Below are positions 1-64,000 of a stretch of DNA of 64,000 nucleotides, piece after piece; within the stretch, counting starts at the first letter, position 1, and the number at the start of each line of letters is the position of its first letter. The DNA is from Candidatus Omnitrophica bacterium UBA6253 (GTDB taxonomy: Bacteria > Omnitrophota > Gorgyraeia > Gygaellales > Profunditerraquicolaceae): NCBI GenBank assembly GCA_002441245.1, contig DJVP01000008.1, positions 234,540 to 298,539 on the forward strand. The letters are read 5' to 3'. Below the pieces are notes generated by a model. That model saw only the letters and a program-made list of their open reading frames with translations. It did not search any database and was not told where the DNA came from. Made by a program: the position numbers and the translations under genes.

Positions 1-6
1 ACCAGC

Positions 7-468
7 ATGTTATTCTGCCTGCCAAATGAAAATCTTGAAAATGCAGTTGAGAGCATATATTTTGCCAATTCATTGAAACCCTGGGGAGTCAGGGCGAGTA
101 TACTCAAAATCTTCAAAAATACAAAATTGGCAAAATCTCTATTGAAAAACGGGTCGTCCGAAGAAGTAGGGGAGTTTACTTATAAATCCAAAGACCTTTA
201 TAAAGACCACGATAAAATCAAGAATATGCTTTGGGCAGCTAACCTGTTGGTTAAATTCCCCCTGCTTTTGCCTTTTGCCAAGAAAATACTCTCTATTCCT
301 GCTAATTGTTTATCTGCACCGCTCATATTATTGAGTTATTGGACGGATGTAATTTTTCATAAAATACCTTTAACCCAGGCCTTTGGATATTTCTGGAATT
401 CCCGCAAGGTTTTTATTAAAGGAGTTGCTTCGGAACAGGAGGATGTTTACAGAAAGATTGTACCTTAA
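7..468 (+). CDS. hypothetical protein, 5' end truncated by the window edge (listed from first Met; the frame is open upstream)
   Basis: ORF track entry. There is no stop between the window start and position 7 in frame, so the gene probably begins upstream. No motif recognised. Confidence 0.35.
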   Translation: MLFCLPNENLENAVESIYFANSLKPWGVRASILKIFKNTKLAKSLLKNGSSEEVGEFTYKSKDLYKDHDKIKNMLWAANLLVKFPLLLPFAKKILSIPANCLSAPLILLSYWTDVIFHKIPLTQAFGYFWNSRKVFIKGVASEQEDVYRKIVP

Positions 469-471
469 AAT

Positions 472-1629
472 ATGATAAAAGAACTTTATTACACCCTGAA
501 GACTTTAAACAGCCGGCCAAGCGGCAGGGATTCTTCAATCCTGCGCCTTATCTGTCAAAGCCTGCCGATGTATTTTTTAAGGAATGGCTATAGTTTGCCT
601 CCTTTGAATTTATATCTCTCGGTTAATTCAAGCTGTAACTTAAAATGCAAGATGTGCGATATCGGGCAGGATGATATCAACGGCAGTTTTTATAGGAATA
701 TCGCAAAAGAAGAGAAGGCAGATTTATCTTTTGAGCTTATTAAAAAGATAATTGACGAAGTTTCCGTTTTTAAGCCGACAGTCCATGTGTGTTGTGTAGA
801 GCCGCTGCTTTATAAAGATATCGGCAGGGTGTGCAGGTATATTTCTGATAAAGGGATGAATGTTGATCTGCTCACTAACGGTCTGTTGTTAGAAAATAAG
901 ACAGAGGAAATAGTTTACGGAAGGGTGCGTAATCTATGGGTTTCCCTTGATGGCCCTCCCGATATTCATGATTCTATCCGCGGGGTTAAAGGCGCGTTTG
1001 AATTGATAAGAAAAGGGCTAGTAAAAATTAACGATCTTAAGAAATCAACGGGTTTAAGATTGCCAGTCTTAAACTGTTATTTTGTTACCTCCAACTATAA
1101 TTATTTTTGCCTTGAAGATTTTATTAAGTCAATATACGGTTTTGGTTTTAAAAGGATTCTTATCAGCCATATGAATTTTATTACCAAAGAATTAAGCGAA
1201 GAGCATAACGCAAAATTCGGGGATAAATACATATCTTATCCTGCTAATATCAGCAAGGTTGATCCTCTGGCAGTGGATACTGACGTTTTATATGAACAGG
1301 TTAAGAAAATAAAAAGGAGTTATATCCCCTTATGCAAGGGGGACATAATCTTTTCACCTTCTCTTGGCAGAAAGGGCTTAAGGGATTATTATCATAATCA
1401 CCGGATTATTGTGACCCGCACAACGTGTTTTATCCCTTGGGGGAGCGCCCAGATTAACGCTGATGGCGAAATGATTATATTCAGCAGATGCCTGCCGTTG
1501 AACTGTGGTAATATAAAAGATAAATCTTTTTTTGAGTTGTGGAATGGTGCTAAGATGAGGGAGTTCAGGAAAGATCTGCAGCGGTACCATTATTTTCCTG
1601 CCTGTTCCCGCTGTATTGGAATTTTATAA
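472..1629 (+). CDS. radical SAM enzyme with C-terminal SPASM/twitch-type auxiliary cluster domain
   Basis: CNLKCKMC matches the CX3CX2C radical SAM cluster motif. The Cys-rich C-terminus (TTCFIPWG...CLPLNCGN...CSRC) is typical of a SPASM domain. Confidence 0.8.
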   Translation: MIKELYYTLKTLNSRPSGRDSSILRLICQSLPMYFLRNGYSLPPLNLYLSVNSSCNLKCKMCDIGQDDINGSFYRNIAKEEKADLSFELIKKIIDEVSVFKPTVHVCCVEPLLYKDIGRVCRYISDKGMNVDLLTNGLLLENKTEEIVYGRVRNLWVSLDGPPDIHDSIRGVKGAFELIRKGLVKINDLKKSTGLRLPVLNCYFVTSNYNYFCLEDFIKSIYGFGFKRILISHMNFITKELSEEHNAKFGDKYISYPANISKVDPLAVDTDVLYEQVKKIKRSYIPLCKGDIIFSPSLGRKGLRDYYHNHRIIVTRTTCFIPWGSAQINADGEMIIFSRCLPLNCGNIKDKSFFELWNGAKMREFRKDLQRYHYFPACSRCIGIL

Positions 1630-1676
1630 AACAGGCAATTGGTTTATATAAAAAACATTTATTTAGGGGTAGCAGC

Positions 1677-3122
1677 ATGGGCCAAGGAATAGACATTTTA
1701 TTAATTATCCCTCATCAGCCCGGGACAGCGGATATATTGTCTGGGGCATCCGGGATTACGCCACCATTAGGCGCAGGGTATATTGCGAGCTATTTAGAGA
1801 AAAATAACTTTTCGGTTAAAATACTTGATAATAGCATAGAGAGGCTGAATGAAACAGAATTCCGGGCCTATATTAAGAAAGTTGACCCTCTTTATGCGGG
1901 CTTCAGCGTTTGTACATCTTCATATAATAATGCTGTCTATATGGCTAATATAGTTAAGGAGATAAACCGGGATATCAAAGTGATTATGGGCGGGGTGCAC
2001 GCATCAGCATTGCCAGGTGAGGTTCTCAAAAATGAGGCAGTAGATATAGTGGTTAAGGGGGAAGGAGAAGAAACAACCCTAAATTTATTACGGGCATTAA
2101 ATAAAAATGAAGATTTGAGTAAAATAAATGGTTTAGTGTTCAGGGGGGCTGACAAGTTAATTGAAACTCCGGAAAGGGAATTAATTGTTAATATAGATAA
2201 CCTGCCTTTTCCTGCTTACCATCTTTTAAATATGAATAAATATAGCCTGCCTGCCCAGAGGAGGCTTACTGATAAACCATGCGGCGCGGTAATTACCAGC
2301 AGGGGGTGTGTTTATAAATGTTTCTTTTGCAGCCATAACAGCATATTCAAGGGCAAGATAAGGTTCCGTTCAGTGCAAAATGTAATTGCCGAAATAAAAC
2401 ATTTGGTAGCAGATTATAAGATTGGGGAATTGTTGATATGGGATGACTCGTTTTTATTGGATAGGGGGCGTGCTTTAGAGTTTTGCCGGCTGATCAAGGA
2501 AGAAAAAATTGATATAATCTGGAGTTGCAGCAGCCGGGTTAACCAGATTTCCGACGATTTAGCTAAAGAGCTTTATACGGCTGGATGCAGACTGATACTT
2601 TTTGGCGCAGAGTCAGGTTCTCAGTTGATCCTTGATTCAATTAATAAAAATACCACTTTGTTAAATATAAGCGATGCAATTTCTGCCTGTAGAAAAAACA
2701 GAATACTTTCCTTTTGCAGCTTTATCTTGGGTACGCCGCAGGAAAACGAGGAGACAATAGAAGAAACCTTGAGGTTTGTTAAGAAGATTAACCCTGATTT
2801 TGCTATTTTTTGTATTTTTTCCCCTTTGCCCGGATCTGTTTTCTTTGATAGATTTATTTCTACAGGGCAGCTTGATATAAGTAAATTGAATTGGGATAAT
2901 TACATAAATTTATTATCAAATGCCCCGCCTGTTATTTCTTTGTGTCAAATTAGCGAAAAACGTTTGGTTTTGTTACAAAAAAAATGTTTCCGTAGTTTTT
3001 ATTTCCGGCCTAAATATATATTACAGAGATTAAAAAATATCCGTTCCTGGGGTAATTTTTATCAGTCCTGGAGAGGCCTGTTGGCATTAGCCAGATTGCA
3101 ATTAAATAAATTCAGATTCTAG
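1677..3122 (+). CDS. class B (B12-binding domain) radical SAM enzyme
   Basis: N-terminal Rossmann-like B12-binding region (IKVIMGGVHASALPGEVL). ITSRGCVYKCFFCSH is a CX3CX2C motif. The ~480 aa length is typical of B12-rSAM methyltransferase-like enzymes. Confidence 0.8.
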   Translation: MGQGIDILLIIPHQPGTADILSGASGITPPLGAGYIASYLEKNNFSVKILDNSIERLNETEFRAYIKKVDPLYAGFSVCTSSYNNAVYMANIVKEINRDIKVIMGGVHASALPGEVLKNEAVDIVVKGEGEETTLNLLRALNKNEDLSKINGLVFRGADKLIETPERELIVNIDNLPFPAYHLLNMNKYSLPAQRRLTDKPCGAVITSRGCVYKCFFCSHNSIFKGKIRFRSVQNVIAEIKHLVADYKIGELLIWDDSFLLDRGRALEFCRLIKEEKIDIIWSCSSRVNQISDDLAKELYTAGCRLILFGAESGSQLILDSINKNTTLLNISDAISACRKNRILSFCSFILGTPQENEETIEETLRFVKKINPDFAIFCIFSPLPGSVFFDRFISTGQLDISKLNWDNYINLLSNAPPVISLCQISEKRLVLLQKKCFRSFYFRPKYILQRLKNIRSWGNFYQSWRGLLALARLQLNKFRF

Positions 3123-3135
3123 GTTGTGAAACTAA

Positions 3136-4107
3136 ATGAAAAACAGCATTAAGAACTATGTTTCAATTACCATAGATATCGATACGCTTGGCGAAGATTT
3201 TTCTACCGGGAACTTGTCTAAAAATGACTCGGAGAAGATACGCCGCCTTGCTTATAATAAGAGCTTGCCAAGAATTTTAGATATACTTCAAGGGCTTGGA
3301 ATAAAAGCCACCTTTTTTATTATTGGAAAAGATGGGCTAATCCATAGCAATAAGAGGGTAATCCGTGATATTGCCAGCAGGGGGCATGAAATTGCTAACC
3401 ATAGCCTGGCCCATCGAAGGGATTTAGTGAAATTAAATAAAAATGAGATTATTGAGGATATTTCTCTTTCCGGGAAAATCCTTTCTGATATTACAGGGGA
3501 TAAATTGTATGGTTTCCGTATGCCCGGGTGCACTATTAACAATACAATCTTAAACGCACTGGAAGGAATGGGATATATTTACGATTCTTCCCTTAATTCA
3601 TCTATTGCGTATAATTTAGCGAAATTACTATATAAAGGATTATTTGCTAAGGGCAATATTCCAGCTCCAAGCCAGGGCATAAGTTCCCTAAGGGCTCCAG
3701 GCGAGCCATATTTCCCGGATAAAAAGAATATATTTACCAGTTCGAATAATAATAGCGGGATACTTGAGATACCCATCACATTAGTCCCATGGCTATCAAT
3801 TCCATTTATGAATTATTTGCTGCTTACCGGCGGGTATAGAATCACTGAATTATTTTATCGCCTTATAAGGAGAAAGAGAAAATTCCTGAATTTTGTTATG
3901 CATGATAGTGAGCTAGCCTGTTTTGATGATTACCAGGGGCAGCACTTGTCTTGCCGGCTTTGCGGATGGCATCTCAATAAAGATATCCGTCTCCGGGAGG
4001 GGTTTGTTAATAAAATACTTAAGATGATTAGCTTAGATTATCAGTTTATCACTCTTAAGGAGTATGCTATGATATCAAAAGGAATAAACTCTGATCCTGC
4101 ACGCTAA
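3136..4107 (+). CDS. polysaccharide deacetylase (NodB homology domain) family protein
   Basis: TFFIIGKDG and HEIANHSLAHR (H-S-x-x-H) are NodB-like motifs. Confidence 0.65.
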   Translation: MKNSIKNYVSITIDIDTLGEDFSTGNLSKNDSEKIRRLAYNKSLPRILDILQGLGIKATFFIIGKDGLIHSNKRVIRDIASRGHEIANHSLAHRRDLVKLNKNEIIEDISLSGKILSDITGDKLYGFRMPGCTINNTILNALEGMGYIYDSSLNSSIAYNLAKLLYKGLFAKGNIPAPSQGISSLRAPGEPYFPDKKNIFTSSNNNSGILEIPITLVPWLSIPFMNYLLLTGGYRITELFYRLIRRKRKFLNFVMHDSELACFDDYQGQHLSCRLCGWHLNKDIRLREGFVNKILKMISLDYQFITLKEYAMISKGINSDPAR

Positions 4108-4146
4108 AATATATTAATTAGCGGTTGGATTATCGGGGGAGGAAGC

Positions 4147-5445
4147 GTGGTCAATAGATTAATTTTTATATTGAAGAAAATAGGCATTTTATTTATTGGC
4201 TTAATTTTCGTAATTCTTTTGCTGGAGATTTGCTTAAGGTCTGCAGGCTATCTTTATTCTATGAAAAGAAGCATGTCTGCCTTGGACCGTGGAGATATTT
4301 TTGGCTCGAATAATATAGAATGGTCTGTTAAAGAAAATAGCCTAAATTCCAATGGCACAAAAACTATATTATGCTTAGGGGATTCTTTTACTTTTGGCGG
4401 TAATGTTAAAGAAAAAGATTGCTATCCATATCAGCTTATGAAATTAATACGGCTAAAGAACAAAGGTGCGGGCGTAAGGATAATAAACAAGGGCCATTGT
4501 GAATATAATTCAAACCAGGTTCTCAGGGATTTTTTAAGCAATATAAAGAAATTCACACCTAAAATAATCATCCTTTTGGTGGGGTCAAGCGACAAATTTA
4601 ACCTTATAGGCAATGAAGAACTGGATAGTAGGCTTATATATGAGCCGGATTACGAAGAGGGCAGGGGTGGCGGTGGTTTAACAGGCAAATCTGTATATTT
4701 TAATTTAAGAGATATGGTTTTAGAGTCGAGGGTATATAAAATAGCTAAAATTATAAAATTAAATTTAATCTATAGGAAATTATCTTGGGAGATCAAGGAG
4801 AATGGGGAGGCGTTATCTTCTATACATAGTCCAAAAATAAGGAATGAAAACTTTAAGAGCGTTTGTGCTGACCTGGAGAGATATTATTATCAGAAAAACT
4901 ACGAAAAAGTTATGGAATTGGCTCTGGAGTCTATCAGGAACTGGCCTCTTGAACCGGAATATTATATCCGCGGGATTGGTAGTTTTTATGCTTTGGCATG
5001 GGCATATGATTTCCAGGGGAAATATGATAGCCAGTATGTGATTGATAGTTTTGATAATATGACTTTAAGCCGGCCGGAGCTTAAACAAAACAAAGTATTT
5101 CTAAAATACTACAAAAGGTTCAAAGACCTGCAGGAATCCGATGAATACTTAATTGAAAAACTAAAAAGTAACCTGGAAAAAATGATTAAGATATGCAAGG
5201 CAATGGATATTGATATAATAATCCAGAATTACCCGTCTTCTTACGTTATAGTCAATAATATACTGCGGGAAGCTGCGGCAAGGAATAACCTGTTATTTAT
5301 CGACAATTATGCAATTTTTAATGAATTGATGATAAAGAATGGGAGAAATGTATATTTGATAGGGGATGATCATTGTACACCCGCCGGCTATAGAGTAATG
5401 GCTGAGAACATATATAATGCCGCAAAAGAACTGATTAATCGTTAG
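4147..5445 (+). CDS. membrane-anchored SGNH/GDSL-family hydrolase
   Basis: N-terminal TM helix. ILCLGDSFTFGG is a GDSL block I motif. A DH pair near the C-terminus (GDDHCTP) is the block V catalytic Asp-His candidate. Confidence 0.55.
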   Translation: MVNRLIFILKKIGILFIGLIFVILLLEICLRSAGYLYSMKRSMSALDRGDIFGSNNIEWSVKENSLNSNGTKTILCLGDSFTFGGNVKEKDCYPYQLMKLIRLKNKGAGVRIINKGHCEYNSNQVLRDFLSNIKKFTPKIIILLVGSSDKFNLIGNEELDSRLIYEPDYEEGRGGGGLTGKSVYFNLRDMVLESRVYKIAKIIKLNLIYRKLSWEIKENGEALSSIHSPKIRNENFKSVCADLERYYYQKNYEKVMELALESIRNWPLEPEYYIRGIGSFYALAWAYDFQGKYDSQYVIDSFDNMTLSRPELKQNKVFLKYYKRFKDLQESDEYLIEKLKSNLEKMIKICKAMDIDIIIQNYPSSYVIVNNILREAAARNNLLFIDNYAIFNELMIKNGRNVYLIGDDHCTPAGYRVMAENIYNAAKELINR

Positions 5446-5487
5446 GCATCTGTGGGTTAAGAGATCTAGTAGTTTAAGGCAGGGGGA

Positions 5488-5670
5488 ATGATTATGGGTA
5501 AGACGCGTTTTAAATCAAATAAAGATTTATTAATGTTATTATTTGTTTTGATCAAGAACAACAAAAAATGGTTTTTATTGCCCATTCTTTTCGTTCTCGC
5601 TGTGCTTAGCTTATTTGTTAATCTCACCGGTAATCAATCTGTATTACCAGCAATTTATGCTTTGTTTTGA
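5488..5670 (+). CDS. DUF5989-like small membrane protein
   Basis: 60 aa, basic N-terminus, and a single TM ending ...KKWFLLPILFVLAVLSLFVNLTGNQSVLPAIYALF. This resembles the conserved DUF5989 pattern (KKxWLLPIIxxLLLLG...APFIYTLF). It overlaps the next gene start by 4 nt. Confidence 0.5.
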   Translation: MIMGKTRFKSNKDLLMLLFVLIKNNKKWFLLPILFVLAVLSLFVNLTGNQSVLPAIYALF

Positions 5671-7133
5671 TGAAAAAGAAAATCTTATTAATTAGGACTC
5701 ATAAGCATCTGAATGCTGGCGGACCAATACCGCCCATTGGCCTGCTATACATAGCTACGGCTATCCTAAAGAATTTTGCTGATACATATGAAGTAAAAAT
5801 TATTAATTTGGGTCTGAATAATTTTACCGTAGATGATATTATATGCCAGATTAAATCTTATGATCCTTATATTCTAGGAATGAGTGTTTTAACTTGCGAA
5901 GCTGACATTATGCAGGAAATAGCTCAGCAAGCAAAGGCAATTAAAAAAGAAATTATTGTTTTAGTGGGCGGTCCCCATGCTAGCTTAGTGAAGGAAGGCA
6001 TATTGCATGACAATAATATTGATTATGGAGTGATTGGCGAAGGCGAAAATACGATAATTGAGTTGTTGCGCGGGTTAGAAAATAAGAAGGATATATCAAG
6101 CATAAAAGGTATTGTCTGCCGCAATAATAATAGTATTTCTTGTACGCAAAGGGCAGAATATGTCGCTGATTTGGATAGCCTGGATATTCTACCCGATGCC
6201 TGGGGGTTAATTGATTTAAAAGAATATGCCAGATGCGCTAATTGGAACGGGGCAGGAAAGGAAAAGCTTTACGCTCCCGTATTAACTTCTAGGGGCTGTC
6301 CGTTTAATTGCGCATTTTGTAATAGTAGAAATATTTTTGGCAGGGGTTTTAGGACTCGTTCGCCGGAAAACGTATTTTCAGAGATGTTGTTTCTGTATAG
6401 AAAATACGGGATTAAAGAAATTCATATCATTGATGATGTATTTAATTTTAACAGCGAGAGGGTAAACCGGATTTGTTCATTGATTATAAATTCCGGGATA
6501 GATTTCAGCCTGGCATTTCCTAATGGCTTAAGGATTGATATGATGACGGAGGAAATGATCTCTAGTTTAAAGAGGGCGGGAACTTACAAGATAAATTATG
6601 GGATTGAAACTGCTGAAGCAGGCATGCAGCAAATTATAAATAAGGAGCTCAATCTTACCTACGCAAATGACATAATTAATAAAACCATGGACGCGGGAAT
6701 AATTACCGCCGGTTACTTCATTTTGGGTTTTCCCAATGAAAGTTGCGAAAACATGATGAAAACAGTCAAATTTGCTTTGGGGTCAAATTTAGATAATGCC
6801 TATTTCTTTAAATACACCAATTTTCTGGATAGCGGACTTGACGATAAAAAAGGAAAGGATGAAGAAAAAATAAGCCATGGCCATAATGATCTGCATTTCT
6901 ATTCTTTAGCTCGGCCAGGCGTCAATATGCCGGCGGCAAAATTAAACAACATTATATTAAAGGCCCAGCAGGATTTTTATTTGAATCCCAGGAGGATCTT
7001 GCGTGGGATTTTAAGGGCTAAGCACAAGCTGGTGTATCTAAGAAACCTTTTGAATGCTTTTTCCCGGATCTTACAATCATATTTGTTTAGAGAGTTAATA
7101 TTTAATAATAAATTAGATACTGGACAATCTTAA
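5667..7133 (+). CDS. class B (B12-binding domain) radical SAM enzyme
   Basis: VLVGGPHASL in the B12-binding domain. LTSRGCPFNCAFCNS is a CX3CX2C motif. Confidence 0.8.
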   Translation: MMKKKILLIRTHKHLNAGGPIPPIGLLYIATAILKNFADTYEVKIINLGLNNFTVDDIICQIKSYDPYILGMSVLTCEADIMQEIAQQAKAIKKEIIVLVGGPHASLVKEGILHDNNIDYGVIGEGENTIIELLRGLENKKDISSIKGIVCRNNNSISCTQRAEYVADLDSLDILPDAWGLIDLKEYARCANWNGAGKEKLYAPVLTSRGCPFNCAFCNSRNIFGRGFRTRSPENVFSEMLFLYRKYGIKEIHIIDDVFNFNSERVNRICSLIINSGIDFSLAFPNGLRIDMMTEEMISSLKRAGTYKINYGIETAEAGMQQIINKELNLTYANDIINKTMDAGIITAGYFILGFPNESCENMMKTVKFALGSNLDNAYFFKYTNFLDSGLDDKKGKDEEKISHGHNDLHFYSLARPGVNMPAAKLNNIILKAQQDFYLNPRRILRGILRAKHKLVYLRNLLNAFSRILQSYLFRELIFNNKLDTGQS

Positions 7134-7137
7134 AGGT

Positions 7138-8574
7138 ATGGGCAGGCAGATAAAAACCCTCTTAATCAATCCTCCGTTTACTACTGAGTCTATATATGGA
7201 AAATTTGCAGGCGCTGGCGCCGACCACGCGCCTTTGTCCTTAGGATATATTGCTGCGTATCTTTTAAAACATGGCAAGGACGTAAAAATTATTGATGCGG
7301 CAAAATTAAAACTGGATATCTCCGGGATATCCAAGATGATCTCTGCTTATTCCCCTGATATCGTTGGTCTGCATACATGCACCCCGAATATTAATACGGT
7401 CAAGCTTTTAGCTTCAGAGATAAAAGATTTATCATCGGATATTCTGGTAATTGCGGGGGGTCCGCATTTTTTATATAATCCGGCTGAAGAAGTCAAAAAT
7501 TCAAAACTGGATATTATCGTTATCGGTGAAGGAGAAGGAACCTGTCTAGAAATAGTTGAGGGCCTGGAGCAAGGTAATTTAGGCCAGTTTATTTCGGAGA
7601 GATCCCCGTGGATAAGGGGGATTGTCTATAAAGATAATAATACCGTAAAGATAAATCCACCGCGAGACCCAATCGTGGATATTGATTCTATTCCCTTTCC
7701 GGCTAGACATCTGCTGCCGCCTTTACATACCTATAGATCTACAATTGCTACTTTCAAGCGCCTGCCTTCTACTATAGTTTTAACATCGCGGGGATGCCCT
7801 TTTAGTTGTATATATTGCCACAATTCGGCACAAAGAATAAAATTTCGCATGCATAGCATAGGTTATGTTATGGAAGAAGTCGATGAATTAATTAATAAGT
7901 ATAAAATCAGGGATATCACGTTTGTCGATGATATTTTTACTGTAGACAGGGGCAGGACTTTTGCGATTTGTAAGGAACTGGCAAAAAGAAAGGACAGATT
8001 GTGTTGGGTCTGTAATATAAAAGTTGGCTTAGTAGATAAAGAAATGCTCAAGGTTTTAAAAGATTCTGGCTGTTGGCTGGTGATGTTCGGGGTGGATAGC
8101 GGCAATCAGGGGATTATTGATACAATGGAAAGAAAGTTTGCCTTGGAAGAAGCAGAGCAGGTGTGTGATTGGTGCAGAGATATTGGTCTGATGATTCATC
8201 CGAACTTTATTATAGGCAATCCAGGGGAAACAGTAGAAGCTATTAATGAGAGTATAAATTTTGCCAGGAAGATATATTGTCATTATCCAGTTTTCATGAC
8301 CATGGTTCCCTATCCGGGGACAAAATTGTGGGACAATCTGCATAGATATGGTAGATTGGCTACTGATAACTTTGACAGTTTTACCTTTGGAAGCGAAAAG
8401 CCTTGTTTTATCCCCTATGGGCTGACGGAAGGCTTAATAATAAAAAAAAGAAAAGAAGCTTACCTGAAATGCTACCTTAATTTTCCTATGGTGTTAAGGC
8501 ATATATGTTCAATAAAATCATTCGAAGATATCAGGCGTCTTTTAAGAGCTTTTAGGGTTTTGATAGGTATATAG
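7138..8574 (+). CDS. class B (B12-binding domain) radical SAM enzyme
   Basis: VIAGGPHF in the B12-binding domain. LTSRGCPFSCIYCHNS is a CX3CX2C motif. Confidence 0.8.
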   Translation: MGRQIKTLLINPPFTTESIYGKFAGAGADHAPLSLGYIAAYLLKHGKDVKIIDAAKLKLDISGISKMISAYSPDIVGLHTCTPNINTVKLLASEIKDLSSDILVIAGGPHFLYNPAEEVKNSKLDIIVIGEGEGTCLEIVEGLEQGNLGQFISERSPWIRGIVYKDNNTVKINPPRDPIVDIDSIPFPARHLLPPLHTYRSTIATFKRLPSTIVLTSRGCPFSCIYCHNSAQRIKFRMHSIGYVMEEVDELINKYKIRDITFVDDIFTVDRGRTFAICKELAKRKDRLCWVCNIKVGLVDKEMLKVLKDSGCWLVMFGVDSGNQGIIDTMERKFALEEAEQVCDWCRDIGLMIHPNFIIGNPGETVEAINESINFARKIYCHYPVFMTMVPYPGTKLWDNLHRYGRLATDNFDSFTFGSEKPCFIPYGLTEGLIIKKRKEAYLKCYLNFPMVLRHICSIKSFEDIRRLLRAFRVLIGI

Positions 8575-8598
8575 CCATAATTTTACACCTTTTATAAA

Positions 8599-9768
8599 AT
8601 GCGAATTAATAAATCTACGATTATTGTTTTATTATTTATAATTGCCATGGAAATTACAGCTTATTTAATATTGCCAAATAACAAGCTGGGCACATTAGAC
8701 GCTATTCTACAGGTTGTTGAGGAAGATCAAGTCCTTTTCTGGAGACAAAGGCCGCATTTAAACATAAAGTTTCAAGGGGTAAATGTCTCTACTAATTCAT
8801 TGGGATTCAGGGGCGAGGGTATCTCTGCCGGCAAGAGTAAACAGTCTTACCGTATAATATGCCTTGGCGCTTCTCCGACATTTGGTTGGGGTGTTAATTT
8901 TCAAAATACATATCCGTTTCTTGTTGAACAAAAACTTAAAGAAATATTTCCAGCTAAGGATATCGAAGTTATTAATGCTGGGCAGATTGGCTATAGTTCA
9001 TATCAAGGCAACATTCTGTTAGAGGAATATTTATTAGGGTTTTCCCCGGATTTGATTACAGTTTCTTATGTTTTAAACGATATTGACAGGTATAGATTTT
9101 ACGGCAATAAAGGAGTCAGCGATAAAGAATTAATTTTAAATAATCCTTTTGAGATAGCAATAAACAACACTATCCCCAACATCAGATCCCTTGTCTTTAT
9201 GAAAAAGATTATTTCTAAATTCATAGACAATAATGAAAAATTGGGCGCCAGTATATTTAAAAAACAATATAATTTAGCTAGGGTCCGTGTATCCAGGGAT
9301 GACTATAGGGAGAATCTTGTTAAAATAATAAATATAGCCAGGGCCAATAATATTAAACTCATTTTTATTAAAATGCCCATCAATCTTTCGCTGCCTCATT
9401 TAACAGATAGCGAAAATGACATCTTGAAAGACGGAAAAATCATTAGCGCCTTTTATTACGACCAGGCAGTTAAATATGAGAAAATGCATGATTATCATGA
9501 AGCGCTAATTCTTTTTAAGAAAGCAAAAGATTATCAAGTAATTGAATGTGCCCAAGACGGAGCAGGTTATCATAAGATTATGGAGGAAGTATCCTGCGAA
9601 TATAGCGTCCCTTTGATAGACGCTGATAGAATTTTTAGAGTGGAAGGCAAAGACAAGAACTTATTTAATCTGCCATATGATCCAGTGCATCCTAACCCCG
9701 AAGGCCATAAGATTATATCTGAGGCTTTATATAATGAGATTACGTCTTTAGCTGATTTAAGAAAATAA
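8599..9768 (+). CDS. membrane-anchored SGNH-like hydrolase/esterase (possibly an O-acyl-modifying enzyme)
   Basis: N-terminal TM helix. IICLGASPTFGWG resembles SGNH block I with Ser in a GAS context. A DPVHPNPEGH block near the C-terminus resembles block V (DxxH). Confidence 0.45.
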   Translation: MRINKSTIIVLLFIIAMEITAYLILPNNKLGTLDAILQVVEEDQVLFWRQRPHLNIKFQGVNVSTNSLGFRGEGISAGKSKQSYRIICLGASPTFGWGVNFQNTYPFLVEQKLKEIFPAKDIEVINAGQIGYSSYQGNILLEEYLLGFSPDLITVSYVLNDIDRYRFYGNKGVSDKELILNNPFEIAINNTIPNIRSLVFMKKIISKFIDNNEKLGASIFKKQYNLARVRVSRDDYRENLVKIINIARANNIKLIFIKMPINLSLPHLTDSENDILKDGKIISAFYYDQAVKYEKMHDYHEALILFKKAKDYQVIECAQDGAGYHKIMEEVSCEYSVPLIDADRIFRVEGKDKNLFNLPYDPVHPNPEGHKIISEALYNEITSLADLRK

Positions 9769-9860
9769 AACATGTTAACTCTGTAAATAAAAGCAGGAAT
9801 TTATAAAAGAGATTCCAATTTAACGATAAGCGTGCAATTAAGCATTTATTATTTTAAAAT

Positions 9861-10565
9861 ATGAAGTTAAGCATAATTTGCCCCGCCTGCAATGAAAAAG
9901 GCAATTTAAAAGAGCTAATTGAACGGGTTTTTTCTTCGTTGCCTGATTTATTTAAGAATAACAATGCTGAATTAATTTTTGTTGATGATGGCAGCAATGA
10001 TGGCAGCAGGGAATTGTTAGAGAACTTATTAAAGAAAAATAGCAGTATCAAGTTGTTAATTCATGATGAACGAAGAGGCCAGGCAGCAGCTTTAAGCTCG
10101 GGTTTTCTGTCGGCTGCCGGAGATATAATTATTACTATGGATGCGGATTTACAGGTTTTTCCGGAAGATTTACCCCTTTTTCTAAATAAGATGGATGAAG
10201 GATTTGATTTTGTCAATGGGGCAAGAATAGCAAGGCAGGATGGGGTGATTTTAAAATTATCTTCTAGGTTCCTTAGTTTTTTAATAAGTACTATTTTAAA
10301 TATCAAGATAAAGGATGCGGCTAGTAATTTTACTGCAGTCAAGAGGAGATTTGTCAAGAACCTGCGACTATTAGCTAACGACCATCGTTATATTATCCTT
10401 ATTGTTAAGAGCCGCGGGGCAACCAGGATTACGGAAATAAAAGTACGCCATGCTATGAGGCAGAAAGGAAGATCTAAATATAAACTGTCAAAGGTTATAT
10501 CTGCTATACCTGAACTGTTCTCGTTTTATTCAAGATTTAAGAAAGGTTATTACTGTGTAAATTAG
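9861..10565 (+). CDS. GT2 family glycosyltransferase, polyprenyl-phosphate sugar synthase-like (DPM1/ArnC/GtrB-type)
   Basis: LSIICPACNE, FVDDGSNDGS and ITMDADLQ form a GT-A DXD-type signature. The ~230 aa size is typical of polyprenol-P glycosyltransferases. Confidence 0.75.
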   Translation: MKLSIICPACNEKGNLKELIERVFSSLPDLFKNNNAELIFVDDGSNDGSRELLENLLKKNSSIKLLIHDERRGQAAALSSGFLSAAGDIIITMDADLQVFPEDLPLFLNKMDEGFDFVNGARIARQDGVILKLSSRFLSFLISTILNIKIKDAASNFTAVKRRFVKNLRLLANDHRYIILIVKSRGATRITEIKVRHAMRQKGRSKYKLSKVISAIPELFSFYSRFKKGYYCVN

Positions 10566-10632
10566 GGGCCATAATAATCAAAGGCGTGGCCTGGACGGTA
10601 CTTTAATAAAAATTTAAGAGGATAAAAGGAAA

Positions 10633-12045
10633 ATGATTCAGGAAGCGATTGTTTTTTTAAACCCTCCTTATAAATATGCCATTCAAAGAAAATTACGATG
10701 TTCTCCAAGGCGTTGTGGTAACATATTCCCGCCCTTAGAATTATTATATCTAGCTTCGCTAATAAACGAAAAGGGCAGCCTAGAGATTATTTTTACAGAT
10801 GCAATAGCCGATAGGCTAACGCTTAGGGAAATAATAGACAGATTAAAAAAGTATCGCGTAAGGATTATAGTTTTTATGCCGGGTTTTGAATCCTTGGAAG
10901 AAGATTTAAAAACCATATCTAAAATCAAGGAAAGCCTAAATAAAGATTGCCGGGTAATAAGCTTTGGTTATTTGCCGACTTTATATTTCAGGGATATTTT
11001 TAAGGCGTTTCCTCTAGTAGACTATATAATTATGGGGGAACCGGAAATAACATTCAAAGAGCTGTATGATGCTATAATTCTGGATAATAAGGACATAAGA
11101 AAAATAAAAGGTTTGGCCTTAAACCAGGGCACAGTACCAATTTTAAATGAAGCTAGGCTTGAGAAGCTTGATTTAAACTGCCTGCCCTTTCCCAATAGAA
11201 AATTATTGAGGAATAATTCTTATTCTGATCCATTTTTGAAGGGGCCCATGACAAGCGTAATTACTTCCCGGGGATGCCCGCATAGATGTGTTTTTTGTGT
11301 CGATTCCTATGGGCATGTTTTTCGCCGGAGGGCAGCGGATAATGTTGTTCGTGAGTTGAAACATATTGTTTATGATCTTGGTATCAACAATGTTAGATTT
11401 ATGGATGATAATTTTACCGCGGATAGAAATAATCTCATTAGCATATGCAAGGGGATAATTGAAAATAAAATAGATATTGCCTGGACCTGTTTAAGCCGGG
11501 TTGATACTTTTGACAAAGAAATGTTGGCTTATATGGCACGGGCGGGGTGCAAGGCTATATTCCTTGGTATAGAAAGCGGGTCCCAGAAGATCCTCGATTA
11601 TTATAAAAAAGGCTATTCCGTTGATATAATAAAGAGACAATGCCGGTTAATAAAAGAGGCAGGCATTGATATTGTTTCCTGGTTTGTTTTAGGTGCGCCA
11701 ATAGAAACACTCGATGATATCAGAAAGAGCCTAAAATTATCCCTGGAGATTGATTCCGATTTTATCTGTCTGAATGAACTACGGCCAATGCCTGCTACTG
11801 ATATCTTTAATAAGCTAAGAGACCATATCCGTGTTTCTTTATTTCCATTCAATATCAGTTATGCGCCATTTTCTTTAAGTGCTAAAGAAGTTGCGCGTTT
11901 ACGGAGGATATTTTATATAAGATTTTATTTTTCGCCAAAGATAATTTGGAAAATTTTATTGCGTTTTATCAGGAATCCGGAGAATATAATGTTTTTTTTA
12001 CGGGAGTTTATTTCAGCAACCAGGTTGAGTTATATTGAAAAATAA
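10633..12045 (+). CDS. class B (B12-binding domain) radical SAM enzyme
   Basis: ITSRGCPHRCVFCVDS is a CX3CX2C motif. The N-terminal region has the B12-binding-like fold pattern. Confidence 0.8.
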   Translation: MIQEAIVFLNPPYKYAIQRKLRCSPRRCGNIFPPLELLYLASLINEKGSLEIIFTDAIADRLTLREIIDRLKKYRVRIIVFMPGFESLEEDLKTISKIKESLNKDCRVISFGYLPTLYFRDIFKAFPLVDYIIMGEPEITFKELYDAIILDNKDIRKIKGLALNQGTVPILNEARLEKLDLNCLPFPNRKLLRNNSYSDPFLKGPMTSVITSRGCPHRCVFCVDSYGHVFRRRAADNVVRELKHIVYDLGINNVRFMDDNFTADRNNLISICKGIIENKIDIAWTCLSRVDTFDKEMLAYMARAGCKAIFLGIESGSQKILDYYKKGYSVDIIKRQCRLIKEAGIDIVSWFVLGAPIETLDDIRKSLKLSLEIDSDFICLNELRPMPATDIFNKLRDHIRVSLFPFNISYAPFSLSAKEVARLRRIFYIRFYFSPKIIWKILLRFIRNPENIMFFLREFISATRLSYIEK

Positions 12046-12076
12046 AATAATTATAATATTGGAATATCTTTAAAGT

Positions 12077-13150
12077 ATGAATCCATGGAAGATAAGTTTT
12101 AACCGGCCTTTGAAATGGGGTGATTTATGGGGTTTACGCTGGATCCTTTTTACTATATTTATCCGGCTATGCAGGCCAAAAATATCTGCAAACATTTTCC
12201 GTTTCCTCCTTGGATGTATTTTAAAAAAAGACAAGGTTTCGCATATGCCGTTATATATGGTATTTGAACCAAGCTCCCGGTGTAATCTGAGCTGTAAGAT
12301 GTGCTGGAGGTCGCTGTATAAGACAAATAGAGTAGAGTCCGATATGTCCTATGACAATTTTACAAAGGTTATTGATAAAATCGGAGACTATCTAATCTTC
12401 GTAGTGCTATGGAATTATGGTGAACCACTGCTAAATCCTAATTTGGACAGGATGATAGAGTATTGTTCAAAAAAAGGGATAATCACTGTTTTAAGCACCA
12501 ATGGTAATCTGCTTAGTAAGGAAAGAAGCTTAGGGCTATTCAGCGCCGGCTTAAAATACCTGATTGTTTGCGTAGATGCAGTTACCGATGATATTTACCA
12601 AAAGTATAGAGGCGCTGTGAAATTATCAGAGATAAAGAATAATATAGTACAGGCGTGTAAATTAATAAAAGAAAACAAACTTAAATTTCCTGTTATAGAG
12701 TTACAATTTATTGTGATGAGAGAAAACGAACATCAGGTTGATGATTTTTTACTTATGGCTTATTCCTGGGGAGTGGATAGGGCCTCTTTAAAAAAATTCA
12801 GTGCGCTTTTAGGTTCCGGACCGCTGGATGAATTTATGCCTCTAAATAATAATTATCTCCTGGATTGCTATAAAAAACCTGGATCTATCCGCAAAGGTTT
12901 TTGTTTTGCCCCTTGGCAGTCCCTGGTTATCAACTCAGATGGCTGGGTCCTGCCCTGTTGTTCGGATTATTTCTGTACCGAGAAAATGGGCAATATACTT
13001 GAAGAAGATATAAGCCAAATATGGAACAATAGCCGGTGTATTAAGTTCCGCAGGCAGATAAAGCATGATATAAATTCAATTGATATCTGCCGTGATTGCC
13101 CGCATGATTCCGGTCAATCCGGCTCTTTTGTATTGACAAAACAATTCTAA
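12077..13150 (+). CDS. radical SAM enzyme with C-terminal SPASM domain
   Basis: SSRCNLSCKMC is a CX3CX2C motif. The C-terminal CCSDYFC...CRDCPHD is a Cys-rich SPASM-like region. The start codon may lie downstream of the listed one. Confidence 0.75.
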   Translation: MNPWKISFNRPLKWGDLWGLRWILFTIFIRLCRPKISANIFRFLLGCILKKDKVSHMPLYMVFEPSSRCNLSCKMCWRSLYKTNRVESDMSYDNFTKVIDKIGDYLIFVVLWNYGEPLLNPNLDRMIEYCSKKGIITVLSTNGNLLSKERSLGLFSAGLKYLIVCVDAVTDDIYQKYRGAVKLSEIKNNIVQACKLIKENKLKFPVIELQFIVMRENEHQVDDFLLMAYSWGVDRASLKKFSALLGSGPLDEFMPLNNNYLLDCYKKPGSIRKGFCFAPWQSLVINSDGWVLPCCSDYFCTEKMGNILEEDISQIWNNSRCIKFRRQIKHDINSIDICRDCPHDSGQSGSFVLTKQF

Positions 13151-13157
13151 TTAATAT

Positions 13158-14144
13158 ATGACAATATCTGCAATAATACCGGCTTATCACCCACGCAATA
13201 TTAGAGAATGCGTATTGGCAATAGCCTGTTCTAGATATAAACCGCATGAGATCATCTTGGTTGACGATAATTCTAAAATCGATTATTTCAAAGATGTAGA
13301 GCAATATTGCAAAATAATAAAATTAGATAAACATTCAGGGGCAGCCAGAGCCAGGAATGCCGGCGCGCTAGCTTCAAAAGGCGAATTACTTTGTTTTATT
13401 GATTCCGATGTATTGGTTTTTGAAGATACACTGGAATTAATAGCTTCTATATTTAGAAAAGATCCTGAAATATCCGCGGTTCAGACAGCCTGCATAGATA
13501 GGTGTGGTTTTGTAAATTTTGCTAGCCAATATCAGAATCTGTATTTTCATTATAATACCATAACGATTAGGGAAAAATATCTTGCTACAATAATAGGTCA
13601 TTGTTTTGCGGTAAGGAGAAAAGATTTTGATTTGGCAGGAGGATTTGATGAAGAGATTATGGGGGCTAGCGTTGAGGACGGTAATTTTGGGTTGAAGTTA
13701 TATAAGCTTCATAAGAAGATCTATTTGGATCAGGGGATTAAGATATGGCACAAGAGAAACCTTAGCCCGTTGACGGTTATAAATAAGATGTTCACAAAAT
13801 CATCCGATAAAATCTATACTTTATTAAAGTCCGGTGATCTCTTTAAAGTTAACCCGGATAAGACAGAACATTCAAAAATGAAGATAGCTGCTATACTGGC
13901 AGCTTTATTATCAGCTTTAAGTTTAATAAGCTCGATATTCTTTCCCCGGATATTATTTGTTGCCTTGTTTATCCTATTGGTATATTTATTGTGCAGCGGA
14001 CAGTTTGTTTTCTTCTGTTTACGGAAAAATGGTTCAATTTTTGCAGTTAAAGCGGTTTTATTCCATTACCTGAACTGTTTTTTTTCTTCCTTAGGGATAA
14101 TTTCGGGGCTGTTCAGGTTTCTTAAATATAGGTTTATAGAATGA
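13158..14144 (+). CDS. GT2 family glycosyltransferase with C-terminal TM segments
   Basis: ISAIIPAYHP, LVDDNS and FIDSDV are GT-A fold motifs. The C-terminus is hydrophobic. Confidence 0.7.
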   Translation: MTISAIIPAYHPRNIRECVLAIACSRYKPHEIILVDDNSKIDYFKDVEQYCKIIKLDKHSGAARARNAGALASKGELLCFIDSDVLVFEDTLELIASIFRKDPEISAVQTACIDRCGFVNFASQYQNLYFHYNTITIREKYLATIIGHCFAVRRKDFDLAGGFDEEIMGASVEDGNFGLKLYKLHKKIYLDQGIKIWHKRNLSPLTVINKMFTKSSDKIYTLLKSGDLFKVNPDKTEHSKMKIAAILAALLSALSLISSIFFPRILFVALFILLVYLLCSGQFVFFCLRKNGSIFAVKAVLFHYLNCFFSSLGIISGLFRFLKYRFIE

Positions 14145-15229
14145 TGCAATATATCAAACAATGTTTCAATCTGGTAGATAAAAGAGGCATGTTCCCTGAA
14201 TATCTGACACTATTTGTTACTAATAAGTGTAATTCATCCTGCCGGCATTGTTTTTATTGGCAAAGTTTAAATTCTAGCGAAAAAGACTTAAGCTGTGATG
14301 AAATTAATAAGTTATCCAGCAATATGGATAATTTTCTGTTTTTATTGATAACTGGCGGAGAGCCGTTCCTTAGAGACGATATCCCTGAGATTGTAAAAAT
14401 CTTTTACAGGAAGAATTGTCTGAAGAAATTAACGATAGCAACTAACGGTTACTTTGTAGAAAATATAGAGAAAGGGGTTGAGGGGATCTTAAGGGAATGC
14501 CCGGGATTAGAGTTAAATGTTAATATTTCTCTTGATGGTATAGGCGAAGACCATGATAGGATAAGGGGAAAAGATGGTATGTTTGCTAAGGCGATTGCTG
14601 CCACAAAAGTTATAAAGCAACTTAAAATGCATTATCCGGATTTATTGCTTTCTGTTATTTATACTTTCTCAGCCCTTAATGAAAATAAGGCTGCAAGCGA
14701 TTATCAGTATATAAAGAAAACTATCAAACCGGACTATTTTAATCTTTCTTTAGTCAGGGGCAATACCAGGGAGCAAGGCCTAAGGGTAGGGAATATTAGG
14801 GAATATAATAATCTTTGGAGTGAAATAAAGAAAGATATTCTATCCAAATGCTTCAGGCAATCTGTTTTATCCAGATTATTATCTGCTGCTAAAGTAACAG
14901 CCAAGGACCTGGCGTTAAAAACATTGATGCAGGATAGGTATATAACTCCATGCTATGCTGGTAAAACCAATATAGTTATTTACCCTAACGGTGATGTTTA
15001 TCCTTGTGAGCTCTTAGAGGAGGGGTTTGGGAATTTACGAAAAGAAGGCTACGATCTGAGAAAAATATTGTTTTCGGCAAACTCTAGAAAAATAAAGGAA
15101 AGAATTCATAAGAAAAGATGTTATTGTTACCATGGTTGTAATGCCCTGCCCAATGTTCTATACAATGTCAGGTATTTACCAGAGATAGCAATAAACTATT
15201 GTAAGCAGTATTTTATGAGTAAAAATTAA
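14141..15229 (+). CDS. radical SAM enzyme with C-terminal SPASM domain
   Basis: VTNKCNSSCRHC is a CX3CX2C motif. The C-terminal CYAGK...YPCE...CYCYHGC is SPASM-like. It overlaps the upstream gene by 4 nt. Confidence 0.75.
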   Translation: MMQYIKQCFNLVDKRGMFPEYLTLFVTNKCNSSCRHCFYWQSLNSSEKDLSCDEINKLSSNMDNFLFLLITGGEPFLRDDIPEIVKIFYRKNCLKKLTIATNGYFVENIEKGVEGILRECPGLELNVNISLDGIGEDHDRIRGKDGMFAKAIAATKVIKQLKMHYPDLLLSVIYTFSALNENKAASDYQYIKKTIKPDYFNLSLVRGNTREQGLRVGNIREYNNLWSEIKKDILSKCFRQSVLSRLLSAAKVTAKDLALKTLMQDRYITPCYAGKTNIVIYPNGDVYPCELLEEGFGNLRKEGYDLRKILFSANSRKIKERIHKKRCYCYHGCNALPNVLYNVRYLPEIAINYCKQYFMSKN

Positions 15230-15231
15230 TT

Positions 15232-17376
15232 ATGGCCATAACATCTACCCAGAAAAATAAGCTGGTTATTTTATCGCTGCTTATATTATTTTTTATCTTT
15301 ATACGGATAATGATAATATCGTGTTCAGAAATCCTGATCCGGCAAGGAGAAGAGCCTTATGTAGGAACAATTGCTAAGGGGATTCTCGAGGGATGGATTT
15401 CTTCGGTTTGGGATTATCAGCGTATTCCGTATGTCGGCGGTCATGTTATGGCGGCTTATCTTGCCTTGCCATTTTTTATATTATTCGGTTTTAAGCAAAT
15501 TGCCCTGGTGACCGCCGCTATTATAATTGGTTTAATAGGACTGGTCTTTCTTTATATTCTTTGCGAAAAATATTTTAATAGAAGGGTGGCGGTTATCAGC
15601 TGCGTGCTTTATATTTTGCCTCCTCCGTTATTGATGGTGCGTTCATTGATATTTAACGGCTCACATAGCGAATCGGTAGTTTTTACCATTTTAGTTTTCT
15701 TCGTATTCTTAAATACGCTTTATAATAAAAGATCGGTTTTAAATTATTCCATATTGGGGTTATTAAGTGGAATTAGTTTTTCTTACCTGTATACAAATGC
15801 CATTTCGATTCTAACGTGTTTGTTTATCTGGATTACGATAAAAAGGAAGGTTTTTTTAAAAAAAGAATTTATTTTTTATATTTCTGGGTTAATGCTGGGG
15901 TGTACTCCGTGGTTGAGCTACAATTTCAGGAATAACTTTTCCGGTTTAGAATTTGTTGCCACCAACTTTTCCGGGGTTTCCAATCATGCTTTGAAAGAAT
16001 TTCCCTCGGTTCTATTTGAATCCATTAAAAATATGCGCAAGATGTTTATCTTTGATCATTTCTCGATTGTTTCGGGAAATATTTTTAACATAATATATTA
16101 TTCGATATTTTTAATTTCGCTATTCTTTATCCTTTTCTTAATTATAAAAAAGCTAATTCTTTCTTATCAATTGAAGTCTAAAATTAACTTTCAGGATAAA
16201 TGTCCAGCTTATTCTAAATACCTGTTTATTGGCACTTTCATTATTATGTACATATTAGTCTATTCTATCAGCAATATTAAATTCAAGAATAGCGGAAATC
16301 CTATTATGGATTATAAATATGGCTTGATTATTTTTCCCTATATCTTTATAAGTATTGCCTTGTTTATCGATGGATTATTTTCGGCCAGGAATCCTTTATG
16401 CAGGTTCGCCGGCCTTGTGATGCTGGCTACGGCCACTATTATTGGGTTTGTAGGAAACTCAGGTTTATTTTATTCCCTGGATTTTAAGAATAAATACTTA
16501 GGCACTACTGCTATTTACTATGATTTAGTCGGCAAGGTGGCAGCTGACAAATATGATATAGATTGGGCTAAGGCCGAAAAATTTATAAGGAGGGTAAAAT
16601 CTGGGTGTGCTGTTCGTAATGCTGTTGAAGGATATGGATTCGCCTTAGGAGATAGATTTTCCAGAGAAATGGTTTTTAATGAAAAACTTGGATTACTCAA
16701 AAATATTAGTATGCCAGCTGATATTTTAGGTAGTTTTTGGAGAGGTATTGGCAAGGCGAGAGTTGATAATTATTATCAGGAAAGAATGAGAAATGTGCAT
16801 AAAGATAATTTCAAGATTGTTGATTTTATCGCAGAATGTAATCAATTACATATCCCTGCTCCGCAGCGCGATTATTTCTACGCCGGGGTTATCGAACAGT
16901 TATTGGCAGAAAGGTGGAATGAACAATTTAGCCGCCTCGATATAAAGATAGATGATTTAGCTAATATTCTGCCAGAAGAATACCGTTATTTAACATATCT
17001 TTTCTATGGTTTTTCTGTTGGAGATAAGATTGCCAGGAAGGACCATTTTTACGATTCTTTAAGACTGCCTCCCGATTTAAATTCCAGCTATCTCAGGTAT
17101 TATTATATGGGTGTTGGTACTACCGTAACCTATTTTTTCTCCGGCAATATAAGAAAGAGCATCAATTTTTTAAATAGCTTTGAAAAAACTATACGTGATT
17201 ATTTATTGACCGGTGTGGGTTTGTATTTTTATATATTTAACGATTGCAGCAAAGATAGCCGCGGAGCAGGATACCCGCATGTTTTTCTAAAAGAATATAA
17301 TGTTTATTATGAGAAAGCCGCTAGTTTATTTAAAGATACCCCACTTAACAGCTTTGATTTTCAGATAGGTAATTAA
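15232..17376 (+). CDS. large polytopic membrane protein, GT-C-fold (ArnT/PMT-like) glycosyltransferase candidate with a soluble C-terminal domain
   Basis: About 430 aa carry 10+ hydrophobic helices, and the first loop holds an acidic EEPY motif. The soluble ~280 aa C-terminal domain is unrecognised. Confidence 0.4.
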   Translation: MAITSTQKNKLVILSLLILFFIFIRIMIISCSEILIRQGEEPYVGTIAKGILEGWISSVWDYQRIPYVGGHVMAAYLALPFFILFGFKQIALVTAAIIIGLIGLVFLYILCEKYFNRRVAVISCVLYILPPPLLMVRSLIFNGSHSESVVFTILVFFVFLNTLYNKRSVLNYSILGLLSGISFSYLYTNAISILTCLFIWITIKRKVFLKKEFIFYISGLMLGCTPWLSYNFRNNFSGLEFVATNFSGVSNHALKEFPSVLFESIKNMRKMFIFDHFSIVSGNIFNIIYYSIFLISLFFILFLIIKKLILSYQLKSKINFQDKCPAYSKYLFIGTFIIMYILVYSISNIKFKNSGNPIMDYKYGLIIFPYIFISIALFIDGLFSARNPLCRFAGLVMLATATIIGFVGNSGLFYSLDFKNKYLGTTAIYYDLVGKVAADKYDIDWAKAEKFIRRVKSGCAVRNAVEGYGFALGDRFSREMVFNEKLGLLKNISMPADILGSFWRGIGKARVDNYYQERMRNVHKDNFKIVDFIAECNQLHIPAPQRDYFYAGVIEQLLAERWNEQFSRLDIKIDDLANILPEEYRYLTYLFYGFSVGDKIARKDHFYDSLRLPPDLNSSYLRYYYMGVGTTVTYFFSGNIRKSINFLNSFEKTIRDYLLTGVGLYFYIFNDCSKDSRGAGYPHVFLKEYNVYYEKAASLFKDTPLNSFDFQIGN

Positions 17377-17467
17377 TTATAAGTAAAATCAAGGGTATTT
17401 GCCCTCCGCGGACTAGCGCAGACCATAGCAGCTCTTATTATAGGTATAAATTTACTAACTAAATTAC

Positions 17468-17492
17468 TTGCAATTTAGAGATTTGTGATAAA
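17468..17492 (+). promoter_or_regulatory. putative promoter (TTGCAA ... TGnTAAAAT extended -10)
   Basis: The sequence is acTTGCAAtttagagatttgTGaTAAAATatt. Confidence 0.3.
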
Positions 17493-17562
17493 ATATTATG
17501 GTGACTTTTGTTTTACCCTGCCATTCTGGGATGGAAGCGTTAAATTGAGTGAAGGAGGGAAA

Positions 17563-18402
17563 ATGGATAAACATAAATTGATTTCCTTGATATTAGTAAT
17601 ATGCTTACAGTTTTCAGTATCAGCTTTTGCGGAAACCATTGTTCTTAAATCTGGAGAGATTGTTGAAGGGAAGCTAATTGAGAAAACCGATAAATATATA
17701 AAAATAGACTTCCAGGGTGTGCCACTGACATATTTCTTAGATGAGATTCAGAGTGTTGATAAGGTCGATATCCAGTCGGCTACTATTCCAAATAAAAAGG
17801 TCGATATCCAGGAGACCGCTGATTCAGCTTATCAAAAAGGTGAAAATTATATGAGCCAGCAAAATTTTGATGAAGCTATAATTGAATTCAGCAAGGCGAT
17901 AAAACTTGATCCCCGTTCGGATAAGGCTTATTATTCTAGGGGGAGAGCATATGGGGCAAAAGATGACTTAGAAAAGGAATTAGCTGATTATGATCAAGTA
18001 ATTAATATTAATGCTCCGGAGACAATCCAGTCTGCCTGCATTAATAGGGGGATGGCATATGAATATAAAGGTGATTTAGATAAAGCCCTTGCAGTCTATT
18101 CTAAGGGTATTGAGGCAATCCCTGGTCCAATGTCCTCAAAGTTTGGTTATTTGAAACAAATCCTTTATCGTAACAGGGCGCAAATATACTTATCGAGAAA
18201 AGAGTTCGATAAAGCGTTAGATGATATCCAGGGGATAGAAAAATTAGGAGGAAGCGTTGACCTGGATGTTATTAATAAAATAAAGAACCATGATTCTAAT
18301 ATTGAATTAAAGGTAGCCTTTAAGGAAAGCCCTGAATATTATCCAGGTGAATCGGTTGAAGCTAACCGTTATAATAATAGCGGATACAAAAGCCTTGAAT
18401 AA
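17563..18402 (+). CDS. secreted TPR-repeat protein
   Basis: Signal peptide MDKHKLISLILVICLQFSVSAFA. TPR-like repeats (AYQKGENYMSQQNFDEAIIEFSKAIKLDP...). The GGAGGG SD sits 6 nt upstream of this ATG. The track's earlier start (17485) overlaps a putative extended -10 promoter. Confidence 0.6.
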   Translation: MDKHKLISLILVICLQFSVSAFAETIVLKSGEIVEGKLIEKTDKYIKIDFQGVPLTYFLDEIQSVDKVDIQSATIPNKKVDIQETADSAYQKGENYMSQQNFDEAIIEFSKAIKLDPRSDKAYYSRGRAYGAKDDLEKELADYDQVININAPETIQSACINRGMAYEYKGDLDKALAVYSKGIEAIPGPMSSKFGYLKQILYRNRAQIYLSRKEFDKALDDIQGIEKLGGSVDLDVINKIKNHDSNIELKVAFKESPEYYPGESVEANRYNNSGYKSLE

Positions 18403-18466
18403 GAGTAAAGAAATAATTTTTGGGTTATTTTTTACCCTCTCCGTGTTTCATTATGTAATTTGATTA

Positions 18467-19402
18467 TTAAGATTTGTTTTGACGTTTGTCTTTGATGTAG
18501 TTGCTTTTTTCTGCACCCTTAGCCAGTTTTTTTAACTCCGCGCCAATTTCACCGACCTGAGCTACATGTGTAATATCGCGTGTTTCATTTGTTACTATAC
18601 CTATAGATACTGAAAGTAGGCGTATTTTATGGATTTGATTTTGCCGGTCGTATCCGACAATAAAACCGTTCTCTCTGTCCTCTTGGCTATAGAATGACGG
18701 TGAAATTTTATCAAAATCATGGATAATCTTTTCGCAAATTTTATCTGCTAAATCAGGAGTAGTTATAACTACGAAATCATCCCCTCCGATATGGCCCACA
18801 AAATCCTGCGGATTGCCGTATTCTTTGGTAGCGCCAAGCAATATGCGCGCGGTTTCGCGAATTACATCATCCCCGTGTTCAAATCCATATTTATCATTAT
18901 AGGCTTTGAATTTATCAAGGTCAACATAACAAACTGCGTAAGGTTTCTTGCTTTCTATGCAATTTGAAAGTTCGTTAAGTATAGCTATATTTCCGGGCAG
19001 GCGAGTCAGGGGGTTTGCTTCAAGGTCCCTTTTGGTTCTCCTTAATACCATGCGTATCCTGGCCAGCAGCTCCTTAGGTTCGAAAGGCTTGACAATGTAA
19101 TCGTCAGCCCCTGAGTCAATGCCGTCAATTTTATCGCTAATTTCGCCTTTACCCGTGACCATAATTATGGGGAGATGGGCTAACAGCAAATCCTTTTTAA
19201 TTAAATCACAAACTTGCAATCCGTCCATTTTCGGCATTTTATAATCTAAAAGAACCAGGTCAAGCGGTTTTGACCGGATTATTTCCAGGGCTTCCTGGCC
19301 GTTTCTTGCTTCAGTAGTTTCGTAATTTTCTTCGGTAAGAGTAATTTTGAGCACGTCTCTTATATCCGGATCGTCGTCAGCAATAAGTATTCTTATATTC
19401 AT
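18467..19402 (-). CDS. response regulator, REC + GGDEF-like domain with a noncanonical GGDDF motif
   Basis: REC domain (ILIADDDPD...LLDYKMPKMDG...KP). The GGDEF-type domain carries an NPLTRLPGN-like motif. The active-site sequence reads GGDDF, not GG(D/E)EF. Confidence 0.8.
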   Translation of the reverse strand: MNIRILIADDDPDIRDVLKITLTEENYETTEARNGQEALEIIRSKPLDLVLLDYKMPKMDGLQVCDLIKKDLLLAHLPIIMVTGKGEISDKIDGIDSGADDYIVKPFEPKELLARIRMVLRRTKRDLEANPLTRLPGNIAILNELSNCIESKKPYAVCYVDLDKFKAYNDKYGFEHGDDVIRETARILLGATKEYGNPQDFVGHIGGDDFVVITTPDLADKICEKIIHDFDKISPSFYSQEDRENGFIVGYDRQNQIHKIRLLSVSIGIVTNETRDITHVAQVGEIGAELKKLAKGAEKSNYIKDKRQNKS

Positions 19403-19410
19403 AATTTTAT

Positions 19411-20886
19411 TTAAGCAGCATTGAGGGTAAAACTGAAAGTTGAACCTTCGCTAATCTTACTTTTTACCCATATTCTTCCCTGATGTGCCTCGATAATATG
19501 TTTGACTAAAGTAAGCCCCAGTCCGGTGCCTTTTACCTCCTGGTTAATAGTATTTTCCACCCGGAAAAACTCTTCAAATATCTTTTCTTGTGCATCTTCG
19601 GGAATGCCGAAGCCGGTGTCGGTAATATCTACCTGAATTACCCTGCCTGAGCGGTGGGCGTTTATACTGATTTTACCCTTTTCAGGCGTAAATTTTAGTG
19701 CGTTACCAACTAAATTAATAAAGACCCTTTCAATCTGGCTGCGGTCAGCCAGTATTTTCTGGCAGTCATCAGGTATATTGCTGCTAAAGGTGATATTTTT
19801 TGTTTTCATCTGTTCAGAAAGCAGGTCAGCTACTTTATCGGAGATGTACTTTAGCTCCAGGCTTTCCATATTCATATTTACTTTACCTGACTCAATGCGG
19901 GAAATATCCAGCAGATCGTTTACCATATGCACCAACTCATCGCTATGGCGATTGATCTTTTCAAGCCGGCTTCTTATCTCATCTGGTACGGACCCCAGCT
20001 TGCCGGCAAGTAGAATGGCAGCATAACCTTTGATTGAAGTAAGAGGGGTTCTCAGTTCGTGGGAGACGCTGGAAATAAAGTCGCTTTTGCGCTTGCTTAT
20101 TTTACCTACTTCTTCCAGCGCTTGAGTCAACTGGCTGGTCCTTTCCTCAACTTTTATTTCCAGTTCTTGTTGAGACCTCCAGGTTTTCTCAAAAAGCCGG
20201 GCATTATCTAAAGTCTGGCCAATTTGATTAGCCAGTATAGTAATAAGTTCTTGTTCACCCTCCGTGATGCAGGTTTCAATATTTTGGGTGCCTACGAAGA
20301 TAAAACCTTGGTCTCCTTCCTGGGCCAATATGGGGCAAATAATAAATGAACGCACCTGGAATAACTGATAAATCTTATCTTTTGTTAAGAAATTGTTGGG
20401 AACAAATACGGATGATGCAGTTTTACCGCTGTGGATTAAATCCAGGTAATAATCTTTATCGGCGTTAACGGTAATTTTTATTTTTTCGGATTCAACATCC
20501 CCATATCCGAGATTTAAACATGGATGAAATTCTCGTTTTAAATCGTTCCATAAAAAGGCAAGGGACTTTTCAAATCCTAGCTCTTCAAGGTATTCATTGC
20601 TTATTTTTTTGAAGATCTGTTTTTCTTCCAGGGTAGTGCTGATATCACGGGATAGCTTTTGCAGGATATCAAGTCCGGAGATTTTCTTGTCCAGTTCTTC
20701 CTGAGTTTTATTTAATTCCATGTCCGTGCGCATGATTAATTTTGCCTGCTCATCCATTTCCTCGAGAGAAGTTTTTAACGCCGATATCTGTTTATCTTTT
20801 TCTTTCAGCCTTTGTACTTTAGAAAGCAAGAATATCCCGAGGCCGGCCACAATTAAACAAAAGCTAATAAAGATAAAACTTAACAT
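19411..20886 (-). CDS. sensor histidine kinase (TM, coiled-coil, GAF-like, HisKA, HATPase_c)
   Basis: H-box SHELRTPLTSI. ATP-lid motifs NLVGNALKFT, DTGFGIP and GTGLGL. Confidence 0.85.
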   Translation of the reverse strand: MLSFIFISFCLIVAGLGIFLLSKVQRLKEKDKQISALKTSLEEMDEQAKLIMRTDMELNKTQEELDKKISGLDILQKLSRDISTTLEEKQIFKKISNEYLEELGFEKSLAFLWNDLKREFHPCLNLGYGDVESEKIKITVNADKDYYLDLIHSGKTASSVFVPNNFLTKDKIYQLFQVRSFIICPILAQEGDQGFIFVGTQNIETCITEGEQELITILANQIGQTLDNARLFEKTWRSQQELEIKVEERTSQLTQALEEVGKISKRKSDFISSVSHELRTPLTSIKGYAAILLAGKLGSVPDEIRSRLEKINRHSDELVHMVNDLLDISRIESGKVNMNMESLELKYISDKVADLLSEQMKTKNITFSSNIPDDCQKILADRSQIERVFINLVGNALKFTPEKGKISINAHRSGRVIQVDITDTGFGIPEDAQEKIFEEFFRVENTINQEVKGTGLGLTLVKHIIEAHQGRIWVKSKISEGSTFSFTLNAA

Positions 20887-20887
20887 T

Positions 20888-22111
20888 CTATTGTCCTCCT
20901 AGAGCTAGAACATTTATGCTTTGATTATGGAAATAAGCCCGGCCAAGATAACTTATGGATTTAAGCGGGGCCTGTTCACCGTAAGTATAGATTCCAATTA
21001 AAGGGGTATTTTCTCCGAACACTGCTTTAATTATGTCAAGTTCCCTCGAGCATTGTCTGCCTAAAAGCGTAAATCTTGAAGCAGAATCGAAAATCATTAC
21101 GAATTTTGTTTTTTGCGCCCCGAGGTTCTTTTTTGCTTCTTCGCAGGAGGTCACTGCCGCGGCAAGGCAAGAATCTTTAGTGCCGATCATTAACCGGATT
21201 GGACTATCCTGGGGAATATCCCCCTGGGTAACCAGTGAGCCATCATCTTTTATGGAGATAATGTTGCGCAGGAGATATTCTTTTTCTCCCTGTAGATAAA
21301 TACCTATTGGATAAAAGATAGATATACGTCGTAGTTCTTTAGCCAGCTCTAAGGCGTCTTTAGCAAAATAATCTTCATAGAGTTTTACTGCCGGTTCGCC
21401 GTTGATTTCTTTAATAATATTCCCATCAGCCTTAGTAACGTAGCGTATTTTTCCTAAAGCCTTCCATCCGTGTTTAATCCCGAACCCGAAATTCATTTTA
21501 CCGCCGAAAAGCAACCCGCAACATGAATCCGTAAGTACATCTTTATTGAAGTACTGAAAGGTTTTTGCATAGGCATGATTATCTGATGCAGAGGCGCCGA
21601 TTAAAGGGAAGCTCCTGCCTAGATTTTCCTGGAGCCCGTTAATTAAACTTGTTCCGTCTGATATCAGTCCGTCTGAGAAAATTAAACTCAAGTTCCTGCG
21701 CACATCTTTGCAACCGTATAATAATTTTTCCCCTAATTCCCTCCCAGCAGTAATAGGTGTTTTCTTGTTTACTTCTTTAACCAGGGCAAGATTCAAGAAT
21801 ATCTGTTTACTTAAGCTAATCAGCAGGATGGCAAAACCATGTTTAAATATCCCCTTATTCGTTATGATCCCTAAACTACTGCAGCCCAATATTGGGATAC
21901 CACCCAATAAATTGTTTGCGATTTTTAAAACCAGTGGATGCGCGAATTCTATCGTGGTAAATATAATAGCTAAATCCCCGCGTGTTTTTCCCAGACCGAC
22001 CATAGCCTGCCCAACTGCTTCATTGGTGGCCTGGATATGGTCCTTATTTTCACTAAAGCCCAAACTAATATTCATGCCAGTCAGTATATAATGTAAATAT
22101 GGGAGGGTCAA
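20888..22111 (-). CDS. FIST-domain sensory protein (FIST_N/FIST_C-like)
   Basis: About 400 aa, with glycine-rich FIST-like blocks (GCSSLGII, GGKMNFGFG). It sits immediately upstream of the HK/RR genes with a 1-nt gap. Confidence 0.5.
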   Translation of the reverse strand: MTLPYLHYILTGMNISLGFSENKDHIQATNEAVGQAMVGLGKTRGDLAIIFTTIEFAHPLVLKIANNLLGGIPILGCSSLGIITNKGIFKHGFAILLISLSKQIFLNLALVKEVNKKTPITAGRELGEKLLYGCKDVRRNLSLIFSDGLISDGTSLINGLQENLGRSFPLIGASASDNHAYAKTFQYFNKDVLTDSCCGLLFGGKMNFGFGIKHGWKALGKIRYVTKADGNIIKEINGEPAVKLYEDYFAKDALELAKELRRISIFYPIGIYLQGEKEYLLRNIISIKDDGSLVTQGDIPQDSPIRLMIGTKDSCLAAAVTSCEEAKKNLGAQKTKFVMIFDSASRFTLLGRQCSRELDIIKAVFGENTPLIGIYTYGEQAPLKSISYLGRAYFHNQSINVLALGGQ

Positions 22112-22166
22112 TATAATTGTTGACTAAAGGCACTTATATAGTAAAATAACTTTGCGTATTTTTTTT

Positions 22167-22241
22167 GGCCCCATCGTCTAGCCTGGCCCAGGACGTCAGG
22201 TTCTCAGCCTGTAAACACCGGTTCAAATCCGGTTGGGGCTA
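22167..22241 (+). tRNA. tRNA-Glu: tRNA-Glu (anticodon CUC)
   Basis: Cloverleaf: acceptor stem GGCCCCA/TGGGGCT, D-arm TCGTCTAGCCTGGCCCAGGAC (Glu-like), anticodon loop TTCTCAG, T-arm ACCGGTTCAAATCCGGT. CCA is not encoded. Confidence 0.85.
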
Positions 22242-22346
22242 TTAAGCTATCAGCAGAGTTTCATAGCGTAGCTGCAGGGTTGTTGGTCTAGGAACTTTGT
22301 GTTTTTATCTCAGGTAGGCAGGTGTAAGTGGCATGTTTAATAAATA

Positions 22347-22374
22347 TTGCTTGCATTTTGCGCAGCTTTATAAT
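22347..22374 (+). promoter_or_regulatory. putative sigma70 promoter (TTGCTT, 16 nt spacer, TATAAT)
   Basis: It lies upstream of the small membrane protein, PPIase and Tad gene string. Confidence 0.4.
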
Positions 22375-22412
22375 AAAATCTAAACTAATAAGCTAATAAG
22401 AAGGAGGACTGG

Positions 22413-22658
22413 ATGCGTGAACATTTAGGTTTCTTAAAGGTTTCCAGCGCAGTGGTTAAGGTAGCTGCCTGGATTTTTTTATTCCTGGGGCTTTTAGGCG
22501 GAGTTTCTTTGCTTTTAGGCGCAGTGCCGGGGAATCCACGTTGGATGGGGGCTGTTATCCTGGCTTTTTATGTTTTTGTTTTTTTCTTTTTATTTCTTAC
22601 TGCAAAAATAGCCGATCTTTTGGTTAAGATCATAAACGAAATCAAGGCGGTTGGATAA
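22413..22658 (+). CDS. small two-TM membrane protein
   Basis: Strong SD (AAGGAGG) 6 nt upstream of the ATG. Two hydrophobic helices. Confidence 0.45.
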   Translation: MREHLGFLKVSSAVVKVAAWIFLFLGLLGGVSLLLGAVPGNPRWMGAVILAFYVFVFFFLFLTAKIADLLVKIINEIKAVG

Positions 22659-22700
22659 GAAAATTTGAGCTTTAAGTTTGAATTCTCAAGGAGGTTAAAC

Positions 22701-23618
22701 ATGAGGCTGAATTTTATTTCTTGTATTATTTTAGGGGTAATTTTTATAGGAGCCCTTGGATGTGATAAAATAAAACTCTCTGTTTCTAAGAAAGCAGAGA
22801 TAATGGAAACAAAAACCGTTCCGGTTGTCCCGCAGGTTAAGGGCCCCATCGTTGCAAAGGTGAATAATATTCCCATTGGATTAGAGGATTTTAACCAGGA
22901 AGTTGAGATTTACAATGCCAATGTCCCCGACGACAGGCCTGAATTAAAGATTACTACCAGGGAACAAAAGGTTAATTATTTAAAAAATGAAGTAGTGCGT
23001 AGAACACTGCTCTATCAAAATGCGCTGGACAAAGGTTTGGACAGGAATGAAGATGTTTTAATGGCGCTGGACAAGACCAAGATGCAACTTTTAGTTATGG
23101 AATTAGTCAAACAGGTTTCGCAAAAAGTCGATGTGTCCTCCAAGGAGATTGAAGATTATTATAATACTTATAAAGAACAACTGAAAGAACCGGAAGAGCG
23201 CCAGGTTATGGAGATAGTTTCTTCTAATGAGCAGGATGCAAGGGATATATTGATTCAACTTTTACAGGGAGGGGATTTTGCTACTCTTGCCAGGACTAAT
23301 TCTAAATCATCCAGCGCTAAGAATGGCGGTGACTTAGGGTTTATTAAGCTAGGAGAAAAATCTCCGCAGTTTGATTCCGTGGCTTTTTCTGATTCTTTGG
23401 AAGTTGGTAAAATAAGCAGTATCTTTAAGACTCCCGATGGATACAGCATAATTAAATTAGAAGGTAAGCGCGGAGGCAAGCAAAAACCTTTATCCGAAAT
23501 GTGGGATGATATTAAAAAAGGGCTTATCTTTTTAAAACAGCAGCAGGTTATTGAAGAGATGATCGGGAAACTTTCCCGCGACGCCAAAATAGATATTTAT
23601 GAAGGGGAGATAAAATAA
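22701..23618 (+). CDS. parvulin-type peptidyl-prolyl isomerase, PrsA/SurA-like probable lipoprotein
   Basis: PpiC domain (NGGDLGFI...FSDSLEVGKIS...TPDGYSIIKLEG). Signal peptide with ALGC lipobox-like Cys. AAGGAGG SD before the ATG at 22701; the track start at 22665 is probably too early. Confidence 0.75.
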   Translation: MRLNFISCIILGVIFIGALGCDKIKLSVSKKAEIMETKTVPVVPQVKGPIVAKVNNIPIGLEDFNQEVEIYNANVPDDRPELKITTREQKVNYLKNEVVRRTLLYQNALDKGLDRNEDVLMALDKTKMQLLVMELVKQVSQKVDVSSKEIEDYYNTYKEQLKEPEERQVMEIVSSNEQDARDILIQLLQGGDFATLARTNSKSSSAKNGGDLGFIKLGEKSPQFDSVAFSDSLEVGKISSIFKTPDGYSIIKLEGKRGGKQKPLSEMWDDIKKGLIFLKQQQVIEEMIGKLSRDAKIDIYEGEIK

Positions 23619-24520
23619 TGGCCATAGAAAAGCAAAAGCTTATTTTAATAAGCGGAGTAGTTCTGGGCATAGTAGCAATTCTAATGACTAAGATATATTT
23701 AGATCAACAGAAGCAGGAGGCTGAGGCCCGGGCAAAGAAATCGCTTGTTAAAATGCAGGCCAATCAGAGTGTGGTTTTGGTAGCCAAACATGATATACCC
23801 AGTGGTTCAGTTATTGAATCTTCGATGATTGATAGTTCAATTGTGCCTAATCAATTTATTCAGCCTCAGGTAGCTACCTCTATAGATAGGGTTTTGGGAA
23901 TGATTAGTTTGGCTCCAATTTCTAAAGGTGAACAGATAAGCCTGTCTAAGCTCTCTAAAGGGCGGAGAGAAAGCGCAGGAAGCAGTTTGGCAGGAAATAC
24001 TCCTGCGGGTAAGAGGGCGATTTCTATTGCCGTGGACAGTATTGCTTCTGTATCTGGCATGGTCATGCCTGGAGATTATGTGGATGTGATTGCTACGTTG
24101 CAAGTTCCTATACAGGGGTCGGATGGGCAGATATCAAGCCAGGTGGCTGTGGTTCCCTTGTTTCAGAATGTTTTAGTTTTAGCCGTAGGCCAGAATACAG
24201 GTTCTGTTGGTAAAACAGGAAGCCGCTATGATGAAAAAGAAACTTCTTCTTCTGGATTGATTACTCTTGCTTTGGGGCCGCAAGAAGCAAATCTTATTGC
24301 TTTTGTCCAAGAACAAGGTAAGATGCGCCTGACCCTGCGTTCTCCAGCAGATGCCAGTGTTGAACAGGTTGTCCCGGCCAGCTGGGAGACTTTATTTCAA
24401 TATATTATGCCTCAACAGAAACCCGTTGAGGTTAAAGAGGCCCCAGTGGTTGATACTGCTACTGAATATGTAGAGGTATTTCGAGGGTTGAAGAAGGAAA
24501 AAGTTTCTCTGTCACAATAA
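23618..24520 (+). CDS. cpaB: Flp pilus assembly protein CpaB/RcpC-like (SAF domain)
   Basis: N-terminal TM helix. The conserved block VLVA(K)xDIPxG is CpaB-like. Its position before the secretin is also CpaB-like. Confidence 0.6.
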   Translation: MAIEKQKLILISGVVLGIVAILMTKIYLDQQKQEAEARAKKSLVKMQANQSVVLVAKHDIPSGSVIESSMIDSSIVPNQFIQPQVATSIDRVLGMISLAPISKGEQISLSKLSKGRRESAGSSLAGNTPAGKRAISIAVDSIASVSGMVMPGDYVDVIATLQVPIQGSDGQISSQVAVVPLFQNVLVLAVGQNTGSVGKTGSRYDEKETSSSGLITLALGPQEANLIAFVQEQGKMRLTLRSPADASVEQVVPASWETLFQYIMPQQKPVEVKEAPVVDTATEYVEVFRGLKKEKVSLSQ

Positions 24521-24599
24521 TAAAAGGGGAACTCTGTCAAAATAAAACAGGCTAGAAGGCTGCGACGTGGTCTTTTGATAGCCAAAGCCAAGGAGAAAA

Positions 24600-26195
24600 A
24601 TGAGAAAGTTATTTTTTGGCCTATTATTTATTATTACATTTATAACTTTTCTGCCTTTTAAGGGGTATGTTGCAGATGGCGTTGAAGAAGAGGTAAGGCT
24701 TTATATGGGGCAAACCAAGATTATCTCGGTAAGTTCTCCAAAGCGGGTAGCAGTTGGTAATCCTTCGATTGCCGATGTAGCTAATATTGGAAAAAACGAA
24801 CTTACGGTCGTTCCTAAGGCGGCAGGAAATACTACGCTTATTGTTTGGGATAATTTTGGCGAGCAGGCTTATCGCTTAATGGTATTTGCGGAAGATACCT
24901 CTGAGCTTAAACGCCGCATAGACCATATGTTAAAGAAGCTAAATTTACCGGATGTACATACTAGCGCCGAAGATGAAGAGGGTAAGGTTGCGCTTTTAGG
25001 CATGGTTAAGCGTGCGGCAGATAGGGAGCGTATTGCTACTGCCTTAGGGGCGCTTAAAGATAAAACTATTGATTTAATAGTAGTAAAAGAAGAGGAAACA
25101 GTTATAGAGATTGATGTACAGGTAATTGAAGTTAACAGGGGGTCTCAGGATACGCTTGGTTTTACCTGGCCAAGTTCACTGAATTTAACCGAAGTCGGCT
25201 CTCCTGGTATTTCTACTGGCGGGACAACTTGGGGTAAACTATTTCATGTTGTTAACGTAACCAGGGATGCTTTTACCCTTAAACTGGATGCCTTGATTAG
25301 AGATGGTAAGGCGCGAATTCTTTCTAGGCCCAGGGTTTCCTGTCAGAGCGGCAAGGAAGCCAAACTTGTCGTCGGAGGAGAGGTTCCTGTTTTAAGCGGT
25401 TCAGTTACACCTGGTACGAGCGGTTCGACTTCTGTGGGCGCAACTACCGGAGGCTCTGTAGAATATAAGGAATATGGAATTATTTTAAATGTCAGGCCGG
25501 CAATTGAAGATTCTGGACGTATTCATCTTAATCTTGATGTTACTGTCAGCGAGGTTGGGGATGTGGTGAGTACGACTTACGCACTTGCATATAAAATGAC
25601 AAAGCGTACAGCTACAACCGAGCTTTTCCTTGACAATGGGCAAACAATGGCCCTCGGAGGCTTGATTAAGAAAAAATCTACTGAAGAATTAAAAAGGGTT
25701 CCCTGGCTTTCAGATGTTCCGGTATTAGGCCTGTTTTTTAGACAGAGGACTACTTCTCAGGGGTGGAATTCCGATTTATCTAAGGCCGATGATACAGAGC
25801 TATTTATTACTCTTACTCCTCGCGTAATTGAGCAAAAAATGCCATCGAAAGAATTAAGACCGTCAATTTCCGGTACGCCTACGCTTAATGATGATGATAT
25901 AAAGGATCCTGTTGTAAGGTACGCTAGGATTATTCAAAGGAAGATTCTTGAGAACCTTACTTATCCTATAGCAGCTAAAGAAGCAGGTTTTCAGGGTACG
26001 GTAAAATTAAGCCTCAAGCTTTCTGCGCAGGGAGACCTGTTGGATTCAAAAATAAAAGAGCCTTCCAAATATCGTTTGCTCGACGATAACGCGATAAGGA
26101 TAGCGCAGAAGATTGTCCCCTATCCTCCGTTTCCTCCTGCAATAAAAGAAGCTCAACTTTGGGTGGATGTCCCGATAATCTATCAACTGGAATAA
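24600..26195 (+). CDS. cpaC: secretin CpaC/RcpA-like with C-terminal TonB_C-like domain
   Basis: Secretin C-domain (GGLIKKKSTEELKRVPWLSDVPVLGLFFRQ...TELFITLTPRVI). The last ~95 aa, YPIAAKEAGFQGTVKLSLKLSAQGDLLDSKIKEPSKYRLLDDNAIRIAQKIVPYPPFP, match the TonB C-terminal domain pattern. Confidence 0.8.
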   Translation: MRKLFFGLLFIITFITFLPFKGYVADGVEEEVRLYMGQTKIISVSSPKRVAVGNPSIADVANIGKNELTVVPKAAGNTTLIVWDNFGEQAYRLMVFAEDTSELKRRIDHMLKKLNLPDVHTSAEDEEGKVALLGMVKRAADRERIATALGALKDKTIDLIVVKEEETVIEIDVQVIEVNRGSQDTLGFTWPSSLNLTEVGSPGISTGGTTWGKLFHVVNVTRDAFTLKLDALIRDGKARILSRPRVSCQSGKEAKLVVGGEVPVLSGSVTPGTSGSTSVGATTGGSVEYKEYGIILNVRPAIEDSGRIHLNLDVTVSEVGDVVSTTYALAYKMTKRTATTELFLDNGQTMALGGLIKKKSTEELKRVPWLSDVPVLGLFFRQRTTSQGWNSDLSKADDTELFITLTPRVIEQKMPSKELRPSISGTPTLNDDDIKDPVVRYARIIQRKILENLTYPIAAKEAGFQGTVKLSLKLSAQGDLLDSKIKEPSKYRLLDDNAIRIAQKIVPYPPFPPAIKEAQLWVDVPIIYQLE

Positions 26196-26196
26196 A

Positions 26197-28356
26197 ATGG
26201 CCAAGGTAATAGCTATATTCAGCACAAAAGGCGGCGTAGGCAAGAGTTTAATTGCGGTTAATTTGGCCGTGACTCTGGCTAAAGAAGGCAAGAAAGTTTG
26301 TGCGATAGACTTAGATACGCAAGTAGTCGGAGATATGGCGCACATGCTTGGCATTAATCCCCAGAAATGTATGGCGGATTTAATGAGTTTTTTAAGAAAG
26401 CAGCCACAGTTAACCAAAAAAACAGATTTTATTATTAAAACTAAAATTACTAACATAGATTTCCTAGCCGGATTATTGAAGCCGCAACAATCCGGATATC
26501 TTTATCCGGATAAACTTGCAGAAGTATTTAACCTTTTTGATAAAGATTATGACTATATTATTGTTGATGTAGGCAAAAGCTTCAGCGATGTATTCCTTTC
26601 TGTATTAAACCAGGCCAATCTGATTCTTCTGGTGGTTACCCCTGACGTGCTATCCGTATACCAGACAAAATGGGCGTTAGACACTTTGCAGTTCTTGCAT
26701 TTTCCTTTAAGCATGATCAAGCTTGTGCTCAACCGGGCGGAATCAGCTTCAAGTATAAGCTGGCAGGAGATCCGTGTCAGCTTGCCGGTAGATATTATTG
26801 CAAAGGTCCCTTCCGAAGGTAGATTGGTTAATCAGGCAGTTAACCAGGGGGTACCCATAGTTATCGATTCCCCCCGCTCTAAGATCTCTTTAGCTGTTAC
26901 TAGTCTTGCGCACACACTTATTGAAGACAAGGAGCTTTTTATAGAAAGAAGGAACCTTGATCAGATTAAGATTAAAGAATCAGCCCAGGAGAAATCCGGG
27001 CAGTTCTGGGCAGGCCAGGATTTAGAAGAGTCGGTGATCGAGCCCGACGCTGCCGAAGACAGGGATGAGATTTTAATTCTTAAGCGCAGGATACATACCC
27101 GGTTGATTGAGGGCATGAATATCAAGAGGTTGGATCTGAAGGTTTTTAGTGACCATAAAAAGACCAAAGAATTAAGGGATAGGGCAGAGTTAACCGTGTC
27201 AAATCTTTTGGTTGAGGAGGCGGGAAGTTTTATCCCTTCCCAGGAAATAAGAAAGAAGCTTATCAAGGAAATCCTGGATGAGGCCTTGGGGCTAGGTGCC
27301 CTGGAAGATCTTTTGGCTGATCCAGACATCACTGACATTATGGTGAATAATAAAAATGAGATTTTTGTTGAACGCTTTGGCAAGATTGAAATGACCAGTA
27401 AGAAATTTATTTCTAATGATCAGGTCAGGACGATTATTGAACGTATTATCGCTCCCATAGGAAGGCGTATTGATGAATCAGTGCCCATGGTTGATGCACG
27501 ACTTGCCGATGGCTCGCGTGTAAATGCGATTATTTCCCCGCTTTCTTTAACTGGCCCCACTCTTACAATCAGGAAATTCCGCAAGGAAAGATATAAGACT
27601 GTCGATTTGGTTAATTTCGGAGCGCTTACTTTGGAAATGGCGGACTTTATCAGGGCTTGTGTTTTTTGCCGTAAGAACATGATTGTTTCTGGAGGTACTG
27701 GTTCAGGAAAAACCACTGTACTTAATGCCCTTTCAGAAAATATCCCTAATGATGAACGTATTGTTACCCTAGAAGATGCGGCGGAGTTAAAATTAAGTCA
27801 ACAACATTGGGTCAGGCTTGAGTCCCGTCCGCCTAATATTGAAGGCAAGGGCGCCGTTACCATAAGAGACCTTTTTCGCAATACCCTGCGTATGCGTCCG
27901 GATAGGATTATCGTCGGTGAATGCCGCGGCACCGAATCTTTGGATATGCTTCAGGCAATGAATACCGGACATGATGGATCAATGACAACGATTCATGCTA
28001 ATTCAACCTTTGATGTTTTATCGCGGTTGGATTCGATGATTCTTATGTCCGGCATAGAACTTCCTGTAAGGGTTATCCGTGAAATGATTTCTTCTGCGGT
28101 TGATATAATCGTCCACACTGCCAGGCTTTGTGACGGATCGCGTAAGATTACGGCTATTTCCGAGGTTTCCGGGATGAAAGACGAATTACATATAAATTTA
28201 AATGACATATTTATCTTTAAACAAACTGGAATAGATGCCAACGGGAAGGTCCAGGGGTATTTTACCGCCACTGGCCATTTGCCTTCTTTTCTTGAGGAAG
28301 TCAGGATTCGCGGCGTCAAAATCTCCGACGACATTTTTAAGCCCACCAAACCATAA
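26197..28356 (+). CDS. cpaF: fused CpaE-like (ParA/MinD ATPase) and CpaF/TadA (secretion ATPase) protein
   Basis: N-terminus has the deviant Walker A KGGVGKS. C-terminal part has Walker [10 protein letters not shown], Walker [10 protein letters not shown], His-box [13 protein letters not shown] and the CpaF N-domain motif [21 protein letters not shown]. One 719-aa ORF. Confidence 0.8.
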
Positions 28357-28362
28357 AAAATA

Positions 28363-28707
28363 ATGCGCTTAATCAATCAAACCAGGGGCACTGTTTTGGC
28401 GAAAGATATTGTTTTTGCAAATACTCCTTTCAAGAGGCTAAAGGGGTTATTGGGTGATAAAAGTTTCTTGGATGGGCAGGCCCTGATAATCAAGCCGTGT
28501 AATTGCGTGCATACCTTATTTATGCGTTTTTCAATTGATGTTTTGTTTGTGGATAGTAATAATAAGGTAGTTAAGGCTTTAGGCCAGCTTGATCCTTTTA
28601 AGTTCAGTAAAATGTATTGGAATTCGAAAAAGGTTGTGGAATTACCATCTGGTAAATTAAAATCCACTCAAACTCAAGATGGCGACTCACTCCAGTTTTT
28701 AGATTAA
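28363..28707 (+). CDS. DUF192 family protein
   Basis: RLKGLLG...IIKPCNCVHTLFMRFSIDVLFVD...ELPSG matches the DUF192 (COG1430) pattern. Confidence 0.55.
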   Translation: MRLINQTRGTVLAKDIVFANTPFKRLKGLLGDKSFLDGQALIIKPCNCVHTLFMRFSIDVLFVDSNNKVVKALGQLDPFKFSKMYWNSKKVVELPSGKLKSTQTQDGDSLQFLD

Positions 28708-28733
28708 CCCTGCTTAATAATTTCCCACTTAAC

Positions 28734-28762
28734 TTGACAAATTGTTAAAAAGGCGCTATATT
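28734..28762 (+). promoter_or_regulatory. putative sigma70 promoter (TTGACA, 17 nt spacer, TATATT)
   Basis: Near-consensus hexamers upstream of the GTG start at 28794, which itself follows a TGGAGG SD. Confidence 0.45.
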
Positions 28763-28793
28763 TGCCTTAATAAATGTCCAATCTGGAGGTCTT

Positions 28794-31085
28794 GTGGGTG
28801 TAGTCCATAAATTAAAACCAGAAATAATTCAATTTATTCTTGATAATAAACAAGCCAATCCGCATTTAAGCTGCCGCAGCTTAACTACTATGTTGCTGGA
28901 AAAATTCCAAGTTAAAGTTTCTAAATCAAGTATAAATACTATTTTTAAACAAAACAATTTGAGTATGCCTGTGGGCAGGCGTCAAAAACCAAAGAAAAAG
29001 AAGTTTAATATGCCGGCTTTGCCGGTTATTGAAAGTATTAAGACTAATGCGTCTAACGAGGAGTTTCAGAAAAACACTTTGGAAGAGGGGCCTGAGATTC
29101 AGGAAAAGGCAAAGGGCGAAATTACAGAAGAACAACGTATACAGGAAGCAGAGGGCTGGGCAGAAAAATTATTGGAGAAGGAGCATGAACGGCTTGAGCA
29201 GGAAAGGTTGACCCGAGAGGCTCAGGAAAAAAAATCCGAGAATGATGCGATTGAAGAGGATTTGCTGAGGCTGCAGAAGATACAAGAGGAAGAAGACTTA
29301 AGGCGTGAAGAATTAGCTAGGCTTAAGCTTAAAGAGGAGGCTAAGTCTACAGGGGAGCCGGAAAGATTGGCCCAGGAAGAAGAGGCGCAAAGGAAGGCAG
29401 AAGAAGAAAGGTTTGCTAAAGAAGAAGCTGAGAGAAAAAACGAAGCAGAAAAACTCATCAAGGCAAAAGCCGATGCTGAGCTTAAAGAACAAGAGGCTTT
29501 ACGCAAGATTGAAGAGGAGAGAATGCAGGAGGAGCAGTTGAGGCTGCAGAAGATACAAGAGGAAGAAGACTTAAGGCGTGAAGAATTAGCCATGCTTAAG
29601 CTTAAAGAAGAAACTAGGTTGAGGGAAGAGCAGGAAAAACTGGCCAGGGAAGCGGAATTAAAAGCAGAGCATGAACGTTGGGCGCGGCTATCGGAGGAGG
29701 AAGAGAAAAGAAGAAAAAAAGCATTTAATGCCTCCCAGATTGCCAAAGAGGAGGCTAGTGTTGAGTTTCATGCCGGATCATCGTTACCCAAGGAATGTAC
29801 AGGAGCAGTATTATTAAAAGCAATTGACCATTTGATAAAAGGAAGCGTTCAATTAAGTGAAGCTATCCAGAGAAGGTTAGGTTACCCTAAAGAAGAAGTT
29901 GAGGCATTAACTCAAACTTTGATATTCCAGGATATTGTGGGCAATGAGCCGGGCGCCTTAAGCGCTATAACACGCAATGAAATAAGCACTGATAAGTTAT
30001 CGGGTTATTTTACCCAACTCCAAGAGTTAAAAACCATGAAGCTTGATTTATCGCGCCTTTTGGCAAACATATTTACCCAGAGCCGGGGGATCAAGATGCA
30101 TTTTATCGACGGAAGCGTAGTTTATCTTGATGCACAGATGCATACGGTATGGCCTACTCCTTATATGCCCCATGATTTTTCTGCGACAGTCACCAGCGTA
30201 AAGGATTGCATAAACCGGTATTTCTTTAAGGATGGAAATTTAGTCTTATTTATGGCTCCCGGCTATGACATCCCCACAAAAGAATTCTTTACACTGTTGG
30301 TTAATTTTAATTCAAAACATGAAACGGCAGACAATCTTATTTTATACGGCAATAAACTTGATGAATTAGAAAATATTGCTTTAAACCCAGAAGGAAATCA
30401 TAATCTCCTGTTTGCGTTATGGCCCTGGCAATTTACCGCTTACCGAAAAGTAAAAAGAATCGGTGAATTCAGTTCGCAGTTTGTTGATTGCATGAATAAA
30501 GAATTTTATTTGGCAGAGATTGAAATTGAGCTTGTGCAGCCAACAAACATGCAATCGTTTTCACTAAGGGGATGTGCTATAAAATTAAGTTTGGCCGAGA
30601 AGATACGGCTGGTAGTTTTGAGTACCGATGGGTCCAGGGACCTGGTTTCCCTGGCCAATGATTATCTTTGCCGTTGGCCAAACCTTGATGAAGGTCTCCA
30701 TGATTTTAACCGTAAAATTGAATTATTCAGTTGCACGGGGGAATCTCAACAAGTCTTTGCATATGAAGAGCTGCCAATAGGTAAGAGTGAACCAATTGAT
30801 TTAAAGTCTATTTTCTCAGGTTACTCCGAGGCTTTGGATGCTTATTTGAGATGGCATTTTATGCCGCCTGGATATGAAAAAACAGAATTTAAACTAAACA
30901 GGGAACGTTTTTACAGCCAAAAGGCACAAATAATTCAAGGTAAGGACAAGATACAGTACCTTTTTAGTGTTATTAATGATTATGCCTATGCAAAAGACTT
31001 GGAATATATATGCCGAAGGCTTAATGAAAGGGATATACATACTGATGACGGGCAACGAGTTTGTTTTGAAAGCGGTTTCAAATAA
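28794..31085 (+). CDS. large coiled-coil protein with an N-terminal HTH-like domain and charged E/K/R repeats
   Basis: N-terminal ~60 aa look helix-turn-helix-like. Then ~250 aa of ER/EK heptad-like coiled coil with an internal ~91-aa repeat. The C-terminal ~430 aa domain is unrecognised. Confidence 0.4.
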   Translation: MGVVHKLKPEIIQFILDNKQANPHLSCRSLTTMLLEKFQVKVSKSSINTIFKQNNLSMPVGRRQKPKKKKFNMPALPVIESIKTNASNEEFQKNTLEEGPEIQEKAKGEITEEQRIQEAEGWAEKLLEKEHERLEQERLTREAQEKKSENDAIEEDLLRLQKIQEEEDLRREELARLKLKEEAKSTGEPERLAQEEEAQRKAEEERFAKEEAERKNEAEKLIKAKADAELKEQEALRKIEEERMQEEQLRLQKIQEEEDLRREELAMLKLKEETRLREEQEKLAREAELKAEHERWARLSEEEEKRRKKAFNASQIAKEEASVEFHAGSSLPKECTGAVLLKAIDHLIKGSVQLSEAIQRRLGYPKEEVEALTQTLIFQDIVGNEPGALSAITRNEISTDKLSGYFTQLQELKTMKLDLSRLLANIFTQSRGIKMHFIDGSVVYLDAQMHTVWPTPYMPHDFSATVTSVKDCINRYFFKDGNLVLFMAPGYDIPTKEFFTLLVNFNSKHETADNLILYGNKLDELENIALNPEGNHNLLFALWPWQFTAYRKVKRIGEFSSQFVDCMNKEFYLAEIEIELVQPTNMQSFSLRGCAIKLSLAEKIRLVVLSTDGSRDLVSLANDYLCRWPNLDEGLHDFNRKIELFSCTGESQQVFAYEELPIGKSEPIDLKSIFSGYSEALDAYLRWHFMPPGYEKTEFKLNRERFYSQKAQIIQGKDKIQYLFSVINDYAYAKDLEYICRRLNERDIHTDDGQRVCFESGFK
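29266..29613 (+). repeat. intragenic direct repeat, two ~70-nt copies (52 nt identical) with 273-nt period
   Basis: tgaggctgcagaagatacaagaggaagaagacttaaggcgtgaagaattagc occurs at about 29266 and 29539. Confidence 0.7.
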
Positions 31086-31270
31086 GCCCTAAATTAGCTT
31101 GATTAGCCCATTTTATAATGTTATATTTAAGTGTGATTAAGAGAGGACATAGTCTGTAGGGAGGAGAGAGAAACAGCATGCATACGCCACGGATGCATAA
31201 GAAATTTCTTTTTAGGCAGAGTTTCGTCAGATTTTTTATATTATTTGATATGATGGCTGTGTCTTTGTTA

Positions 31271-31300
31271 GCCCTTGCGCAAAAGGGCTTTTTCTATTTT
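31271..31300 (+). terminator. rho-independent terminator-like hairpin (GCCCTT gcgcaa AAGGGC + TTTTTCTATTTT)
   Basis: 6-bp GC-rich stem, 6-nt loop, U-tract. It lies between the coiled-coil gene and the first pilin gene. Confidence 0.5.
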
Positions 31301-31333
31301 TAGGAGTATTTTCTAACTGTTCCGGAGGATGCA

Positions 31334-31498
31334 ATGAAAAATCCTAGATTTAGAAAAGGGCAAAGCGTTATTGAATACGCCATGCTGATTACTATCGTCG
31401 CTGCGGCTTTAATGGCGATGTCTGTATATATAATGCGTTTAATCAATGTGGGGTCTCAACAAACGCAAAAAGAATTAAATTATTGTTGGAATAAATAA
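31334..31498 (+). CDS. flp: Flp/Fap-family pilin (class III signal peptide), 54 aa
   Basis: MKNPRFRKGQSVIEYAMLITIVAAALMAM. The G-x4-EY Flp motif is followed by a hydrophobic helix. GGAGG SD. Below the ORF-track size cutoff. Confidence 0.7.
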   Translation: MKNPRFRKGQSVIEYAMLITIVAAALMAMSVYIMRLINVGSQQTQKELNYCWNK

Positions 31499-31515
31499 TT
31501 TTAGGAGGTGAGAAA

Positions 31516-31683
31516 ATGAGGAGATTTTGCAAGGGGCAAAGCACGTTGGAGTACGTAATTATTTTAGCAGCTGTAGTAGGGGCGATTATCGCGGTCGCTG
31601 CGGCATTGAAACCAAAATTGACCGGCACTTATGATACGCTGGGTAATAAGATGCAGGATAAGGTGAACGAAGTAAACTTCTAA
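31516..31683 (+). CDS. flp: Flp-family pilin, 55 aa
   Basis: MRRFCKGQSTLEYVIILAAVVGAIIAV. AGGAGGTG SD 5 nt upstream. Confidence 0.7.
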   Translation: MRRFCKGQSTLEYVIILAAVVGAIIAVAAALKPKLTGTYDTLGNKMQDKVNEVNF

Positions 31684-31696
31684 GGAGGTGAATGAA

Positions 31697-32020
31697 ATGT
31701 TGAGGTTAATGCGAAAAGGGCAAAGCACGGCAGAATACGCAATCGTTATCGGCTTAGTTATCGCTGCGGCAGTAGCCATGCAGATTTATGTAAAACGCAG
31801 CCTGCAGGCGAAAGTCAAAGATGCGGTAGATTATAATGATCCGGCAGCGACAATGTTATCCACCAGTCAGTATGAACCGTATTATTTATCGTCCGACATG
31901 ACTAATACCCGTAAAGAATCAACCACTGCTGCTACTACTACTGGTGGTGGAGTTACAAGAACTATTAATGAAGATGAGGCCAACAGGACCGGAACGCAAA
32001 ATATAAGTGCAGTTGAGTAA
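31697..32020 (+). CDS. flp: Flp-family pilin with Thr/Ser-rich C-terminal extension (107 aa)
   Basis: MLRLMRKGQSTAEYAIVIGLVIAAAVAMQ, then a T/S-rich tail (STTAATTTGGGVTRT). The likely start is the ATG at 31697 after AGGAGGTG. The track start (GTG at 31688) lies inside the SD. Confidence 0.7.
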   Translation: MLRLMRKGQSTAEYAIVIGLVIAAAVAMQIYVKRSLQAKVKDAVDYNDPAATMLSTSQYEPYYLSSDMTNTRKESTTAATTTGGGVTRTINEDEANRTGTQNISAVE

Positions 32021-32070
32021 GATTTAAGACAGTATTTACGATTAAGTTACTTTTTAAGGAGGTGAAAGCT

Positions 32071-32376
32071 ATGTTTAGGCGTAGTTCTCGAGGGCAAAGT
32101 ACTTTGGAATATGTTATTTTACTCGGTTTTGTGGTTGCGGCGTTGATTGCTATGGGCATCTATATGAAACGTGGGTTTCAGGGTAAATTGAGGGAATCTA
32201 CTGATCAGATTGGTGAACAATATTCTGCTGGTAATACCACTTCGGAATATACTACTACTACTGACATGCAGCAGAATGAGGTTGTGAGCCCAGGCGGAGT
32301 TTCCACGACGACTATCTCAAAGAATCAGCAGATCCGGACAGGTAGTGAAACAGTTAGTGCGTTAAGCGCGGAATAA
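32071..32376 (+). CDS. flp: Flp-family pilin with Thr/Ser-rich C-terminal extension (101 aa)
   Basis: MFRRSSRGQSTLEYVILLGFVVAALIAMG, then TTTTD...STTTIS. Start after the AAGGAGGTG SD; the track start at 32062 is a GTG inside the SD. Confidence 0.7.
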   Translation: MFRRSSRGQSTLEYVILLGFVVAALIAMGIYMKRGFQGKLRESTDQIGEQYSAGNTTSEYTTTTDMQQNEVVSPGGVSTTTISKNQQIRTGSETVSALSAE

Positions 32377-32412
32377 TAAGAGCTGCGATTAGCATTAATG
32401 AAAGGCTTTGCA

Positions 32413-32565
32413 ATGAGGATAGAACGAAAGAAGGCACAGTCTATACTTGAGTATGTTATTTTGTTTGGGGTACTGACTGCGATGGTAGGGGTTACGCTGA
32501 TTGCTGCCTCTTCCGGTGGCGGGCAATTGCAAAGCGCGCTTAAAAGTTATATTGACGGCAGCTAA
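32413..32565 (+). CDS. flp: Flp-family pilin-like, 50 aa (Ala at the -1 position of the motif)
   Basis: MRIERKKAQSILEYVILFGVLTAMVGVTLIAA. Weak RBS. Confidence 0.55.
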   Translation: MRIERKKAQSILEYVILFGVLTAMVGVTLIAASSGGGQLQSALKSYIDGS

Positions 32566-32612
32566 CGGAGTATCTTAATAAGCGGTTTGAATAAAATCAT
32601 ATAGGCGGTAAA

Positions 32613-32765
32613 GTGAGAAACAAGGCGCAAAGTATAATTGAATATGTGATAATTATCAGCGTGGTTGCAGCTGCGGTTGTAGCTATGCAGACATATTTTA
32701 AGCGGGCAGTTAATGCCCGGCTTGAAGAGATTAAACAGGAGTATGTCCCTAAGGTTGCTTCATAG
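32613..32765 (+). CDS. flp: Flp-family pilin-like, 50 aa (GTG start, Ala at -1)
   Basis: V/MRNKAQSIIEYVIIISVVAAAVVAMQTYFKR. Weak RBS. Confidence 0.5.
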   Translation: MRNKAQSIIEYVIIISVVAAAVVAMQTYFKRAVNARLEEIKQEYVPKVAS

Positions 32766-32815
32766 GACTGAGCGAGAGGATAAAGATTTCCTGTTAATTT
32801 TTAGGAAAAGAAAAT

Positions 32816-33106
32816 ATGTTTATAAAAAAAAGAGGGCAGACACTTCAGGAGTATGTTATATTATTGGCCTTGGTGACTACAGCTTTTATTGCTATGCAGG
32901 CTTATATGAAGCGTGGCGTACAGGGCAGGCTGCGGGATTTGGCTAACCAGATTAGTTCTAAACAGTATGAGCCTAATGATACGACTTCTCAAACCGGAAT
33001 AACGCGATCTGGAAGTTCTACCGAAAAAGAACATTTAGGTACTTATACGAACCAAGGTTCTGATACAACCAAAACCAATTATGAGTCAACTACTGTGGAG
33101 GAATAA
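32816..33106 (+). CDS. flp: Flp-family pilin with Thr/Ser-rich C-terminal extension (96 aa)
   Basis: MFIKKRGQTLQEYVILLALVTTAFIAMQAYMKR, then a S/T-rich tail. Confidence 0.7.
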   Translation: MFIKKRGQTLQEYVILLALVTTAFIAMQAYMKRGVQGRLRDLANQISSKQYEPNDTTSQTGITRSGSSTEKEHLGTYTNQGSDTTKTNYESTTVEE

Positions 33107-34112
33107 AGAGTTGGTATGGGGTAGAAAAGCTCAGGCATTATTAGAATTGGCGTTATTTTTAGGTATTATGCTTATGGTTTTGCTGGCGGCACTGAGCTAT
33201 CAAAGGAATTTGCGCGAACAAAAACTGGCTGATGAAGATGTCTTTGACCAGGCAAAAATTAAAGCCTATAATCATAAATTCACTGAAAAAGATATAGACG
33301 GAGAGACCTTTGAATGCTCCGGCGCGATTGTAAGTTATAGCCTTAATGCTGACCGTCAGGCAACCCGGATCTTCCAGGGGGGGCAGCGTCGCACTGCTGC
33401 CAGCTCCGCTTCAGTGTATTACTCAAACGCAGAAGACCCGCCAAATTTAGAGTATAATTATTACAATTCTACTGATATTAGTAGCGGAGAAGAAGCGAAA
33501 AAGCTATACTATGACCGTCCGGGCGGTACCGAAGATCCGGAAGACGGCTTAAAGCTTTCTACTGCTGATTATTTCTGCGCAGTATACCCGTTGCTTTCTA
33601 CTATGGCCCAGGGGCTCTTTAATTTAGAAGATACCGGTAGCTGGTGGGCAGAATGGGGAAGTTTCCTTGATTTCTCAATCCGTTTAGTTTGTTTCTTATA
33701 TCTTTCTGAACGCATGTATGAAGCCTTGGATAAGATTGAAGAGTCAGAAGCAGAGAGAGATAAACTTGAAGCTCAAGATGAACAAATGGGGGAATGGGGA
33801 TGGCGAGTTTGCGATGAGGTTCATGATGGTTCTTCGCTTGCCGGCAAGAAATATGTCAAAGAGATAACCCCGCAGGTGTATGATATAGAAACTGAGGAAG
33901 ACAAGAGCATTAATTATAATGAAACTCAAGATGCAAATTCAAGTATCCGCTCAGTACTCGTAGGACATAAGGTTAATCGTAAAATTTCGCGTCGTTATGA
34001 TGTAACTGTACCTGATCCAACCTTGCCTTTGGCCAGCCATACATTTGAGAACCTCGGGGAAAAAGAAGTTACTGTAGATTTAAGTGGAGGACAAAGTGAG
34101 ACCTGGAATTAA
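33081..34112 (+). CDS. TadE-like pilin-like protein / minor pilin candidate
   Basis: The N-terminus, WGRKAQALLELALFLGIMLMVLLAAL, has a pilin-like K-A-Q-x-x-x-E motif and a hydrophobic helix. The true start is uncertain: TTG at 33111 follows a GGAGG SD and avoids overlap with the upstream pilin gene. Confidence 0.5.
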   Translation: MSQLLWRNKELVWGRKAQALLELALFLGIMLMVLLAALSYQRNLREQKLADEDVFDQAKIKAYNHKFTEKDIDGETFECSGAIVSYSLNADRQATRIFQGGQRRTAASSASVYYSNAEDPPNLEYNYYNSTDISSGEEAKKLYYDRPGGTEDPEDGLKLSTADYFCAVYPLLSTMAQGLFNLEDTGSWWAEWGSFLDFSIRLVCFLYLSERMYEALDKIEESEAERDKLEAQDEQMGEWGWRVCDEVHDGSSLAGKKYVKEITPQVYDIETEEDKSINYNETQDANSSIRSVLVGHKVNRKISRRYDVTVPDPTLPLASHTFENLGEKEVTVDLSGGQSETWN

Positions 34113-34248
34113 AGATAATAATATAGGAATCTTTCGGCAAAAAGCACAGGTAATTTTAGAAGCAGTGCTTGCTTTGACTATGCTGGTACTATTTATATTA
34201 GGGGCGATGGCTATCTTAAAGAGCGCGAATCAATAGGGAGATTAGTGT

Positions 34249-35568
34249 ATGAATATACTTTTTCATAAAATGCGCACAGGTAAAAAGGGGCAGATTATTG
34301 CTGTTTTGACCCTGGCCCTGGTTATCTTCGTTATTGCCGCCTTCCTTGTGGTAAATTTAGGAAAGACTAAAATCCAGGATAACAAAGTTAAGAATGCTGC
34401 TCAGTCAGGAGTGCTTGCCGGAGGCTCATCCGCCTGCATCATGCTTAATTCTATGGCCAATATTAATGATCAGATGGTCCTGAATTTTGCTGGTTTTACT
34501 CTTATGATACAGCTTTTATTAGTTGCCTGGATCATAGATTTTGTGAAAACTATTATTGTCGCCTATGATGTTCTTATCGCTTATAACTGGGAGGCCGGAG
34601 TAGACCTTGATCTTGCGGTATTGACGCTATGTCTGACCTCTGCGACTATGGCGCTTATGATTGAAGGCGCCACCAAGGTAGGTAATTCAATTAAAAAGAT
34701 GATTGATGAAATAAACGATAAGCTTCCTAAAAATAGCCGGGATTCTGCCCGTCAATACGCTTTCTCAAACGTTGGCGTAGACGAACCCAAGGTGCCATTT
34801 TCTAAATCCGGTTGTTCGGATGCCTGGTGTTATTCATTAATTGAGACAAAATTTGATGAGTTTATGCGTGTGCTTCCGGCAAAAAATAAAGCAGATATGA
34901 ATTATGGCACCAGCACTATAGATTTTGATTGGAATGATTCTCGTACCGAGCATATTATAAATAATAAGATTGAGGTAACGGTTACTCCCGTGCAAAAGGT
35001 GCCTTTTCGCTTGGTAAGATTCGGCGAGGTAGCTAGTGAATCCGGAGAGATTATTGATTATTTAAGCCAACAGTCCACGGGTATTTTGGGGCCTCTTATA
35101 ACGTGGGGAGTATATACAGCCGATATGATTATTATTATGTGTTACTCAATTGCAGTATTGATGGTAGTCCTTTCTGCTTGTTTGGTTGTCGTTGCTGCGA
35201 TTTGTACTATGTGGGCAGCATCCTATTGGACAACTTGTTTTAGCTGCAGTTGGGCTTATTGTGCTTGTTGTTGGGCATGTCCTTTAGGGGCATATTATAC
35301 TTTTGGTGCTACTATGGTGTTAATTGCTGCAGCCCTTGCGGCTTCATTAGTTCTTACTTCTCCCGAGGATATACCTTGTTTTGTCTGGGAGCAAAGGAAG
35401 GAACACCCTCTTCAGGTAGAAGTTACGAGGACTACTAATCCGTCAAGTGTAAATTATGGCATATATACTACGGATTGGCCGGTTCATAAGCAATCAGCAT
35501 CCGGGATAGTTAAGGATGGGACCATATTTCCTCCGAATCAAAATTTTGATATTATACCAAATTTTTGA
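34249..35568 (+). CDS. TadG-like protein (TadE/G N-terminal domain) with Cys-rich hydrophobic C-terminal region
   Basis: KKGQIIAVLTLALVIFVIAAFLVVNLGKTKIQDNKVKNAAQSGVLAGG matches the TadG N-terminal pattern (...LQNAADAAALAGA). The C-terminus has CFSCSWAYCACCWACPLG inside hydrophobic segments. Confidence 0.55.
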   Translation: MNILFHKMRTGKKGQIIAVLTLALVIFVIAAFLVVNLGKTKIQDNKVKNAAQSGVLAGGSSACIMLNSMANINDQMVLNFAGFTLMIQLLLVAWIIDFVKTIIVAYDVLIAYNWEAGVDLDLAVLTLCLTSATMALMIEGATKVGNSIKKMIDEINDKLPKNSRDSARQYAFSNVGVDEPKVPFSKSGCSDAWCYSLIETKFDEFMRVLPAKNKADMNYGTSTIDFDWNDSRTEHIINNKIEVTVTPVQKVPFRLVRFGEVASESGEIIDYLSQQSTGILGPLITWGVYTADMIIIMCYSIAVLMVVLSACLVVVAAICTMWAASYWTTCFSCSWAYCACCWACPLGAYYTFGATMVLIAAALAASLVLTSPEDIPCFVWEQRKEHPLQVEVTRTTNPSSVNYGIYTTDWPVHKQSASGIVKDGTIFPPNQNFDIIPNF

Positions 35569-35610
35569 TATAATATTTGATAGTTAAAAGAAAAGAAAGG
35601 AAAGGAAGTT

Positions 35611-36405
35611 ATGATGAAGCAAAAAGCCTTCTGCTTAAGACTATTTTTTATTATTTCTTTTGTCCTGTTTTTATCTGAAACGGTTTTTGCCGAAGTACCA
35701 ATTCCCTGGGGAGCAAAACTTATAAGGGATGATGTAGCAGTTGCCGGCAACGGAGAAGAAAGAAAAATAGCTTCTTATGAAACAAAGGCCAGTAAACAGG
35801 AGTTGCTTAATTATTATCTTAGAGAGATGCCCGGGCGGGGTTATAGATTATTTATGAATGGCGAGCAAAACCTTGTTTTTAGTAAAGCAGAAGAATTAGT
35901 TATTGTGGTTGTGCCTTCAACCCAGGCTGGTAAAACCAGTTTTATGGTTAGTACCGCTCCCATGAAAACTCTCCTTGGCAAGGATAGCTCTTATAGCGCA
36001 GGGGTTAGTTGCGAGCCTATTCCTTCTGTTCCTGTGTATTCTGGGGCACGTTGCATGAATTCAACACGTTTAAAATCAGGTGGGTCAAGATCGGTAGCGT
36101 ATTCTATCGAAGAACCTATTAGTGTTGTGCTTGATTTCTATCGCAATCAAATGCCACGATATGGCTGGCAATTAGAGAAAGAAAATAACCTTGAAGACAT
36201 TATGTCTAAGGTTACGCCGGGGCAACAGCAGACGAAAATTACTCCGGAGCAACAGGCAGCGATGCGTAATCTTCTTGGAAGCGCGCATGGGATGTTTTTT
36301 GCTAATCAAAAAGGAAACAGTTGTTTTGTGCAAGTAATGAATAATCCGACAAATAAAGAGGCCTCTATAGCTAGTATTATCTATGAAGATAAGACATCAA
36401 AATAA
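35611..36405 (+). CDS. secreted hypothetical protein
   Basis: Signal peptide MMKQKAFCLRLFFIISFVLFLSETVFA. No motif recognised. Confidence 0.4.
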   Translation: MMKQKAFCLRLFFIISFVLFLSETVFAEVPIPWGAKLIRDDVAVAGNGEERKIASYETKASKQELLNYYLREMPGRGYRLFMNGEQNLVFSKAEELVIVVVPSTQAGKTSFMVSTAPMKTLLGKDSSYSAGVSCEPIPSVPVYSGARCMNSTRLKSGGSRSVAYSIEEPISVVLDFYRNQMPRYGWQLEKENNLEDIMSKVTPGQQQTKITPEQQAAMRNLLGSAHGMFFANQKGNSCFVQVMNNPTNKEASIASIIYEDKTSK

Positions 36406-37174
36406 TAAATTATCCCAGTCAACAATGGCCTACATAATATTTATCATTATTTTAATTGGGGCCTTTTCAGTTATGATACCTAAAATCCGGCAGAGATTGC
36501 AGGCTTCCTATAAAGAATCTGCTGATACCTTTGGCGAAGGCAGGCAGTTTGGCTCTCTTTCTACTTCTGGCGGTGTTGCTCCGTTTGTATTCCCGGTTTT
36601 GCCCGGCAGCGGGCAGATTGATGTGCCTACTCCTCCTCCTGTTGATAATCCCGAGTGTGATCCGGACTATTTGAATTCTTTATTACAGGAGGCGTTAAAC
36701 AAGCAAGAGATTTTCTCGAATTTATCTCAAGAGGCAGGCGATGCCAATTCAGCAGCAATCAAAGCGGAAGAAGAAGAGGAAGCAGCAAAAGAAGCGGCTC
36801 GTATCGCTAAAGAAGAAGCAATCCAGGCTCGAGAGGAAGCTACTGCTGCCCGCCAAGCAGCTAATGCTAAACAGTCAGAATGTAATGATTGTAAATATGG
36901 GGAATGGGGTTTTGGGGTTTGGGGAGGTTGTGAAGCTATCTGTGATGAGGCTGAAAGTTTAGCAGAGGAGGCTACGATAAAAGAAGGTGTAGCTACAGAG
37001 AAAGAAGGAATAGCTGTTGAGAAGGAGGCAATCTCTCAGCAGAAACAGGCAAAAGCCCGTGAATTAGAAGGAATAGCAATTGAAAAGACACAAATAGCTG
37101 CACAGGCGGGAGAAGAAGCAGCGGCTGCTGCTGAAGCATTGCAGAAGGCAAATGCAGACTGTCTTGGCGCATAG
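36383..37174 (+). CDS. pilin-like hypothetical protein with degenerate class III signal-like N-terminus, coiled coil and C-terminal Cys cluster
   Basis: KLSQSTMAYIIFIIILIGAFSV resembles the KGQSTLEYVIL pilin motif but lacks the Gly and Glu. An EEEEAAKEAARIAKEEA coiled coil is followed by CNDCKYGEWGFGVWGGCEAIC. The start is uncertain (alternative ATG at 36425). Confidence 0.35.
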   Translation: MKIRHQNNKLSQSTMAYIIFIIILIGAFSVMIPKIRQRLQASYKESADTFGEGRQFGSLSTSGGVAPFVFPVLPGSGQIDVPTPPPVDNPECDPDYLNSLLQEALNKQEIFSNLSQEAGDANSAAIKAEEEEEAAKEAARIAKEEAIQAREEATAARQAANAKQSECNDCKYGEWGFGVWGGCEAICDEAESLAEEATIKEGVATEKEGIAVEKEAISQQKQAKARELEGIAIEKTQIAAQAGEEAAAAAEALQKANADCLGA

Positions 37175-37213
37175 TAATGTCAATATTAACACCAATAATT
37201 TAAAATAATAAAT

Positions 37214-38059
37214 ATGGTTTTATTGCTTAGTATTGTGATTTTGTGTTCAATTATTTTGTTATCTTTGAGCATCCTGCCTTTTTTCATGCAAAAGATACAA
37301 TCCTGGCAGCAAAAGCAGGAGGTTTTAGTTGCTAAAGAAATGGATAAGATGTTTTATGATAAGAGCCCTAAGAGGATTGCCATGCTTTATTATATCCTTC
37401 CCATTTTCTTTGGGCTTAGCGGGCTCATCTTTTTACGTTCACCGTTTTTTATGATTTTTGGCGCGCTTATCGGCCTGGCTACGCCAAGCTTAATTCTTAA
37501 GATGCGTTTTAAACGCAGAGTCCAGAAATTCAACGACCAGCTTTTGGATTCTATTAACATGCTTACTAGCTGTTTAAAAGGCGGCTTAAGCTTATTACAG
37601 GGGATTGAAGTATTGGTGGAAGAGATGCCTGCGCCAATTAGCCAGGAGCTAGGTTTGGTGGTAAGGGAAAATAAAATGGGTATTTCTTTAGAGGAGAGCC
37701 TTGTCCGGCTGAATAAAAGGATGAATCTTGAGGAACTTGGCTTGGTGGTTAACGCGCTCTTAGTTGCCCGTGAAACAGGCGGGGAGTTGACCAAGGTTTT
37801 TAGCCGCCTAAGTGTGACTATAAGGGATAATCACAAACTAAAAGAAAACATAAAAACACTTACTTTGCAGGGGAGAATGCAAGGGTATATTATGTCGTTT
37901 TTGCCGATTATATTTGTTGCCTGGGTCCTTTCAGTTAATAAGCACCATTTTGATATTATGATGAATAATGATTTGGGCAGGATGCTTTTGGTGGGGGCGG
38001 TGATATTGCAGGTTTGTGGAATGTTTCTTATCAGGATGTTTAGTATAATTAAAATATAA
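37214..38059 (+). CDS. tadB: Flp pilus assembly inner-membrane platform protein TadB (T2SSF domain)
   Basis: LSLLQGIEVLVEEMPAPISQELGLVVRENKMGISLEESLVRL...LLVARETGGELTKVFSRLSVTIRD is a GspF-like domain flanked by TM helices. Confidence 0.75.
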   Translation: MVLLLSIVILCSIILLSLSILPFFMQKIQSWQQKQEVLVAKEMDKMFYDKSPKRIAMLYYILPIFFGLSGLIFLRSPFFMIFGALIGLATPSLILKMRFKRRVQKFNDQLLDSINMLTSCLKGGLSLLQGIEVLVEEMPAPISQELGLVVRENKMGISLEESLVRLNKRMNLEELGLVVNALLVARETGGELTKVFSRLSVTIRDNHKLKENIKTLTLQGRMQGYIMSFLPIIFVAWVLSVNKHHFDIMMNNDLGRMLLVGAVILQVCGMFLIRMFSIIKI

Positions 38060-38061
38060 AT

Positions 38062-38919
38062 ATGGATATTTTGATTTACCTTTTGATTATTTCCGCGGTT
38101 GTTTTAATCGCCTGGGCAATGGCCTCTTCCTGGCGAGTTTCAGCTATGCGGTTGAAGCAGGATAATTTTATTGAAAAAGCTAATAAGCCGTTTTTTGATT
38201 TATCTAAACTTCTTCCTACGCGTGATATCCTTGAAAGAACCGGGCTATTAGTAAAAATAAAGAATAAGATTGATGCAGCCCATGTTAATATTTCTCCGGT
38301 TGCATTTTTTAATTTAAAGATAATCATTATGTTTATCTTTGTATTTTTAAGCGTTATTGCTACCGGCAAAATCGACCCCATCTTTATCTTTATTTCCTTA
38401 GGGATAGGATATATTGCCCCTGAAATTTATTTAAAGCAAAAGCTTGCCAAGCGTAAAAACCTGATTTCGCGCCGGCTTCCGGAAACAGTGGACTTGCTAG
38501 GACTTTGCATTGAGGCAGGGCTGGACTTTGTAAGCGCGGTTAGATGGGTGATTGATAAGACTCCAGGTACAGCGATGACTGAAGAGCTGGCATTTGTAGT
38601 TGAAGAGATAAAGTGGGGAAAACCGCGTATTCAGGCTTTAAAGGATATGTCTCGTAGGCTGGATATCCCAGAAATGACCTCATTTGTTCAAACAATTATT
38701 CAGGCAGACCGTATGGGAACTCCGGTTGCAGAAGCCTTTACTATAATCTCTGAAGATGCCCGTGCTCAAAGGTTCCATCGCGGGCAAAGGATTGCCTTGC
38801 AAGCTCCTATCAAAATACTCCTTCCTCTTATATTTTTCATTATGCCTGTGATTGGTATTGTAATTGGAGGTCCAATCCTGCTTCAGTTTATGCAGGGTGG
38901 CCTTACCGGCCTTAAGTAA
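38062..38919 (+). CDS. tadC: Flp pilus assembly inner-membrane platform protein TadC (T2SSF domain)
   Basis: LPETVDLLGLCIEAGLDFVSAVRWVI...ALKDMSRRLDIPEMTSFVQTIIQADRMGTPVAEAF is GspF-like with TM helices. Confidence 0.75.
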   Translation: MDILIYLLIISAVVLIAWAMASSWRVSAMRLKQDNFIEKANKPFFDLSKLLPTRDILERTGLLVKIKNKIDAAHVNISPVAFFNLKIIIMFIFVFLSVIATGKIDPIFIFISLGIGYIAPEIYLKQKLAKRKNLISRRLPETVDLLGLCIEAGLDFVSAVRWVIDKTPGTAMTEELAFVVEEIKWGKPRIQALKDMSRRLDIPEMTSFVQTIIQADRMGTPVAEAFTIISEDARAQRFHRGQRIALQAPIKILLPLIFFIMPVIGIVIGGPILLQFMQGGLTGLK

Positions 38920-39020
38920 GGGACGGTTCCTTCTTCTTTTATTCATTACACCCCAGTAAGTTATAATAATATTAAAATACTTTAGTTAGATTATTCTCCT
39001 TGCTGCGTCAATTGTAGTAA

Positions 39021-39593
39021 AAGCAAAAGAGATTTTATTATGCCAGGGAGTCAAGATTAATTCCGCAGCATGGAGCGTTGCATGTAATATGCAGAGGAAA
39101 TAATAAGAGGAAGGTGTTCATAAAGGAAAATGACTATGAATATTATTACCATTGTCTTGTTAAATTGAAGAAAGAAGAAGGGGTAAAGATTTATCATTAT
39201 TGTTTGATGCCTAATCATCCACACCTTTTGGTTGGGGTTGAGGAGGGAAGTAACCTTTCGCATTTTATGTAAAGAGTAAATGGGAAATATGTATATTATT
39301 ATAAGAAGCGACATAAGTACATAGGCCACCTTTGGCAAGATAGATTTAAGAGCAGGATAGCAGATGATGAGGGATATTTAGCTCAATGTGGAAAATATAT
39401 AGAGCTTAACCCGGTAAGAGCCAAATTAGTAGATTTTCCAGAAGAGTATAATTTTTCAAGCTATTGCCATTATGCTTTTGGAACGAAAGACGTGCTTATA
39501 GATGACAATCCTCTATTTCTGTTTTTAGATGAAGATCCTCTTAAAAGATCTGTCATTTATAGAGAAATAATCCGCGCAGAAATGATGTTGTAA
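39021..39593 (+). pseudogene. IS200-like / REP-associated tyrosine transposase (RAYT, COG1943-like) pseudogene with in-frame TAA and no canonical start
   Basis: One frame reads ...ARESRLIPQHGALHVICRGNNKRKVF...YHYCLMPNHPHLLV (HUH motif)...SHFM-TAA(39270-39272)-RVNGKYVYYYKKRHKYIGHLWQDRFKSRIADDEGYLAQCGKYIELNPVRAKLV.... This matches the RAYT pattern (PQHxxxRGNNRQ, HxHLL, WQxRF, YIxxNPV). No in-frame ATG lies upstream of the conserved N-terminus. Confidence 0.65.
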
Positions 39594-40198
39594 CATTGTG
39601 TAGTCTTAACAATGGATGGGGGGGTCGCGTTTTGCCTTTGATTTATTGTGAAATATAGAGCACTTAGGAAGCGCACTGCATCCTTCTTCCTGTTCTATGG
39701 TGATGTTCTTGGATCATATATAAATATCTGGTTTTAATCAAGTATATTTTCTTAGAATTGCATCTTGTTAATTACATAATTATATACTACCGATTTTTCT
39801 CGAATATTATTATATTAATGGAAGTATCAATTCTAACCTTGTTGTAACTTTATGCCATTTTGAATGATAAGAATGAGATAACCGTCCCTATTATTTGTCC
39901 AATCTGTATATAACCAGCTTTATTAATGTCCACTCTACATATATAATTGTCCAATCAGTTCTAATTATCTTATATTAACCTAAAGGCTGTCAAATAAAAA
40001 CGATTAGATGGGGCTGAATTGTTAATTATACTTTATGTTCCTGTATCCAGGCTTGTTAATTTAATTAAAGCTCCCTAGGATCTGGTATCTTAAATAGATT
40101 TGACTTAAATTCTCGCCAATTTTAACCCCCAATCTTGAGTCTTATTTTTGGCCGTTTTCAGGAAAAGAAAGCGTTACCAAAAATAGCATATTTTATAC

Positions 40199-40226
40199 TT
40201 GACAGCGACGATCTAGGTGTTATACT
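40199..40226 (+). promoter_or_regulatory. near-consensus sigma70 promoter (TTGACA, 16 nt spacer, TATACT) ~270 nt upstream of the giant ORF
   Basis: cTTGACAgcgacgatctaggtgtTATACTttgg. It predicts a long 5' UTR. Confidence 0.45.
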
Positions 40227-40498
40227 TTGGTGTAAATTGAAAAGGTTGAAAAGGTAAACTTAGAGTAATCTAAGGACACAAAGCCACGGGTCCTTAAGTC
40301 AAGAAGAAGTCCCAGGGATAGCCGGGTTGCCAATAGCGACGAGAGTTGGAATTGACAACTCGATTTTATTTCAATACTTAGTAAGTAATTTTAAAAAGCG
40401 TTTATTAACTTATGAAGAAAGTGAAAGTAATAAGGTTAATAAAAAGTATTGGGGTAAGGGGAAAGATTTATTTTTTATCTAACACTATTAGGTAAAAG

Positions 40499-43400
40499 AT
40501 GGATAAACTTCAGAAACAGACAGAAGGCCAATTTGAGCAACCAGAAACCAAGCCAGAATTTAAATCTAGCTTTAAGGCTTGGATCCGCGTGGTTGCTTTT
40601 ATTGTTGTAGCGGTCTTCTTGCCAGAACAGGTAGCTCAGGCAGTAGAATATGACTGGCGTATACTTTGGAATAAGCCGGTAACAGGTAGTATAGCTCCCA
40701 GCTATTTAAAAGATCTTTCTGGTATCGATACTGCTCTAGCCATCCGTAATATTCTTAAAGATATAGCAAATAAACCAATAACCGCAATCAAAATATCGTC
40801 CAATCTGACCATAGGTTTAGATAAGCCTCTAGAAATGTCCAATCAGAAGATTGATGAAATCTTCCAATGGTTAAAAGGCCGGCCCTGTGGCTCTAAGGCC
40901 TTATATGATTATTTAAATTATACCGGCTTGAAAGTAACTGAACAAGATATTGCTATACTGGCTTTGACAATAGACATCTTAAATGATGTAGTTAAGCCGG
41001 AAGGCAACCCCGAAGTTATTAAAACTTCATTGTACGCCCTTTCTAAAACCTCTGAGTTTTTTGGCCAAAGGCTTTATTCTGTGAAATTAGACTTAAATAA
41101 CCTGGATAAGAAAATAGATCTGACTCCATTTATTGCGCATGTTAATGGCGACCACTATGTTTTAGTAACCCATATCAGTCAAGACAAGGTTTATTTTAGC
41201 GATAACCATACAGAAGAGTTTTTGCCTAAAGAGAAGTTCTTAAATGAGTTTACTGGTTATGCTTTAATTAGCAAGCCGATGTCAGTGGATTTGGAGATAA
41301 GCGTTAGTCAAGCCAAGGCTGTTTTGGGCAGCGGCAGAAACCCTGGCCGGTACTCCAACAGCGTGAATTGGTCAAAATGGTCCAAGAATATGACTACGAG
41401 TATCCTTGTTAATCTTGGCATGAATATGGTTAGTAGTTCGCTCTCTGGCGGTTGGAAGAATATCCCTAGTAAATTATATGATAATTTTGGATCAAGTATA
41501 GTGAGTGGTGTTAAATCCATGGCTGTAAGCTACGCGGTTCAAAGCTATGTTCAGGGTGTGGCTATGGAGAATAATTGGTCCTCAGATAAGGCTGCTTTAG
41601 TCGGTTCTGCTCTAGGCGGTTTTGCAGCAGGCCTAACTACCTCGATAGGGGCAATGAGCGGTAAACCTTCACTTAAACTTTCTAATTGGACTGGCGGGGC
41701 ACTTGGTAATGCATTTCTTGGGGGTGTGACTACTGCTATTAGCCAGGCTACTGCTACCAGAGTCTACCTGTCTTTATATGATAAGAATGATACGCGAACG
41801 AATGCCACTGCGCAGATAGGTTCTTTGGCTGCAGGGTTGCTTATGATGCAGGCAAGCAAAAGCTTAGTTCCCGGGGCATTTGGTATTGACAGCTCATCTT
41901 TAACCAAATCTAAAGCTCCTTTTAACTTGGGTGATTTTTGGAAAAACAATCGGACAACAATTTTCTCAGGTGTTGGTGGAGCTGCCTTAGGAGCAGCTCT
42001 TTACTCTAATAATCGTGTTGCCGGTGCCTTGATTGGTGCTGGCGTAGGTGCAGGCGCAGGGTATTTGGTGAGTAATCGCGCTGTTGTACTGGATACTATT
42101 AAAAATAATGCCATGCCTATGCTTATCGGAGGGGTTGCAGGAGCAGCTATGGGGGCTTTTACTGGTTCAGATGGTTCAGAACGTGCAATATCTGCTTTGG
42201 CCGGATTTGGATTAGGCGCTACTTCAGGGCTGTTGATCAAGAAATATGATTTTTCCGTAATGGGTGGAGTTAGCGGTGCACTCGCTGGTTATATGTACGG
42301 CGGCGATGAGACGAAAGACCGCTTACGTTCTGCAGCCCTAGGTTTTGTTGGAGGAACAGCAGTGGGTGCTTTTGTTAATATCATTGATGATATGGAGAAG
42401 AGGCCTTATATGGAAAAAGGGCTGAAGTCGCACTTAACTGAGGCTGGAAAAACATCTCCGGATGGAAAAGAGTTCCTAGGCTATGCAGAAGGAAGCGATA
42501 AATTAAAAGAATATGCAAATAGAGAATATAAATTTGAACAAGGTACAAGCTACGGTGACATTATGAAATATATTACCGTAAAATCAGGGGCTATCCTATT
42601 AGAAGAAGGTTTTCGTTCTATGAAGTATGATAAGGTTAAGAAAGAAGGGGAGTCCCGAGGGTTAAAAGATACTGACCTGGATGATTATATTGGCGATGAG
42701 ATGGGCAAATATGAAATATATTATTCCGGCCTGGGAGCCGGATATGAGATTTTAGGTACAACCAGCTATAGCAGTAAAGACAAGTGGTATACCATGCTTG
42801 GTCAAGGTCTTTTGCAGGGTGGGGTTTCCGTTGGTGTGGCAATGTTAAGAAATAAGCTTGTGAATAATTACGGAATAGACCCGGTTACTGCTTCAAATGC
42901 AACTATGTGGGTAAGCGCAGCAGGCCGGGCACTCACCGATACTCTTATTCACGGGGATTCATTTTATTATAATTCAGATGAAAAAACAGGCGAGTTAAAA
43001 GAGAGGCCGGGTTTTGGGGGATATATTCAGCAAGGTACTAACAAAGCGCTGAATTTTGGCTGGGGCGCTAAGGATAAAATGTCCGATGTAATTACTTATA
43101 ATAACTATGTTACGCAGATAGTAAATTTTGGCCAAAGAGCAGCGAATTCGGCAAATGGCGGCTTTGCTGTTGTCTATGGCCAGCACCTGGCGGATTCCTT
43201 CCATTATAGCACAGTGGAAAACAGCCTTGGATTAATAAATAATTCGTATATAGTAGCAAAGATTATTACTGGTCAAGCTTATGAGAGAGTTCGCGGGAAC
43301 ATGTCTGAATTGGCTAGCGGCGCCAAGAGCGATACCGAAGTAGATTTTACTTTGAAGCTCAAGTTGTTTGGTAAGAAGATATTTGAAGATGGCGAGTTGT

Positions 43401-46400
43401 TAAGCAAGGCTCCGCAACAAGAGAACCTAAAAACAAAGATAGATGGCATAGTGTTTAATAAGGATGAAGGGTATAGATTAATTACTAATATTGATAAGCC
43501 GGGAGAGGGTATTTATTATTATGAAACTCAGAGAGAGTCTAATTCTTCTCCTCTTCCTGAGAAAAACCGCGCGCTCACTAATACGGATGTATACGCGATA
43601 TCAGTACCGATTCCCGGTATAGAGGATAAAGCATACGGCAAGCTCTATAAAGGGGTTTTTGAAGTTGATTATTTAGGGCAAGATAGTAATGGCCGGGCGA
43701 GCTTTTTAGGCCTTGCCGGCGCTCCCGGATCTAAGGTTACCCTGGACTTAAATACCGCTGTTTTGAGCCCTGCGTTGACTGCTAAAATACAGCCTTTGAT
43801 TGCCGGTAATCATGAAGGGAAGATTACCATTACTACTACACGAGATAATAATATTACTTTGTCTTTTGGAAAAGCTGGAGCAGATAATAAACTTGTTGCA
43901 GAAAATACAGCAACAATTAGTAGAGCAGAGTTAGCAGAATTTAAACAGGCTTTGGCCCCGTGGAGAGATTACCGCGGCGCCGGATTCAGTGAAATAGTAG
44001 CGCAGGATAAAAAGGTTTCTCATGTTAACAGTCCTACCGGATTTCTTACAAACGGCCTCATGGTAAACAGCTCCCCCCTTGAGTTAAATAATGTAAAAAT
44101 TAATGGCACCCTTTCTCATCAAATTGAAAGTGCAAAAATAGAAATGTGGCAGTCTTTAGATAATAGTAATAAATGGAATATTCATCCTCTTACCAATTTA
44201 TTAACCGTTGCCACGATTAGTGGCGGAGTTTCTCTTTTACCTGAGAAAGCAGATTCACTTTATTTCTACAAGCAAGCAGACCGTTCAAGATTTGGAATTT
44301 TACTTAATGTTCAAAATGGCATTGGAGTCAACAGCTTTTTCTCAGCCGCGAATTCGCAGGAAGCAAAAGTGAATAAACCGAATATTCTGGATTATAAATA
44401 TAACTTTTTTGGCGAGGGCGCACAAAGCTCATTATTCGGGTTCAACGGCCTAACGCAAAAATCACCTTTTGGTTATTTCGCCTATAACTATCAAGATTCA
44501 ATAAAGGTTAAGGACGAGTTGGATTTACTTGCAAAGGAGAAAGAACCCGCCGAGACGCCTATAAGCGGGGAATTAACAAGCACCTTTATTCAGACTAATG
44601 GCAGCTTTGATAAGCAAACCGAAACATTCAAGGTTGATAATGCCATGATAATGCCTGGTTCAACCCTGCAAATAGAGCTTGGCCAGGATCAAGATGGCAA
44701 ATGGAGAGCGACTTCTTTGCATGAAGCAGATAAGGCAAAGTTCTCGAATTTTCTTACCGCGCAACTTCCTGCCAAATTTGAGAAAGCAGTCAAAGAAAAT
44801 AAATTAACTAATTATATCGTTGAAATACAAAGAATAAAGCCGGGTGAGTATAATGTTAACTTCTTTAAGAATTCTGCTGATCGCGAAGCCATCAGGCAGA
44901 TAGGAACGAATTCTCCGCTTGTTATGAAGATTGATGAGGCTGATTTGAATGATTTGGTAAAAGCAGGGGTTCCTATCGGGGACAACTTGTTATTTAATGT
45001 TCAGGGGACCATAAATTATAAAAGGAATAATGAAGGAAATTATGTTTCAGATATTATCTATCAGCAGAAAAATCTTGAACAGCCGGCGTTAGTAATGCCG
45101 ACTAAAGCCACGTCTATTGAGGCAAAGGCAGCAGGCGTCTCGGGGGGGGAGGGCGTAGTTAACGTTAAGCTCTTCACTTTTAATCAGATAACCTATAACG
45201 CAGAGAAAAATAGCAATACATTTAGTCTGTATCCCCTGGCTTTATTGCAAGGCGAGGGGACCTTGAGCAGCACCTACCTTAACAACATGAATAAAACACC
45301 GATAGACTCGGTTTTCTTTAATATTAAGAGCCCCTCGCTTGCTCCTGAAATGGGCGTGATTGCCCGGGTTACCCGAGGAACAGACGATACTATTTTTCAT
45401 AATAGGAACTTAGCTCCCACTCCCACTTCTTCCGGAGCCGCTACTTCAACAACTCAGGCCAATGAATCAGCTATTCCCACTCGCGCGCCTTTGACTGACT
45501 TGAACGTGATTAAAACCCATAGCGATGCTGTAATAGAATTAGGCAAAGGGACAAACCTGCAGATGTTATTAGGCGTAACAGAAATAAATGGAGTCCAGGT
45601 TTGGCAGGCGCAGTCAATGGCCGGTTTCATCGGTAACACCATTACCTTGCAAAAAGATACCTCTGTTGTCTGGGGTGAAACACTTAGTTATAAAGGGAAA
45701 GAAAAAGACGTATTCGCAACATTCCATATCGGAGAAGAAAAACGCGACGGCAAGCTGGTTCCTATTATTGACCGTGTTACTTCCAAAATTAACTTTGAAA
45801 GAAAAGATATTGCAATTGGCGATAAAGATGTAACGCTGCTGGGAACATTGCAGCAAGGCAAAAATAGAAAAGTTGAGCAGAAATTCGAGAAGATTAAATT
45901 TGGCGATAGAGAATACGGGATTAAAATGCAGGTTAATGACGGGTTCCTTATCAAGGGTGCCCAGAGTAAATTTTATATTATAGGTAAAGGCTTCCAGAAT
46001 GAGGCAAAGATAACTACCGAAGACGGAAGAACCTTCACGCTTAAGGCAGGCAAATCAGCGGGGATAAGTGTTTTTGATGAAACGGGCAAAAAGCAGGTTG
46101 GGGCTTTAACCGACAAGGGTATTGTTTTCTTTGAAATAGACAAAATCAGGGCTTCGATGCAGGAGCTTGCTGGATTTTTTGAGAAATCCGAAGCCTCCGG
46201 GGCTGATTTTGATAAGGCAAGGAATATTTTCGGCCGGGCAAGAAAGGCGTTTAATGAAGGTGATTATGTTAATGCTATTGATGCATTAAATAAGGCCAGT
46301 AAGGAAGCTACCAGGCAGCAGAACAAGAATCTTATGGAGCAGCTACGCACTCAAAATCTTATACCCGCGGGTTATAGTTTAGATAAAGATGCGCAGAATG

Positions 46401-49400
46401 GTTATAAACAGCTGGCGGCAATTGTTGAAGAATACAAGAAAAATGGCGGGCCTTCTACAGTAAGGGAACAGGTCAAGGAACGCCTTAGACGAGATATTTC
46501 TGTATTGGAAAATGAACAGCGCAGTCTTGTAGCTTCTTCAGCGGATAAAACAGAAGTAGATCTGGCGGCAAGAAAAATAGCAAAAGCAAAAGAAGCATTG
46601 GGGCTTTTGGAATCCTCTGATCCGCAAAAAACTACTCAATTAACGCGCAGGGTAAAAGACCTCGAATCTGCGTTTGTATCCCAGGAAACAAAATGGCGCA
46701 ATGAGTTGGCGCGCAATGGCGACATGCCGGATCAAGGAATCTGGGCTGGTATATGGGGAGCAGTCGCTGTTAACAGGGATGATAGTATCAGGGAGGAGAG
46801 GGATCGCAGGGCGGTTGATTTAACCTATGCACGTGTTGCATTAATCGGCTTAACTGCTACCGGAGCTAAAGATTTATATGATTTGGCTTCCAAGATTAAT
46901 AGCGAGTTGAAGATGGAGGATAGGGGGACTGCCCGCCGCCATGAAACCGAAATGTCCGCTGTTAAAGTTGACGCCAACGCCCTGTCTTTAATCATGAACA
47001 AAAAAGCGGTGGTAGAGGAAACCTTCCTTATAAAAGACGTAGGGTATGTAACCAGGGGGTATGATGAGAAAGGCAACCCTTACGAAGTGCTTACCGAACT
47101 GGCAGCCCTTAAATATGATGGCGGCCGGTATGCGCCAAAATACGCAGTAAAAGTCATTGATCTTGAGAGTGGAGGTCATATTACCGTAAAGCAGGAAGCT
47201 TTTGGCAGGACCAGGGTCTATAACGACCAGGGCGGGGAGATTATGGGTAATGTTGTTGCTAAGACCACTCAGGTTAAGGAAAACGATAATGTAATCGGCA
47301 ACATGCAAAAAGTGGTAACTCCTTCCGGGGAGATTAAATTCATTTTTCAAAGTAAAGATAGCTCTATAGGCACCCAGACAGTAGCTGCAAAAGAGGTTAT
47401 ATTTGAGCAGTCACAAGTTGATAGAATGTCTTTTAACTTGCCTAATGGAAAAGAGCTCTTTGTTGCCGCTGATGGCAAGGTAATGAATGGTTTTGAAGAG
47501 TATAACGCCAAGAATTATGAAGCAGCTGATGATGTGCAAGAAAACACATACTTCCGTTACGGCAACAGAGATATGTATTCAGGGGTTACTTTTGGACACT
47601 TTAGCAATTCAAGTGATTTAAAAAGAGACCTGGAAATAGCTTTAAGAAGTACCGGAACCGGACAGATTTCTCAAGACCGCCTCGCCAATGTGTTTGGAGA
47701 TGCCATTGAAACAAAATATATAAGCCGGGTTAACAGCCTGGCTGTTCAAGCCGGCCTTAATACCATGGATAGCAGCTCTCCTGAGTACGCAGCGGTATAT
47801 AAGAGAATTCAGCGTATTGCCCTTGGAGAATTGTATCGTGAACCTGCTGTGCGCGAGTACATGTCTAAAACAAATTTAGCCCCGGTTGCTTTTGTCGATG
47901 ATGCGATTACATGGGGTTCCACGGCTAAAGTAGGCGGTGGCGTAGGTTTAGTTGTAGGTGGCACCGTGGTGGCTGTTACAGGTGTTGGGTCGGCTCCTGG
48001 CGGTGGAATGGCAGCTGCCGGTTTGACAACTTTAGGTATTGTAGGAAGCGCTGCGGCAATTACTACCGGCAATGCGTTAATTTACAATGGTATTACTGGC
48101 CAGAACATAAGCTCAAATATCCTTCTGGGTGATTTTGCGGTTAATTTGGTTACTGCCGGCCTGGCTTCGTGGGCAAAAGTGATTACTGTAGGTACGGTAG
48201 CTGCGAACGCGACAAGAGCAGAGATAATGACTGCTAAAGTTTTAGGTTATGCAAAAACCGCTCCTACAATAGGGATTATAACCGAGAATGTGGTTAATAC
48301 CGGCAGCATATTATATAGTGGTGAATATATGAGCCCGGCAGGACGTTTGGGCATTTTTGCTACTGCAGGGATGGGGCAATATGTTTTCGCGTCAAAGACT
48401 GCCATGACGATTATGGGAGTTTCTTCGGCTGTTGGCATAGCCGATACGATAATACCATTGCATCAGTATATTGGCGTGGCCAGTAACATTACAGGAACCG
48501 TAGCTGCTCCTTATCGTGGTATTGTCAGGGCAATAGGCAGCTATTATGACAATCCGGATGCTGCGCCTGGCTGGATTTCCCGGGTATATAAAAATCAGGC
48601 CGCTGAAAAAGGTGCATGGGTTTCAAGTTTTGGCAGCGGGGTTATCTCTTCAATGGGCTGGTTTGGCGTTTCCGCGGCACAATCATTCCTGCAGGCAAGA
48701 AGCGGAAGCTATTTAATGCAATTTACGCTCAGGCCGCATGAGCCGGTTATGTCCATTATTCATTTAGCCAGCATTTTAAACAGTGATACCAGCGGCAATA
48801 GCAAGTTCACCATGATGGATGGTTTTGAATTAGCTGGTAATTTCGCAGGCGGTTTTGCAGGCCTTAAGGGGGTATCTTTACCGAAGACAGGAAGCCTTTC
48901 CCAAACAGGCAGGATAAACGGTTTAATAGATGATTTAAAAGCCTCTAATAGTTTCTTTGCGTCCGCGGTTGATATAGCGCCTAAAATGTATCTTGGGCAG
49001 GTAGGTTTTACTATCGCTACTTCTGCGGTAAAATCTTTAGCAGGTTCACAATCCTGGAGCTCCATTTTTAATAGCTTATCCGGCCAGACAGATTCCTTAT
49101 GGTCCAGCTCAATAGGTTTTGGTGTGTATGCTAAGGCCGTCGTCCCGCAGGTAAAGTCTATAATAAGTAAGTCAGCATTAGCAAAGTCACCGATTACTTC
49201 TTCTCTTGCCATTGGCGGGGTATCCGGAGGAATGGCCACCTTTATTGATTATGCAAACCATAGCATTTCCAACTTCTTTAGCGATAAAAAAGACAGCAGC
49301 TATAGCCTTACCAGAGGAGCGATAGTATTTGCTACGGCATTCCTGGCTGGCAGCGCCCTTGCTTACGGCAGGTCAAAATTAGCTTCAACAGGAAAAGCCA

Positions 49401-52400
49401 GCTGGCTTACTTCAGAGTATGCCTCTTATCCGGCAATTACCGGTTTGTCTTCTTTAGCCGGCGCATCCGCCGGTAATACTTTTGCCCGCGACGGTTATCA
49501 AGCTAATTTGTGGGCAAGCGCATTAGTCCCTGCTACATTGACCTTAATGGCAAAAATAAGTTCTAATATGGATGCTGCAAAGGTTAACCCTATTGAGTCC
49601 GGGCAGGCACCGGCATTCTGGAAGACGCTTGTTAATCGGGTTAATCCAGCTGGTAAATTCGAGAGGTTAACTGTTGATGGCAAGTTAGGCGGTTATAAGT
49701 GGGGACTTAATTTGAAGGGTACAGTTCCTGTGACAGCCGTCGGCCTTTCTTTGTTAGTAGAAAATGTTCCCCTGCCAAAAGAATATAATGCATGGAGAAC
49801 CGTTGCCAGCACTACTTTAAGGACAATTGCTTTAATACATGTTGGTTTAGGGCTTGAAGGAAAGCGCGGCGGAAGCAGCGGTTTAAGCGCAGCCTGGTAC
49901 AGGATGAAGGTAAATGGCGCTCCAGACGCTTTCCTTAGGAAGGCATCTTGGGCCAAGGGGACATGGGATTGGTCAGGAGTAGCCTCTAACGCCAGCGTAT
50001 TGGGGTCAGCAGGAGCGCTGGCATGGCTGATGAATTCAAAGAGCATTTCTGAAAACACAAAAACAAGTTTGATAGTTGCCTCAATTGCGGCATTGGCATT
50101 AGGAATGGGTGGGTATAAACAATCTTTTAAAAGCCTGGTAAAGCCAATCTGGACTGATAATATCATAGCTAAAAATGGCAGGATTTTGAAATTGAATGAA
50201 GCTGGTAAACCAGTGCGCACAGAGTTAACTGCTTCCGCTTTCTCAAGATTTTTATATTCTAACCCTGTTGCAAAAGTAGGGTTGAGCAGGGGTGCTGTAT
50301 GGGGAGGGATTTCTACTTATGCAGTATTGGGACCGGATAAATTACCAGTAGTAGGCTTTGAAAAGAAGCATATTGTTGTTGCTTTGATGGCTACAGCATT
50401 GCTTGGGCCTGGAATAAAACCCGGCCTGGCACAATTGGGGCGCGCCTACAATTTGTTAAAAGGAGAGACAACTTTTGAGACTGTTAATGGCAAGCTTGTT
50501 ATTAAAACAGCAGGGCCCGGAGTTCTCGCATATGATATAGCTAAAACCGCTTTACCAACCATACCTTCTATTGCTATAGGTATGGCGGCTATGCCTGATT
50601 TACAAAACCTGGTGCATTCCTTAAGCGACACTTCTTTTAACAACTTATTGAAATCCACATTTAACCTGGATGATGTAAAACAGCAATATATCCAGCTTGG
50701 CTGCGGCACGGAAGCTGATTTTCAGAATAAATCGTTTACCCAGGTTCAGGCTGAGATGATGGTAAAACAGATTGAGGTTCAAAAAGCCGCCTCTTCTAAT
50801 AAGGATGAGATTGATAAGTTAGAGGATTCCAGAAAATATTATTCAGGAGTTGTTGAGAGAGGCGAGACAGGTTGGAATAGCGCTTTTATGTGGCAATTAA
50901 GGGCTAATTCTGCTAATGAAGGCGCAAAGGTAGCTCTTTGGTTTGGGCCTTCCCTGTATTTTATCAAGCCTTTCCTTGAGGTAGGGCTACGCCGTATACC
51001 CGTAGTTGGGGATATGCAGGCTTTTATGGGTGAAGGAATGGGCAAAAAAGGCATGGGTGATAGCCTGACCTGGTTTAAAACCGATAGCAAACTAGGCAAT
51101 GTAATTCATGGGACGATTGGAAGAATTGAAAGTATCATCATGGAAGAGCAGGTCCGTGAAAACGTATTTGATACTTTCTTTAAAATGCCTCTTAAACAGA
51201 GCGGGTTTGAACCCGCCAGCCCAACCGATACAAAAAGGTACGCGTTTCAACAGCAATTATTTGAGAATCTTCAGGAATCAAATGAACGTTCAGGCGCTCT
51301 GAGTATTAGCGCAATGAATACCAGGGTAATAAATGTCATGATTTCGCAGGGCGCTACCTTAATGGTCGCTCCTGAGAGCAGTGTTTCAAACGGCGCCGAA
51401 ATCGATGCAATAAATCAGGATTTTAAAAATGGCAATTCCGCTCAGGCGCTCCAGAGATTATCGCAATTACCGGAAGGTTCTTCAGTGCGCATTCATGTAA
51501 CCACTGGCAATGGATTTCTGCCTGTAGGCTTATATGAATTTAAGGTCGAAAATGAGGCAGAATGGGCGCAGCCGTTGCAGATACGTGCGCAGGCAGAAAC
51601 ATTTCAGCAGCAATTAGTGGCCGGACAGATTTCTGCTTTAGAGCTTGCCCAGATTGCCGAAGGCGCAACTGCGGTGACCGGAAATTCTGTCGGCAATATC
51701 GCTCCCAGTATTAACCGGGATGCCGCACGTTATACCTTGGCGCAGGCAATTAGTGCAGATGCAGTTCCGTTACTGGTTGATCAACAGCAGCCAGGAAAGA
51801 TTATCTTTACCGATTCAAATAACCAGCAGAATACTGTAACTGTTTCCGCGCAGAACCTGATGCCGTTTATCCAGGAAAGACGTGCTTATGATACGAATTT
51901 TGATGCAGGCGTACGCCAGGCGCACCAGCAGTACCGCGCTCAAGTAATATTCCCCGCACAGGCAACAGCCCCTGTTTCTAACTTATTTAACTTTGTCAAT
52001 ACCAATTCAACTATCGCTACTGTGCCAAGCCAGAACTTAAATAATCAGAGATTGGATACCTTAAGGTTAAATACTCTGGATGCCTCAGAACGTTTTTATA
52101 ACTTACATTCCCAGATGATTGCAACCAATGATTGGTTAATGGAATCCGATTTACACCGCTCCGGCAGGGTTTTTGGTTCATTTACCGCAGAGGGAAAAAT
52201 AGACAAAGCGGCAAAGAAGCTGGCATATGAAAATCAATTGCACAAGTTTGGCGCTGATATAACTTCTGGTACACAAAAGGCCCTGGTAGCTGTGCAGGCC
52301 TTATTAGGGTTTGGCCTGGGCGCGCAAATTAAGCAGCAGGTGACTCAGGAAAAACGCCTTACCGCAGAGGCTGGTTTGCGCGAGATAGTAAAGAAATTGG

Positions 52401-55400
52401 ATTCTCTCAAGGCTGCAAAAGGCAACTTGCCGGCATACCGGACGGCTTTGGTGGATACTTTTGGGTTTACCGCTGAGAATGTCAAGAAGCTCTCAGATGA
52501 AGCCTTGCAAATGCAGTATGATTTTCATTTAATGGCGCTTAAAGCCCAGCATAAACAGATAAAGTCCTTTAACAAGAAACTCGTTAGCTCGAGGGGTAAT
52601 TTACGCAGCTTATTAGTGGCGGATTTCCGTCAGAATCAGGCTAATCTTCAGGAGCTATCGACCTTATTGGCTGAGGCCGGAGTAAGCCAGGATATTTTAG
52701 GGGCAGATTTCTCAGCTGGAATAAGCAAGGATTATAAAGGACGTAATGCCCGTGTATTTGTTAGTGAAAATAGCGTAGTAAAAGTATTTGATCTCTCATC
52801 TTTGCCTGAGGATGCGCGGGATAGGGCCAGGATAAAGATAGAAGATCGTTATCGCAGGGGTTTAAATGGTTTATCAGTTGCAGGAGCTGTTACCAGATCA
52901 GGGAATAATCTAATTATTACACAGGCCAGGGTTACTACCGTAGCAGAAGAAATGATGAAGTTGCATGCTGCCGGCAAACTCGCAGAAATGAACACGCTTC
53001 TTGAAAAGCTGGCCCAGCTTGGCCAGGATCTTTCAGCGCAGGGGTATCAGTGGTCTCCTGCAACTTCCGGTAACATGCTGGATAACTTAGGCCTGGATGA
53101 TCAGGGTAATATCACCGTAGTTGATTTATCAGCCATACAAACAACAGCTAATCCGGATGATGCGCAGGCAATATGGGTAGCGCGGCTTAAGCAGGATGCG
53201 GGAACATATTCAACAGAAAGGCTGTCCGCCTCCAAGGCTACTATTAATGCTTTTGATACCTATTTTAATACTCACAGTGCAATGGTTACCCGCGGAGAAC
53301 AATTGCTGGCTCCATTTGTTAAAGGCAATGTTCGGATAGATAGCAGTAATATTGTCGGCCTTAACCCGGCATTGACTACCGGAGTTGAGAATGTAGTTAA
53401 TGCTGCGGTTAAGAAAGTTTTAGGCAAAGATAGCGATTTGCGCGGCCTGCAGGTTAACTTTATGCCTTTTGCAGGAGATTTACAATTTGAGTGGGATGTT
53501 AATGCTGATGGCGGGCTCACGCTATCGCTTAACCCTGCTGTCTTGGCCAACCCCGAGTTATTAGAGGCGGTTGTGGAGCATGCTTTTGATAAACGTTCTA
53601 ACAGGCAGTTTGCTGCGGATAGGGCCCTTGATTTTATGACCAGATTAAGGCATGTCTCCGGCGGCATTATTACAGCTCCTTTAATTAACCTGAACTCCTG
53701 GCTTACTACAAGCCAAGTCAACCGTCTGACTTTCACAGAAATTGGACAAAGAGCCGGTGATTTGGCGCAGGCGTTAGGATTACCAATAGATCTTTTGACT
53801 CGTCGATTACCGCATACCGCAGTAGGCGCAATCGTTAATGCGTTTGATATTAATAACCATGCCAGGCAGTCTTTAAATACGCAGTTCAGGTTAAGAGCTG
53901 AAGCGGCCTTAGCTCCAATGATCAGGTTCTGGGCAGGGACAAACTGGGGCCAAAGGTTTGATACTATGGATTATCGCGCTCAAGGTATCTCGCAGCACGC
54001 CATTGATCCGTTTATTTTATCGCAAAAAACACTCGGTGAGATCTTTGAGCTTGATGCTAATGGACAGGTAATTGGCATTAAGAATATTGATGCGCGTGCG
54101 CAAAGCTTTACCGCTGCCAGCCAGAAAGCTGTCGCAGTAAGATTGCCGGCATTATTTGAAGAAACCAAGAAGAGCTTGCTTAAGAATGCCCAGCAGCTTG
54201 GATTATCTACTGAAGCCCAAACTAAGCTTAGGGCCTTAACTATTGAACAGGTATTAGGCGCTAATAAAGGCGACTGGGCAAATAAGGTGCAGATTCGCAT
54301 AGCTTTACCGGAAGAATTGGATCATATGGGATTTGGCGAAACTAAACAGGGGAGCCGCCAGATCTGGGTGAATTCGCGCTTCATTGACCTTGAAACAGGA
54401 GAAATCAGCAAGGAGCTTCTTAATGATGTATTAGCCCATGAAGCAACCCATGTTATTGCTGATTTGATAGCATCAGAACTTACCGCGCAAACAGGCAGTC
54501 CTGTTAATACGGGTATTGCAATCGGACAGGAAGGTAATGAATCGCTTGTAGACAAGATTGCCGGGAACAAGCGTAGTAATTTAGGTAATCATTTATATAT
54601 AAATCTGGGGAGGCTTAGGAATATTGGCAATGCCGGTGGATTTGGTAATGTAGGTGGCGGAACCCCTGGTTTAGGTGATGGCGTTGGTGGTACAGCAGGT
54701 GGAGTTGGAGTAAATAGCGGAGCATCTATTCCCGAAGTAGAGCCTCCTGAAATCGAGATTCCTAAGGTAGAACCGACTAAAGTAGAAGAGCCGGCTCCTT
54801 CTCCTGTTGTCGAAGAAACTCTATCTTCCAGTTCATCTAAATTAAATAAGGCTATAGCCGCTCTTGCTGCCAGCTTAATCAAGGCCAAGAATTATGTTAC
54901 TTCGTTCCATCCTGTGGATAGATTGGTTAACTTAGTAAAGGGCATAAGAAACAGTATCAGTAATGCCCTGAATGCCAGGTTCGAACGCATTAAGCAGCAG
55001 GCCGCAGAAACACCAGCCGTTTTAGTTCCAGTAGAGCAGCTGGAGATCAAAAAGGTTGATAATCAAGAAGCGGTAGAAGTACTTTCTATCGCCGACATAC
55101 ATGGGTCTCCTATTGAAGGCCAGAGCTTAACAACAGGGATTATTGATGCAAACGGCTTGACTCCCAAGTACAAGGTTGAGGTGGAAGATGTAACTTATTA
55201 TTTATCCGCTCCTTATGACCTTGGAGGTGGCCGTATTGCAGTGTTAGCGTTCTTGCGCGAAGGGGATAGATTTGTTGCCAGGACCTATTATAGAAGTAAT
55301 TCCGCGGTGGAATTCAGGTATCTGCCGAATTATACATATAACGAGGAACTCAAGGAGATCGTCCACTATGATAAAGGGTTCGGGGAAGACAGCTTAGGAG

Positions 55401-58400
55401 TTCCATACCAGGTACAGGAAGCACTCGCGAAAGTAAAAGAGCAGGAAAAACTTATCAATATTGAAGATTCTGCTATCAGGGATCTTGTGTTTGCCGGCAC
55501 AGCACGGCAGAAAATTGAAGGCGGAACATATGTTGGCTTTATGGGGCGCGCGAAAATAGAGGTTCCCGGCAATTTCCATACCGGACTCCGTAATAAGAGA
55601 GGTTCTGAAGAAAAAGTCTCTCCTCACCAGGTAGGCTTTGATAATCCTGAAGACGCTCCTGATTATAGCCGCCTGCTTACAACCTATACGACCAATACTA
55701 ATACATATGGTGATATTACTGTTGAAGTCTTCCCCTCAAAGAACGGGCTTCATAAGTATTCGATATTCCGTGATTCACTTGGCAGGATATGGTTTGGGCA
55801 TGTGGAGAATGGCGCCAAGATTAACTCTATGGGGATTAGAGGCAATTGGCTTGATTTAGGTGATTTAAATACTCCGGCTTTTGAATATGCGCAGCAGGCA
55901 GACGGTTATGGTAACTTTGATCTTAGTAAAGGGAACTATGTGGATATGTTTAAGAATTATTTAAGCAAGATCCCTGTTATCCAGGAATACATGAAGGTTC
56001 GTATGGGCGCCTCTTCACCGGTGGTTCATGAACAAAGAAGCGAGATAATCGTTAATGCCCTGAAGGCTTTCTTAGGTGCGTCAAGCGTTAATACGATTGG
56101 CGGCCAAGGCATAGGCAAGGCCCCAGGCAACTCTTCTTCACCCATTAAGGCAATAGCCAGATTTATGGTGCTACCTTTATTGGCTATGGGGTTATCTTTA
56201 GCCGCGCCTTCTTTAACAATAGCGCAAAGCTACCAGCCTGCTAAGCAGGGTGTTGTAGCTGAGGCCAAGAGTATCAATGTTAAGCAGTTCAAAGGGATTA
56301 AGATAGCTGGCTTTAGTGCTGAAGATTCGACTGCTATTGTTAAGTCGTTAAAAGAGATTAATGATAGGGCTCCGTTGTTCTTGCAGTTAGCCAGGAGAGC
56401 AGGCCTTGAGTTCGTCAGCATTAAGGGCCATGGCCTCCAGTTTACTGCCGGGCAATTAGAAGGCAGCCAGGTAAAATTGTATGATGGCAATTGGCAGTTG
56501 AACAAAGATTTAACAGGCTTTATAAGCCATGAAGTTGGGCATCTTGTATATAATAAACTTAACTCTAACGGCCAGTTAGGCGAGGCATTAAAGGCTATAG
56601 AGAAGAAATACGGAGTTGATGAGGCAACTACCGGCGTTGATAGCGCAGGCCGCAAGTTTATGATTGTTTTTGGAGGCAAAAACGGCGTTTATGGCGGTTC
56701 ATATGAATTCATGAATAAATATAATCCAATACCGTTTGGCAGCGTAAATACAGATGAATTGGCAGCTGAAATATTCCGTATGCGCGTTAAGCCCGTTGCC
56801 GGTTTTGAAGAGAATTCATTCTTACAGGAATTAAATGGTGTGATAGAAGAGTATCTAAAAGGCCCAAGCGGCTCATCTTCTCCTATTCAGTTGCCTGGAG
56901 AAGACAGGCAAGGCGAGCCCGTACGCGGGCAATCTCCTGCGCTTCCGCTGGTTCCCGGGCAAATACCTGTTCCCGGCGTTAATGGCGGTGCCTTAGGAGC
57001 GGTTATTGGAGGCCTAAGTATGACGACAGCCGTCGCCAGTAGCCCTATTGACTTAGCTGTCCCTGTGCTTGCTACAGGCAGGGTTAATTTAGGTAATATA
57101 AGGGCGCAAGTCCCGATTATAGATGGAACAGTAACTGCCCATGGCCCGCCTGCTGTTAACACGACAATCTCTCTCTCAAAGATTGGTCGCGAAATAAATG
57201 CGAGAGGCAAATCAGGTATATTAGTAGTTGTATCAAGTAGTGTAGTAAAGGCAGATGCCCAGAGTGCAACCTTCGGAAACGAAGAAAGAGGGCAGGGTGC
57301 AGAAGGTGCATCCAGTAATATAGGTAATGCGGCTGTCAAGGCCGTACGCAGCACTGATTCCAGGGTTATGCCTGGCAATAGTATAGGTAATAAGATTGCC
57401 AGAATAATCAGCAGAATCACATATGCCCAGAGTGCAACCTCCAGAAATGGAGAAAGAAGGCAGGATACGAAAGACGTATCCGGAAATAAAGCTAATACGG
57501 CTGTCAAGGCCGTACGCAGCATTGTTCCGCAGGCTGCTGATGTAGCAGCTGATTCAGTTATCTCAAACGAAATTGATGCAGAAAATGCATCGGTTCCGAC
57601 CTTCCCGAGGTCTGTATCTGTTTCCTCAAGCCCAGTAGAAACAAATGGTAATGGCAGGACGTTATTTGGCCGTTTATCCGCCTTCCTTAGTAATGGCCGC
57701 TCCGCAAAGAAGGTTTTAACTGTTGAAGAGATATTCCATCTTTTGACCCGCTTACAGGCTCAAAAGCTATATCGTAATCAGCAAAAGCGCGGGCTTGATG
57801 TTCCTGAAAAAGACAATTATGACATGTCCAGCCAGCAGATAAAGGTTTCCGTATCTGACCGTTTAAAAGAGCAATTAGAAGACTATTCAGATTCCAGGTT
57901 AGGAAAGTGGTTTAATGCCGCTAATTTATCCGATACAGAATTAAGCAGTATGGACATTGAGGATGTAGAGACATTATTGGATAGAGGTTTAAGGAGAGCT
58001 GCTGAGCTTATTACTGAACTGGGCAGGGTAAGTGAGTTTAAGGTTCAGGAAGGCGGCTTAACTGCGGCGGATGTAGAGCGTATAATTGAAACTAAGATAG
58101 GCGGTATTATTGATGCTAAAATAGCTCCGATAGCTAAATTAGCGCAGGAAGCAGATTTAAAAGCAACCGATGCACGTAAGCGCACCGGGGCAGAAGATTG
58201 CTTGATTGGTGCGATTACCGACAAAGAGGTTAGAGAGGAATCTGACCGTCGTCTTCGTATTGAAGCAGGCGTAGAGTTTGGCCCATACGTAGTTAAGGAT
58301 CTCTATACCGGCTTACAGATTATTAACCAGGTTTATGATGAATTTATTGCTAAGTATGAAAAAGAAGGAAACCAGAAGAAAGCTGATGCTTTAAGGGATG

Positions 58401-61400
58401 AGAAATTAGCTGCTATAAAGGCAAATGAAACTATGGCTGTTGATATACTCAACAAGTATGCCGGCAGGATTAGTATTTTAGCTCCTCTTGATAATAATCA
58501 ATACCACGTTTTACAGGTAATGAGCTATGATGCTGAAACAGGAGAGATCCTTTATGTTGAAGATAACGGACAGGGTAATTCTACCGGGTATGGTAAGATT
58601 GTTTTGGATAAGATAGCAAAGATTAATGGTGAATATGTATTTATTGTGCAGGAAAGCGTGGTTAAAGAGGCAGAATTAAAGGATAATTTATTAAGCGATG
58701 AAGAGCAGAAAGAAATTAAGAATGTTGGTGGTACTGGTTCAACTGGCAGCGGCTCTTCAAATGGCGGCTCATCTGGCGGAGCGCAGGGTGGAACAGGTTC
58801 TGGTGCAGCAGGAGCTGGCCAGGGTGGCTCAAGCCCTGCCGGAGCAGGTTCTGGAATAAATGGCCTAGTTGATGATGATGACTATCTGGATAACAGGCTT
58901 TCTAGAAGTTCGACTTTATATATAGGTAGCACAGATCCTTTGTCAGCTCAGAATGTTCAGCCTGAATCCAGGGCTCCTCCGGCTGGAGAACAGGCATATC
59001 CTTCAACTTTAACTAATTCATCCATAACCGATGCTTCTATCCAGAAATCATCCCAGGAAGTTTATAGCCAGAGCGAAACAGTTTTAGGCCTGGTTTCCGC
59101 CGCAGGTAACAACACCTCTACTACTTTAGATAGCCTTACAGAGGAGCAAGAAGCCGCAGTAAGGCTACTTAACCGTTTTATCCGTTCTCCGATAATGGAT
59201 AATTTAGCCCGCCGTGAAGAAGAAGATTATATGGTTGTTATTCTGGATAAACTGCTCAAGGCTATTAAGACCCGTGGCTTGGATCTTCATGGCCGTTATT
59301 TCCGCGCCGCACGCTTAATTGCGTATAGATTTGGGCTTCCTTATTCCTCTATGATACAGTTAGCCACCGCGTTCATCTTGTTAAATGAGACTGATTCCTT
59401 TATTGAGGCATTAAAAGAAGAGCAATCCATTAGAGCGGAATTAGCCGCGGTAAATACCAAGGGTACGACCGAAGCAGTTGAGGCAGTAAGCGCGGAGCCA
59501 GAGAAAACAGCAGTTAATTTTGATTTATTAGCCAATATCCGTACTATATTAGCTTCCGTAAGCAAATTAATAAAAGAAAATATAAATCTTCTTCCCGGGA
59601 ATGTCCAACCGGCAAGCTCTCCAGTTAAGAAACTCGATGTAGTGTTTTATTCTTCTGAAAGAGCTGATCGGAATGGCACATTCTCTAACTTATTGGATCT
59701 TGCCCGAGATTTAGGGCAGAGAGTTTATGACCTGGCATTCAGGCTGCAACAATTTACTAATGATCGGCCGGAAGACTTAATCGTAGTTGACGAACGCGGA
59801 AGCCGCTTGGAGATTATCTCTTCTGAAGAGGAAATCTCAGAGCATGGAGTAATTTTAATTAGCGGCAGCTCAGCAGATAATGACGAAGCAACCCAGGAAA
59901 ATATCGCAAATTCTTTTGCAAAGGTATTCCCGCAGGCAAACAGAATTCTTGCTCCGAGAGTCCCTGCTGGGGCAAGGTCGGTATTTGATGCTGACGCTGA
60001 GGCTTTAGTATCCAGCCAATCTAATGATCAAAATGCAGGGTCATTAGCTGTTCAGGATGCAACAACTGTTCAGGCAGAAAAAGAAGCTGTCAATGTAATT
60101 GGTGCTGTTGATAAAGAAGTGAGCGTAAATAACCGCGAAGTTCATCAGGCAGAGTCGAAGATTGTTAAAGAGATTGTTAAAGCAGGCAATATATATCAGG
60201 AAGCTAAACTGGCTTTAGCAAAAGTATTAGGTAAGGTATTACATGTCGTATCGGAAAAGGTCTTGGGAGCTATCGCATCCTTAAAGCAGGTTGCTTCATT
60301 TATTAATGGCAGTGCGCATAAGGATGGAATTCCGTTTACAACTACGCTTCCTGTTAACGTGGCCAATGCCGTAGTAGATTTTACTTTTGTGATTAAAGCC
60401 GCTAATAACAGATTTGCTCAGCAAGGCCTGGTAGCAGCATTAAAGAATTTGGAAGTTTCTTCGCCTGTTGAAGCTGAAAGAGAAGCGCATGTAGAGCTGT
60501 TGAAGAGAAAATCTGAAGGTATCGGTACTGCCATTAGCATCAAGGCTCCTCCGGTTTATTCTCCTGTCAAGTTTAACGCGGGGTCAGTTAAACGTGTGGG
60601 AATAACCAAAGGAGGAACAAATGGTAATCATACAGAAAATTCAGGAAATGAAAGAAGCAATCGCAGAGTTGGAGAATCAGTACAATATAAGACGGTTACA
60701 GGAAATGAGAGAAGCAGCAATAGTGGAATTAATGAATACGAAAAACGTCTTAGCTACGAAACCGAATTAAAGGGCCGTCTTTATACATTTAATATAGGTA
60801 AGGCCGACCAGGCTAAACTTGGCGTACATCCTGTGCGCGCCCCGCCTTACGCAGCCTTCGTAGCTAAGCTGCACAATTCCGCATTATCCAGAACCTTCAA
60901 TTCAAATAATCCATTAAATTTAAACCAGCCGCATTCTCTTTCCGTGGCAGGAGAGTCGTTTGCGGCTAATGTTGTTAAGGGCGGTGCAAGAACCCTCCTC
61001 CGGGGATTGACCCTTCTTGTTACCGCCCTTACAACAATCATAGGAGGTGCACTATGTGCCCTATCAAGATTGATGAGATCAGGATTGACCACATCGTTGA
61101 CTTCTCTAAGGACCACACTACCTTTGCAGCCGCGCGTGAAAACAGCAGCGGGCATCTCAGGATATTCCTCGTTAATGATGTTACCGGTACGGTTTATGCC
61201 CGTAACGGCCGCGCTGACAGTTGGGAAGAGCTCCTCGGCGTTAAATGCGAGCTTGTCCGTATCAAGATTACTGAAGCAAGAGGTTTTGGCGTTCCAGTCT
61301 ATAGAATTAACGCAGAACACAATTAATGAGGAGATCCTTGCCTCTTCTAGCCCCGTCAGAGACTATGCCAATAAGAATTATCTTCGCTCCGGGGCTAGAC

Positions 61401-64000
61401 GTAATTATAGGTATGCTTATAAAACTGAAGCGAGTGTATTCGTTAAAGTTGTACAAGTATTGGGAATAGCGGTTATTGCCCTGTTGTTGTTCTTTATGGG
61501 TTACAAGTATGTTAGCTATATATCCAGCCAGGACAAAATAGCCCTTAAGACTTTTGATGTTATGCAGGCACATACAAAACAAGACAGGAGCATAAGAGAG
61601 TTTGCAAGGGAGTTCTTCCGCTTGTTTGACAATATCGAGTTTTCCGATGGGTTGGAGTTCGGATTGATTTCAAGCCTGGTGGAGCCGTTAGAGAAGCTAA
61701 AGATGAACAGGAGCCTGGTAATAAAAGAAGCCAATGCTCATAGCATAGATCCTAATCTGCTTGCGGCTATCCTGACAGCCGAAAGGCTTGATATGAACCC
61801 ATTGAAGCGCGCCGCAGATTTTACTATTTTTGTCCGGTCGAAGACTTCAGGCGGCTGGGGCCAGGTAAGGCCTGAAACAGTCAGGTTCCTTATAAGCAAT
61901 GGAAGGATTGATAAAAAGTACGCGGCGTATAGCAGCTACAAGCTCGCTGAGGAAATAAAGAATAATGATCAATTCAATGTAATGTGCGTTGCGGCATATT
62001 TGAAGTTCTTGGTTGATGAGGCAGAAAAGATCCAGGGATCAGGCGACCGTTATGAGTTTATGAAGAAGGTGGCCGCAGGCTATACCGCAGACTGGCGCAG
62101 GATGAAAGAGGGTTTATTACAGCCTCCTTTCGATGCTAAAGAATATAAAGAAAAAACAGGAATTGATTCCAGCCGGGCGCAGGCCGCGGTTTATGCTGAG
62201 CTTGTTGCGGCCTTATATAGGCTAATTGAGAAAAATGACTTAACCGGTACTTCCAGCCCGGTTACAAAATCCGAAGATCCACGCATTAATAATTTAAGAA
62301 GGGATTTGAATTCTGACAACAGGTTAATCCGTACCCGCGCAATTAATAATATAAGAGATTACAATTTAGCGAATATCTTCGTGGAAGAACTGCTTGCTTT
62401 AATCCGTGAGCAGGAGGAAGCGAGCAGGTATAATTTAACCAGCAGGGAAGGCAAGGAATGGTTCCATGTTAAGATGTTCGCGATTCAGGCGCTGGTCAAT
62501 TTAGATGAGAAGGTGATAGGGCGCGCTAAGTTTGAAGAAGTTTTAGGGGTTATTAACAGCCAGCATGGCATTGGAAGCGAAGCCGGATGCGTAAAGGTGA
62601 TGGCGAAAGGCGCGTATCAGTTACTGACTGAAGCCAGGAATGGTACTTCCAGCCCGGTTGCAGCGCAAATTTTGATTGTAGATGACGAAGAGATGCAGCG
62701 TGATTTAGTCAGGATGGTTCTTGAGATGGCAGGTTATAAGGTAGAAGAAGCGGTAAATGGAAAAGAAGGTTTAGAGAAATTTAAGGCAGGAAAGTTTGAC
62801 TTAGTGGTGACGGATAATCGTATGCCTGAGATGTGCGGTACGGTTTTAATCGGGGAATTGCTCAAGATTAATCCTGAATTGCCGATTATATTTATGAGCG
62901 GCACAGAGATAGTAACTGAAACTCAACGCATAAAGAATGTCAGCAAGCCGTATAATATTGGCGTATTTACTAAGAAAGTTGCGGAATTATTAGCGTTGGC
63001 TCAATCTTCCTCTAGCCCTGTGGGCGCCGCGGTTACTACGGTTTTGAAATGGCTGGTTTTAAGGAGCGAACAGACCTCTGGCGTAATTAATAGCAGAGAG
63101 TTAGCGCTGTATGCCGGTATATCCCAGGATGAGGTCGCGAGGCTGGTTAAGCAGGTTAATGATTCAGGCAAGGTCAGGTTAATCTCTAAGGACGCAACGA
63201 ATTGGAGAATAGAGGTGGTTTCCTCCAGCCCGATCTCCCTTAAGAATTCCGGAGCAGAGGAGTTACGCGCGGCGCTAAAGAATTGGGCGGCAAGCAATAA
63301 ATTTGAATTTCTCTTCCAGGATACAGTTTGGCAATTAACTAATCCCGGCATACTTCGTAAGATAGAAAAGGCCGGTGAATTAGCCGGGTTTATTTTATAC
63401 TTTGCAAGCAATTATATATCTATAAAGTCGTTTATTGTTGCCCCGGGCATGAGGGGCCAGGGGATAGGCACAGAGGTTATGAATTTAATTGTCAGCGAGA
63501 ATCCTAATAAGGACATTGTTACTGATCCTTTGAGCCAGGCAGCGGTCAATTTCTATAAGAAGCTTGGATTTAAAGAAGATTTTGGCGGTAATTACGTAAG
63601 GCCTGCCGGAGTAACCTCCAGCCCGGCAGTTGCTCCTGATTTTAAGCATAAATTAACAGAGGTATTAGCCGCGTTAGGGATTAACCAGGAATCAGTGGTC
63701 AATAGCTTTGACAGGGTGATGTTAAGAGGTGAAAGAAACTATTATCCGGATGGGTTATTTAAAGATAATGCAGCGTATTTACAGTGGGTATCAGAGGCAG
63801 TGAGTTTTCTTGCCAGAGACGGCAGGCATTTGCCTATATTGAGGATGCTTATTTCATCGCTTTACCCGGAATTTGATCTATCAAAAATTCCCGGACAAAA
63901 TATGTATGCCTGCCCTGCTAACGCTTTACTTGGCTATATCTTTATGGCCCTTAAGTTTGCACCACGTAATATTGCCGCGCTTGCCTACTATAATGAGAAT
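40499..64000 (+). CDS. giant multi-domain protein, 3'-partial: one open reading frame of at least 7,834 codons running off the window end
   Basis: ATG at 40499 sits directly after an in-frame TAA (40493-40495), with an AGGT SD-like element upstream. I checked frame 2 (positions = 2 mod 3) by hand at the start, 40861, 41101, 41941, 45541, 47881, 54421, 56461-56521, 60541-61380, 61741, 62641, 63361 and 63901-64000 and found no stop. The ORF track lists no frame-2 ORF on the + strand anywhere in 40.5-64 kb, which it would if a stop existed. Only short antisense or off-frame ORFs occur there. Confidence 0.8.
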   Translation, partial: MDKLQKQTEGQFEQPETKPEFKSSFKAWIRVVAFIVVAVFLPEQVAQAVEYDWRILWNKPVTGSIAPSYLKDLSGIDTALAIRNILKDIANKPITAIKISSNLTIGLDKPLEMSNQKIDEIFQWLKGRPCGSKALYDYLNYTGLKVTEQDIAILALTIDILNDVVKPEGNPEVIKTSLYALSKTSEFFGQRLYSVKLDLNNLDKKIDLTPFIAHVNGDHYVLVTHISQDKVYFSDNHTEEFLPKEKFLNEFTGYALISKPMSVDLEISVSQAKAVLGSGRNPGRYSNSVNWSKWSKNMTTSILVNLGMNMVSSSLSGGWKNIPSKLYDNFGSSIVSGVKSMAVSYAVQSYVQGVAMENNWSSDKAALVGSALGGFAAGLTTSIGAMSGKPSLKLSNWTGGALGNAFLGGVTTAISQATATRVYLSLYDKNDTRTNATAQIGSLAAGLLMMQASKSLVPGAFGIDSSSLTKSKAPFNLGDFWKNNRTTIFSGVGGAALGAALYSNNRVAGALIGAGVGAGAGYLVSNRAVVLDTIKNNAMPMLIGGVAGAAMGAFTGSDGSERAISALAGFGLGATSGLLIKKYDFSVMGGVSGALAGYMYGGDETKDRLRSAALGFVGGTAVGAFVNIIDDMEKRPYMEKGLKSHLTEAGKTSPDGKEFLGYAEGSDKLKEYANREYKFEQGTSYGDIMKYITVKSGAILLEEGFRSMKYDKVKKEGESRGLKDTDLDDYIGDEMGKYEIYYSGLGAGYEILGTTSYSSKDKWYTMLGQGLLQGGVSVGVAMLRNKLVNNYGIDPVTASNATMWVSAAGRALTDTLIHGDSFYYNSDEKTGELKERPGFGGYIQQGTNKALNFGWGAKDKMSDVITYNNYVTQIVNFGQRAANSANGGFAVVYGQHLADSFHYSTVENSLGLINNSYIVAKIITGQAYERVRGNMSELASGAKSDTEVDFTLKLKLFGKKIFEDGELLSKAPQQENLKTKIDGIVFNKDEGYRLITNIDKPGEGIYYYETQRESNSSPLPEKNRALTNTDVYAISVPIPGIEDKAYGKLYKGVFEVDYLGQDSNGRASFLGLAGAPGSKVTLDLNTAVLSPALTAKIQPLIAGNHEGKITITTTRDNNITLSFGKAGADNKLVAENTATISRAELAEFKQALAPWRDYRGAGFSEIVAQDKKVSHVNSPTGFLTNGLMVNSSPLELNNVKINGTLSHQIESAKIEMWQSLDNSNKWNIHPLTNLLTVATISGGVSLLPEKADSLYFYKQADRSRFGILLNVQNGIGVNSFFSAANSQEAKVNKPNILDYKYNFFGEGAQSSLFGFNGLTQKSPFGYFAYNYQDSIKVKDELDLLAKEKEPAETPISGELTSTFIQTNGSFDKQTETFKVDNAMIMPGSTLQIELGQDQDGKWRATSLHEADKAKFSNFLTAQLPAKFEKAVKENKLTNYIVEIQRIKPGEYNVNFFKNSADREAIRQIGTNSPLVMKIDEADLNDLVKAGVPIGDNLLFNVQGTINYKRNNEGNYVSDIIYQQKNLEQPALVMPTKATSIEAKAAGVSGGEGVVNVKLFTFNQITYNAEKNSNTFSLYPLALLQGEGTLSSTYLNNMNKTPIDSVFFNIKSPSLAPEMGVIARVTRGTDDTIFHNRNLAPTPTSSGAATSTTQANESAIPTRAPLTDLNVIKTHSDAVIELGKGTNLQMLLGVTEINGVQVWQAQSMAGFIGNTITLQKDTSVVWGETLSYKGKEKDVFATFHIGEEKRDGKLVPIIDRVTSKINFERKDIAIGDKDVTLLGTLQQGKNRKVEQKFEKIKFGDREYGIKMQVNDGFLIKGAQSKFYIIGKGFQNEAKITTEDGRTFTLKAGKSAGISVFDETGKKQVGALTDKGIVFFEIDKIRASMQELAGFFEKSEASGADFDKARNIFGRARKAFNEGDYVNAIDALNKASKEATRQQNKNLMEQLRTQNLIPAGYSLDKDAQNGYKQLAAIVEEYKKNGGPSTVREQVKERLRRDISVLENEQRSLVASSADKTEVDLAARKIAKAKEALGLLESSDPQKTTQLTRRVKDLESAFVSQETKWRNELARNGDMPDQGIWAGIWGAVAVNRDDSIREERDRRAVDLTYARVALIGLTATGAKDLYDLASKINSELKMEDRGTARRHETEMSAVKVDANALSLIMNKKAVVEETFLIKDVGYVTRGYDEKGNPYEVLTELAALKYDGGRYAPKYAVKVIDLESGGHITVKQEAFGRTRVYNDQGGEIMGNVVAKTTQVKENDNVIGNMQKVVTPSGEIKFIFQSKDSSIGTQTVAAKEVIFEQSQVDRMSFNLPNGKELFVAADGKVMNGFEEYNAKNYEAADDVQENTYFRYGNRDMYSGVTFGHFSNSSDLKRDLEIALRSTGTGQISQDRLANVFGDAIETKYISRVNSLAVQAGLNTMDSSSPEYAAVYKRIQRIALGELYREPAVREYMSKTNLAPVAFVDDAITWGSTAKVGGGVGLVVGGTVVAVTGVGSAPGGGMAAAGLTTLGIVGSAAAITTGNALIYNGITGQNISSNILLGDFAVNLVTAGLASWAKVITVGTVAANATRAEIMTAKVLGYAKTAPTIGIITENVVNTGSILYSGEYMSPAGRLGIFATAGMGQYVFASKTAMTIMGVSSAVGIADTIIPLHQYIGVASNITGTVAAPYRGIVRAIGSYYDNPDAAPGWISRVYKNQAAEKGAWVSSFGSGVISSMGWFGVSAAQSFLQARSGSYLMQFTLRPHEPVMSIIHLASILNSDTSGNSKFTMMDGFELAGNFAGGFAGLKGVSLPKTGSLSQTGRINGLIDDLKASNSFFASAVDIAPKMYLGQVGFTIATSAVKSLAGSQSWSSIFNSLSGQTDSLWSSSIGFGVYAKAVVPQVKSIISKSALAKSPITSSLAIGGVSGGMATFIDYANHSISNFFSDKKDSSYSLTRGAIVFATAFLAGSALAYGRSKLASTGKASWLTSEYASYPAITGLSSLAGASAGNTFARDGYQANLWASALVPATLTLMAKISSNMDAAKVNPIESGQAPAFWKTLVNRVNPAGKFERLTVDGKLGGYKWGLNLKGTVPVTAVGLSLLVENVPLPKEYNAWRTVASTTLRTIALIHVGLGLEGKRGGSSGLSAAWYRMKVNGAPDAFLRKASWAKGTWDWSGVASNASVLGSAGALAWLMNSKSISENTKTSLIVASIAALALGMGGYKQSFKSLVKPIWTDNIIAKNGRILKLNEAGKPVRTELTASAFSRFLYSNPVAKVGLSRGAVWGGISTYAVLGPDKLPVVGFEKKHIVVALMATALLGPGIKPGLAQLGRAYNLLKGETTFETVNGKLVIKTAGPGVLAYDIAKTALPTIPSIAIGMAAMPDLQNLVHSLSDTSFNNLLKSTFNLDDVKQQYIQLGCGTEADFQNKSFTQVQAEMMVKQIEVQKAASSNKDEIDKLEDSRKYYSGVVERGETGWNSAFMWQLRANSANEGAKVALWFGPSLYFIKPFLEVGLRRIPVVGDMQAFMGEGMGKKGMGDSLTWFKTDSKLGNVIHGTIGRIESIIMEEQVRENVFDTFFKMPLKQSGFEPASPTDTKRYAFQQQLFENLQESNERSGALSISAMNTRVINVMISQGATLMVAPESSVSNGAEIDAINQDFKNGNSAQALQRLSQLPEGSSVRIHVTTGNGFLPVGLYEFKVENEAEWAQPLQIRAQAETFQQQLVAGQISALELAQIAEGATAVTGNSVGNIAPSINRDAARYTLAQAISADAVPLLVDQQQPGKIIFTDSNNQQNTVTVSAQNLMPFIQERRAYDTNFDAGVRQAHQQYRAQVIFPAQATAPVSNLFNFVNTNSTIATVPSQNLNNQRLDTLRLNTLDASERFYNLHSQMIATNDWLMESDLHRSGRVFGSFTAEGKIDKAAKKLAYENQLHKFGADITSGTQKALVAVQALLGFGLGAQIKQQVTQEKRLTAEAGLREIVKKLDSLKAAKGNLPAYRTALVDTFGFTAENVKKLSDEALQMQYDFHLMALKAQHKQIKSFNKKLVSSRGNLRSLLVADFRQNQANLQELSTLLAEAGVSQDILGADFSAGISKDYKGRNARVFVSENSVVKVFDLSSLPEDARDRARIKIEDRYRRGLNGLSVAGAVTRSGNNLIITQARVTTVAEEMMKLHAAGKLAEMNTLLEKLAQLGQDLSAQGYQWSPATSGNMLDNLGLDDQGNITVVDLSAIQTTANPDDAQAIWVARLKQDAGTYSTERLSASKATINAFDTYFNTHSAMVTRGEQLLAPFVKGNVRIDSSNIVGLNPALTTGVENVVNAAVKKVLGKDSDLRGLQVNFMPFAGDLQFEWDVNADGGLTLSLNPAVLANPELLEAVVEHAFDKRSNRQFAADRALDFMTRLRHVSGGIITAPLINLNSWLTTSQVNRLTFTEIGQRAGDLAQALGLPIDLLTRRLPHTAVGAIVNAFDINNHARQSLNTQFRLRAEAALAPMIRFWAGTNWGQRFDTMDYRAQGISQHAIDPFILSQKTLGEIFELDANGQVIGIKNIDARAQSFTAASQKAVAVRLPALFEETKKSLLKNAQQLGLSTEAQTKLRALTIEQVLGANKGDWANKVQIRIALPEELDHMGFGETKQGSRQIWVNSRFIDLETGEISKELLNDVLAHEATHVIADLIASELTAQTGSPVNTGIAIGQEGNESLVDKIAGNKRSNLGNHLYINLGRLRNIGNAGGFGNVGGGTPGLGDGVGGTAGGVGVNSGASIPEVEPPEIEIPKVEPTKVEEPAPSPVVEETLSSSSSKLNKAIAALAASLIKAKNYVTSFHPVDRLVNLVKGIRNSISNALNARFERIKQQAAETPAVLVPVEQLEIKKVDNQEAVEVLSIADIHGSPIEGQSLTTGIIDANGLTPKYKVEVEDVTYYLSAPYDLGGGRIAVLAFLREGDRFVARTYYRSNSAVEFRYLPNYTYNEELKEIVHYDKGFGEDSLGVPYQVQEALAKVKEQEKLINIEDSAIRDLVFAGTARQKIEGGTYVGFMGRAKIEVPGNFHTGLRNKRGSEEKVSPHQVGFDNPEDAPDYSRLLTTYTTNTNTYGDITVEVFPSKNGLHKYSIFRDSLGRIWFGHVENGAKINSMGIRGNWLDLGDLNTPAFEYAQQADGYGNFDLSKGNYVDMFKNYLSKIPVIQEYMKVRMGASSPVVHEQRSEIIVNALKAFLGASSVNTIGGQGIGKAPGNSSSPIKAIARFMVLPLLAMGLSLAAPSLTIAQSYQPAKQGVVAEAKSINVKQFKGIKIAGFSAEDSTAIVKSLKEINDRAPLFLQLARRAGLEFVSIKGHGLQFTAGQLEGSQVKLYDGNWQLNKDLTGFISHEVGHLVYNKLNSNGQLGEALKAIEKKYGVDEATTGVDSAGRKFMIVFGGKNGVYGGSYEFMNKYNPIPFGSVNTDELAAEIFRMRVKPVAGFEENSFLQELNGVIEEYLKGPSGSSSPIQLPGEDRQGEPVRGQSPALPLVPGQIPVPGVNGGALGAVIGGLSMTTAVASSPIDLAVPVLATGRVNLGNIRAQVPIIDGTVTAHGPPAVNTTISLSKIGREINARGKSGILVVVSSSVVKADAQSATFGNEERGQGAEGASSNIGNAAVKAVRSTDSRVMPGNSIGNKIARIISRITYAQSATSRNGERRQDTKDVSGNKANTAVKAVRSIVPQAADVAADSVISNEIDAENASVPTFPRSVSVSSSPVETNGNGRTLFGRLSAFLSNGRSAKKVLTVEEIFHLLTRLQAQKLYRNQQKRGLDVPEKDNYDMSSQQIKVSVSDRLKEQLEDYSDSRLGKWFNAANLSDTELSSMDIEDVETLLDRGLRRAAELITELGRVSEFKVQEGGLTAADVERIIETKIGGIIDAKIAPIAKLAQEADLKATDARKRTGAEDCLIGAITDKEVREESDRRLRIEAGVEFGPYVVKDLYTGLQIINQVYDEFIAKYEKEGNQKKADALRDEKLAAIKANETMAVDILNKYAGRISILAPLDNNQYHVLQVMSYDAETGEILYVEDNGQGNSTGYGKIVLDKIAKINGEYVFIVQESVVKEAELKDNLLSDEEQKEIKNVGGTGSTGSGSSNGGSSGGAQGGTGSGAAGAGQGGSSPAGAGSGINGLVDDDDYLDNRLSRSSTLYIGSTDPLSAQNVQPESRAPPAGEQAYPSTLTNSSITDASIQKSSQEVYSQSETVLGLVSAAGNNTSTTLDSLTEEQEAAVRLLNRFIRSPIMDNLARREEEDYMVVILDKLLKAIKTRGLDLHGRYFRAARLIAYRFGLPYSSMIQLATAFILLNETDSFIEALKEEQSIRAELAAVNTKGTTEAVEAVSAEPEKTAVNFDLLANIRTILASVSKLIKENINLLPGNVQPASSPVKKLDVVFYSSERADRNGTFSNLLDLARDLGQRVYDLAFRLQQFTNDRPEDLIVVDERGSRLEIISSEEEISEHGVILISGSSADNDEATQENIANSFAKVFPQANRILAPRVPAGARSVFDADAEALVSSQSNDQNAGSLAVQDATTVQAEKEAVNVIGAVDKEVSVNNREVHQAESKIVKEIVKAGNIYQEAKLALAKVLGKVLHVVSEKVLGAIASLKQVASFINGSAHKDGIPFTTTLPVNVANAVVDFTFVIKAANNRFAQQGLVAALKNLEVSSPVEAEREAHVELLKRKSEGIGTAISIKAPPVYSPVKFNAGSVKRVGITKGGTNGNHTENSGNERSNRRVGESVQYKTVTGNERSSNSGINEYEKRLSYETELKGRLYTFNIGKADQAKLGVHPVRAPPYAAFVAKLHNSALSRTFNSNNPLNLNQPHSLSVAGESFAANVVKGGARTLLRGLTLLVTALTTIIGGALCALSRLMRSGLTTSLTSLRTTLPLQPRVKTAAGISGYSSLMMLPVRFMPVTAALTVGKSSSALNASLSVSRLLKQEVLAFQSIELTQNTINEEILASSSPVRDYANKNYLRSGARRNYRYAYKTEASVFVKVVQVLGIAVIALLLFFMGYKYVSYISSQDKIALKTFDVMQAHTKQDRSIREFAREFFRLFDNIEFSDGLEFGLISSLVEPLEKLKMNRSLVIKEANAHSIDPNLLAAILTAERLDMNPLKRAADFTIFVRSKTSGGWGQVRPETVRFLISNGRIDKKYAAYSSYKLAEEIKNNDQFNVMCVAAYLKFLVDEAEKIQGSGDRYEFMKKVAAGYTADWRRMKEGLLQPPFDAKEYKEKTGIDSSRAQAAVYAELVAALYRLIEKNDLTGTSSPVTKSEDPRINNLRRDLNSDNRLIRTRAINNIRDYNLANIFVEELLALIREQEEASRYNLTSREGKEWFHVKMFAIQALVNLDEKVIGRAKFEEVLGVINSQHGIGSEAGCVKVMAKGAYQLLTEARNGTSSPVAAQILIVDDEEMQRDLVRMVLEMAGYKVEEAVNGKEGLEKFKAGKFDLVVTDNRMPEMCGTVLIGELLKINPELPIIFMSGTEIVTETQRIKNVSKPYNIGVFTKKVAELLALAQSSSSPVGAAVTTVLKWLVLRSEQTSGVINSRELALYAGISQDEVARLVKQVNDSGKVRLISKDATNWRIEVVSSSPISLKNSGAEELRAALKNWAASNKFEFLFQDTVWQLTNPGILRKIEKAGELAGFILYFASNYISIKSFIVAPGMRGQGIGTEVMNLIVSENPNKDIVTDPLSQAAVNFYKKLGFKEDFGGNYVRPAGVTSSPAVAPDFKHKLTEVLAALGINQESVVNSFDRVMLRGERNYYPDGLFKDNAAYLQWVSEAVSFLARDGRHLPILRMLISSLYPEFDLSKIPGQNMYACPANALLGYIFMALKFAPRNIAALAYYNEN
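40800..41280 (+). other. papain-like (C39-like) cysteine peptidase-type domain inside the giant ORF
   Basis: QWLKGRPCGSKALYDYL has Gln 7 residues before Cys (Cys codon 40886-40888). ...AHVNGDHYVLVTHISQDKVYFSDN has the His codon at 41153-41155 followed by Asp. The order Cys, His, Asp is as in C39/transglutaminase-like folds. Confidence 0.5.
54437..54451 (+). other. HExxH motif (HEATH) inside the giant ORF, candidate zinc-metallopeptidase site
   Basis: cat gaa gca acc cat, in frame 2. Context: NDVLAHEATHVIADLIAS. Confidence 0.4.
56528..56542 (+). other. second HExxH motif (HEVGH) inside the giant ORF
   Basis: cat gaa gtt ggg cat, in frame 2. Context: LTGFISHEVGHLVYNKL. Confidence 0.4.
57256..57521 (+). 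repeat. intragenic imperfect direct repeat, two copies of ~100 nt with 169-nt period
   Basis: gcccagagtgcaacct and cggctgtcaaggccgtacgcagca recur at 57256/57425 and 57329/57498. The minus-strand antisense ORF 56887-57522 shows the same duplication. Confidence 0.6.
62669..62998 (+). other. CheY-like receiver (REC) domain embedded in the giant ORF
   Basis: ILIVDDEEMQRDLVRMVLEMAGYKVEEAVNGKEGLEKFKAGKFDLVVTDNRMPEMCGTVLIGELLKINPELPIIFMSGTE...SKPYNIG. All canonical positions are present: the DD pair, the phospho-acceptor Asp, Thr and Lys. Confidence 0.7.
63250..63600 (+). other. GNAT-type N-acetyltransferase domain embedded in the giant ORF
   Basis: FIVAPGMRGQGIGTEVMNLIV is motif A (R-G-x-G-I-G). 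AAVNFYKKLGFKED is motif B. Confidence 0.55.

Follow-up and report, generated by a model that had tools for sequence, protein, structure and literature searches.

A giant gene of a Candidatus Omnitrophota bacterium with a predicted riboswitch in its leader and a recurrent SSP motif between its late modules

Positions 40499-64000 of the window, by which we mean the whole stretch of 64,000 nucleotides that was analysed, are the 5' part of a giant gene that truly encodes a protein in a Candidatus Omnitrophota bacterium, and this gene belongs to an already described class of Omnitrophota giant genes. Taken as a whole, the data are best explained by a genuine giant gene encoding an envelope protein of that class, provided with a regulated leader and with a modular part from aa 5172 onward, a reading to which we assign a probability of about 0.8. 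New here, in the sense that they find no mention in the Omnitrophota giant-gene papers cited below, are the leader riboswitch, a short recurrent motif centred on Ser-Ser-Pro (SSP motif), a Tse3-like domain and a second C39-like domain. The features on which the argument is built are listed below, with residues (aa) numbered along the giant protein.

23618..38919, + strand: Tad/Flp pilus locus directly upstream (Pfam matches; pilin-like N-termini by inspection)
40199..40226, + strand: predicted sigma-70-like promoter, TTGACA-16-TATACT with extended -10 TG (11/12 matches)
40244..40335, + strand: predicted riboswitch aptamer of the c-di-GMP-I clan (best Rfam model RF03167, c-di-GMP-I-GGC)
40343..40371, + strand: hairpin GAGTTG/CAACTC resembling a terminator, with a T run behind it; likely expression platform
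40499..64000, + strand: giant ORF, 7,834 codons, 3' end beyond the window
40574..40633, + strand: N-terminal hydrophobic anchor, aa 26-45 (Kyte-Doolittle 2.0)
40856..41284, + strand: Peptidase C39, aa ~120-262 (Pfam E 1.5e-11; Cys130, His219, Asp235)
41957..42385, + strand: glycine-zipper region, aa 487-629, its segments weakly hydrophobic (hydropathy; Pfam Rick_17kDa_Anti, glycine zipper 2TM, E 7e-8)
47930..50593, + strand: Gly/Ala/Ser-rich region with about nine moderately hydrophobic segments, aa 2478-3365 (hydropathy scans only)
54437..54451, + strand: HExxH motif 1 (HEATH, aa 4647; motif only, SprT-like E 0.2)
56012..63628, + strand: beads-on-a-string region with 12 SSP[V/I] and 2 SSPA (motif enrichment; ends of homology blocks)
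56144..56221, + strand: transmembrane segment, aa 5216-5241 (Kyte-Doolittle 1.9)
56528..56542, + strand: HExxH motif 2 (HEVGH, aa 5344; motif only, Peptidase_M48 E 0.1)
58181..58678, + strand: module A, an internal C39-like papain-fold domain, aa ~5895-6060 (Cys5901, His6003, Asp6022/Asn6023)
60485..61345, + strand: module B, aa 6663-6949 (RAPP, transmembrane segment 6837-6855, conserved Cys6853)
61436..61492, + strand: strongest transmembrane segment, aa 6980-6998, opening the muramidase module (Kyte-Doolittle 2.67)
61688..62278, + strand: Tse3-like (lysozyme-fold) peptidoglycan muramidase, aa 7064-7260 (Glu7095 in ILTAERLD; GWGQV)
62660..63010, + strand: response-regulator receiver domain (REC), aa 7388-7504 (Pfam E 3.5e-19; Asp7439, Ser7467, Lys7483)
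63236..63616, + strand: GNAT acetyltransferase, aa 7580-7706 (Pfam E 1.6e-9; RGQGIG at 7652)

The reading frame stays open over 23,502 nt and runs past the end of the window. A preliminary description of this DNA had placed it in frame 2, from the ATG at 40499 to 64000, and had called such openness by chance effectively impossible; in fact, 40499 mod 3 is 2, six-frame translation gives 0 stops in this frame, and the remaining five frames of the same region contain 585 and 802 stops on the + strand and 408, 219 and 554 on the - strand. The regional base composition predicts 0.062 stops per codon, which puts the log10 probability of meeting no stop at -218, that is, a chance value of about 1e-218. 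The in-frame TAA reported before this ATG is present on the + strand (40493-40495), but it does not precede it immediately, as one AAG stands before the ATG (40499-40501). The same description had observed that the ORF track holds no frame-2 ORF on the + strand; none of at least 100 aa is listed on that strand after 38919, and the giant ORF is missing from the list because ORFs that leave the sequence go unlisted. The frame is under purifying selection over codons 1-4527: comparison with a relative, L011, gives a dN/dS of 0.15 for this range as a whole and of 0.09-0.20 for each full 500-codon block in it, and comparison with L002 gives 0.10. GC content is 42-47% and uniform along the region. 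Tandem repeats were not found in the gene by TRF, and internal repeats in the protein were discarded, self-BLASTP and TRF both being empty; the sole duplication is 105 nt long and imperfect. Only eight Cys residues occur in the giant protein, and a family match is lacking for over 90% of its length.

Upstream of the gene, the Tad/Flp pilus locus that had been recognised earlier is confirmed by Pfam matches and holds a complete Tad-type set, consisting of RcpC/CpaB, an RcpA-type secretin fused to TonB_C, a TadZ-like ParA fused to the CpaF ATPase, DUF192, at least seven small Flp-like pilins (GQSxxEY), TadE/G-like proteins, TadB and TadC; the order of the Tad genes upstream of the giant gene is common to L011 and L013. 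The leader, as predicted from its sequence, is composed of a promoter, a c-di-GMP-I-clan riboswitch and a terminator. The predicted promoter, which is kept in L011 and L002, belongs to the giant gene itself. The aptamer matches RF03167 over its full length (62.4 bits, gathering score 59, E 2e-12), is also present in L011, L002 and L004, and in the MFE fold its 3' half offers an alternative pairing for the terminator hairpin. The riboswitch score exceeds the gathering score by only 3 bits. No riboswitch occurs upstream of the distant homologue in L013, which rules the element out as a family-wide trait. Such a riboswitch would be a handle on the timing of expression of so costly a gene.

The protein begins with the membrane anchor, whose reported sequence AWIRVVAFIVVAVFL is located at aa 26-40 and which is conserved in L011 and P0023. 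Transmembrane segments are given here from a Kyte-Doolittle hydropathy scan only, and peaks of at least 1.6 lie at aa 27-49, 611-629, 2478-2499, 3292-3310, 5216-5241, 6833-6855 and 6980-6998. The C39 domain that follows the anchor scores 42.6-44.7 bits with Peptidase_C39 (PF03412) against a cut-off of 22, a PDB search aligns its His and Asp to ComA, and with the triad Cys130/His219/Asp235 intact it is apparently an active cysteine peptidase. After it come about 5,000 residues without a recognisable family, the glycine-zipper and Gly/Ala-rich hydrophobic stretches among them; the Gly/Ala/Ser-rich region, for which no family match was found at aa 2478-3365, is possibly membrane-embedded or membrane-active. 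The zinc-metallopeptidase suggested in the preliminary description finds no support beyond the motif, the two HExxH motifs having sub-threshold E values of 0.1-0.2, far under the cut-offs, and no PDB match around either of them. A winged-helix assignment in the giant protein was likewise without significant support.

From aa 5172 onward the protein changes style. There, [S/A/T]-S-S-P-[V/I] occurs in 12 copies against 0.1-0.2 expected, an enrichment of approximately 40-100-fold, and the SSP motifs, two SSPA copies included, which start at aa 5172, 5213, 5460, 5514, 5710, 6111, 6373, 6654, 6950, 7252, 7384, 7505, 7576 and 7707, bound modules of 41-401 aa, bracket single domains and coincide with the points where homology blocks stop. 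The motif is kept in homologues, in which the exact 4-residue core persists at only 30% identity. Its codons vary between copies, and therefore a nucleotide-level repeat was rejected; an internal start site was also dismissed, no Met following the motif in the giant protein. These patterns indicate that the SSP motif is selected at the protein level, and its copies may mark processing sites. Among the modules so delimited, module A has no sequence-level similarity to C39 and could not be assigned to that family by sequence, and a word-indexed protein search with it matched one fragment. Module B is the most widely conserved, accounting for about 17 of the 23 representative-library matches. Where the segment at aa 6980-6998 sits, homologues show a Tat-like RRxF[LIM]K. 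The receiver domain matches CheY structures (E 4e-13) and is 73% identical to the REC of L007. Of the domain mosaic described earlier, Pfam confirms Peptidase_C39, Response_reg and GNAT. REC and GNAT are cytoplasmic-type domains and fit poorly with a purely extracellular role.

The 'SLT' domain of the earlier mosaic finds support as a lysozyme-like domain of the Tse3 type. A profile made from the giant protein and L007 matches the Pseudomonas aeruginosa Tse3 structures (3WA5, 4LUQ) with E 2e-12, and the Pfam model T6SS_Tse3_cat (PF22115) matches in the homologues L007, P0015 and P0034, with homologue scores of 27.3, 26.7 and 25.5 bits that reach or come close to the cut-off of 27. The giant-protein sequence alone gave no match to the Pfam Tse3 model, a word-indexed protein search with the muramidase region returned nothing, and a single-sequence AlphaFold model of this region was uninformative (pLDDT 45). 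The Glu of the giant protein that aligns in the Tse3 motif corresponds to what we take to be the catalytic Glu of Tse3. No T6SS or immunity gene lies near the giant gene. The Tse3-like muramidase lends sequence-level support to the idea of an attack on the cell wall.

Under the preferred reading, a second messenger would control the production of the giant protein along with that of the neighbouring Tad pilus, and the protein would be inserted in the cell envelope where, by analogy with Velamenicoccus archaeovorus and related giants, it may serve contact with a host or prey cell and attack on its cell wall. This agrees, again by analogy, with the surface- or attack-related role put forward in the preliminary description and with the published proposals for such genes. 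The function suggested here draws on a small number of domains and on published, likewise hypothetical, proposals for giants. Its own cysteine peptidases would probably cut the giant protein into several working pieces, for which the SSP motifs are the best candidate cut sites. A more specific form of this idea, which we consider rather unlikely, is that the product is a polyprotein that the N-terminal C39 and module A cut at [S/A/T]-S-S-P-[V/I/M] into enzyme-sized units, with control by the cyclic-dinucleotide riboswitch in common with the Tad pilus; the units would then part ways, the muramidase unit starting with a Tat-like/transmembrane signal while REC and GNAT remain intracellular. If true, this would show that Omnitrophota giant proteins can undergo cleavage, and at which sites.

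Several alternatives have to be weighed against this picture. An artefact of assembly or sequencing, in which a chimeric contig links several ordinary genes or indel errors erase stops, is extremely improbable. The 5' DNA is identical in two NCBI Omnitrophota MAGs, GCA_028718365.1, where the called gene reaches the contig end after 5,224 aa, and GCA_028712745.1 (2,576 aa), and contigs from ENA, Logan and JGI also carry it; the contigs found via TadC, TadB and a Y1 transposase fragment stop within the gene at 5,224, 2,576, 1,668, 486 and 448 aa. Two products of the neighbouring pilus locus, TadC and CpaF, are identical to proteins that NCBI lists under Candidatus Omnitrophota/Omnitrophica bacterium, and the assignment to the phylum follows this naming. 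In favour of an artefact, the longest public contig with identical DNA, from NCBI, ends at window position 56170, neither the genome nor the metagenome contig collection holds an exact copy of the terminal 42-mer of the window, and the SSP motif is confined to aa 5172 onward. No near-identical independent assembly of window bases 56171-64000 was found, and the final 1,500 aa of the giant ORF, searched as protein, gave no self match. However, the SSP motifs at aa 5172 and 5213 precede the end of the NCBI contig, and therefore the change of style falls inside an independently assembled contig; nor do the composition, which shows no shift, the purifying selection in frame, or 7,834 open codons, beyond what random indels could keep, agree with an artefact. 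The 3' part is supported by L007, an independent contig fully open over 21 kb and collinear with aa 5455-7718, and by P0023, which, on an NCBI contig of 160 kb, joins in one ORF the same N-terminal anchor and C39 to the late modules at aa 5889-6351 and 6675-6920. Distant homologues are also collinear with the giant gene, and one homologue fragment, P0031, has a starch-synthase-type unit.

Once the gene is taken as genuine, the question is what becomes of its product. It might remain a single uncleaved polypeptide, a membrane-anchored coat or adhesin with enzyme-like modules in an accessory role and the SSP motif as no more than a favoured linker, an explanation that is possible if somewhat doubtful. 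The giant protein of V. archaeovorus has been proposed as a coat, and giant ORFs as adhesins (Seymour 2023, PMC10066038), and P0023, P0016 and P0033 share modules with the giant protein, yet have zero SSP motifs. A plain linker, on the other hand, has no need to preserve four exact core residues among homologues with only 30% identity, adhesin-type repeats or domains were not found by Pfam, self-BLASTP and tandem-repeat search, two cysteine-peptidase domains with conserved catalytic residues occur among just eight Cys, and the muramidase module with its export-type signal is followed by REC and GNAT without a transmembrane segment between. Very unlikely, instead, is a MARTX-like multi-effector toxin whose effector modules would be freed by a cysteine protease domain once the protein has reached a target cell. 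Domain-sized modules between conserved short motifs, cysteine-peptidase domains, a T6SS-effector-like muramidase and adjoining secretion/pilus genes would all suit such a toxin, but no RTX repeats, C80 CPD domain or T1SS genes were found with Pfam and NCBIfam, several strong internal transmembrane segments argue for the producer's own membrane, and REC and GNAT resemble housekeeping signalling parts rather than toxins.

The comparison with known systems separates what is shared from what is specific to the giant protein. The likeness to MARTX toxins, an analogy only, lies in the huge size, the effector-sized modules, the in-built cysteine protease and the short inter-module sites, whereas RTX repeats, the inositol-phosphate-activated C80 domain and T1SS are lacking and internal transmembrane segments are present. 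Unlike the bacteriocin/PCAT ABC exporters ComA and PCAT1, the giant protein has no ABC transmembrane domain or ATPase beside its C39; NCBIfam PCAT/bacteriocin exporter models, covering the C39 part only, score 15-18 bits against cut-offs above 500, and no double-glycine leader substrate is apparent when its C39 is set against those of the exporters and the C39-like domain of HlyB. Similarity to Tse3, the P. aeruginosa T6SS effector, extends over Tse3 residues 227-337 (ILTAERLD against IILAEQRD; G-x-G-Q-V), but here the muramidase module is one part of a giant protein and follows a transmembrane or Tat-like segment. As for c-di-GMP-I (GEMM-I) riboswitches, the predicted aptamer resembles them in lying between promoter and terminator directly before a surface-related gene, and differs in that the GGC variant scores best, the gene controlled is at least 23.5 kb long and L013 has none.

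Among Omnitrophota giants, the nearest to the gene described here are the 39,678-aa giant protein of V. archaeovorus and the 'Archaeovorins' (West-Roberts 2023, 10.1101/2023.11.21.568195), together with the C39 architecture cluster of Nielsen & Lui 2026 (10.64898/2026.06.07.730766), and two named subtypes can be compared. 'Archaeovorins', defined by a length of more than 30,000 aa among other traits, differ by SecA_DEAD, which Pfam and NCBIfam do not find in aa 1-7834 of a gene that continues past the window, and dockerin-type giant proteins differ by dockerin/TSP3 repeats, absent here by Pfam, self-BLASTP and tandem-repeat search. Of the other domains typical of Archaeovorins, namely glycosyltransferase, methyltransferase, NUDIX and glycoside hydrolase, the 7,834 aa covered here contain none apart from the muramidase-like module. 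SecA_DEAD, glycosyltransferase, NUDIX and dockerin are markers of the two subtypes, and their lack in this part of the gene is a point against the preferred reading. By itself, the giant ORF is one further, partial example beside the hundreds catalogued; giant ORFs of more than 20 kb occur in 77 of 116 species genomes of Velamenicoccia (Seymour 2023, PMC10066038). Domain-by-domain analysis of such proteins has been blocked by a lack of information on cleavage points (West-Roberts 2023, 10.1101/2023.11.21.568195), and the SSP motifs are concrete candidate cleavage sites that can be searched in the existing proteomic data of V. archaeovorus. The architecture, which the preliminary description had not recognised, in fact matches the pattern published for the phylum: an N-terminal C39 with a signal or anchor sequence close by, numerous transmembrane segments and CheY-like receivers (West-Roberts 2023, 10.1101/2023.11.21.568195), a C39 architecture cluster of 24 proteins, 105 long proteins with REC, 93 with GNAT, and secretion/pilus genes flanking 13 of 14 giants, one Tad cassette included (Nielsen & Lui 2026, 10.64898/2026.06.07.730766). 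The gene described here shares with these giants an Omnitrophota genome, an ORF longer than 20 kb, a C39 by the N-terminal anchor, multiple transmembrane segments (by hydropathy only), a sequence largely free of annotation, receiver and GNAT domains, and a neighbourhood of adjacent pilus genes of the Tad/T2SS-like kind with transposase remnants.

The reading frame that opens with the ATG at 40499-40501 on the + strand runs, as had been claimed, without a stop to the end of the window (64000): its translation gives 7,834 codons and zero stops, and the six-frame check of 40499-64000 found 219-802 stops in the remaining five frames. With one stop expected every 16 codons at the regional base composition, the chance of such a run is log10 P = -218. 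An in-frame TAA does precede the start, at 40493-40495, but not immediately, as the preliminary description had it, since one AAG codon lies in between. The ORF listing holds no + strand ORF here because ORFs running off the source are omitted. The true stop was not found in the window or in the protein and contig collections searched. The sole internal duplication found in the ORF is a 105-nt pair, 82% identical and 168 nt apart (57252-57356 and 57420-57524).

Conservation in related genomes indicates that this frame is a real gene. The product shares 92% protein identity across 4,535 aa with that of a related genome (L011), with a dN/dS of 0.15 overall and of 0.09-0.20 in each full 500-codon block; the value is 0.10 against an ENA contig with 98% identity. 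Divergence from L011 is mosaic (window 40499-54100 against L011 10001-23612), dS being 0.66-0.81 over the initial 1,000 codons, next to a Tad locus of 82% nucleotide identity, but only 0.1-0.3 from about codon 1000, which suggests recent recombination between lineages inside the giant gene. Furthermore, the NCBI contig JAQUMA010000002.1 (GCA_028718365.1) is 100% identical to window 28062-48919, and the gene call in that assembly, of 5,224 aa, reaches the contig end, corresponding to window 56170; the 5' part of the gene is also present in a second NCBI MAG, two Logan contigs, one ENA contig and two JGI contigs. For the stretch past 56170 the contig collections yielded no near-identical copy. 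Composition is flat across the ORF, this last part included; L007, a JGI contig from another organism, is open across all its 21,161 bases and collinear with aa 5455-7718; and P0023, a protein of 5,202 aa cut by the contig end in a third NCBI MAG (L013), unites the same N-terminal anchor and C39 domain with the same late modules in a single ORF. All this makes a chimera or an operon masked by frameshifts very unlikely.

At NCBI the exact matches to the window's TadC and CpaF are named Candidatus Omnitrophota/Omnitrophica bacterium. The labels of relatives conflict ('Planctomycetales' for L011, 'Desulfobacteraceae' for the related protein P0001, Omnitrophica for the related contig L012), and this is taken as binning or labelling noise. 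The Tad/Flp locus reported upstream was recovered in full, with RcpC, secretin, a TadZ-CpaF fusion, DUF192, Flp-like pilins, TadB and TadC, and the order from Tad to giant gene is preserved in L011 and L013. Unusual fusions occur at 24600-28356, where the secretin carries a C-terminal TonB_C and the CpaF ATPase an N-terminal ParA/TadZ-like domain (719 aa), and at least seven small tandem genes at 31334-33106 encode the pilins, with the processing motif G-Q-S-x-x-E-Y. A 763-aa protein without family match (28794-31085) has a highly charged, E/K/R-rich, coiled-coil-like middle, and its gene an internal 114-nt repeat (29266-29379 and 29539-29652, 86% identical). Between tadC and the giant gene lies a 1.5 kb gap with what is left of an IS200/IS605-type Y1 transposase (64 aa; Pfam Y1_Tnp; 39078-39272). 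This gap is not conserved in L011, and in L013 its place is taken by ORF6N genes and a ParE/Phd toxin-antitoxin pair. A tRNA-Glu (CTC) lies at 22166-22242, between a two-component operon and the Tad locus. The window also holds a long run that looks like a glycan-modification cluster:

472-17376, four B12-binding radical SAM and four SPASM-type radical SAM enzymes
472-17376, same run, GT2 glycosyltransferases, GDSL esterases, a polysaccharide deacetylase and a PMT_2 (GT39-like) membrane glycosyltransferase

A predicted riboswitch lies in the leader of the giant gene:

40199-40226, + strand, near-consensus promoter ahead of the aptamer
40244-40335, + strand, predicted aptamer of the c-di-GMP-I clan (Rfam scan, RF03167, 62.4 bits against a gathering score of 59)
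40343-40361, + strand, terminator-like hairpin after the aptamer, with a T run to 40371

The aptamer lies 165 nt upstream of the start codon. Over its 311 nt the leader shares 98% identity with that of L011, whereas nucleotide identity in the Tad locus is 82%; the element also occurs in the related contigs L002 and L004, but L013 lacks it ahead of its distant homologue. Because the minimum free energy fold pairs the 3' half of the aptamer with the 3' arm of the terminator, ligand binding would tentatively be suggested to favour termination. Next to the Tad locus, on the - strand (18467-22111), lies an operon from which the c-di-GMP signal may come, with genes for a FIST-domain protein, a histidine kinase and a REC-GGDEF response regulator. 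In relatives, REC-GGDEF modules lie within the giant protein itself, and PilZ genes have been described downstream of giant genes (West-Roberts 2023, 10.1101/2023.11.21.568195).

The only Pfam/NCBIfam domain matches in the product are C39 (aa about 176-260), Response_reg (7391-7477) and GNAT (7612-7694), along with a glycine zipper at 487-527. The C39 domain retains Cys130, His219 and Asp235, the latter two aligning to ComA. Besides the N-terminal anchor, hydropathy reveals strong segments at four places (2478-2499, 5216-5241, 6833-6855, 6980-6998) and numerous weaker Gly/Ala-rich ones. Cysteines are scarce (8 in 7,834 aa); two occupy putative catalytic positions of peptidase-like domains, and another, Cys6853, is conserved in the module that recurs most widely (aa 6663-6949). 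A representative-library search yielded 23 relatives, and in the region of seven of them that matches aa 5880-6075 an invariant cysteine (Cys5901) is followed by a histidine about 100 residues on (His6003) and by Asp/Asn about 20 further. AlphaFold2 on this seven-row alignment gave a pLDDT of 85.3 and a pTM of 0.81, and the module is described as C39-like in fold, with a catalytic triad that is plausible; it is not claimed as a member of the C39 family, to which no sequence-level link was found. The earlier suggestion of an SLT domain holds at the level of a lysozyme-like fold: as a profile, aa 7050-7260 and their L007 counterpart match Tse3 structures of Pseudomonas aeruginosa at E 2e-12, in a match that takes in a Glu-containing motif, and homologues touch the Pfam Tse3 model. 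That of zinc metallopeptidases fared worse, the two HExxH motifs having no significant support. By eye, aa about 4080-4230 (52736-53188) resemble a small kinase-like fold (VVKVF ... NMLDNLGLDDQGNITVVDLS), for which database support is absent.

The modules of the distal part are separated by a short motif, [S/A/T]-S-S-P-[V/I]. SSP[V/I] occurs 12 times and SSPA twice within aa 5172-7710, with zero SSP[V/I] copies in aa 1-5100 and 0.1-0.2 expected (maximum 3) in shuffled sequence; its codons vary from copy to copy, and selection therefore acts at the protein level. Single domains are bracketed by it (receiver 7388-7504, GNAT 7580-7706), and the muramidase with its transmembrane segment occupies 6954-7251 between two copies. 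L007, which shares only 30-39% identity, contains 10 of them, a number of which occupy homologous sites; the 23 relatives combined have 43 SSP[VIM] against 1.0 expected, with none in 11.8 kaa of the window's other ORFs or in 11.8 kaa of unrelated proteins. BLAST homology blocks with relatives repeatedly stop within a few residues of the motif, and the related protein P0031 holds a complete starch-synthase-like unit between two copies. In the form [S/A/T]-S-S-P-[V/I/M] the motif is strongly enriched here (56012-63628) and also in L007, P0013, P0025, P0029 and P0031. The motif is not universal, since P0023, P0016 and P0033 lack it entirely. At the start of the muramidase module five relatives have RR-x-F-[LIM]-K and a hydrophobic stretch, a pattern resembling a Tat signal; in three of them it lies 5-25 residues past a copy of the motif. 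As no transmembrane segment separates the muramidase from the downstream REC and GNAT domains, an uncut chain cannot put both in their usual compartment. The motif may serve as a site of processing or as a conserved linker.

Another short motif, R/L-[A/G]-P-P, is found at aa 6159, 6683 and 6781 and in many homologues (P0015-P0033), at 2-10-fold over shuffles, often directly ahead of a hydrophobic segment (e.g., HPVRAPPYAAF). X-P-P motifs are ribosome-pausing sites dependent on EF-P.

The papers examined on Omnitrophota giant genes make no mention of a riboswitch or of an SSP-type motif, and one of them states that the cleavage points of the proteins are not known (West-Roberts 2023, 10.1101/2023.11.21.568195). 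From the part seen, the 5' 23.5 kb, the gene is assignable to neither the Archaeovorin nor the Dockerin subtype. The architecture had at first not been recognised; all the features noted in it match what has been published on Omnitrophota giant genes (Seymour 2023, PMC10066038; West-Roberts 2023; Nielsen and Lui 2026, 10.64898/2026.06.07.730766), and the SSP motif, the second peptidase-like domain, the muramidase and the riboswitch offer testable handles on the processing and regulation of this one.

Follow-up and report, generated by a model that had tools for sequence, protein, structure and literature searches.

The Omnitrophota have giant genes that rank with the largest known, and each of these may act as one protein or as many. 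West-Roberts et al. 2023 (10.1101/2023.11.21.568195) proposed that the giants are cleaved and stated that no cleavage points are known, a lack that in their view blocks the prediction of structures as well as the dissection of function. The giant open reading frame (ORF) described here lies in a window of 64,000 nucleotides, the whole stretch of DNA that was analysed. Like the Omnitrophota C39 giants of two preprints (10.1101/2023.11.21.568195; 10.64898/2026.06.07.730766), it is a single ORF of many thousand codons with an N-terminal transmembrane (TM) helix, a C39 domain, domains of enzymes mixed with those of regulators (REC, GNAT and others) and adjoining Tad-pilus genes. Both preprints propose cleavage, and neither gives cleavage points or describes a junction motif, a cassette structure, a TCCAGCCC core or a DGG counterpart. 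Among the papers searched, none links Omnitrophota with polyproteins.

Several other systems bear comparison. The MARTX toxins of Vibrio carry a strain-variable effector array, and an in-cis cysteine protease releases the modules at short linker sites, which have little in common beyond Leu-X. A variable module array between conserved regions is also found in the window and in three related giant genes (L001, L017 and L019), but Pfam detects no C80 CPD domain or RTX/glycine-rich repeats in the window giant, the protease fold, motif and phylum are distinct, and cleavage of the window giant is putative. In the polyproteins of picorna-, flavi- and nidoviruses, the modules of one ORF are split by a short motif read by a protease of the same ORF, and the papain-like proteases of viruses usually cleave behind a GG. 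The DGG motif of a sister giant, P0016, resembles these GG sites, whereas the window gene differs from viral polyproteins in being cellular, in having modules that are swapped as cassettes, and in having a junction with a nucleotide signature.

The C39 double-glycine systems (bacteriocin/PCAT) share with the window giant the C39 Cys/His fold in cis and a small residue at position -1 of the junction (65 of 75). However, neither the GG/GA/GS site of a double-glycine substrate (G is at -2 in only 13 of the 75) nor its leader (a conserved amphipathic or hydrophobic pattern upstream of SSP) was found, and the S-S-P-aliphatic signature is found opposite, across the presumed cut. In polymorphic toxins (CdiA with VENN, Rhs with PxxxxDPxGL) a short motif likewise splits a constant part from exchangeable C-terminal modules, and the Tse3-type muramidase module of the window giant resembles a T6SS effector. 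The window ORF differs in having many serial junctions instead of one; VENN, PxxxxDPxGL/Rhs and HINT Pfam domains were not found in the giant ORF, whose end and downstream genes lie beyond the window. Integrons and shufflons are similar in part: their exchangeable units are bounded by a short conserved DNA core, which here would be TCCAGCCC, present at 24 distal junctions but not at proximal ones. They differ in that the units of the window giant are in frame within one ORF and its core is 8-9 nt long, with no attC-like inverted repeats.

Layout of the giant ORF and distribution of SSP

The giant frame is stop-free from 40496 and continues off the window end (Table 1). It is divided into a core (aa 1-5171) and a cassette tail, about the last third of the gene, that starts at aa 5172 and is a chain of unrelated modules. 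A TM helix (KD peak at aa 23-42) directly precedes the C39-like domain, which has Cys130 in GRPCGSKAL and a plausible His219/Asp235. This domain is the obvious candidate for an in-cis protease acting on SSP, a link that is putative. Pfam searches over all 7,833 aa returned only the C39, REC and GNAT domains plus a sub-threshold Gly-zipper, and relaxed thresholds, applied to ten modules, gave only weak hints. The original prediction had named these three domains and two HExxH motifs (aa 4647 and aa 5344), all of which were confirmed; its 'HEAT-like' and 'HTH-like' labels found weak or no Pfam support. No evidence ties either HExxH motif to processing, and a PDB sequence search with the HExxH module gave nothing useful. 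The giant ORF has no internal protein repeats. A single-sequence AlphaFold2 model of aa 7240-7834 (pLDDT 41) was too poor for linkers and was discarded.

Table 1. Features of the giant ORF, with positions in the window.
Feature	Position	Strand	Remarks
Giant ORF, at least 7,834 codons	40499..64000	+	ATG at 40499; runs past window end
C39-like cysteine peptidase domain	40886..41278	+	Pfam PF03412, E 6.5e-11
Conserved domain closing the core (...YVDMFKNYLSKIPVIQEY)	55022..56011	+	from homologue comparison
Junction 1, GA-SSPV (TCTTCACCG)	56012..56023	+	at the stop-codon position of homologues
Junction 2, NS-SSPI	56135..56146	+	Sec-type signal peptide (KAIARFMVLPLLAMGLSLAAP) at +3
Signal peptide and HExxH module, 247 aa	56135..56875	+	HEVGH at 56528-56542
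Junction 3, GS-SSPI	56876..56887	+	conserved in L001, L017
Junction 4, VA-SSPI	57038..57049	+	conserved in L001, L017, P0022, P0028
Junction 5, VS-SSPV	57626..57637	+	
Junction 6, GG-SSPA	58829..58840	+	
Junction 7, PA-SSPV	59615..59626	+	AGCTCTCCA in window
Junction 8, EV-SSPV	60458..60469	+	
Junction 9, AS-SSPV	61346..61357	+	
Tse3-like peptidoglycan muramidase module	61346..62251	+	TM anchor at 61436-61495
Junction 10, GT-SSPV	62252..62263	+	TCCAGCCCG
Junction 11, GT-SSPV	62648..62659	+	TCCAGCCCG; REC profile begins 4 aa later
REC module, 121 aa	62648..63010	+	Pfam PF00072, E 1.4e-18
Junction 12, SS-SSPV (TCTAGCCCT)	63011..63022	+	
71-aa module, weak HTH matches	63011..63223	+	70% identity over 71 aa with L019 m13
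Junction 13, VS-SSPI	63224..63235	+	TCCAGCCCG
GNAT acetyltransferase module, 131 aa	63224..63616	+	Pfam PF00583, E 7.9e-9; homologous to L019 m14
Junction 14, VT-SSPA	63617..63628	+	TCCAGCCCG; following module exits window

SSP occurs 17 times in the giant ORF. Fourteen copies are SSP[VIA], all at aa index 5172-7707 (nt 56012 to 63617). The original prediction is confirmed, and the pattern is stronger than it was first described. The eleven copies listed as examples in that prediction are all present, within a few bases of where they had been placed, and those at 56012 (GASSPV), 58829 (GGSSPA) and 60458 (EVSSPV) had been missed. The supposed isolated copies near 43540 and 47770 fall short of the full motif, as does one at 44069; the three read SSPL/SSPE/SSPL. 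A regex scan against shuffled composition had been proposed as a check; in 2,000 shuffles the mean was 0.19 SSP[VIA] in the C-terminal part (maximum 3), against 14 observed, and 0.37 in the whole ORF. An unbiased k-mer scan of the tail returned SSPV, SSSP and SSPI as the sole strongly enriched 4-mers (P about 1e-15 to 1e-7). No comparable enrichment was seen in the first 5,160 residues, and none of the 28 further ORFs in the window (11,488 aa) contains SSP[VIA].

The consensus adaptor at the junctions is [S/T/G/A]-S-S-P-[I/V/A/L]. Residue constraint was assessed on 75 non-redundant junctions, and besides SSP it is confined to position -1, where the 65 small residues are S (33), T (13), G (10) and A (9), and position +3 (I/V/A/L/M in 73). 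The residue following SSP is I/V/L/M in 56 junctions and Ala in 17. No conserved column was found from -10 to -3 upstream of SSP in the 75 junctions.

The tail begins where related proteins end. Large homologues in about a dozen other metagenome-assembled genomes (MAGs) have a stop codon at the position of the first SSP copy of the window. The stop is 2-22 aa past IQEY in P0002, P0003, P0004, P0006 and most of 16 genome loci, and the window has SSPV at +8 past IQEY. Judged from these homologues, the last domain of the core is a natural C-terminus in relatives. Four related giant genes (L001, L017, L018 and L019) are stop-free across 19-21 kb. An origin of the tail by fusion of conserved downstream neighbours was considered and rejected: tblastn at 15 loci with a stopped core found no downstream homologues of tail modules. 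A word-indexed search with segments 9-10 and the HTH and GNAT modules found no stand-alone homologues, so that module ends were compared with protein termini at the core/tail boundary only.

SSP marks units inserted, deleted and exchanged between genomes

Enrichment of the motif in related giants, which the original prediction proposed to look for, was found in the same four genes. In three independent metagenome loci no 3-mer is more strongly enriched than SSP (observed and expected copies 17 and 1.2 in L017, 12 and 1.5 in L018, 16 and 1.1 in L019); L001 has 12 copies, and the motif recurs in P0001, P0009, P0019, P0022, P0024, P0028 and P0034. When they are split at SSP, the modules of different loci can be aligned over their full length, and the window, L001, L017 and L019 differ by whole-module insertion, deletion and replacement at SSP. 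The placement of the motif at domain boundaries, noted earlier for the last 2 kb, holds across the whole tail and the four related genes.

Individual cases illustrate the exchange. L017 and L001 are 97-98% identical and are set apart by a 199-aa cassette pair; the indel is flanked by TCCAGCCCGATA(G/C)ATTTGAAG-like repeats, and its breakpoints are ambiguous. The two junctions that flank the 41-aa segment 1 of the window adjoin in L017 (SSPVSASPI) and in L001 (degenerate SSLVSASPI), and 'empty' tandem junctions were seen as SSPVSASPI and SSPVTSSPI. The 247-aa HExxH module is missing from P0001, with the gap exactly between two SSP motifs; junction 4 of P0001 reads NSSI, the proline being lost. 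Past junction 10 the window modules are non-homologous to those of L001 and L017. The REC module has 77% identity end to end with L019 m10, and at the site of junction 12 L019 has two extra modules inserted, a GGDEF and one unknown.

At 119-121 aa for REC and 131-144 aa for GNAT, the modules are as long as proteins that stand alone, and the window REC (121 aa) is comparable to a CheY-like protein. The window GNAT match to Acetyltransf_1 is partial (model positions 29-116), whereas the L019 GNAT covers the full model. The muramidase module matches Pfam T6SS_Tse3_cat with E 0.086 in the window and 3.4e-7 in its L019 homologue, and PDB 3wa5 with E 0.005. In the L019 homologue a Tat-type signal, MDRRGFLK, which starts 5 aa past SSPV, replaces the TM anchor.

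A sister giant, P0016, has the same N-terminus and C39 domain and no SSP. It has 19 copies of DGG against 1.8 expected, and five of its roughly ten homology-block boundaries are within 8 aa of a DGG. The presence of DGG in place of SSP points to a lineage-specific recognition motif and not a generic linker. That DGG (in P0016 and P0011) is the same site as SSP was rejected, as one DGG is inside a conserved block and another is about 20 aa upstream of SSP; because the alignments of DGG with SSP are not clean, DGG is called an analogue.

Constraint on the junction peptide and its codons

Eight junctions are shared with L001. None of their 24 SSP codons has a non-synonymous difference and seven differ synonymously, whereas 63 of the 128 codons within eight residues on either side are non-synonymous (Fisher P 1.2e-6 against SSP). 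Junction 7, for example, reads AGCTCTCCA in the window and AGTTCACCG in L001, with three synonymous changes. SSP is also retained at both ends of modules that are only 25-38% identical to those of L019. With SSP fixed and its flanks diverging, it is the junction peptide itself that is selected, by purifying selection. The simple modular linker offered earlier as one alternative is insufficient, as a plain flexible linker would not hold S-S-P-[IVAL] across modules so diverged.

The codons of the SSP copies differ, and the motif is therefore not a DNA repeat, an explanation that the lack of internal protein repeats also rules out. Proximal junctions keep SSP with different codons, including switches between the AGY and TCN boxes, and do not have TCCAGCCC. 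This sequence is common to 24 distal junctions in five loci, and in all of them C is the second base of the codon before it. The junction Ser codons stay TCC AGC, whereas 43% of identical residues in modules shared by the window and L019 use different codons. This distal conservation at the nucleotide level and the module exchange at the motif add to the junction signature that was originally reported, which included neither. No Shine-Dalgarno-like or other conserved sequence was found upstream of the junctions.

Possible roles of the SSP junctions

The reading that we prefer, and to which we give an even chance, is that the giant ORF encodes a membrane-anchored core and a tail of in-frame cassettes in which the SSP adaptor would be the site of a dedicated endopeptidase. 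The tail would be an in-frame chain of no fewer than 14 cassettes, each the size of a gene. A five-residue adaptor would stand in for stop codon, intergenic spacer and start codon, so that the tail would read as an operon written as one polyprotein. The endopeptidase would recognise the adaptor and cut the tail into separate proteins. Modules with a Tat or Sec signal or a TM anchor (the muramidase and the HExxH protein) could then be exported, and the REC, HTH and GNAT modules would remain cytoplasmic or be delivered elsewhere. The distal TCCAGCCC nucleotides may reflect a DNA-level process that installs or exchanges cassettes, with older junctions drifting at synonymous sites.

Polyprotein processing, a hypothesis of the original prediction, is the best-supported reading, from the stop of homologues at the first motif, the Tat and Sec signals after motifs, and the strict selection on the peptide; the cleavage at SSP is the part that we infer. 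Three of four Tat-like RRxF[LIV] motifs fall 6-16 aa past SSP, although Pfam TAT_signal matches are sub-threshold (E 0.001-0.005 in two P0001/L021 modules, 0.35 in L019). Within 45 aa past SSP, hydrophobic segments are enriched (16 of 57; coverage 15%; P 0.01). As in processed polyproteins, there are several autonomous units in one ORF and a short conserved motif under selection at every junction. SSP appears to be a lineage-specific adaptor between cassettes and is probably a protease recognition site. Cutting sites have long been suspected in giant proteins, and SSP, as their first concrete candidate, offers testable cut sites, a rule for splitting giant ORFs into modules for annotation and structure prediction, and a handle on the diversification of module repertoires between strains. 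If cleavage holds, this would be a polyprotein system on a bacterial chromosome in which cassettes are exchanged. Against cleavage, the motif is not a canonical C39 site, most proteases cut poorly beside a proline, and one junction of P0001 has lost its proline. The Tat and Sec signals may also be remnants of genes that were captured recently. Caution is further suggested by the window, where SSP lies between REC and a small HTH-like module, and by L019, where it lies between REC and a coiled coil with GGDEF; such pairs are normally on a single polypeptide, and their splitting by SSP fits an adaptor that is not cleaved.

Such an uncleaved adaptor is possible, although we consider it on the unlikely side. 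SSP[IVAL] would be a universal hinge written by DNA-level joining at the TCCAGCCC core, the tail would be one multi-domain membrane-tethered protein, and the peptide would be retained for the sake of a hinge that has to be short, break helices and resist proteases. The invariant C before the distal TCCAGCCC copies, the fixed Ser codons, and the REC-GGDEF and REC-HTH pairs that straddle SSP like ordinary two-domain regulators are in agreement with this, as is the fact that S-P is a common helix N-cap. However, the quite different codons of proximal SSP copies indicate that the peptide itself is selected, and a hinge of a generic kind could vary widely in sequence and in length. Because there is no hydrophobic segment between aa 7000 and 7835, the muramidase would also share a compartment with acetyl-CoA- and phosphoryl-dependent domains. 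Tat signals cannot act from inside a polypeptide, which counts against the hinge. If there is no cleavage, SSP would still be an unusual sequence-defined adaptor that assembles multi-domain giants.

A dual-coded adaptor, in which the 8-9-nt TCCAGCCC core directs the in-frame capture and exchange of cassettes at the end of the gene and the peptide is the cleavage signal that later frees each captured protein, with different adaptor/protease pairs in different Omnitrophota lineages (SSP here, DGG in P0016), is an unlikely extension of the polyprotein reading. If true, such a 'protein-level integron' would be a previously undescribed route by which bacteria assemble, vary and express their effector arsenals out of one ORF.

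It is improbable that SSP is a modification sequon, at which the linkers between modules would receive O-glycans or proline-directed Ser phosphorylation, for example for linker protection or module regulation. Short bacterial O-glycosylation sequons have this shape (that of the Bacteroidetes is D-S/T-A/I/L/V/M/T, with Ser followed by an aliphatic residue), only five residues are constrained, and the window has a gene for a GT-C PMT_2 glycosyltransferase at 15232-17376. The PMT_2 gene, however, is 23 kb off in an unrelated-looking cluster, the motif is missing from the other proteins of the window, and the motifs flank cytoplasmic-type domains (REC, GNAT). A sequon would also leave the stop position of homologues, the module exchange and the Tat signals unexplained.

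Separation of the modules at translation, by internal initiation after SSP or by stop-free release and restart, with the conserved nucleotides acting in the mRNA, is very improbable. The I/V/L/M residues that follow most SSP copies are near-cognates of ATG/GTG/TTG, MDRRGFLK of L019 resembles a native N-terminus 2 aa past the motif, and distal junctions are conserved in nucleotides. Against this, the Ala codons (GCN) at 17 junctions are incapable of initiating, the upstream signals sought were not found, the nucleotide motif is missing at proximal junctions, and we know of no StopGo mechanism in bacteria. Chance, or a by-product of Ser/Pro-rich composition, for which only a modest Ser content (8%) can be cited, is already refuted by the shuffles, by replication in four other loci and by conservation amid diverging flanks.

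The closest database homologue of the giant protein is annotated Candidatus Omnitrophica, and the MAG carrying L001 is labelled Planctomycetales. No recombinase was detected by Pfam in 20 of the 28 upstream ORFs (E cut-offs 1e-5 and 1e-8); a truncated IS200/RAYT-like ORF is present at 39078-39272.

Core, tail and motif of the giant ORF

The stop-free frame from 40496 (ATG 40499) runs to the end of the window and comprises at least 7,834 codons. It contains SSP 17 times and SSP[VIA] 14 times, and all 14 copies of the latter lie within residues 5172-7707 (nt 56012-63617). The comparison with composition shuffles that the original prediction called for gives expectations of 0.19 in this C-terminal part (maximum 3 in 2,000) and 0.37 over the whole ORF. 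When every 3- and 4-mer is scored without prior selection, SSP, SSPV, SSSP and SSPI come out far ahead of the other k-mers of the tail, and no comparably enriched k-mer is found in the first 5,160 residues; SSP[VIA] is absent from the window's other 28 ORFs (11,488 aa). The eleven examples first listed are all correct, but copies at 56012, 58829 and 60458 had been overlooked, and the "isolated" copies nearer the N-terminus do not match the full motif. A repeat at DNA level is excluded as the source of the motif, since its codons vary from copy to copy and no internal protein repeats are found in the giant ORF.

The C39-like domain proposed near the N-terminus is recovered by Pfam as a C39 peptidase (E 6.5e-11; Cys130, His219, Asp235), and REC and GNAT domains are also found. 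The closest database homologue is annotated Candidatus Omnitrophica, and the locus belongs with the giant proteins of Omnitrophota type that carry a C39 domain at the N-terminus. The core is closed by a conserved domain with the pattern ...YYRSNS...YVDMFxNYLSKIPVIQEY, for which there is no Pfam match. Since the homologous proteins P0002, P0003, P0004 and P0006 and the majority of 16 GTDB-genome loci end 2-22 residues past IQEY, whereas the window has SSPV at +8 followed by at least 2,660 further residues, the giant ORF is a core plus an appended tail. The core-closing domain is also common at the C-terminus of large proteins from MAGs labelled CPR (Saccharibacteria, Dojkabacteria, Yanofskybacteria and others), Gammaproteobacteria or Planctomycetes.

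Cutting at SSP yields 14 tail pieces of 41-401 aa that are mutually unrelated. One has a Sec-type signal peptide starting 3 aa past SSPI, plus HEVGH. Another resembles the muramidase Tse3 and has a TM anchor; its Pfam match is weak in the window, with E 3.4e-7 for the L019 homologue and E 0.005 to PDB 3wa5. The REC module (121 aa) has its profile starting 4 aa past SSPV, and the HTH-like and GNAT modules are 71 and 131 aa long. The giant ORF has four copies of [AGS]PP (0.74 expected), in the tail only, and the same xAPP/GPPA element is the best-conserved feature of homologous modules in many relatives.

Coordinates of features in the window and in related loci
Feature	Position	Strand	Remarks
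Radical SAM gene run	472-17376		four B12-binding radical SAM, one radical SAM-only, one radical SAM/SPASM
Tad/Flp pilus cluster	22665-28356 and 37214-38919		directly upstream of the giant gene
64-aa ORF with PNHPHLLV	39078-39272	+	in the 1.5-kb gap from Tad genes to giant gene
Conserved domain closing the core	55022-56011		residues 4842-5171; ends ...YVDMFKNYLSKIPVIQEY
[AGS]PP copies	57143, 58973, 60545, 60839		HGPPA, RAPPA, KAPPV, RAPPY
Distal junctions sharing TCCAGCCC(G)	window 62252, 62648, 63224, 63617; L001 16949, 17150, 17858, 18467		also L017, L018, L019
REC module, SSPV, coiled-coil GGDEF diguanylate cyclase module	L019 15173-16315		Pfam E 7e-30 (GGDEF)

Module exchange and selection on the motif

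Four related giant ORFs were recovered from other genomes and metagenomes: L001 (84-86% identical), L017, L018 and L019. In each, no 3-mer is more enriched than SSP (12-17 copies, 1.1-1.5 expected), and its copies all lie in the distal part. Module-against-module BLAST reveals that SSP-cut pieces match end to end across loci, in agreement with the predicted position of the motif at domain boundaries, and that genomes differ by whole-module events located at the motif. Eight modules are common to the window and L001/L017, with unrelated modules past junction 10; the REC, HTH and GNAT modules of the window recur in L019, where two more (GGDEF and one unknown) stand between REC and HTH. A 199-aa cassette pair sets L017 apart from L001 (97-98% identity; the breakpoints of this indel are ambiguous), and the homologue P0001 lacks the 247-aa module, the gap falling exactly between two motifs. 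The motifs flanking the window's 41-aa segment are directly adjacent in L017 (SSPVSASPI; degenerate SSLVSASPI in L001), and tandem "empty" junctions occur in L017 and L018. Further relatives, from a library of 1.8 billion proteins, have the motif beside other partner modules; that of P0022 is YkuD-like by its GCINL motif, seen by eye only, with no profile scored.

At the eight junctions common to the window and L001, amino-acid changes affect 0 of 24 SSP codons, which show seven synonymous differences, and 63 of 128 codons in the ±8 flanks (Fisher P 1.2e-6). Indels directly abut the motif, and SSP is kept at both ends of modules just 25-38% identical between the window and L019. Among 75 non-redundant junctions, conservation from -10 to +12 is limited to SSP, -1 (small in 65/75) and +3 (I 25, V 23, A 17, L 6, M 2). 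These data show that the motif serves as an adaptor specific to the lineage, joins autonomous cassettes that can be exchanged, and is selected as a peptide.

At residues 1247-1640 of P0001 (L021), two successive modules each open soon after SSP with a near-identical Tat signal, VLNRRSFL(K/Q)LSGLVAGGLATGMIKPTDLLAAKK. This shared start indicates a probable recent cassette duplication within the giant ORF.

Junction codons and a sister lineage with DGG

Junctions in the distal variable part read TCC AGC CCN in all five loci; 18 of the 24 are exactly TCCAGCCCG, a 9-mer expected from codon usage at ~0.017 per junction and absent elsewhere in the window on both strands. At these junctions the codon before the motif is always xCx (C in second position). 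At proximal junctions the codons vary and come from both Ser boxes. The distal modules common to the window and L019 are closer to each other (77, 70 and 50% identity) than the proximal ones (25-38%). Because the junction Ser codons are almost invariant while 43% of identical residues in the distal modules have different codons, the pattern points to a possible DNA- or RNA-level constraint, or to junctions that may be re-created repeatedly by a cassette-exchange process.

The window's N-terminus, C39 domain and several tail modules recur in P0016 (6,788 aa; DNA in L020, GCA_022013145.1 JAKLQW010000082.1) and P0011, neither of which contains SSP[VIA]. In an unbiased scan DGG occurs 19 times in P0016 (1.8 expected, P 7e-14; DGG region aa 2137-6610), and P0011 has 8 (1.9 expected). 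Five of about ten internal homology-block boundaries in the two proteins lie within 8 aa of a DGG, and TM segments follow two DGG sites. The codons are biased to GAY GGC GGN, with GGC over-used for the first Gly (13/19). DGG is treated as an analogue of SSP because the two give no clean alignment; it may serve as another kind of junction motif, of double-glycine type. C39 and other papain-like processing proteases classically act at GG sites.

Possible cleavage, its alternatives and neighboring genes

The reading of the motif as a module-junction signature stands; the proteolytic processing proposed with it has, in our judgment, even odds. If the motif is a protease recognition site, the tail would be cut there and would thus be a polyprotein. 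Cleavage is favored by the natural C-terminus at the first junction, the exact selection on five residues, the different motif of the sister lineage, and Sec signal and TM anchors after junctions. Three modules, two of P0001/L021 and one of L019 (SSPV-K-MDRRGFLK), have a Tat-type signal that begins 6-16 aa past SSP, and Tat signals work at an N-terminus only. Muramidase and REC/GNAT domains also share a single chain in which they are separated by no hydrophobic segment. Against cleavage, the motif is not a double-glycine site, the Tat/Sec signals could be relics of captured genes, and REC-[SSP]-GGDEF and REC-[SSP]-HTH resemble ordinary two-domain regulators, which cutting would part. The L019 REC-GGDEF pair is PleD/WspR-like, divided by the motif, and bears on whether all junctions are cut.

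That cassettes are joined at DNA level through an adaptor that stays uncleaved, which would leave such regulators whole, is possible but rather unlikely. A modification sequon is improbable, even with a PMT_2 glycosyltransferase encoded in the window; translational separation of the modules is more doubtful still, and the shuffle counts leave virtually no room for chance.

In function the locus is most like MARTX toxins and viral polyproteins, with their module arrays, short junction sites and in-cis cysteine protease, but it belongs to neither class, having no C80 domain or RTX repeats and different sites. As in polymorphic toxins, the motif marks off exchangeable modules, although its junctions are serial and pre-toxin domains are absent. 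The sole likeness to integrons is a short conserved core at cassette borders. With the junction motif, whether giant bacterial proteins are cleaved becomes a question that can be put to direct test, which gives the motif high practical value.

The upstream Tad/Flp cluster encodes a PpiC-type PPIase, RcpC/CpaB, a secretin with a TonB_C domain, a TadZ-like ParA fused to a TadA ATPase, and two TadB/C-like T2SSF proteins; several ORFs amid these genes (28794-37174) have no Pfam match. The 64-aa ORF looks like a truncated IS200/RAYT-type Y1 transposase. The radical SAM run also includes a polysaccharide deacetylase, two GDSL lipases and the PMT_2 (GT-C) glycosyltransferase, and looks like a putative modification or biosynthesis cluster.
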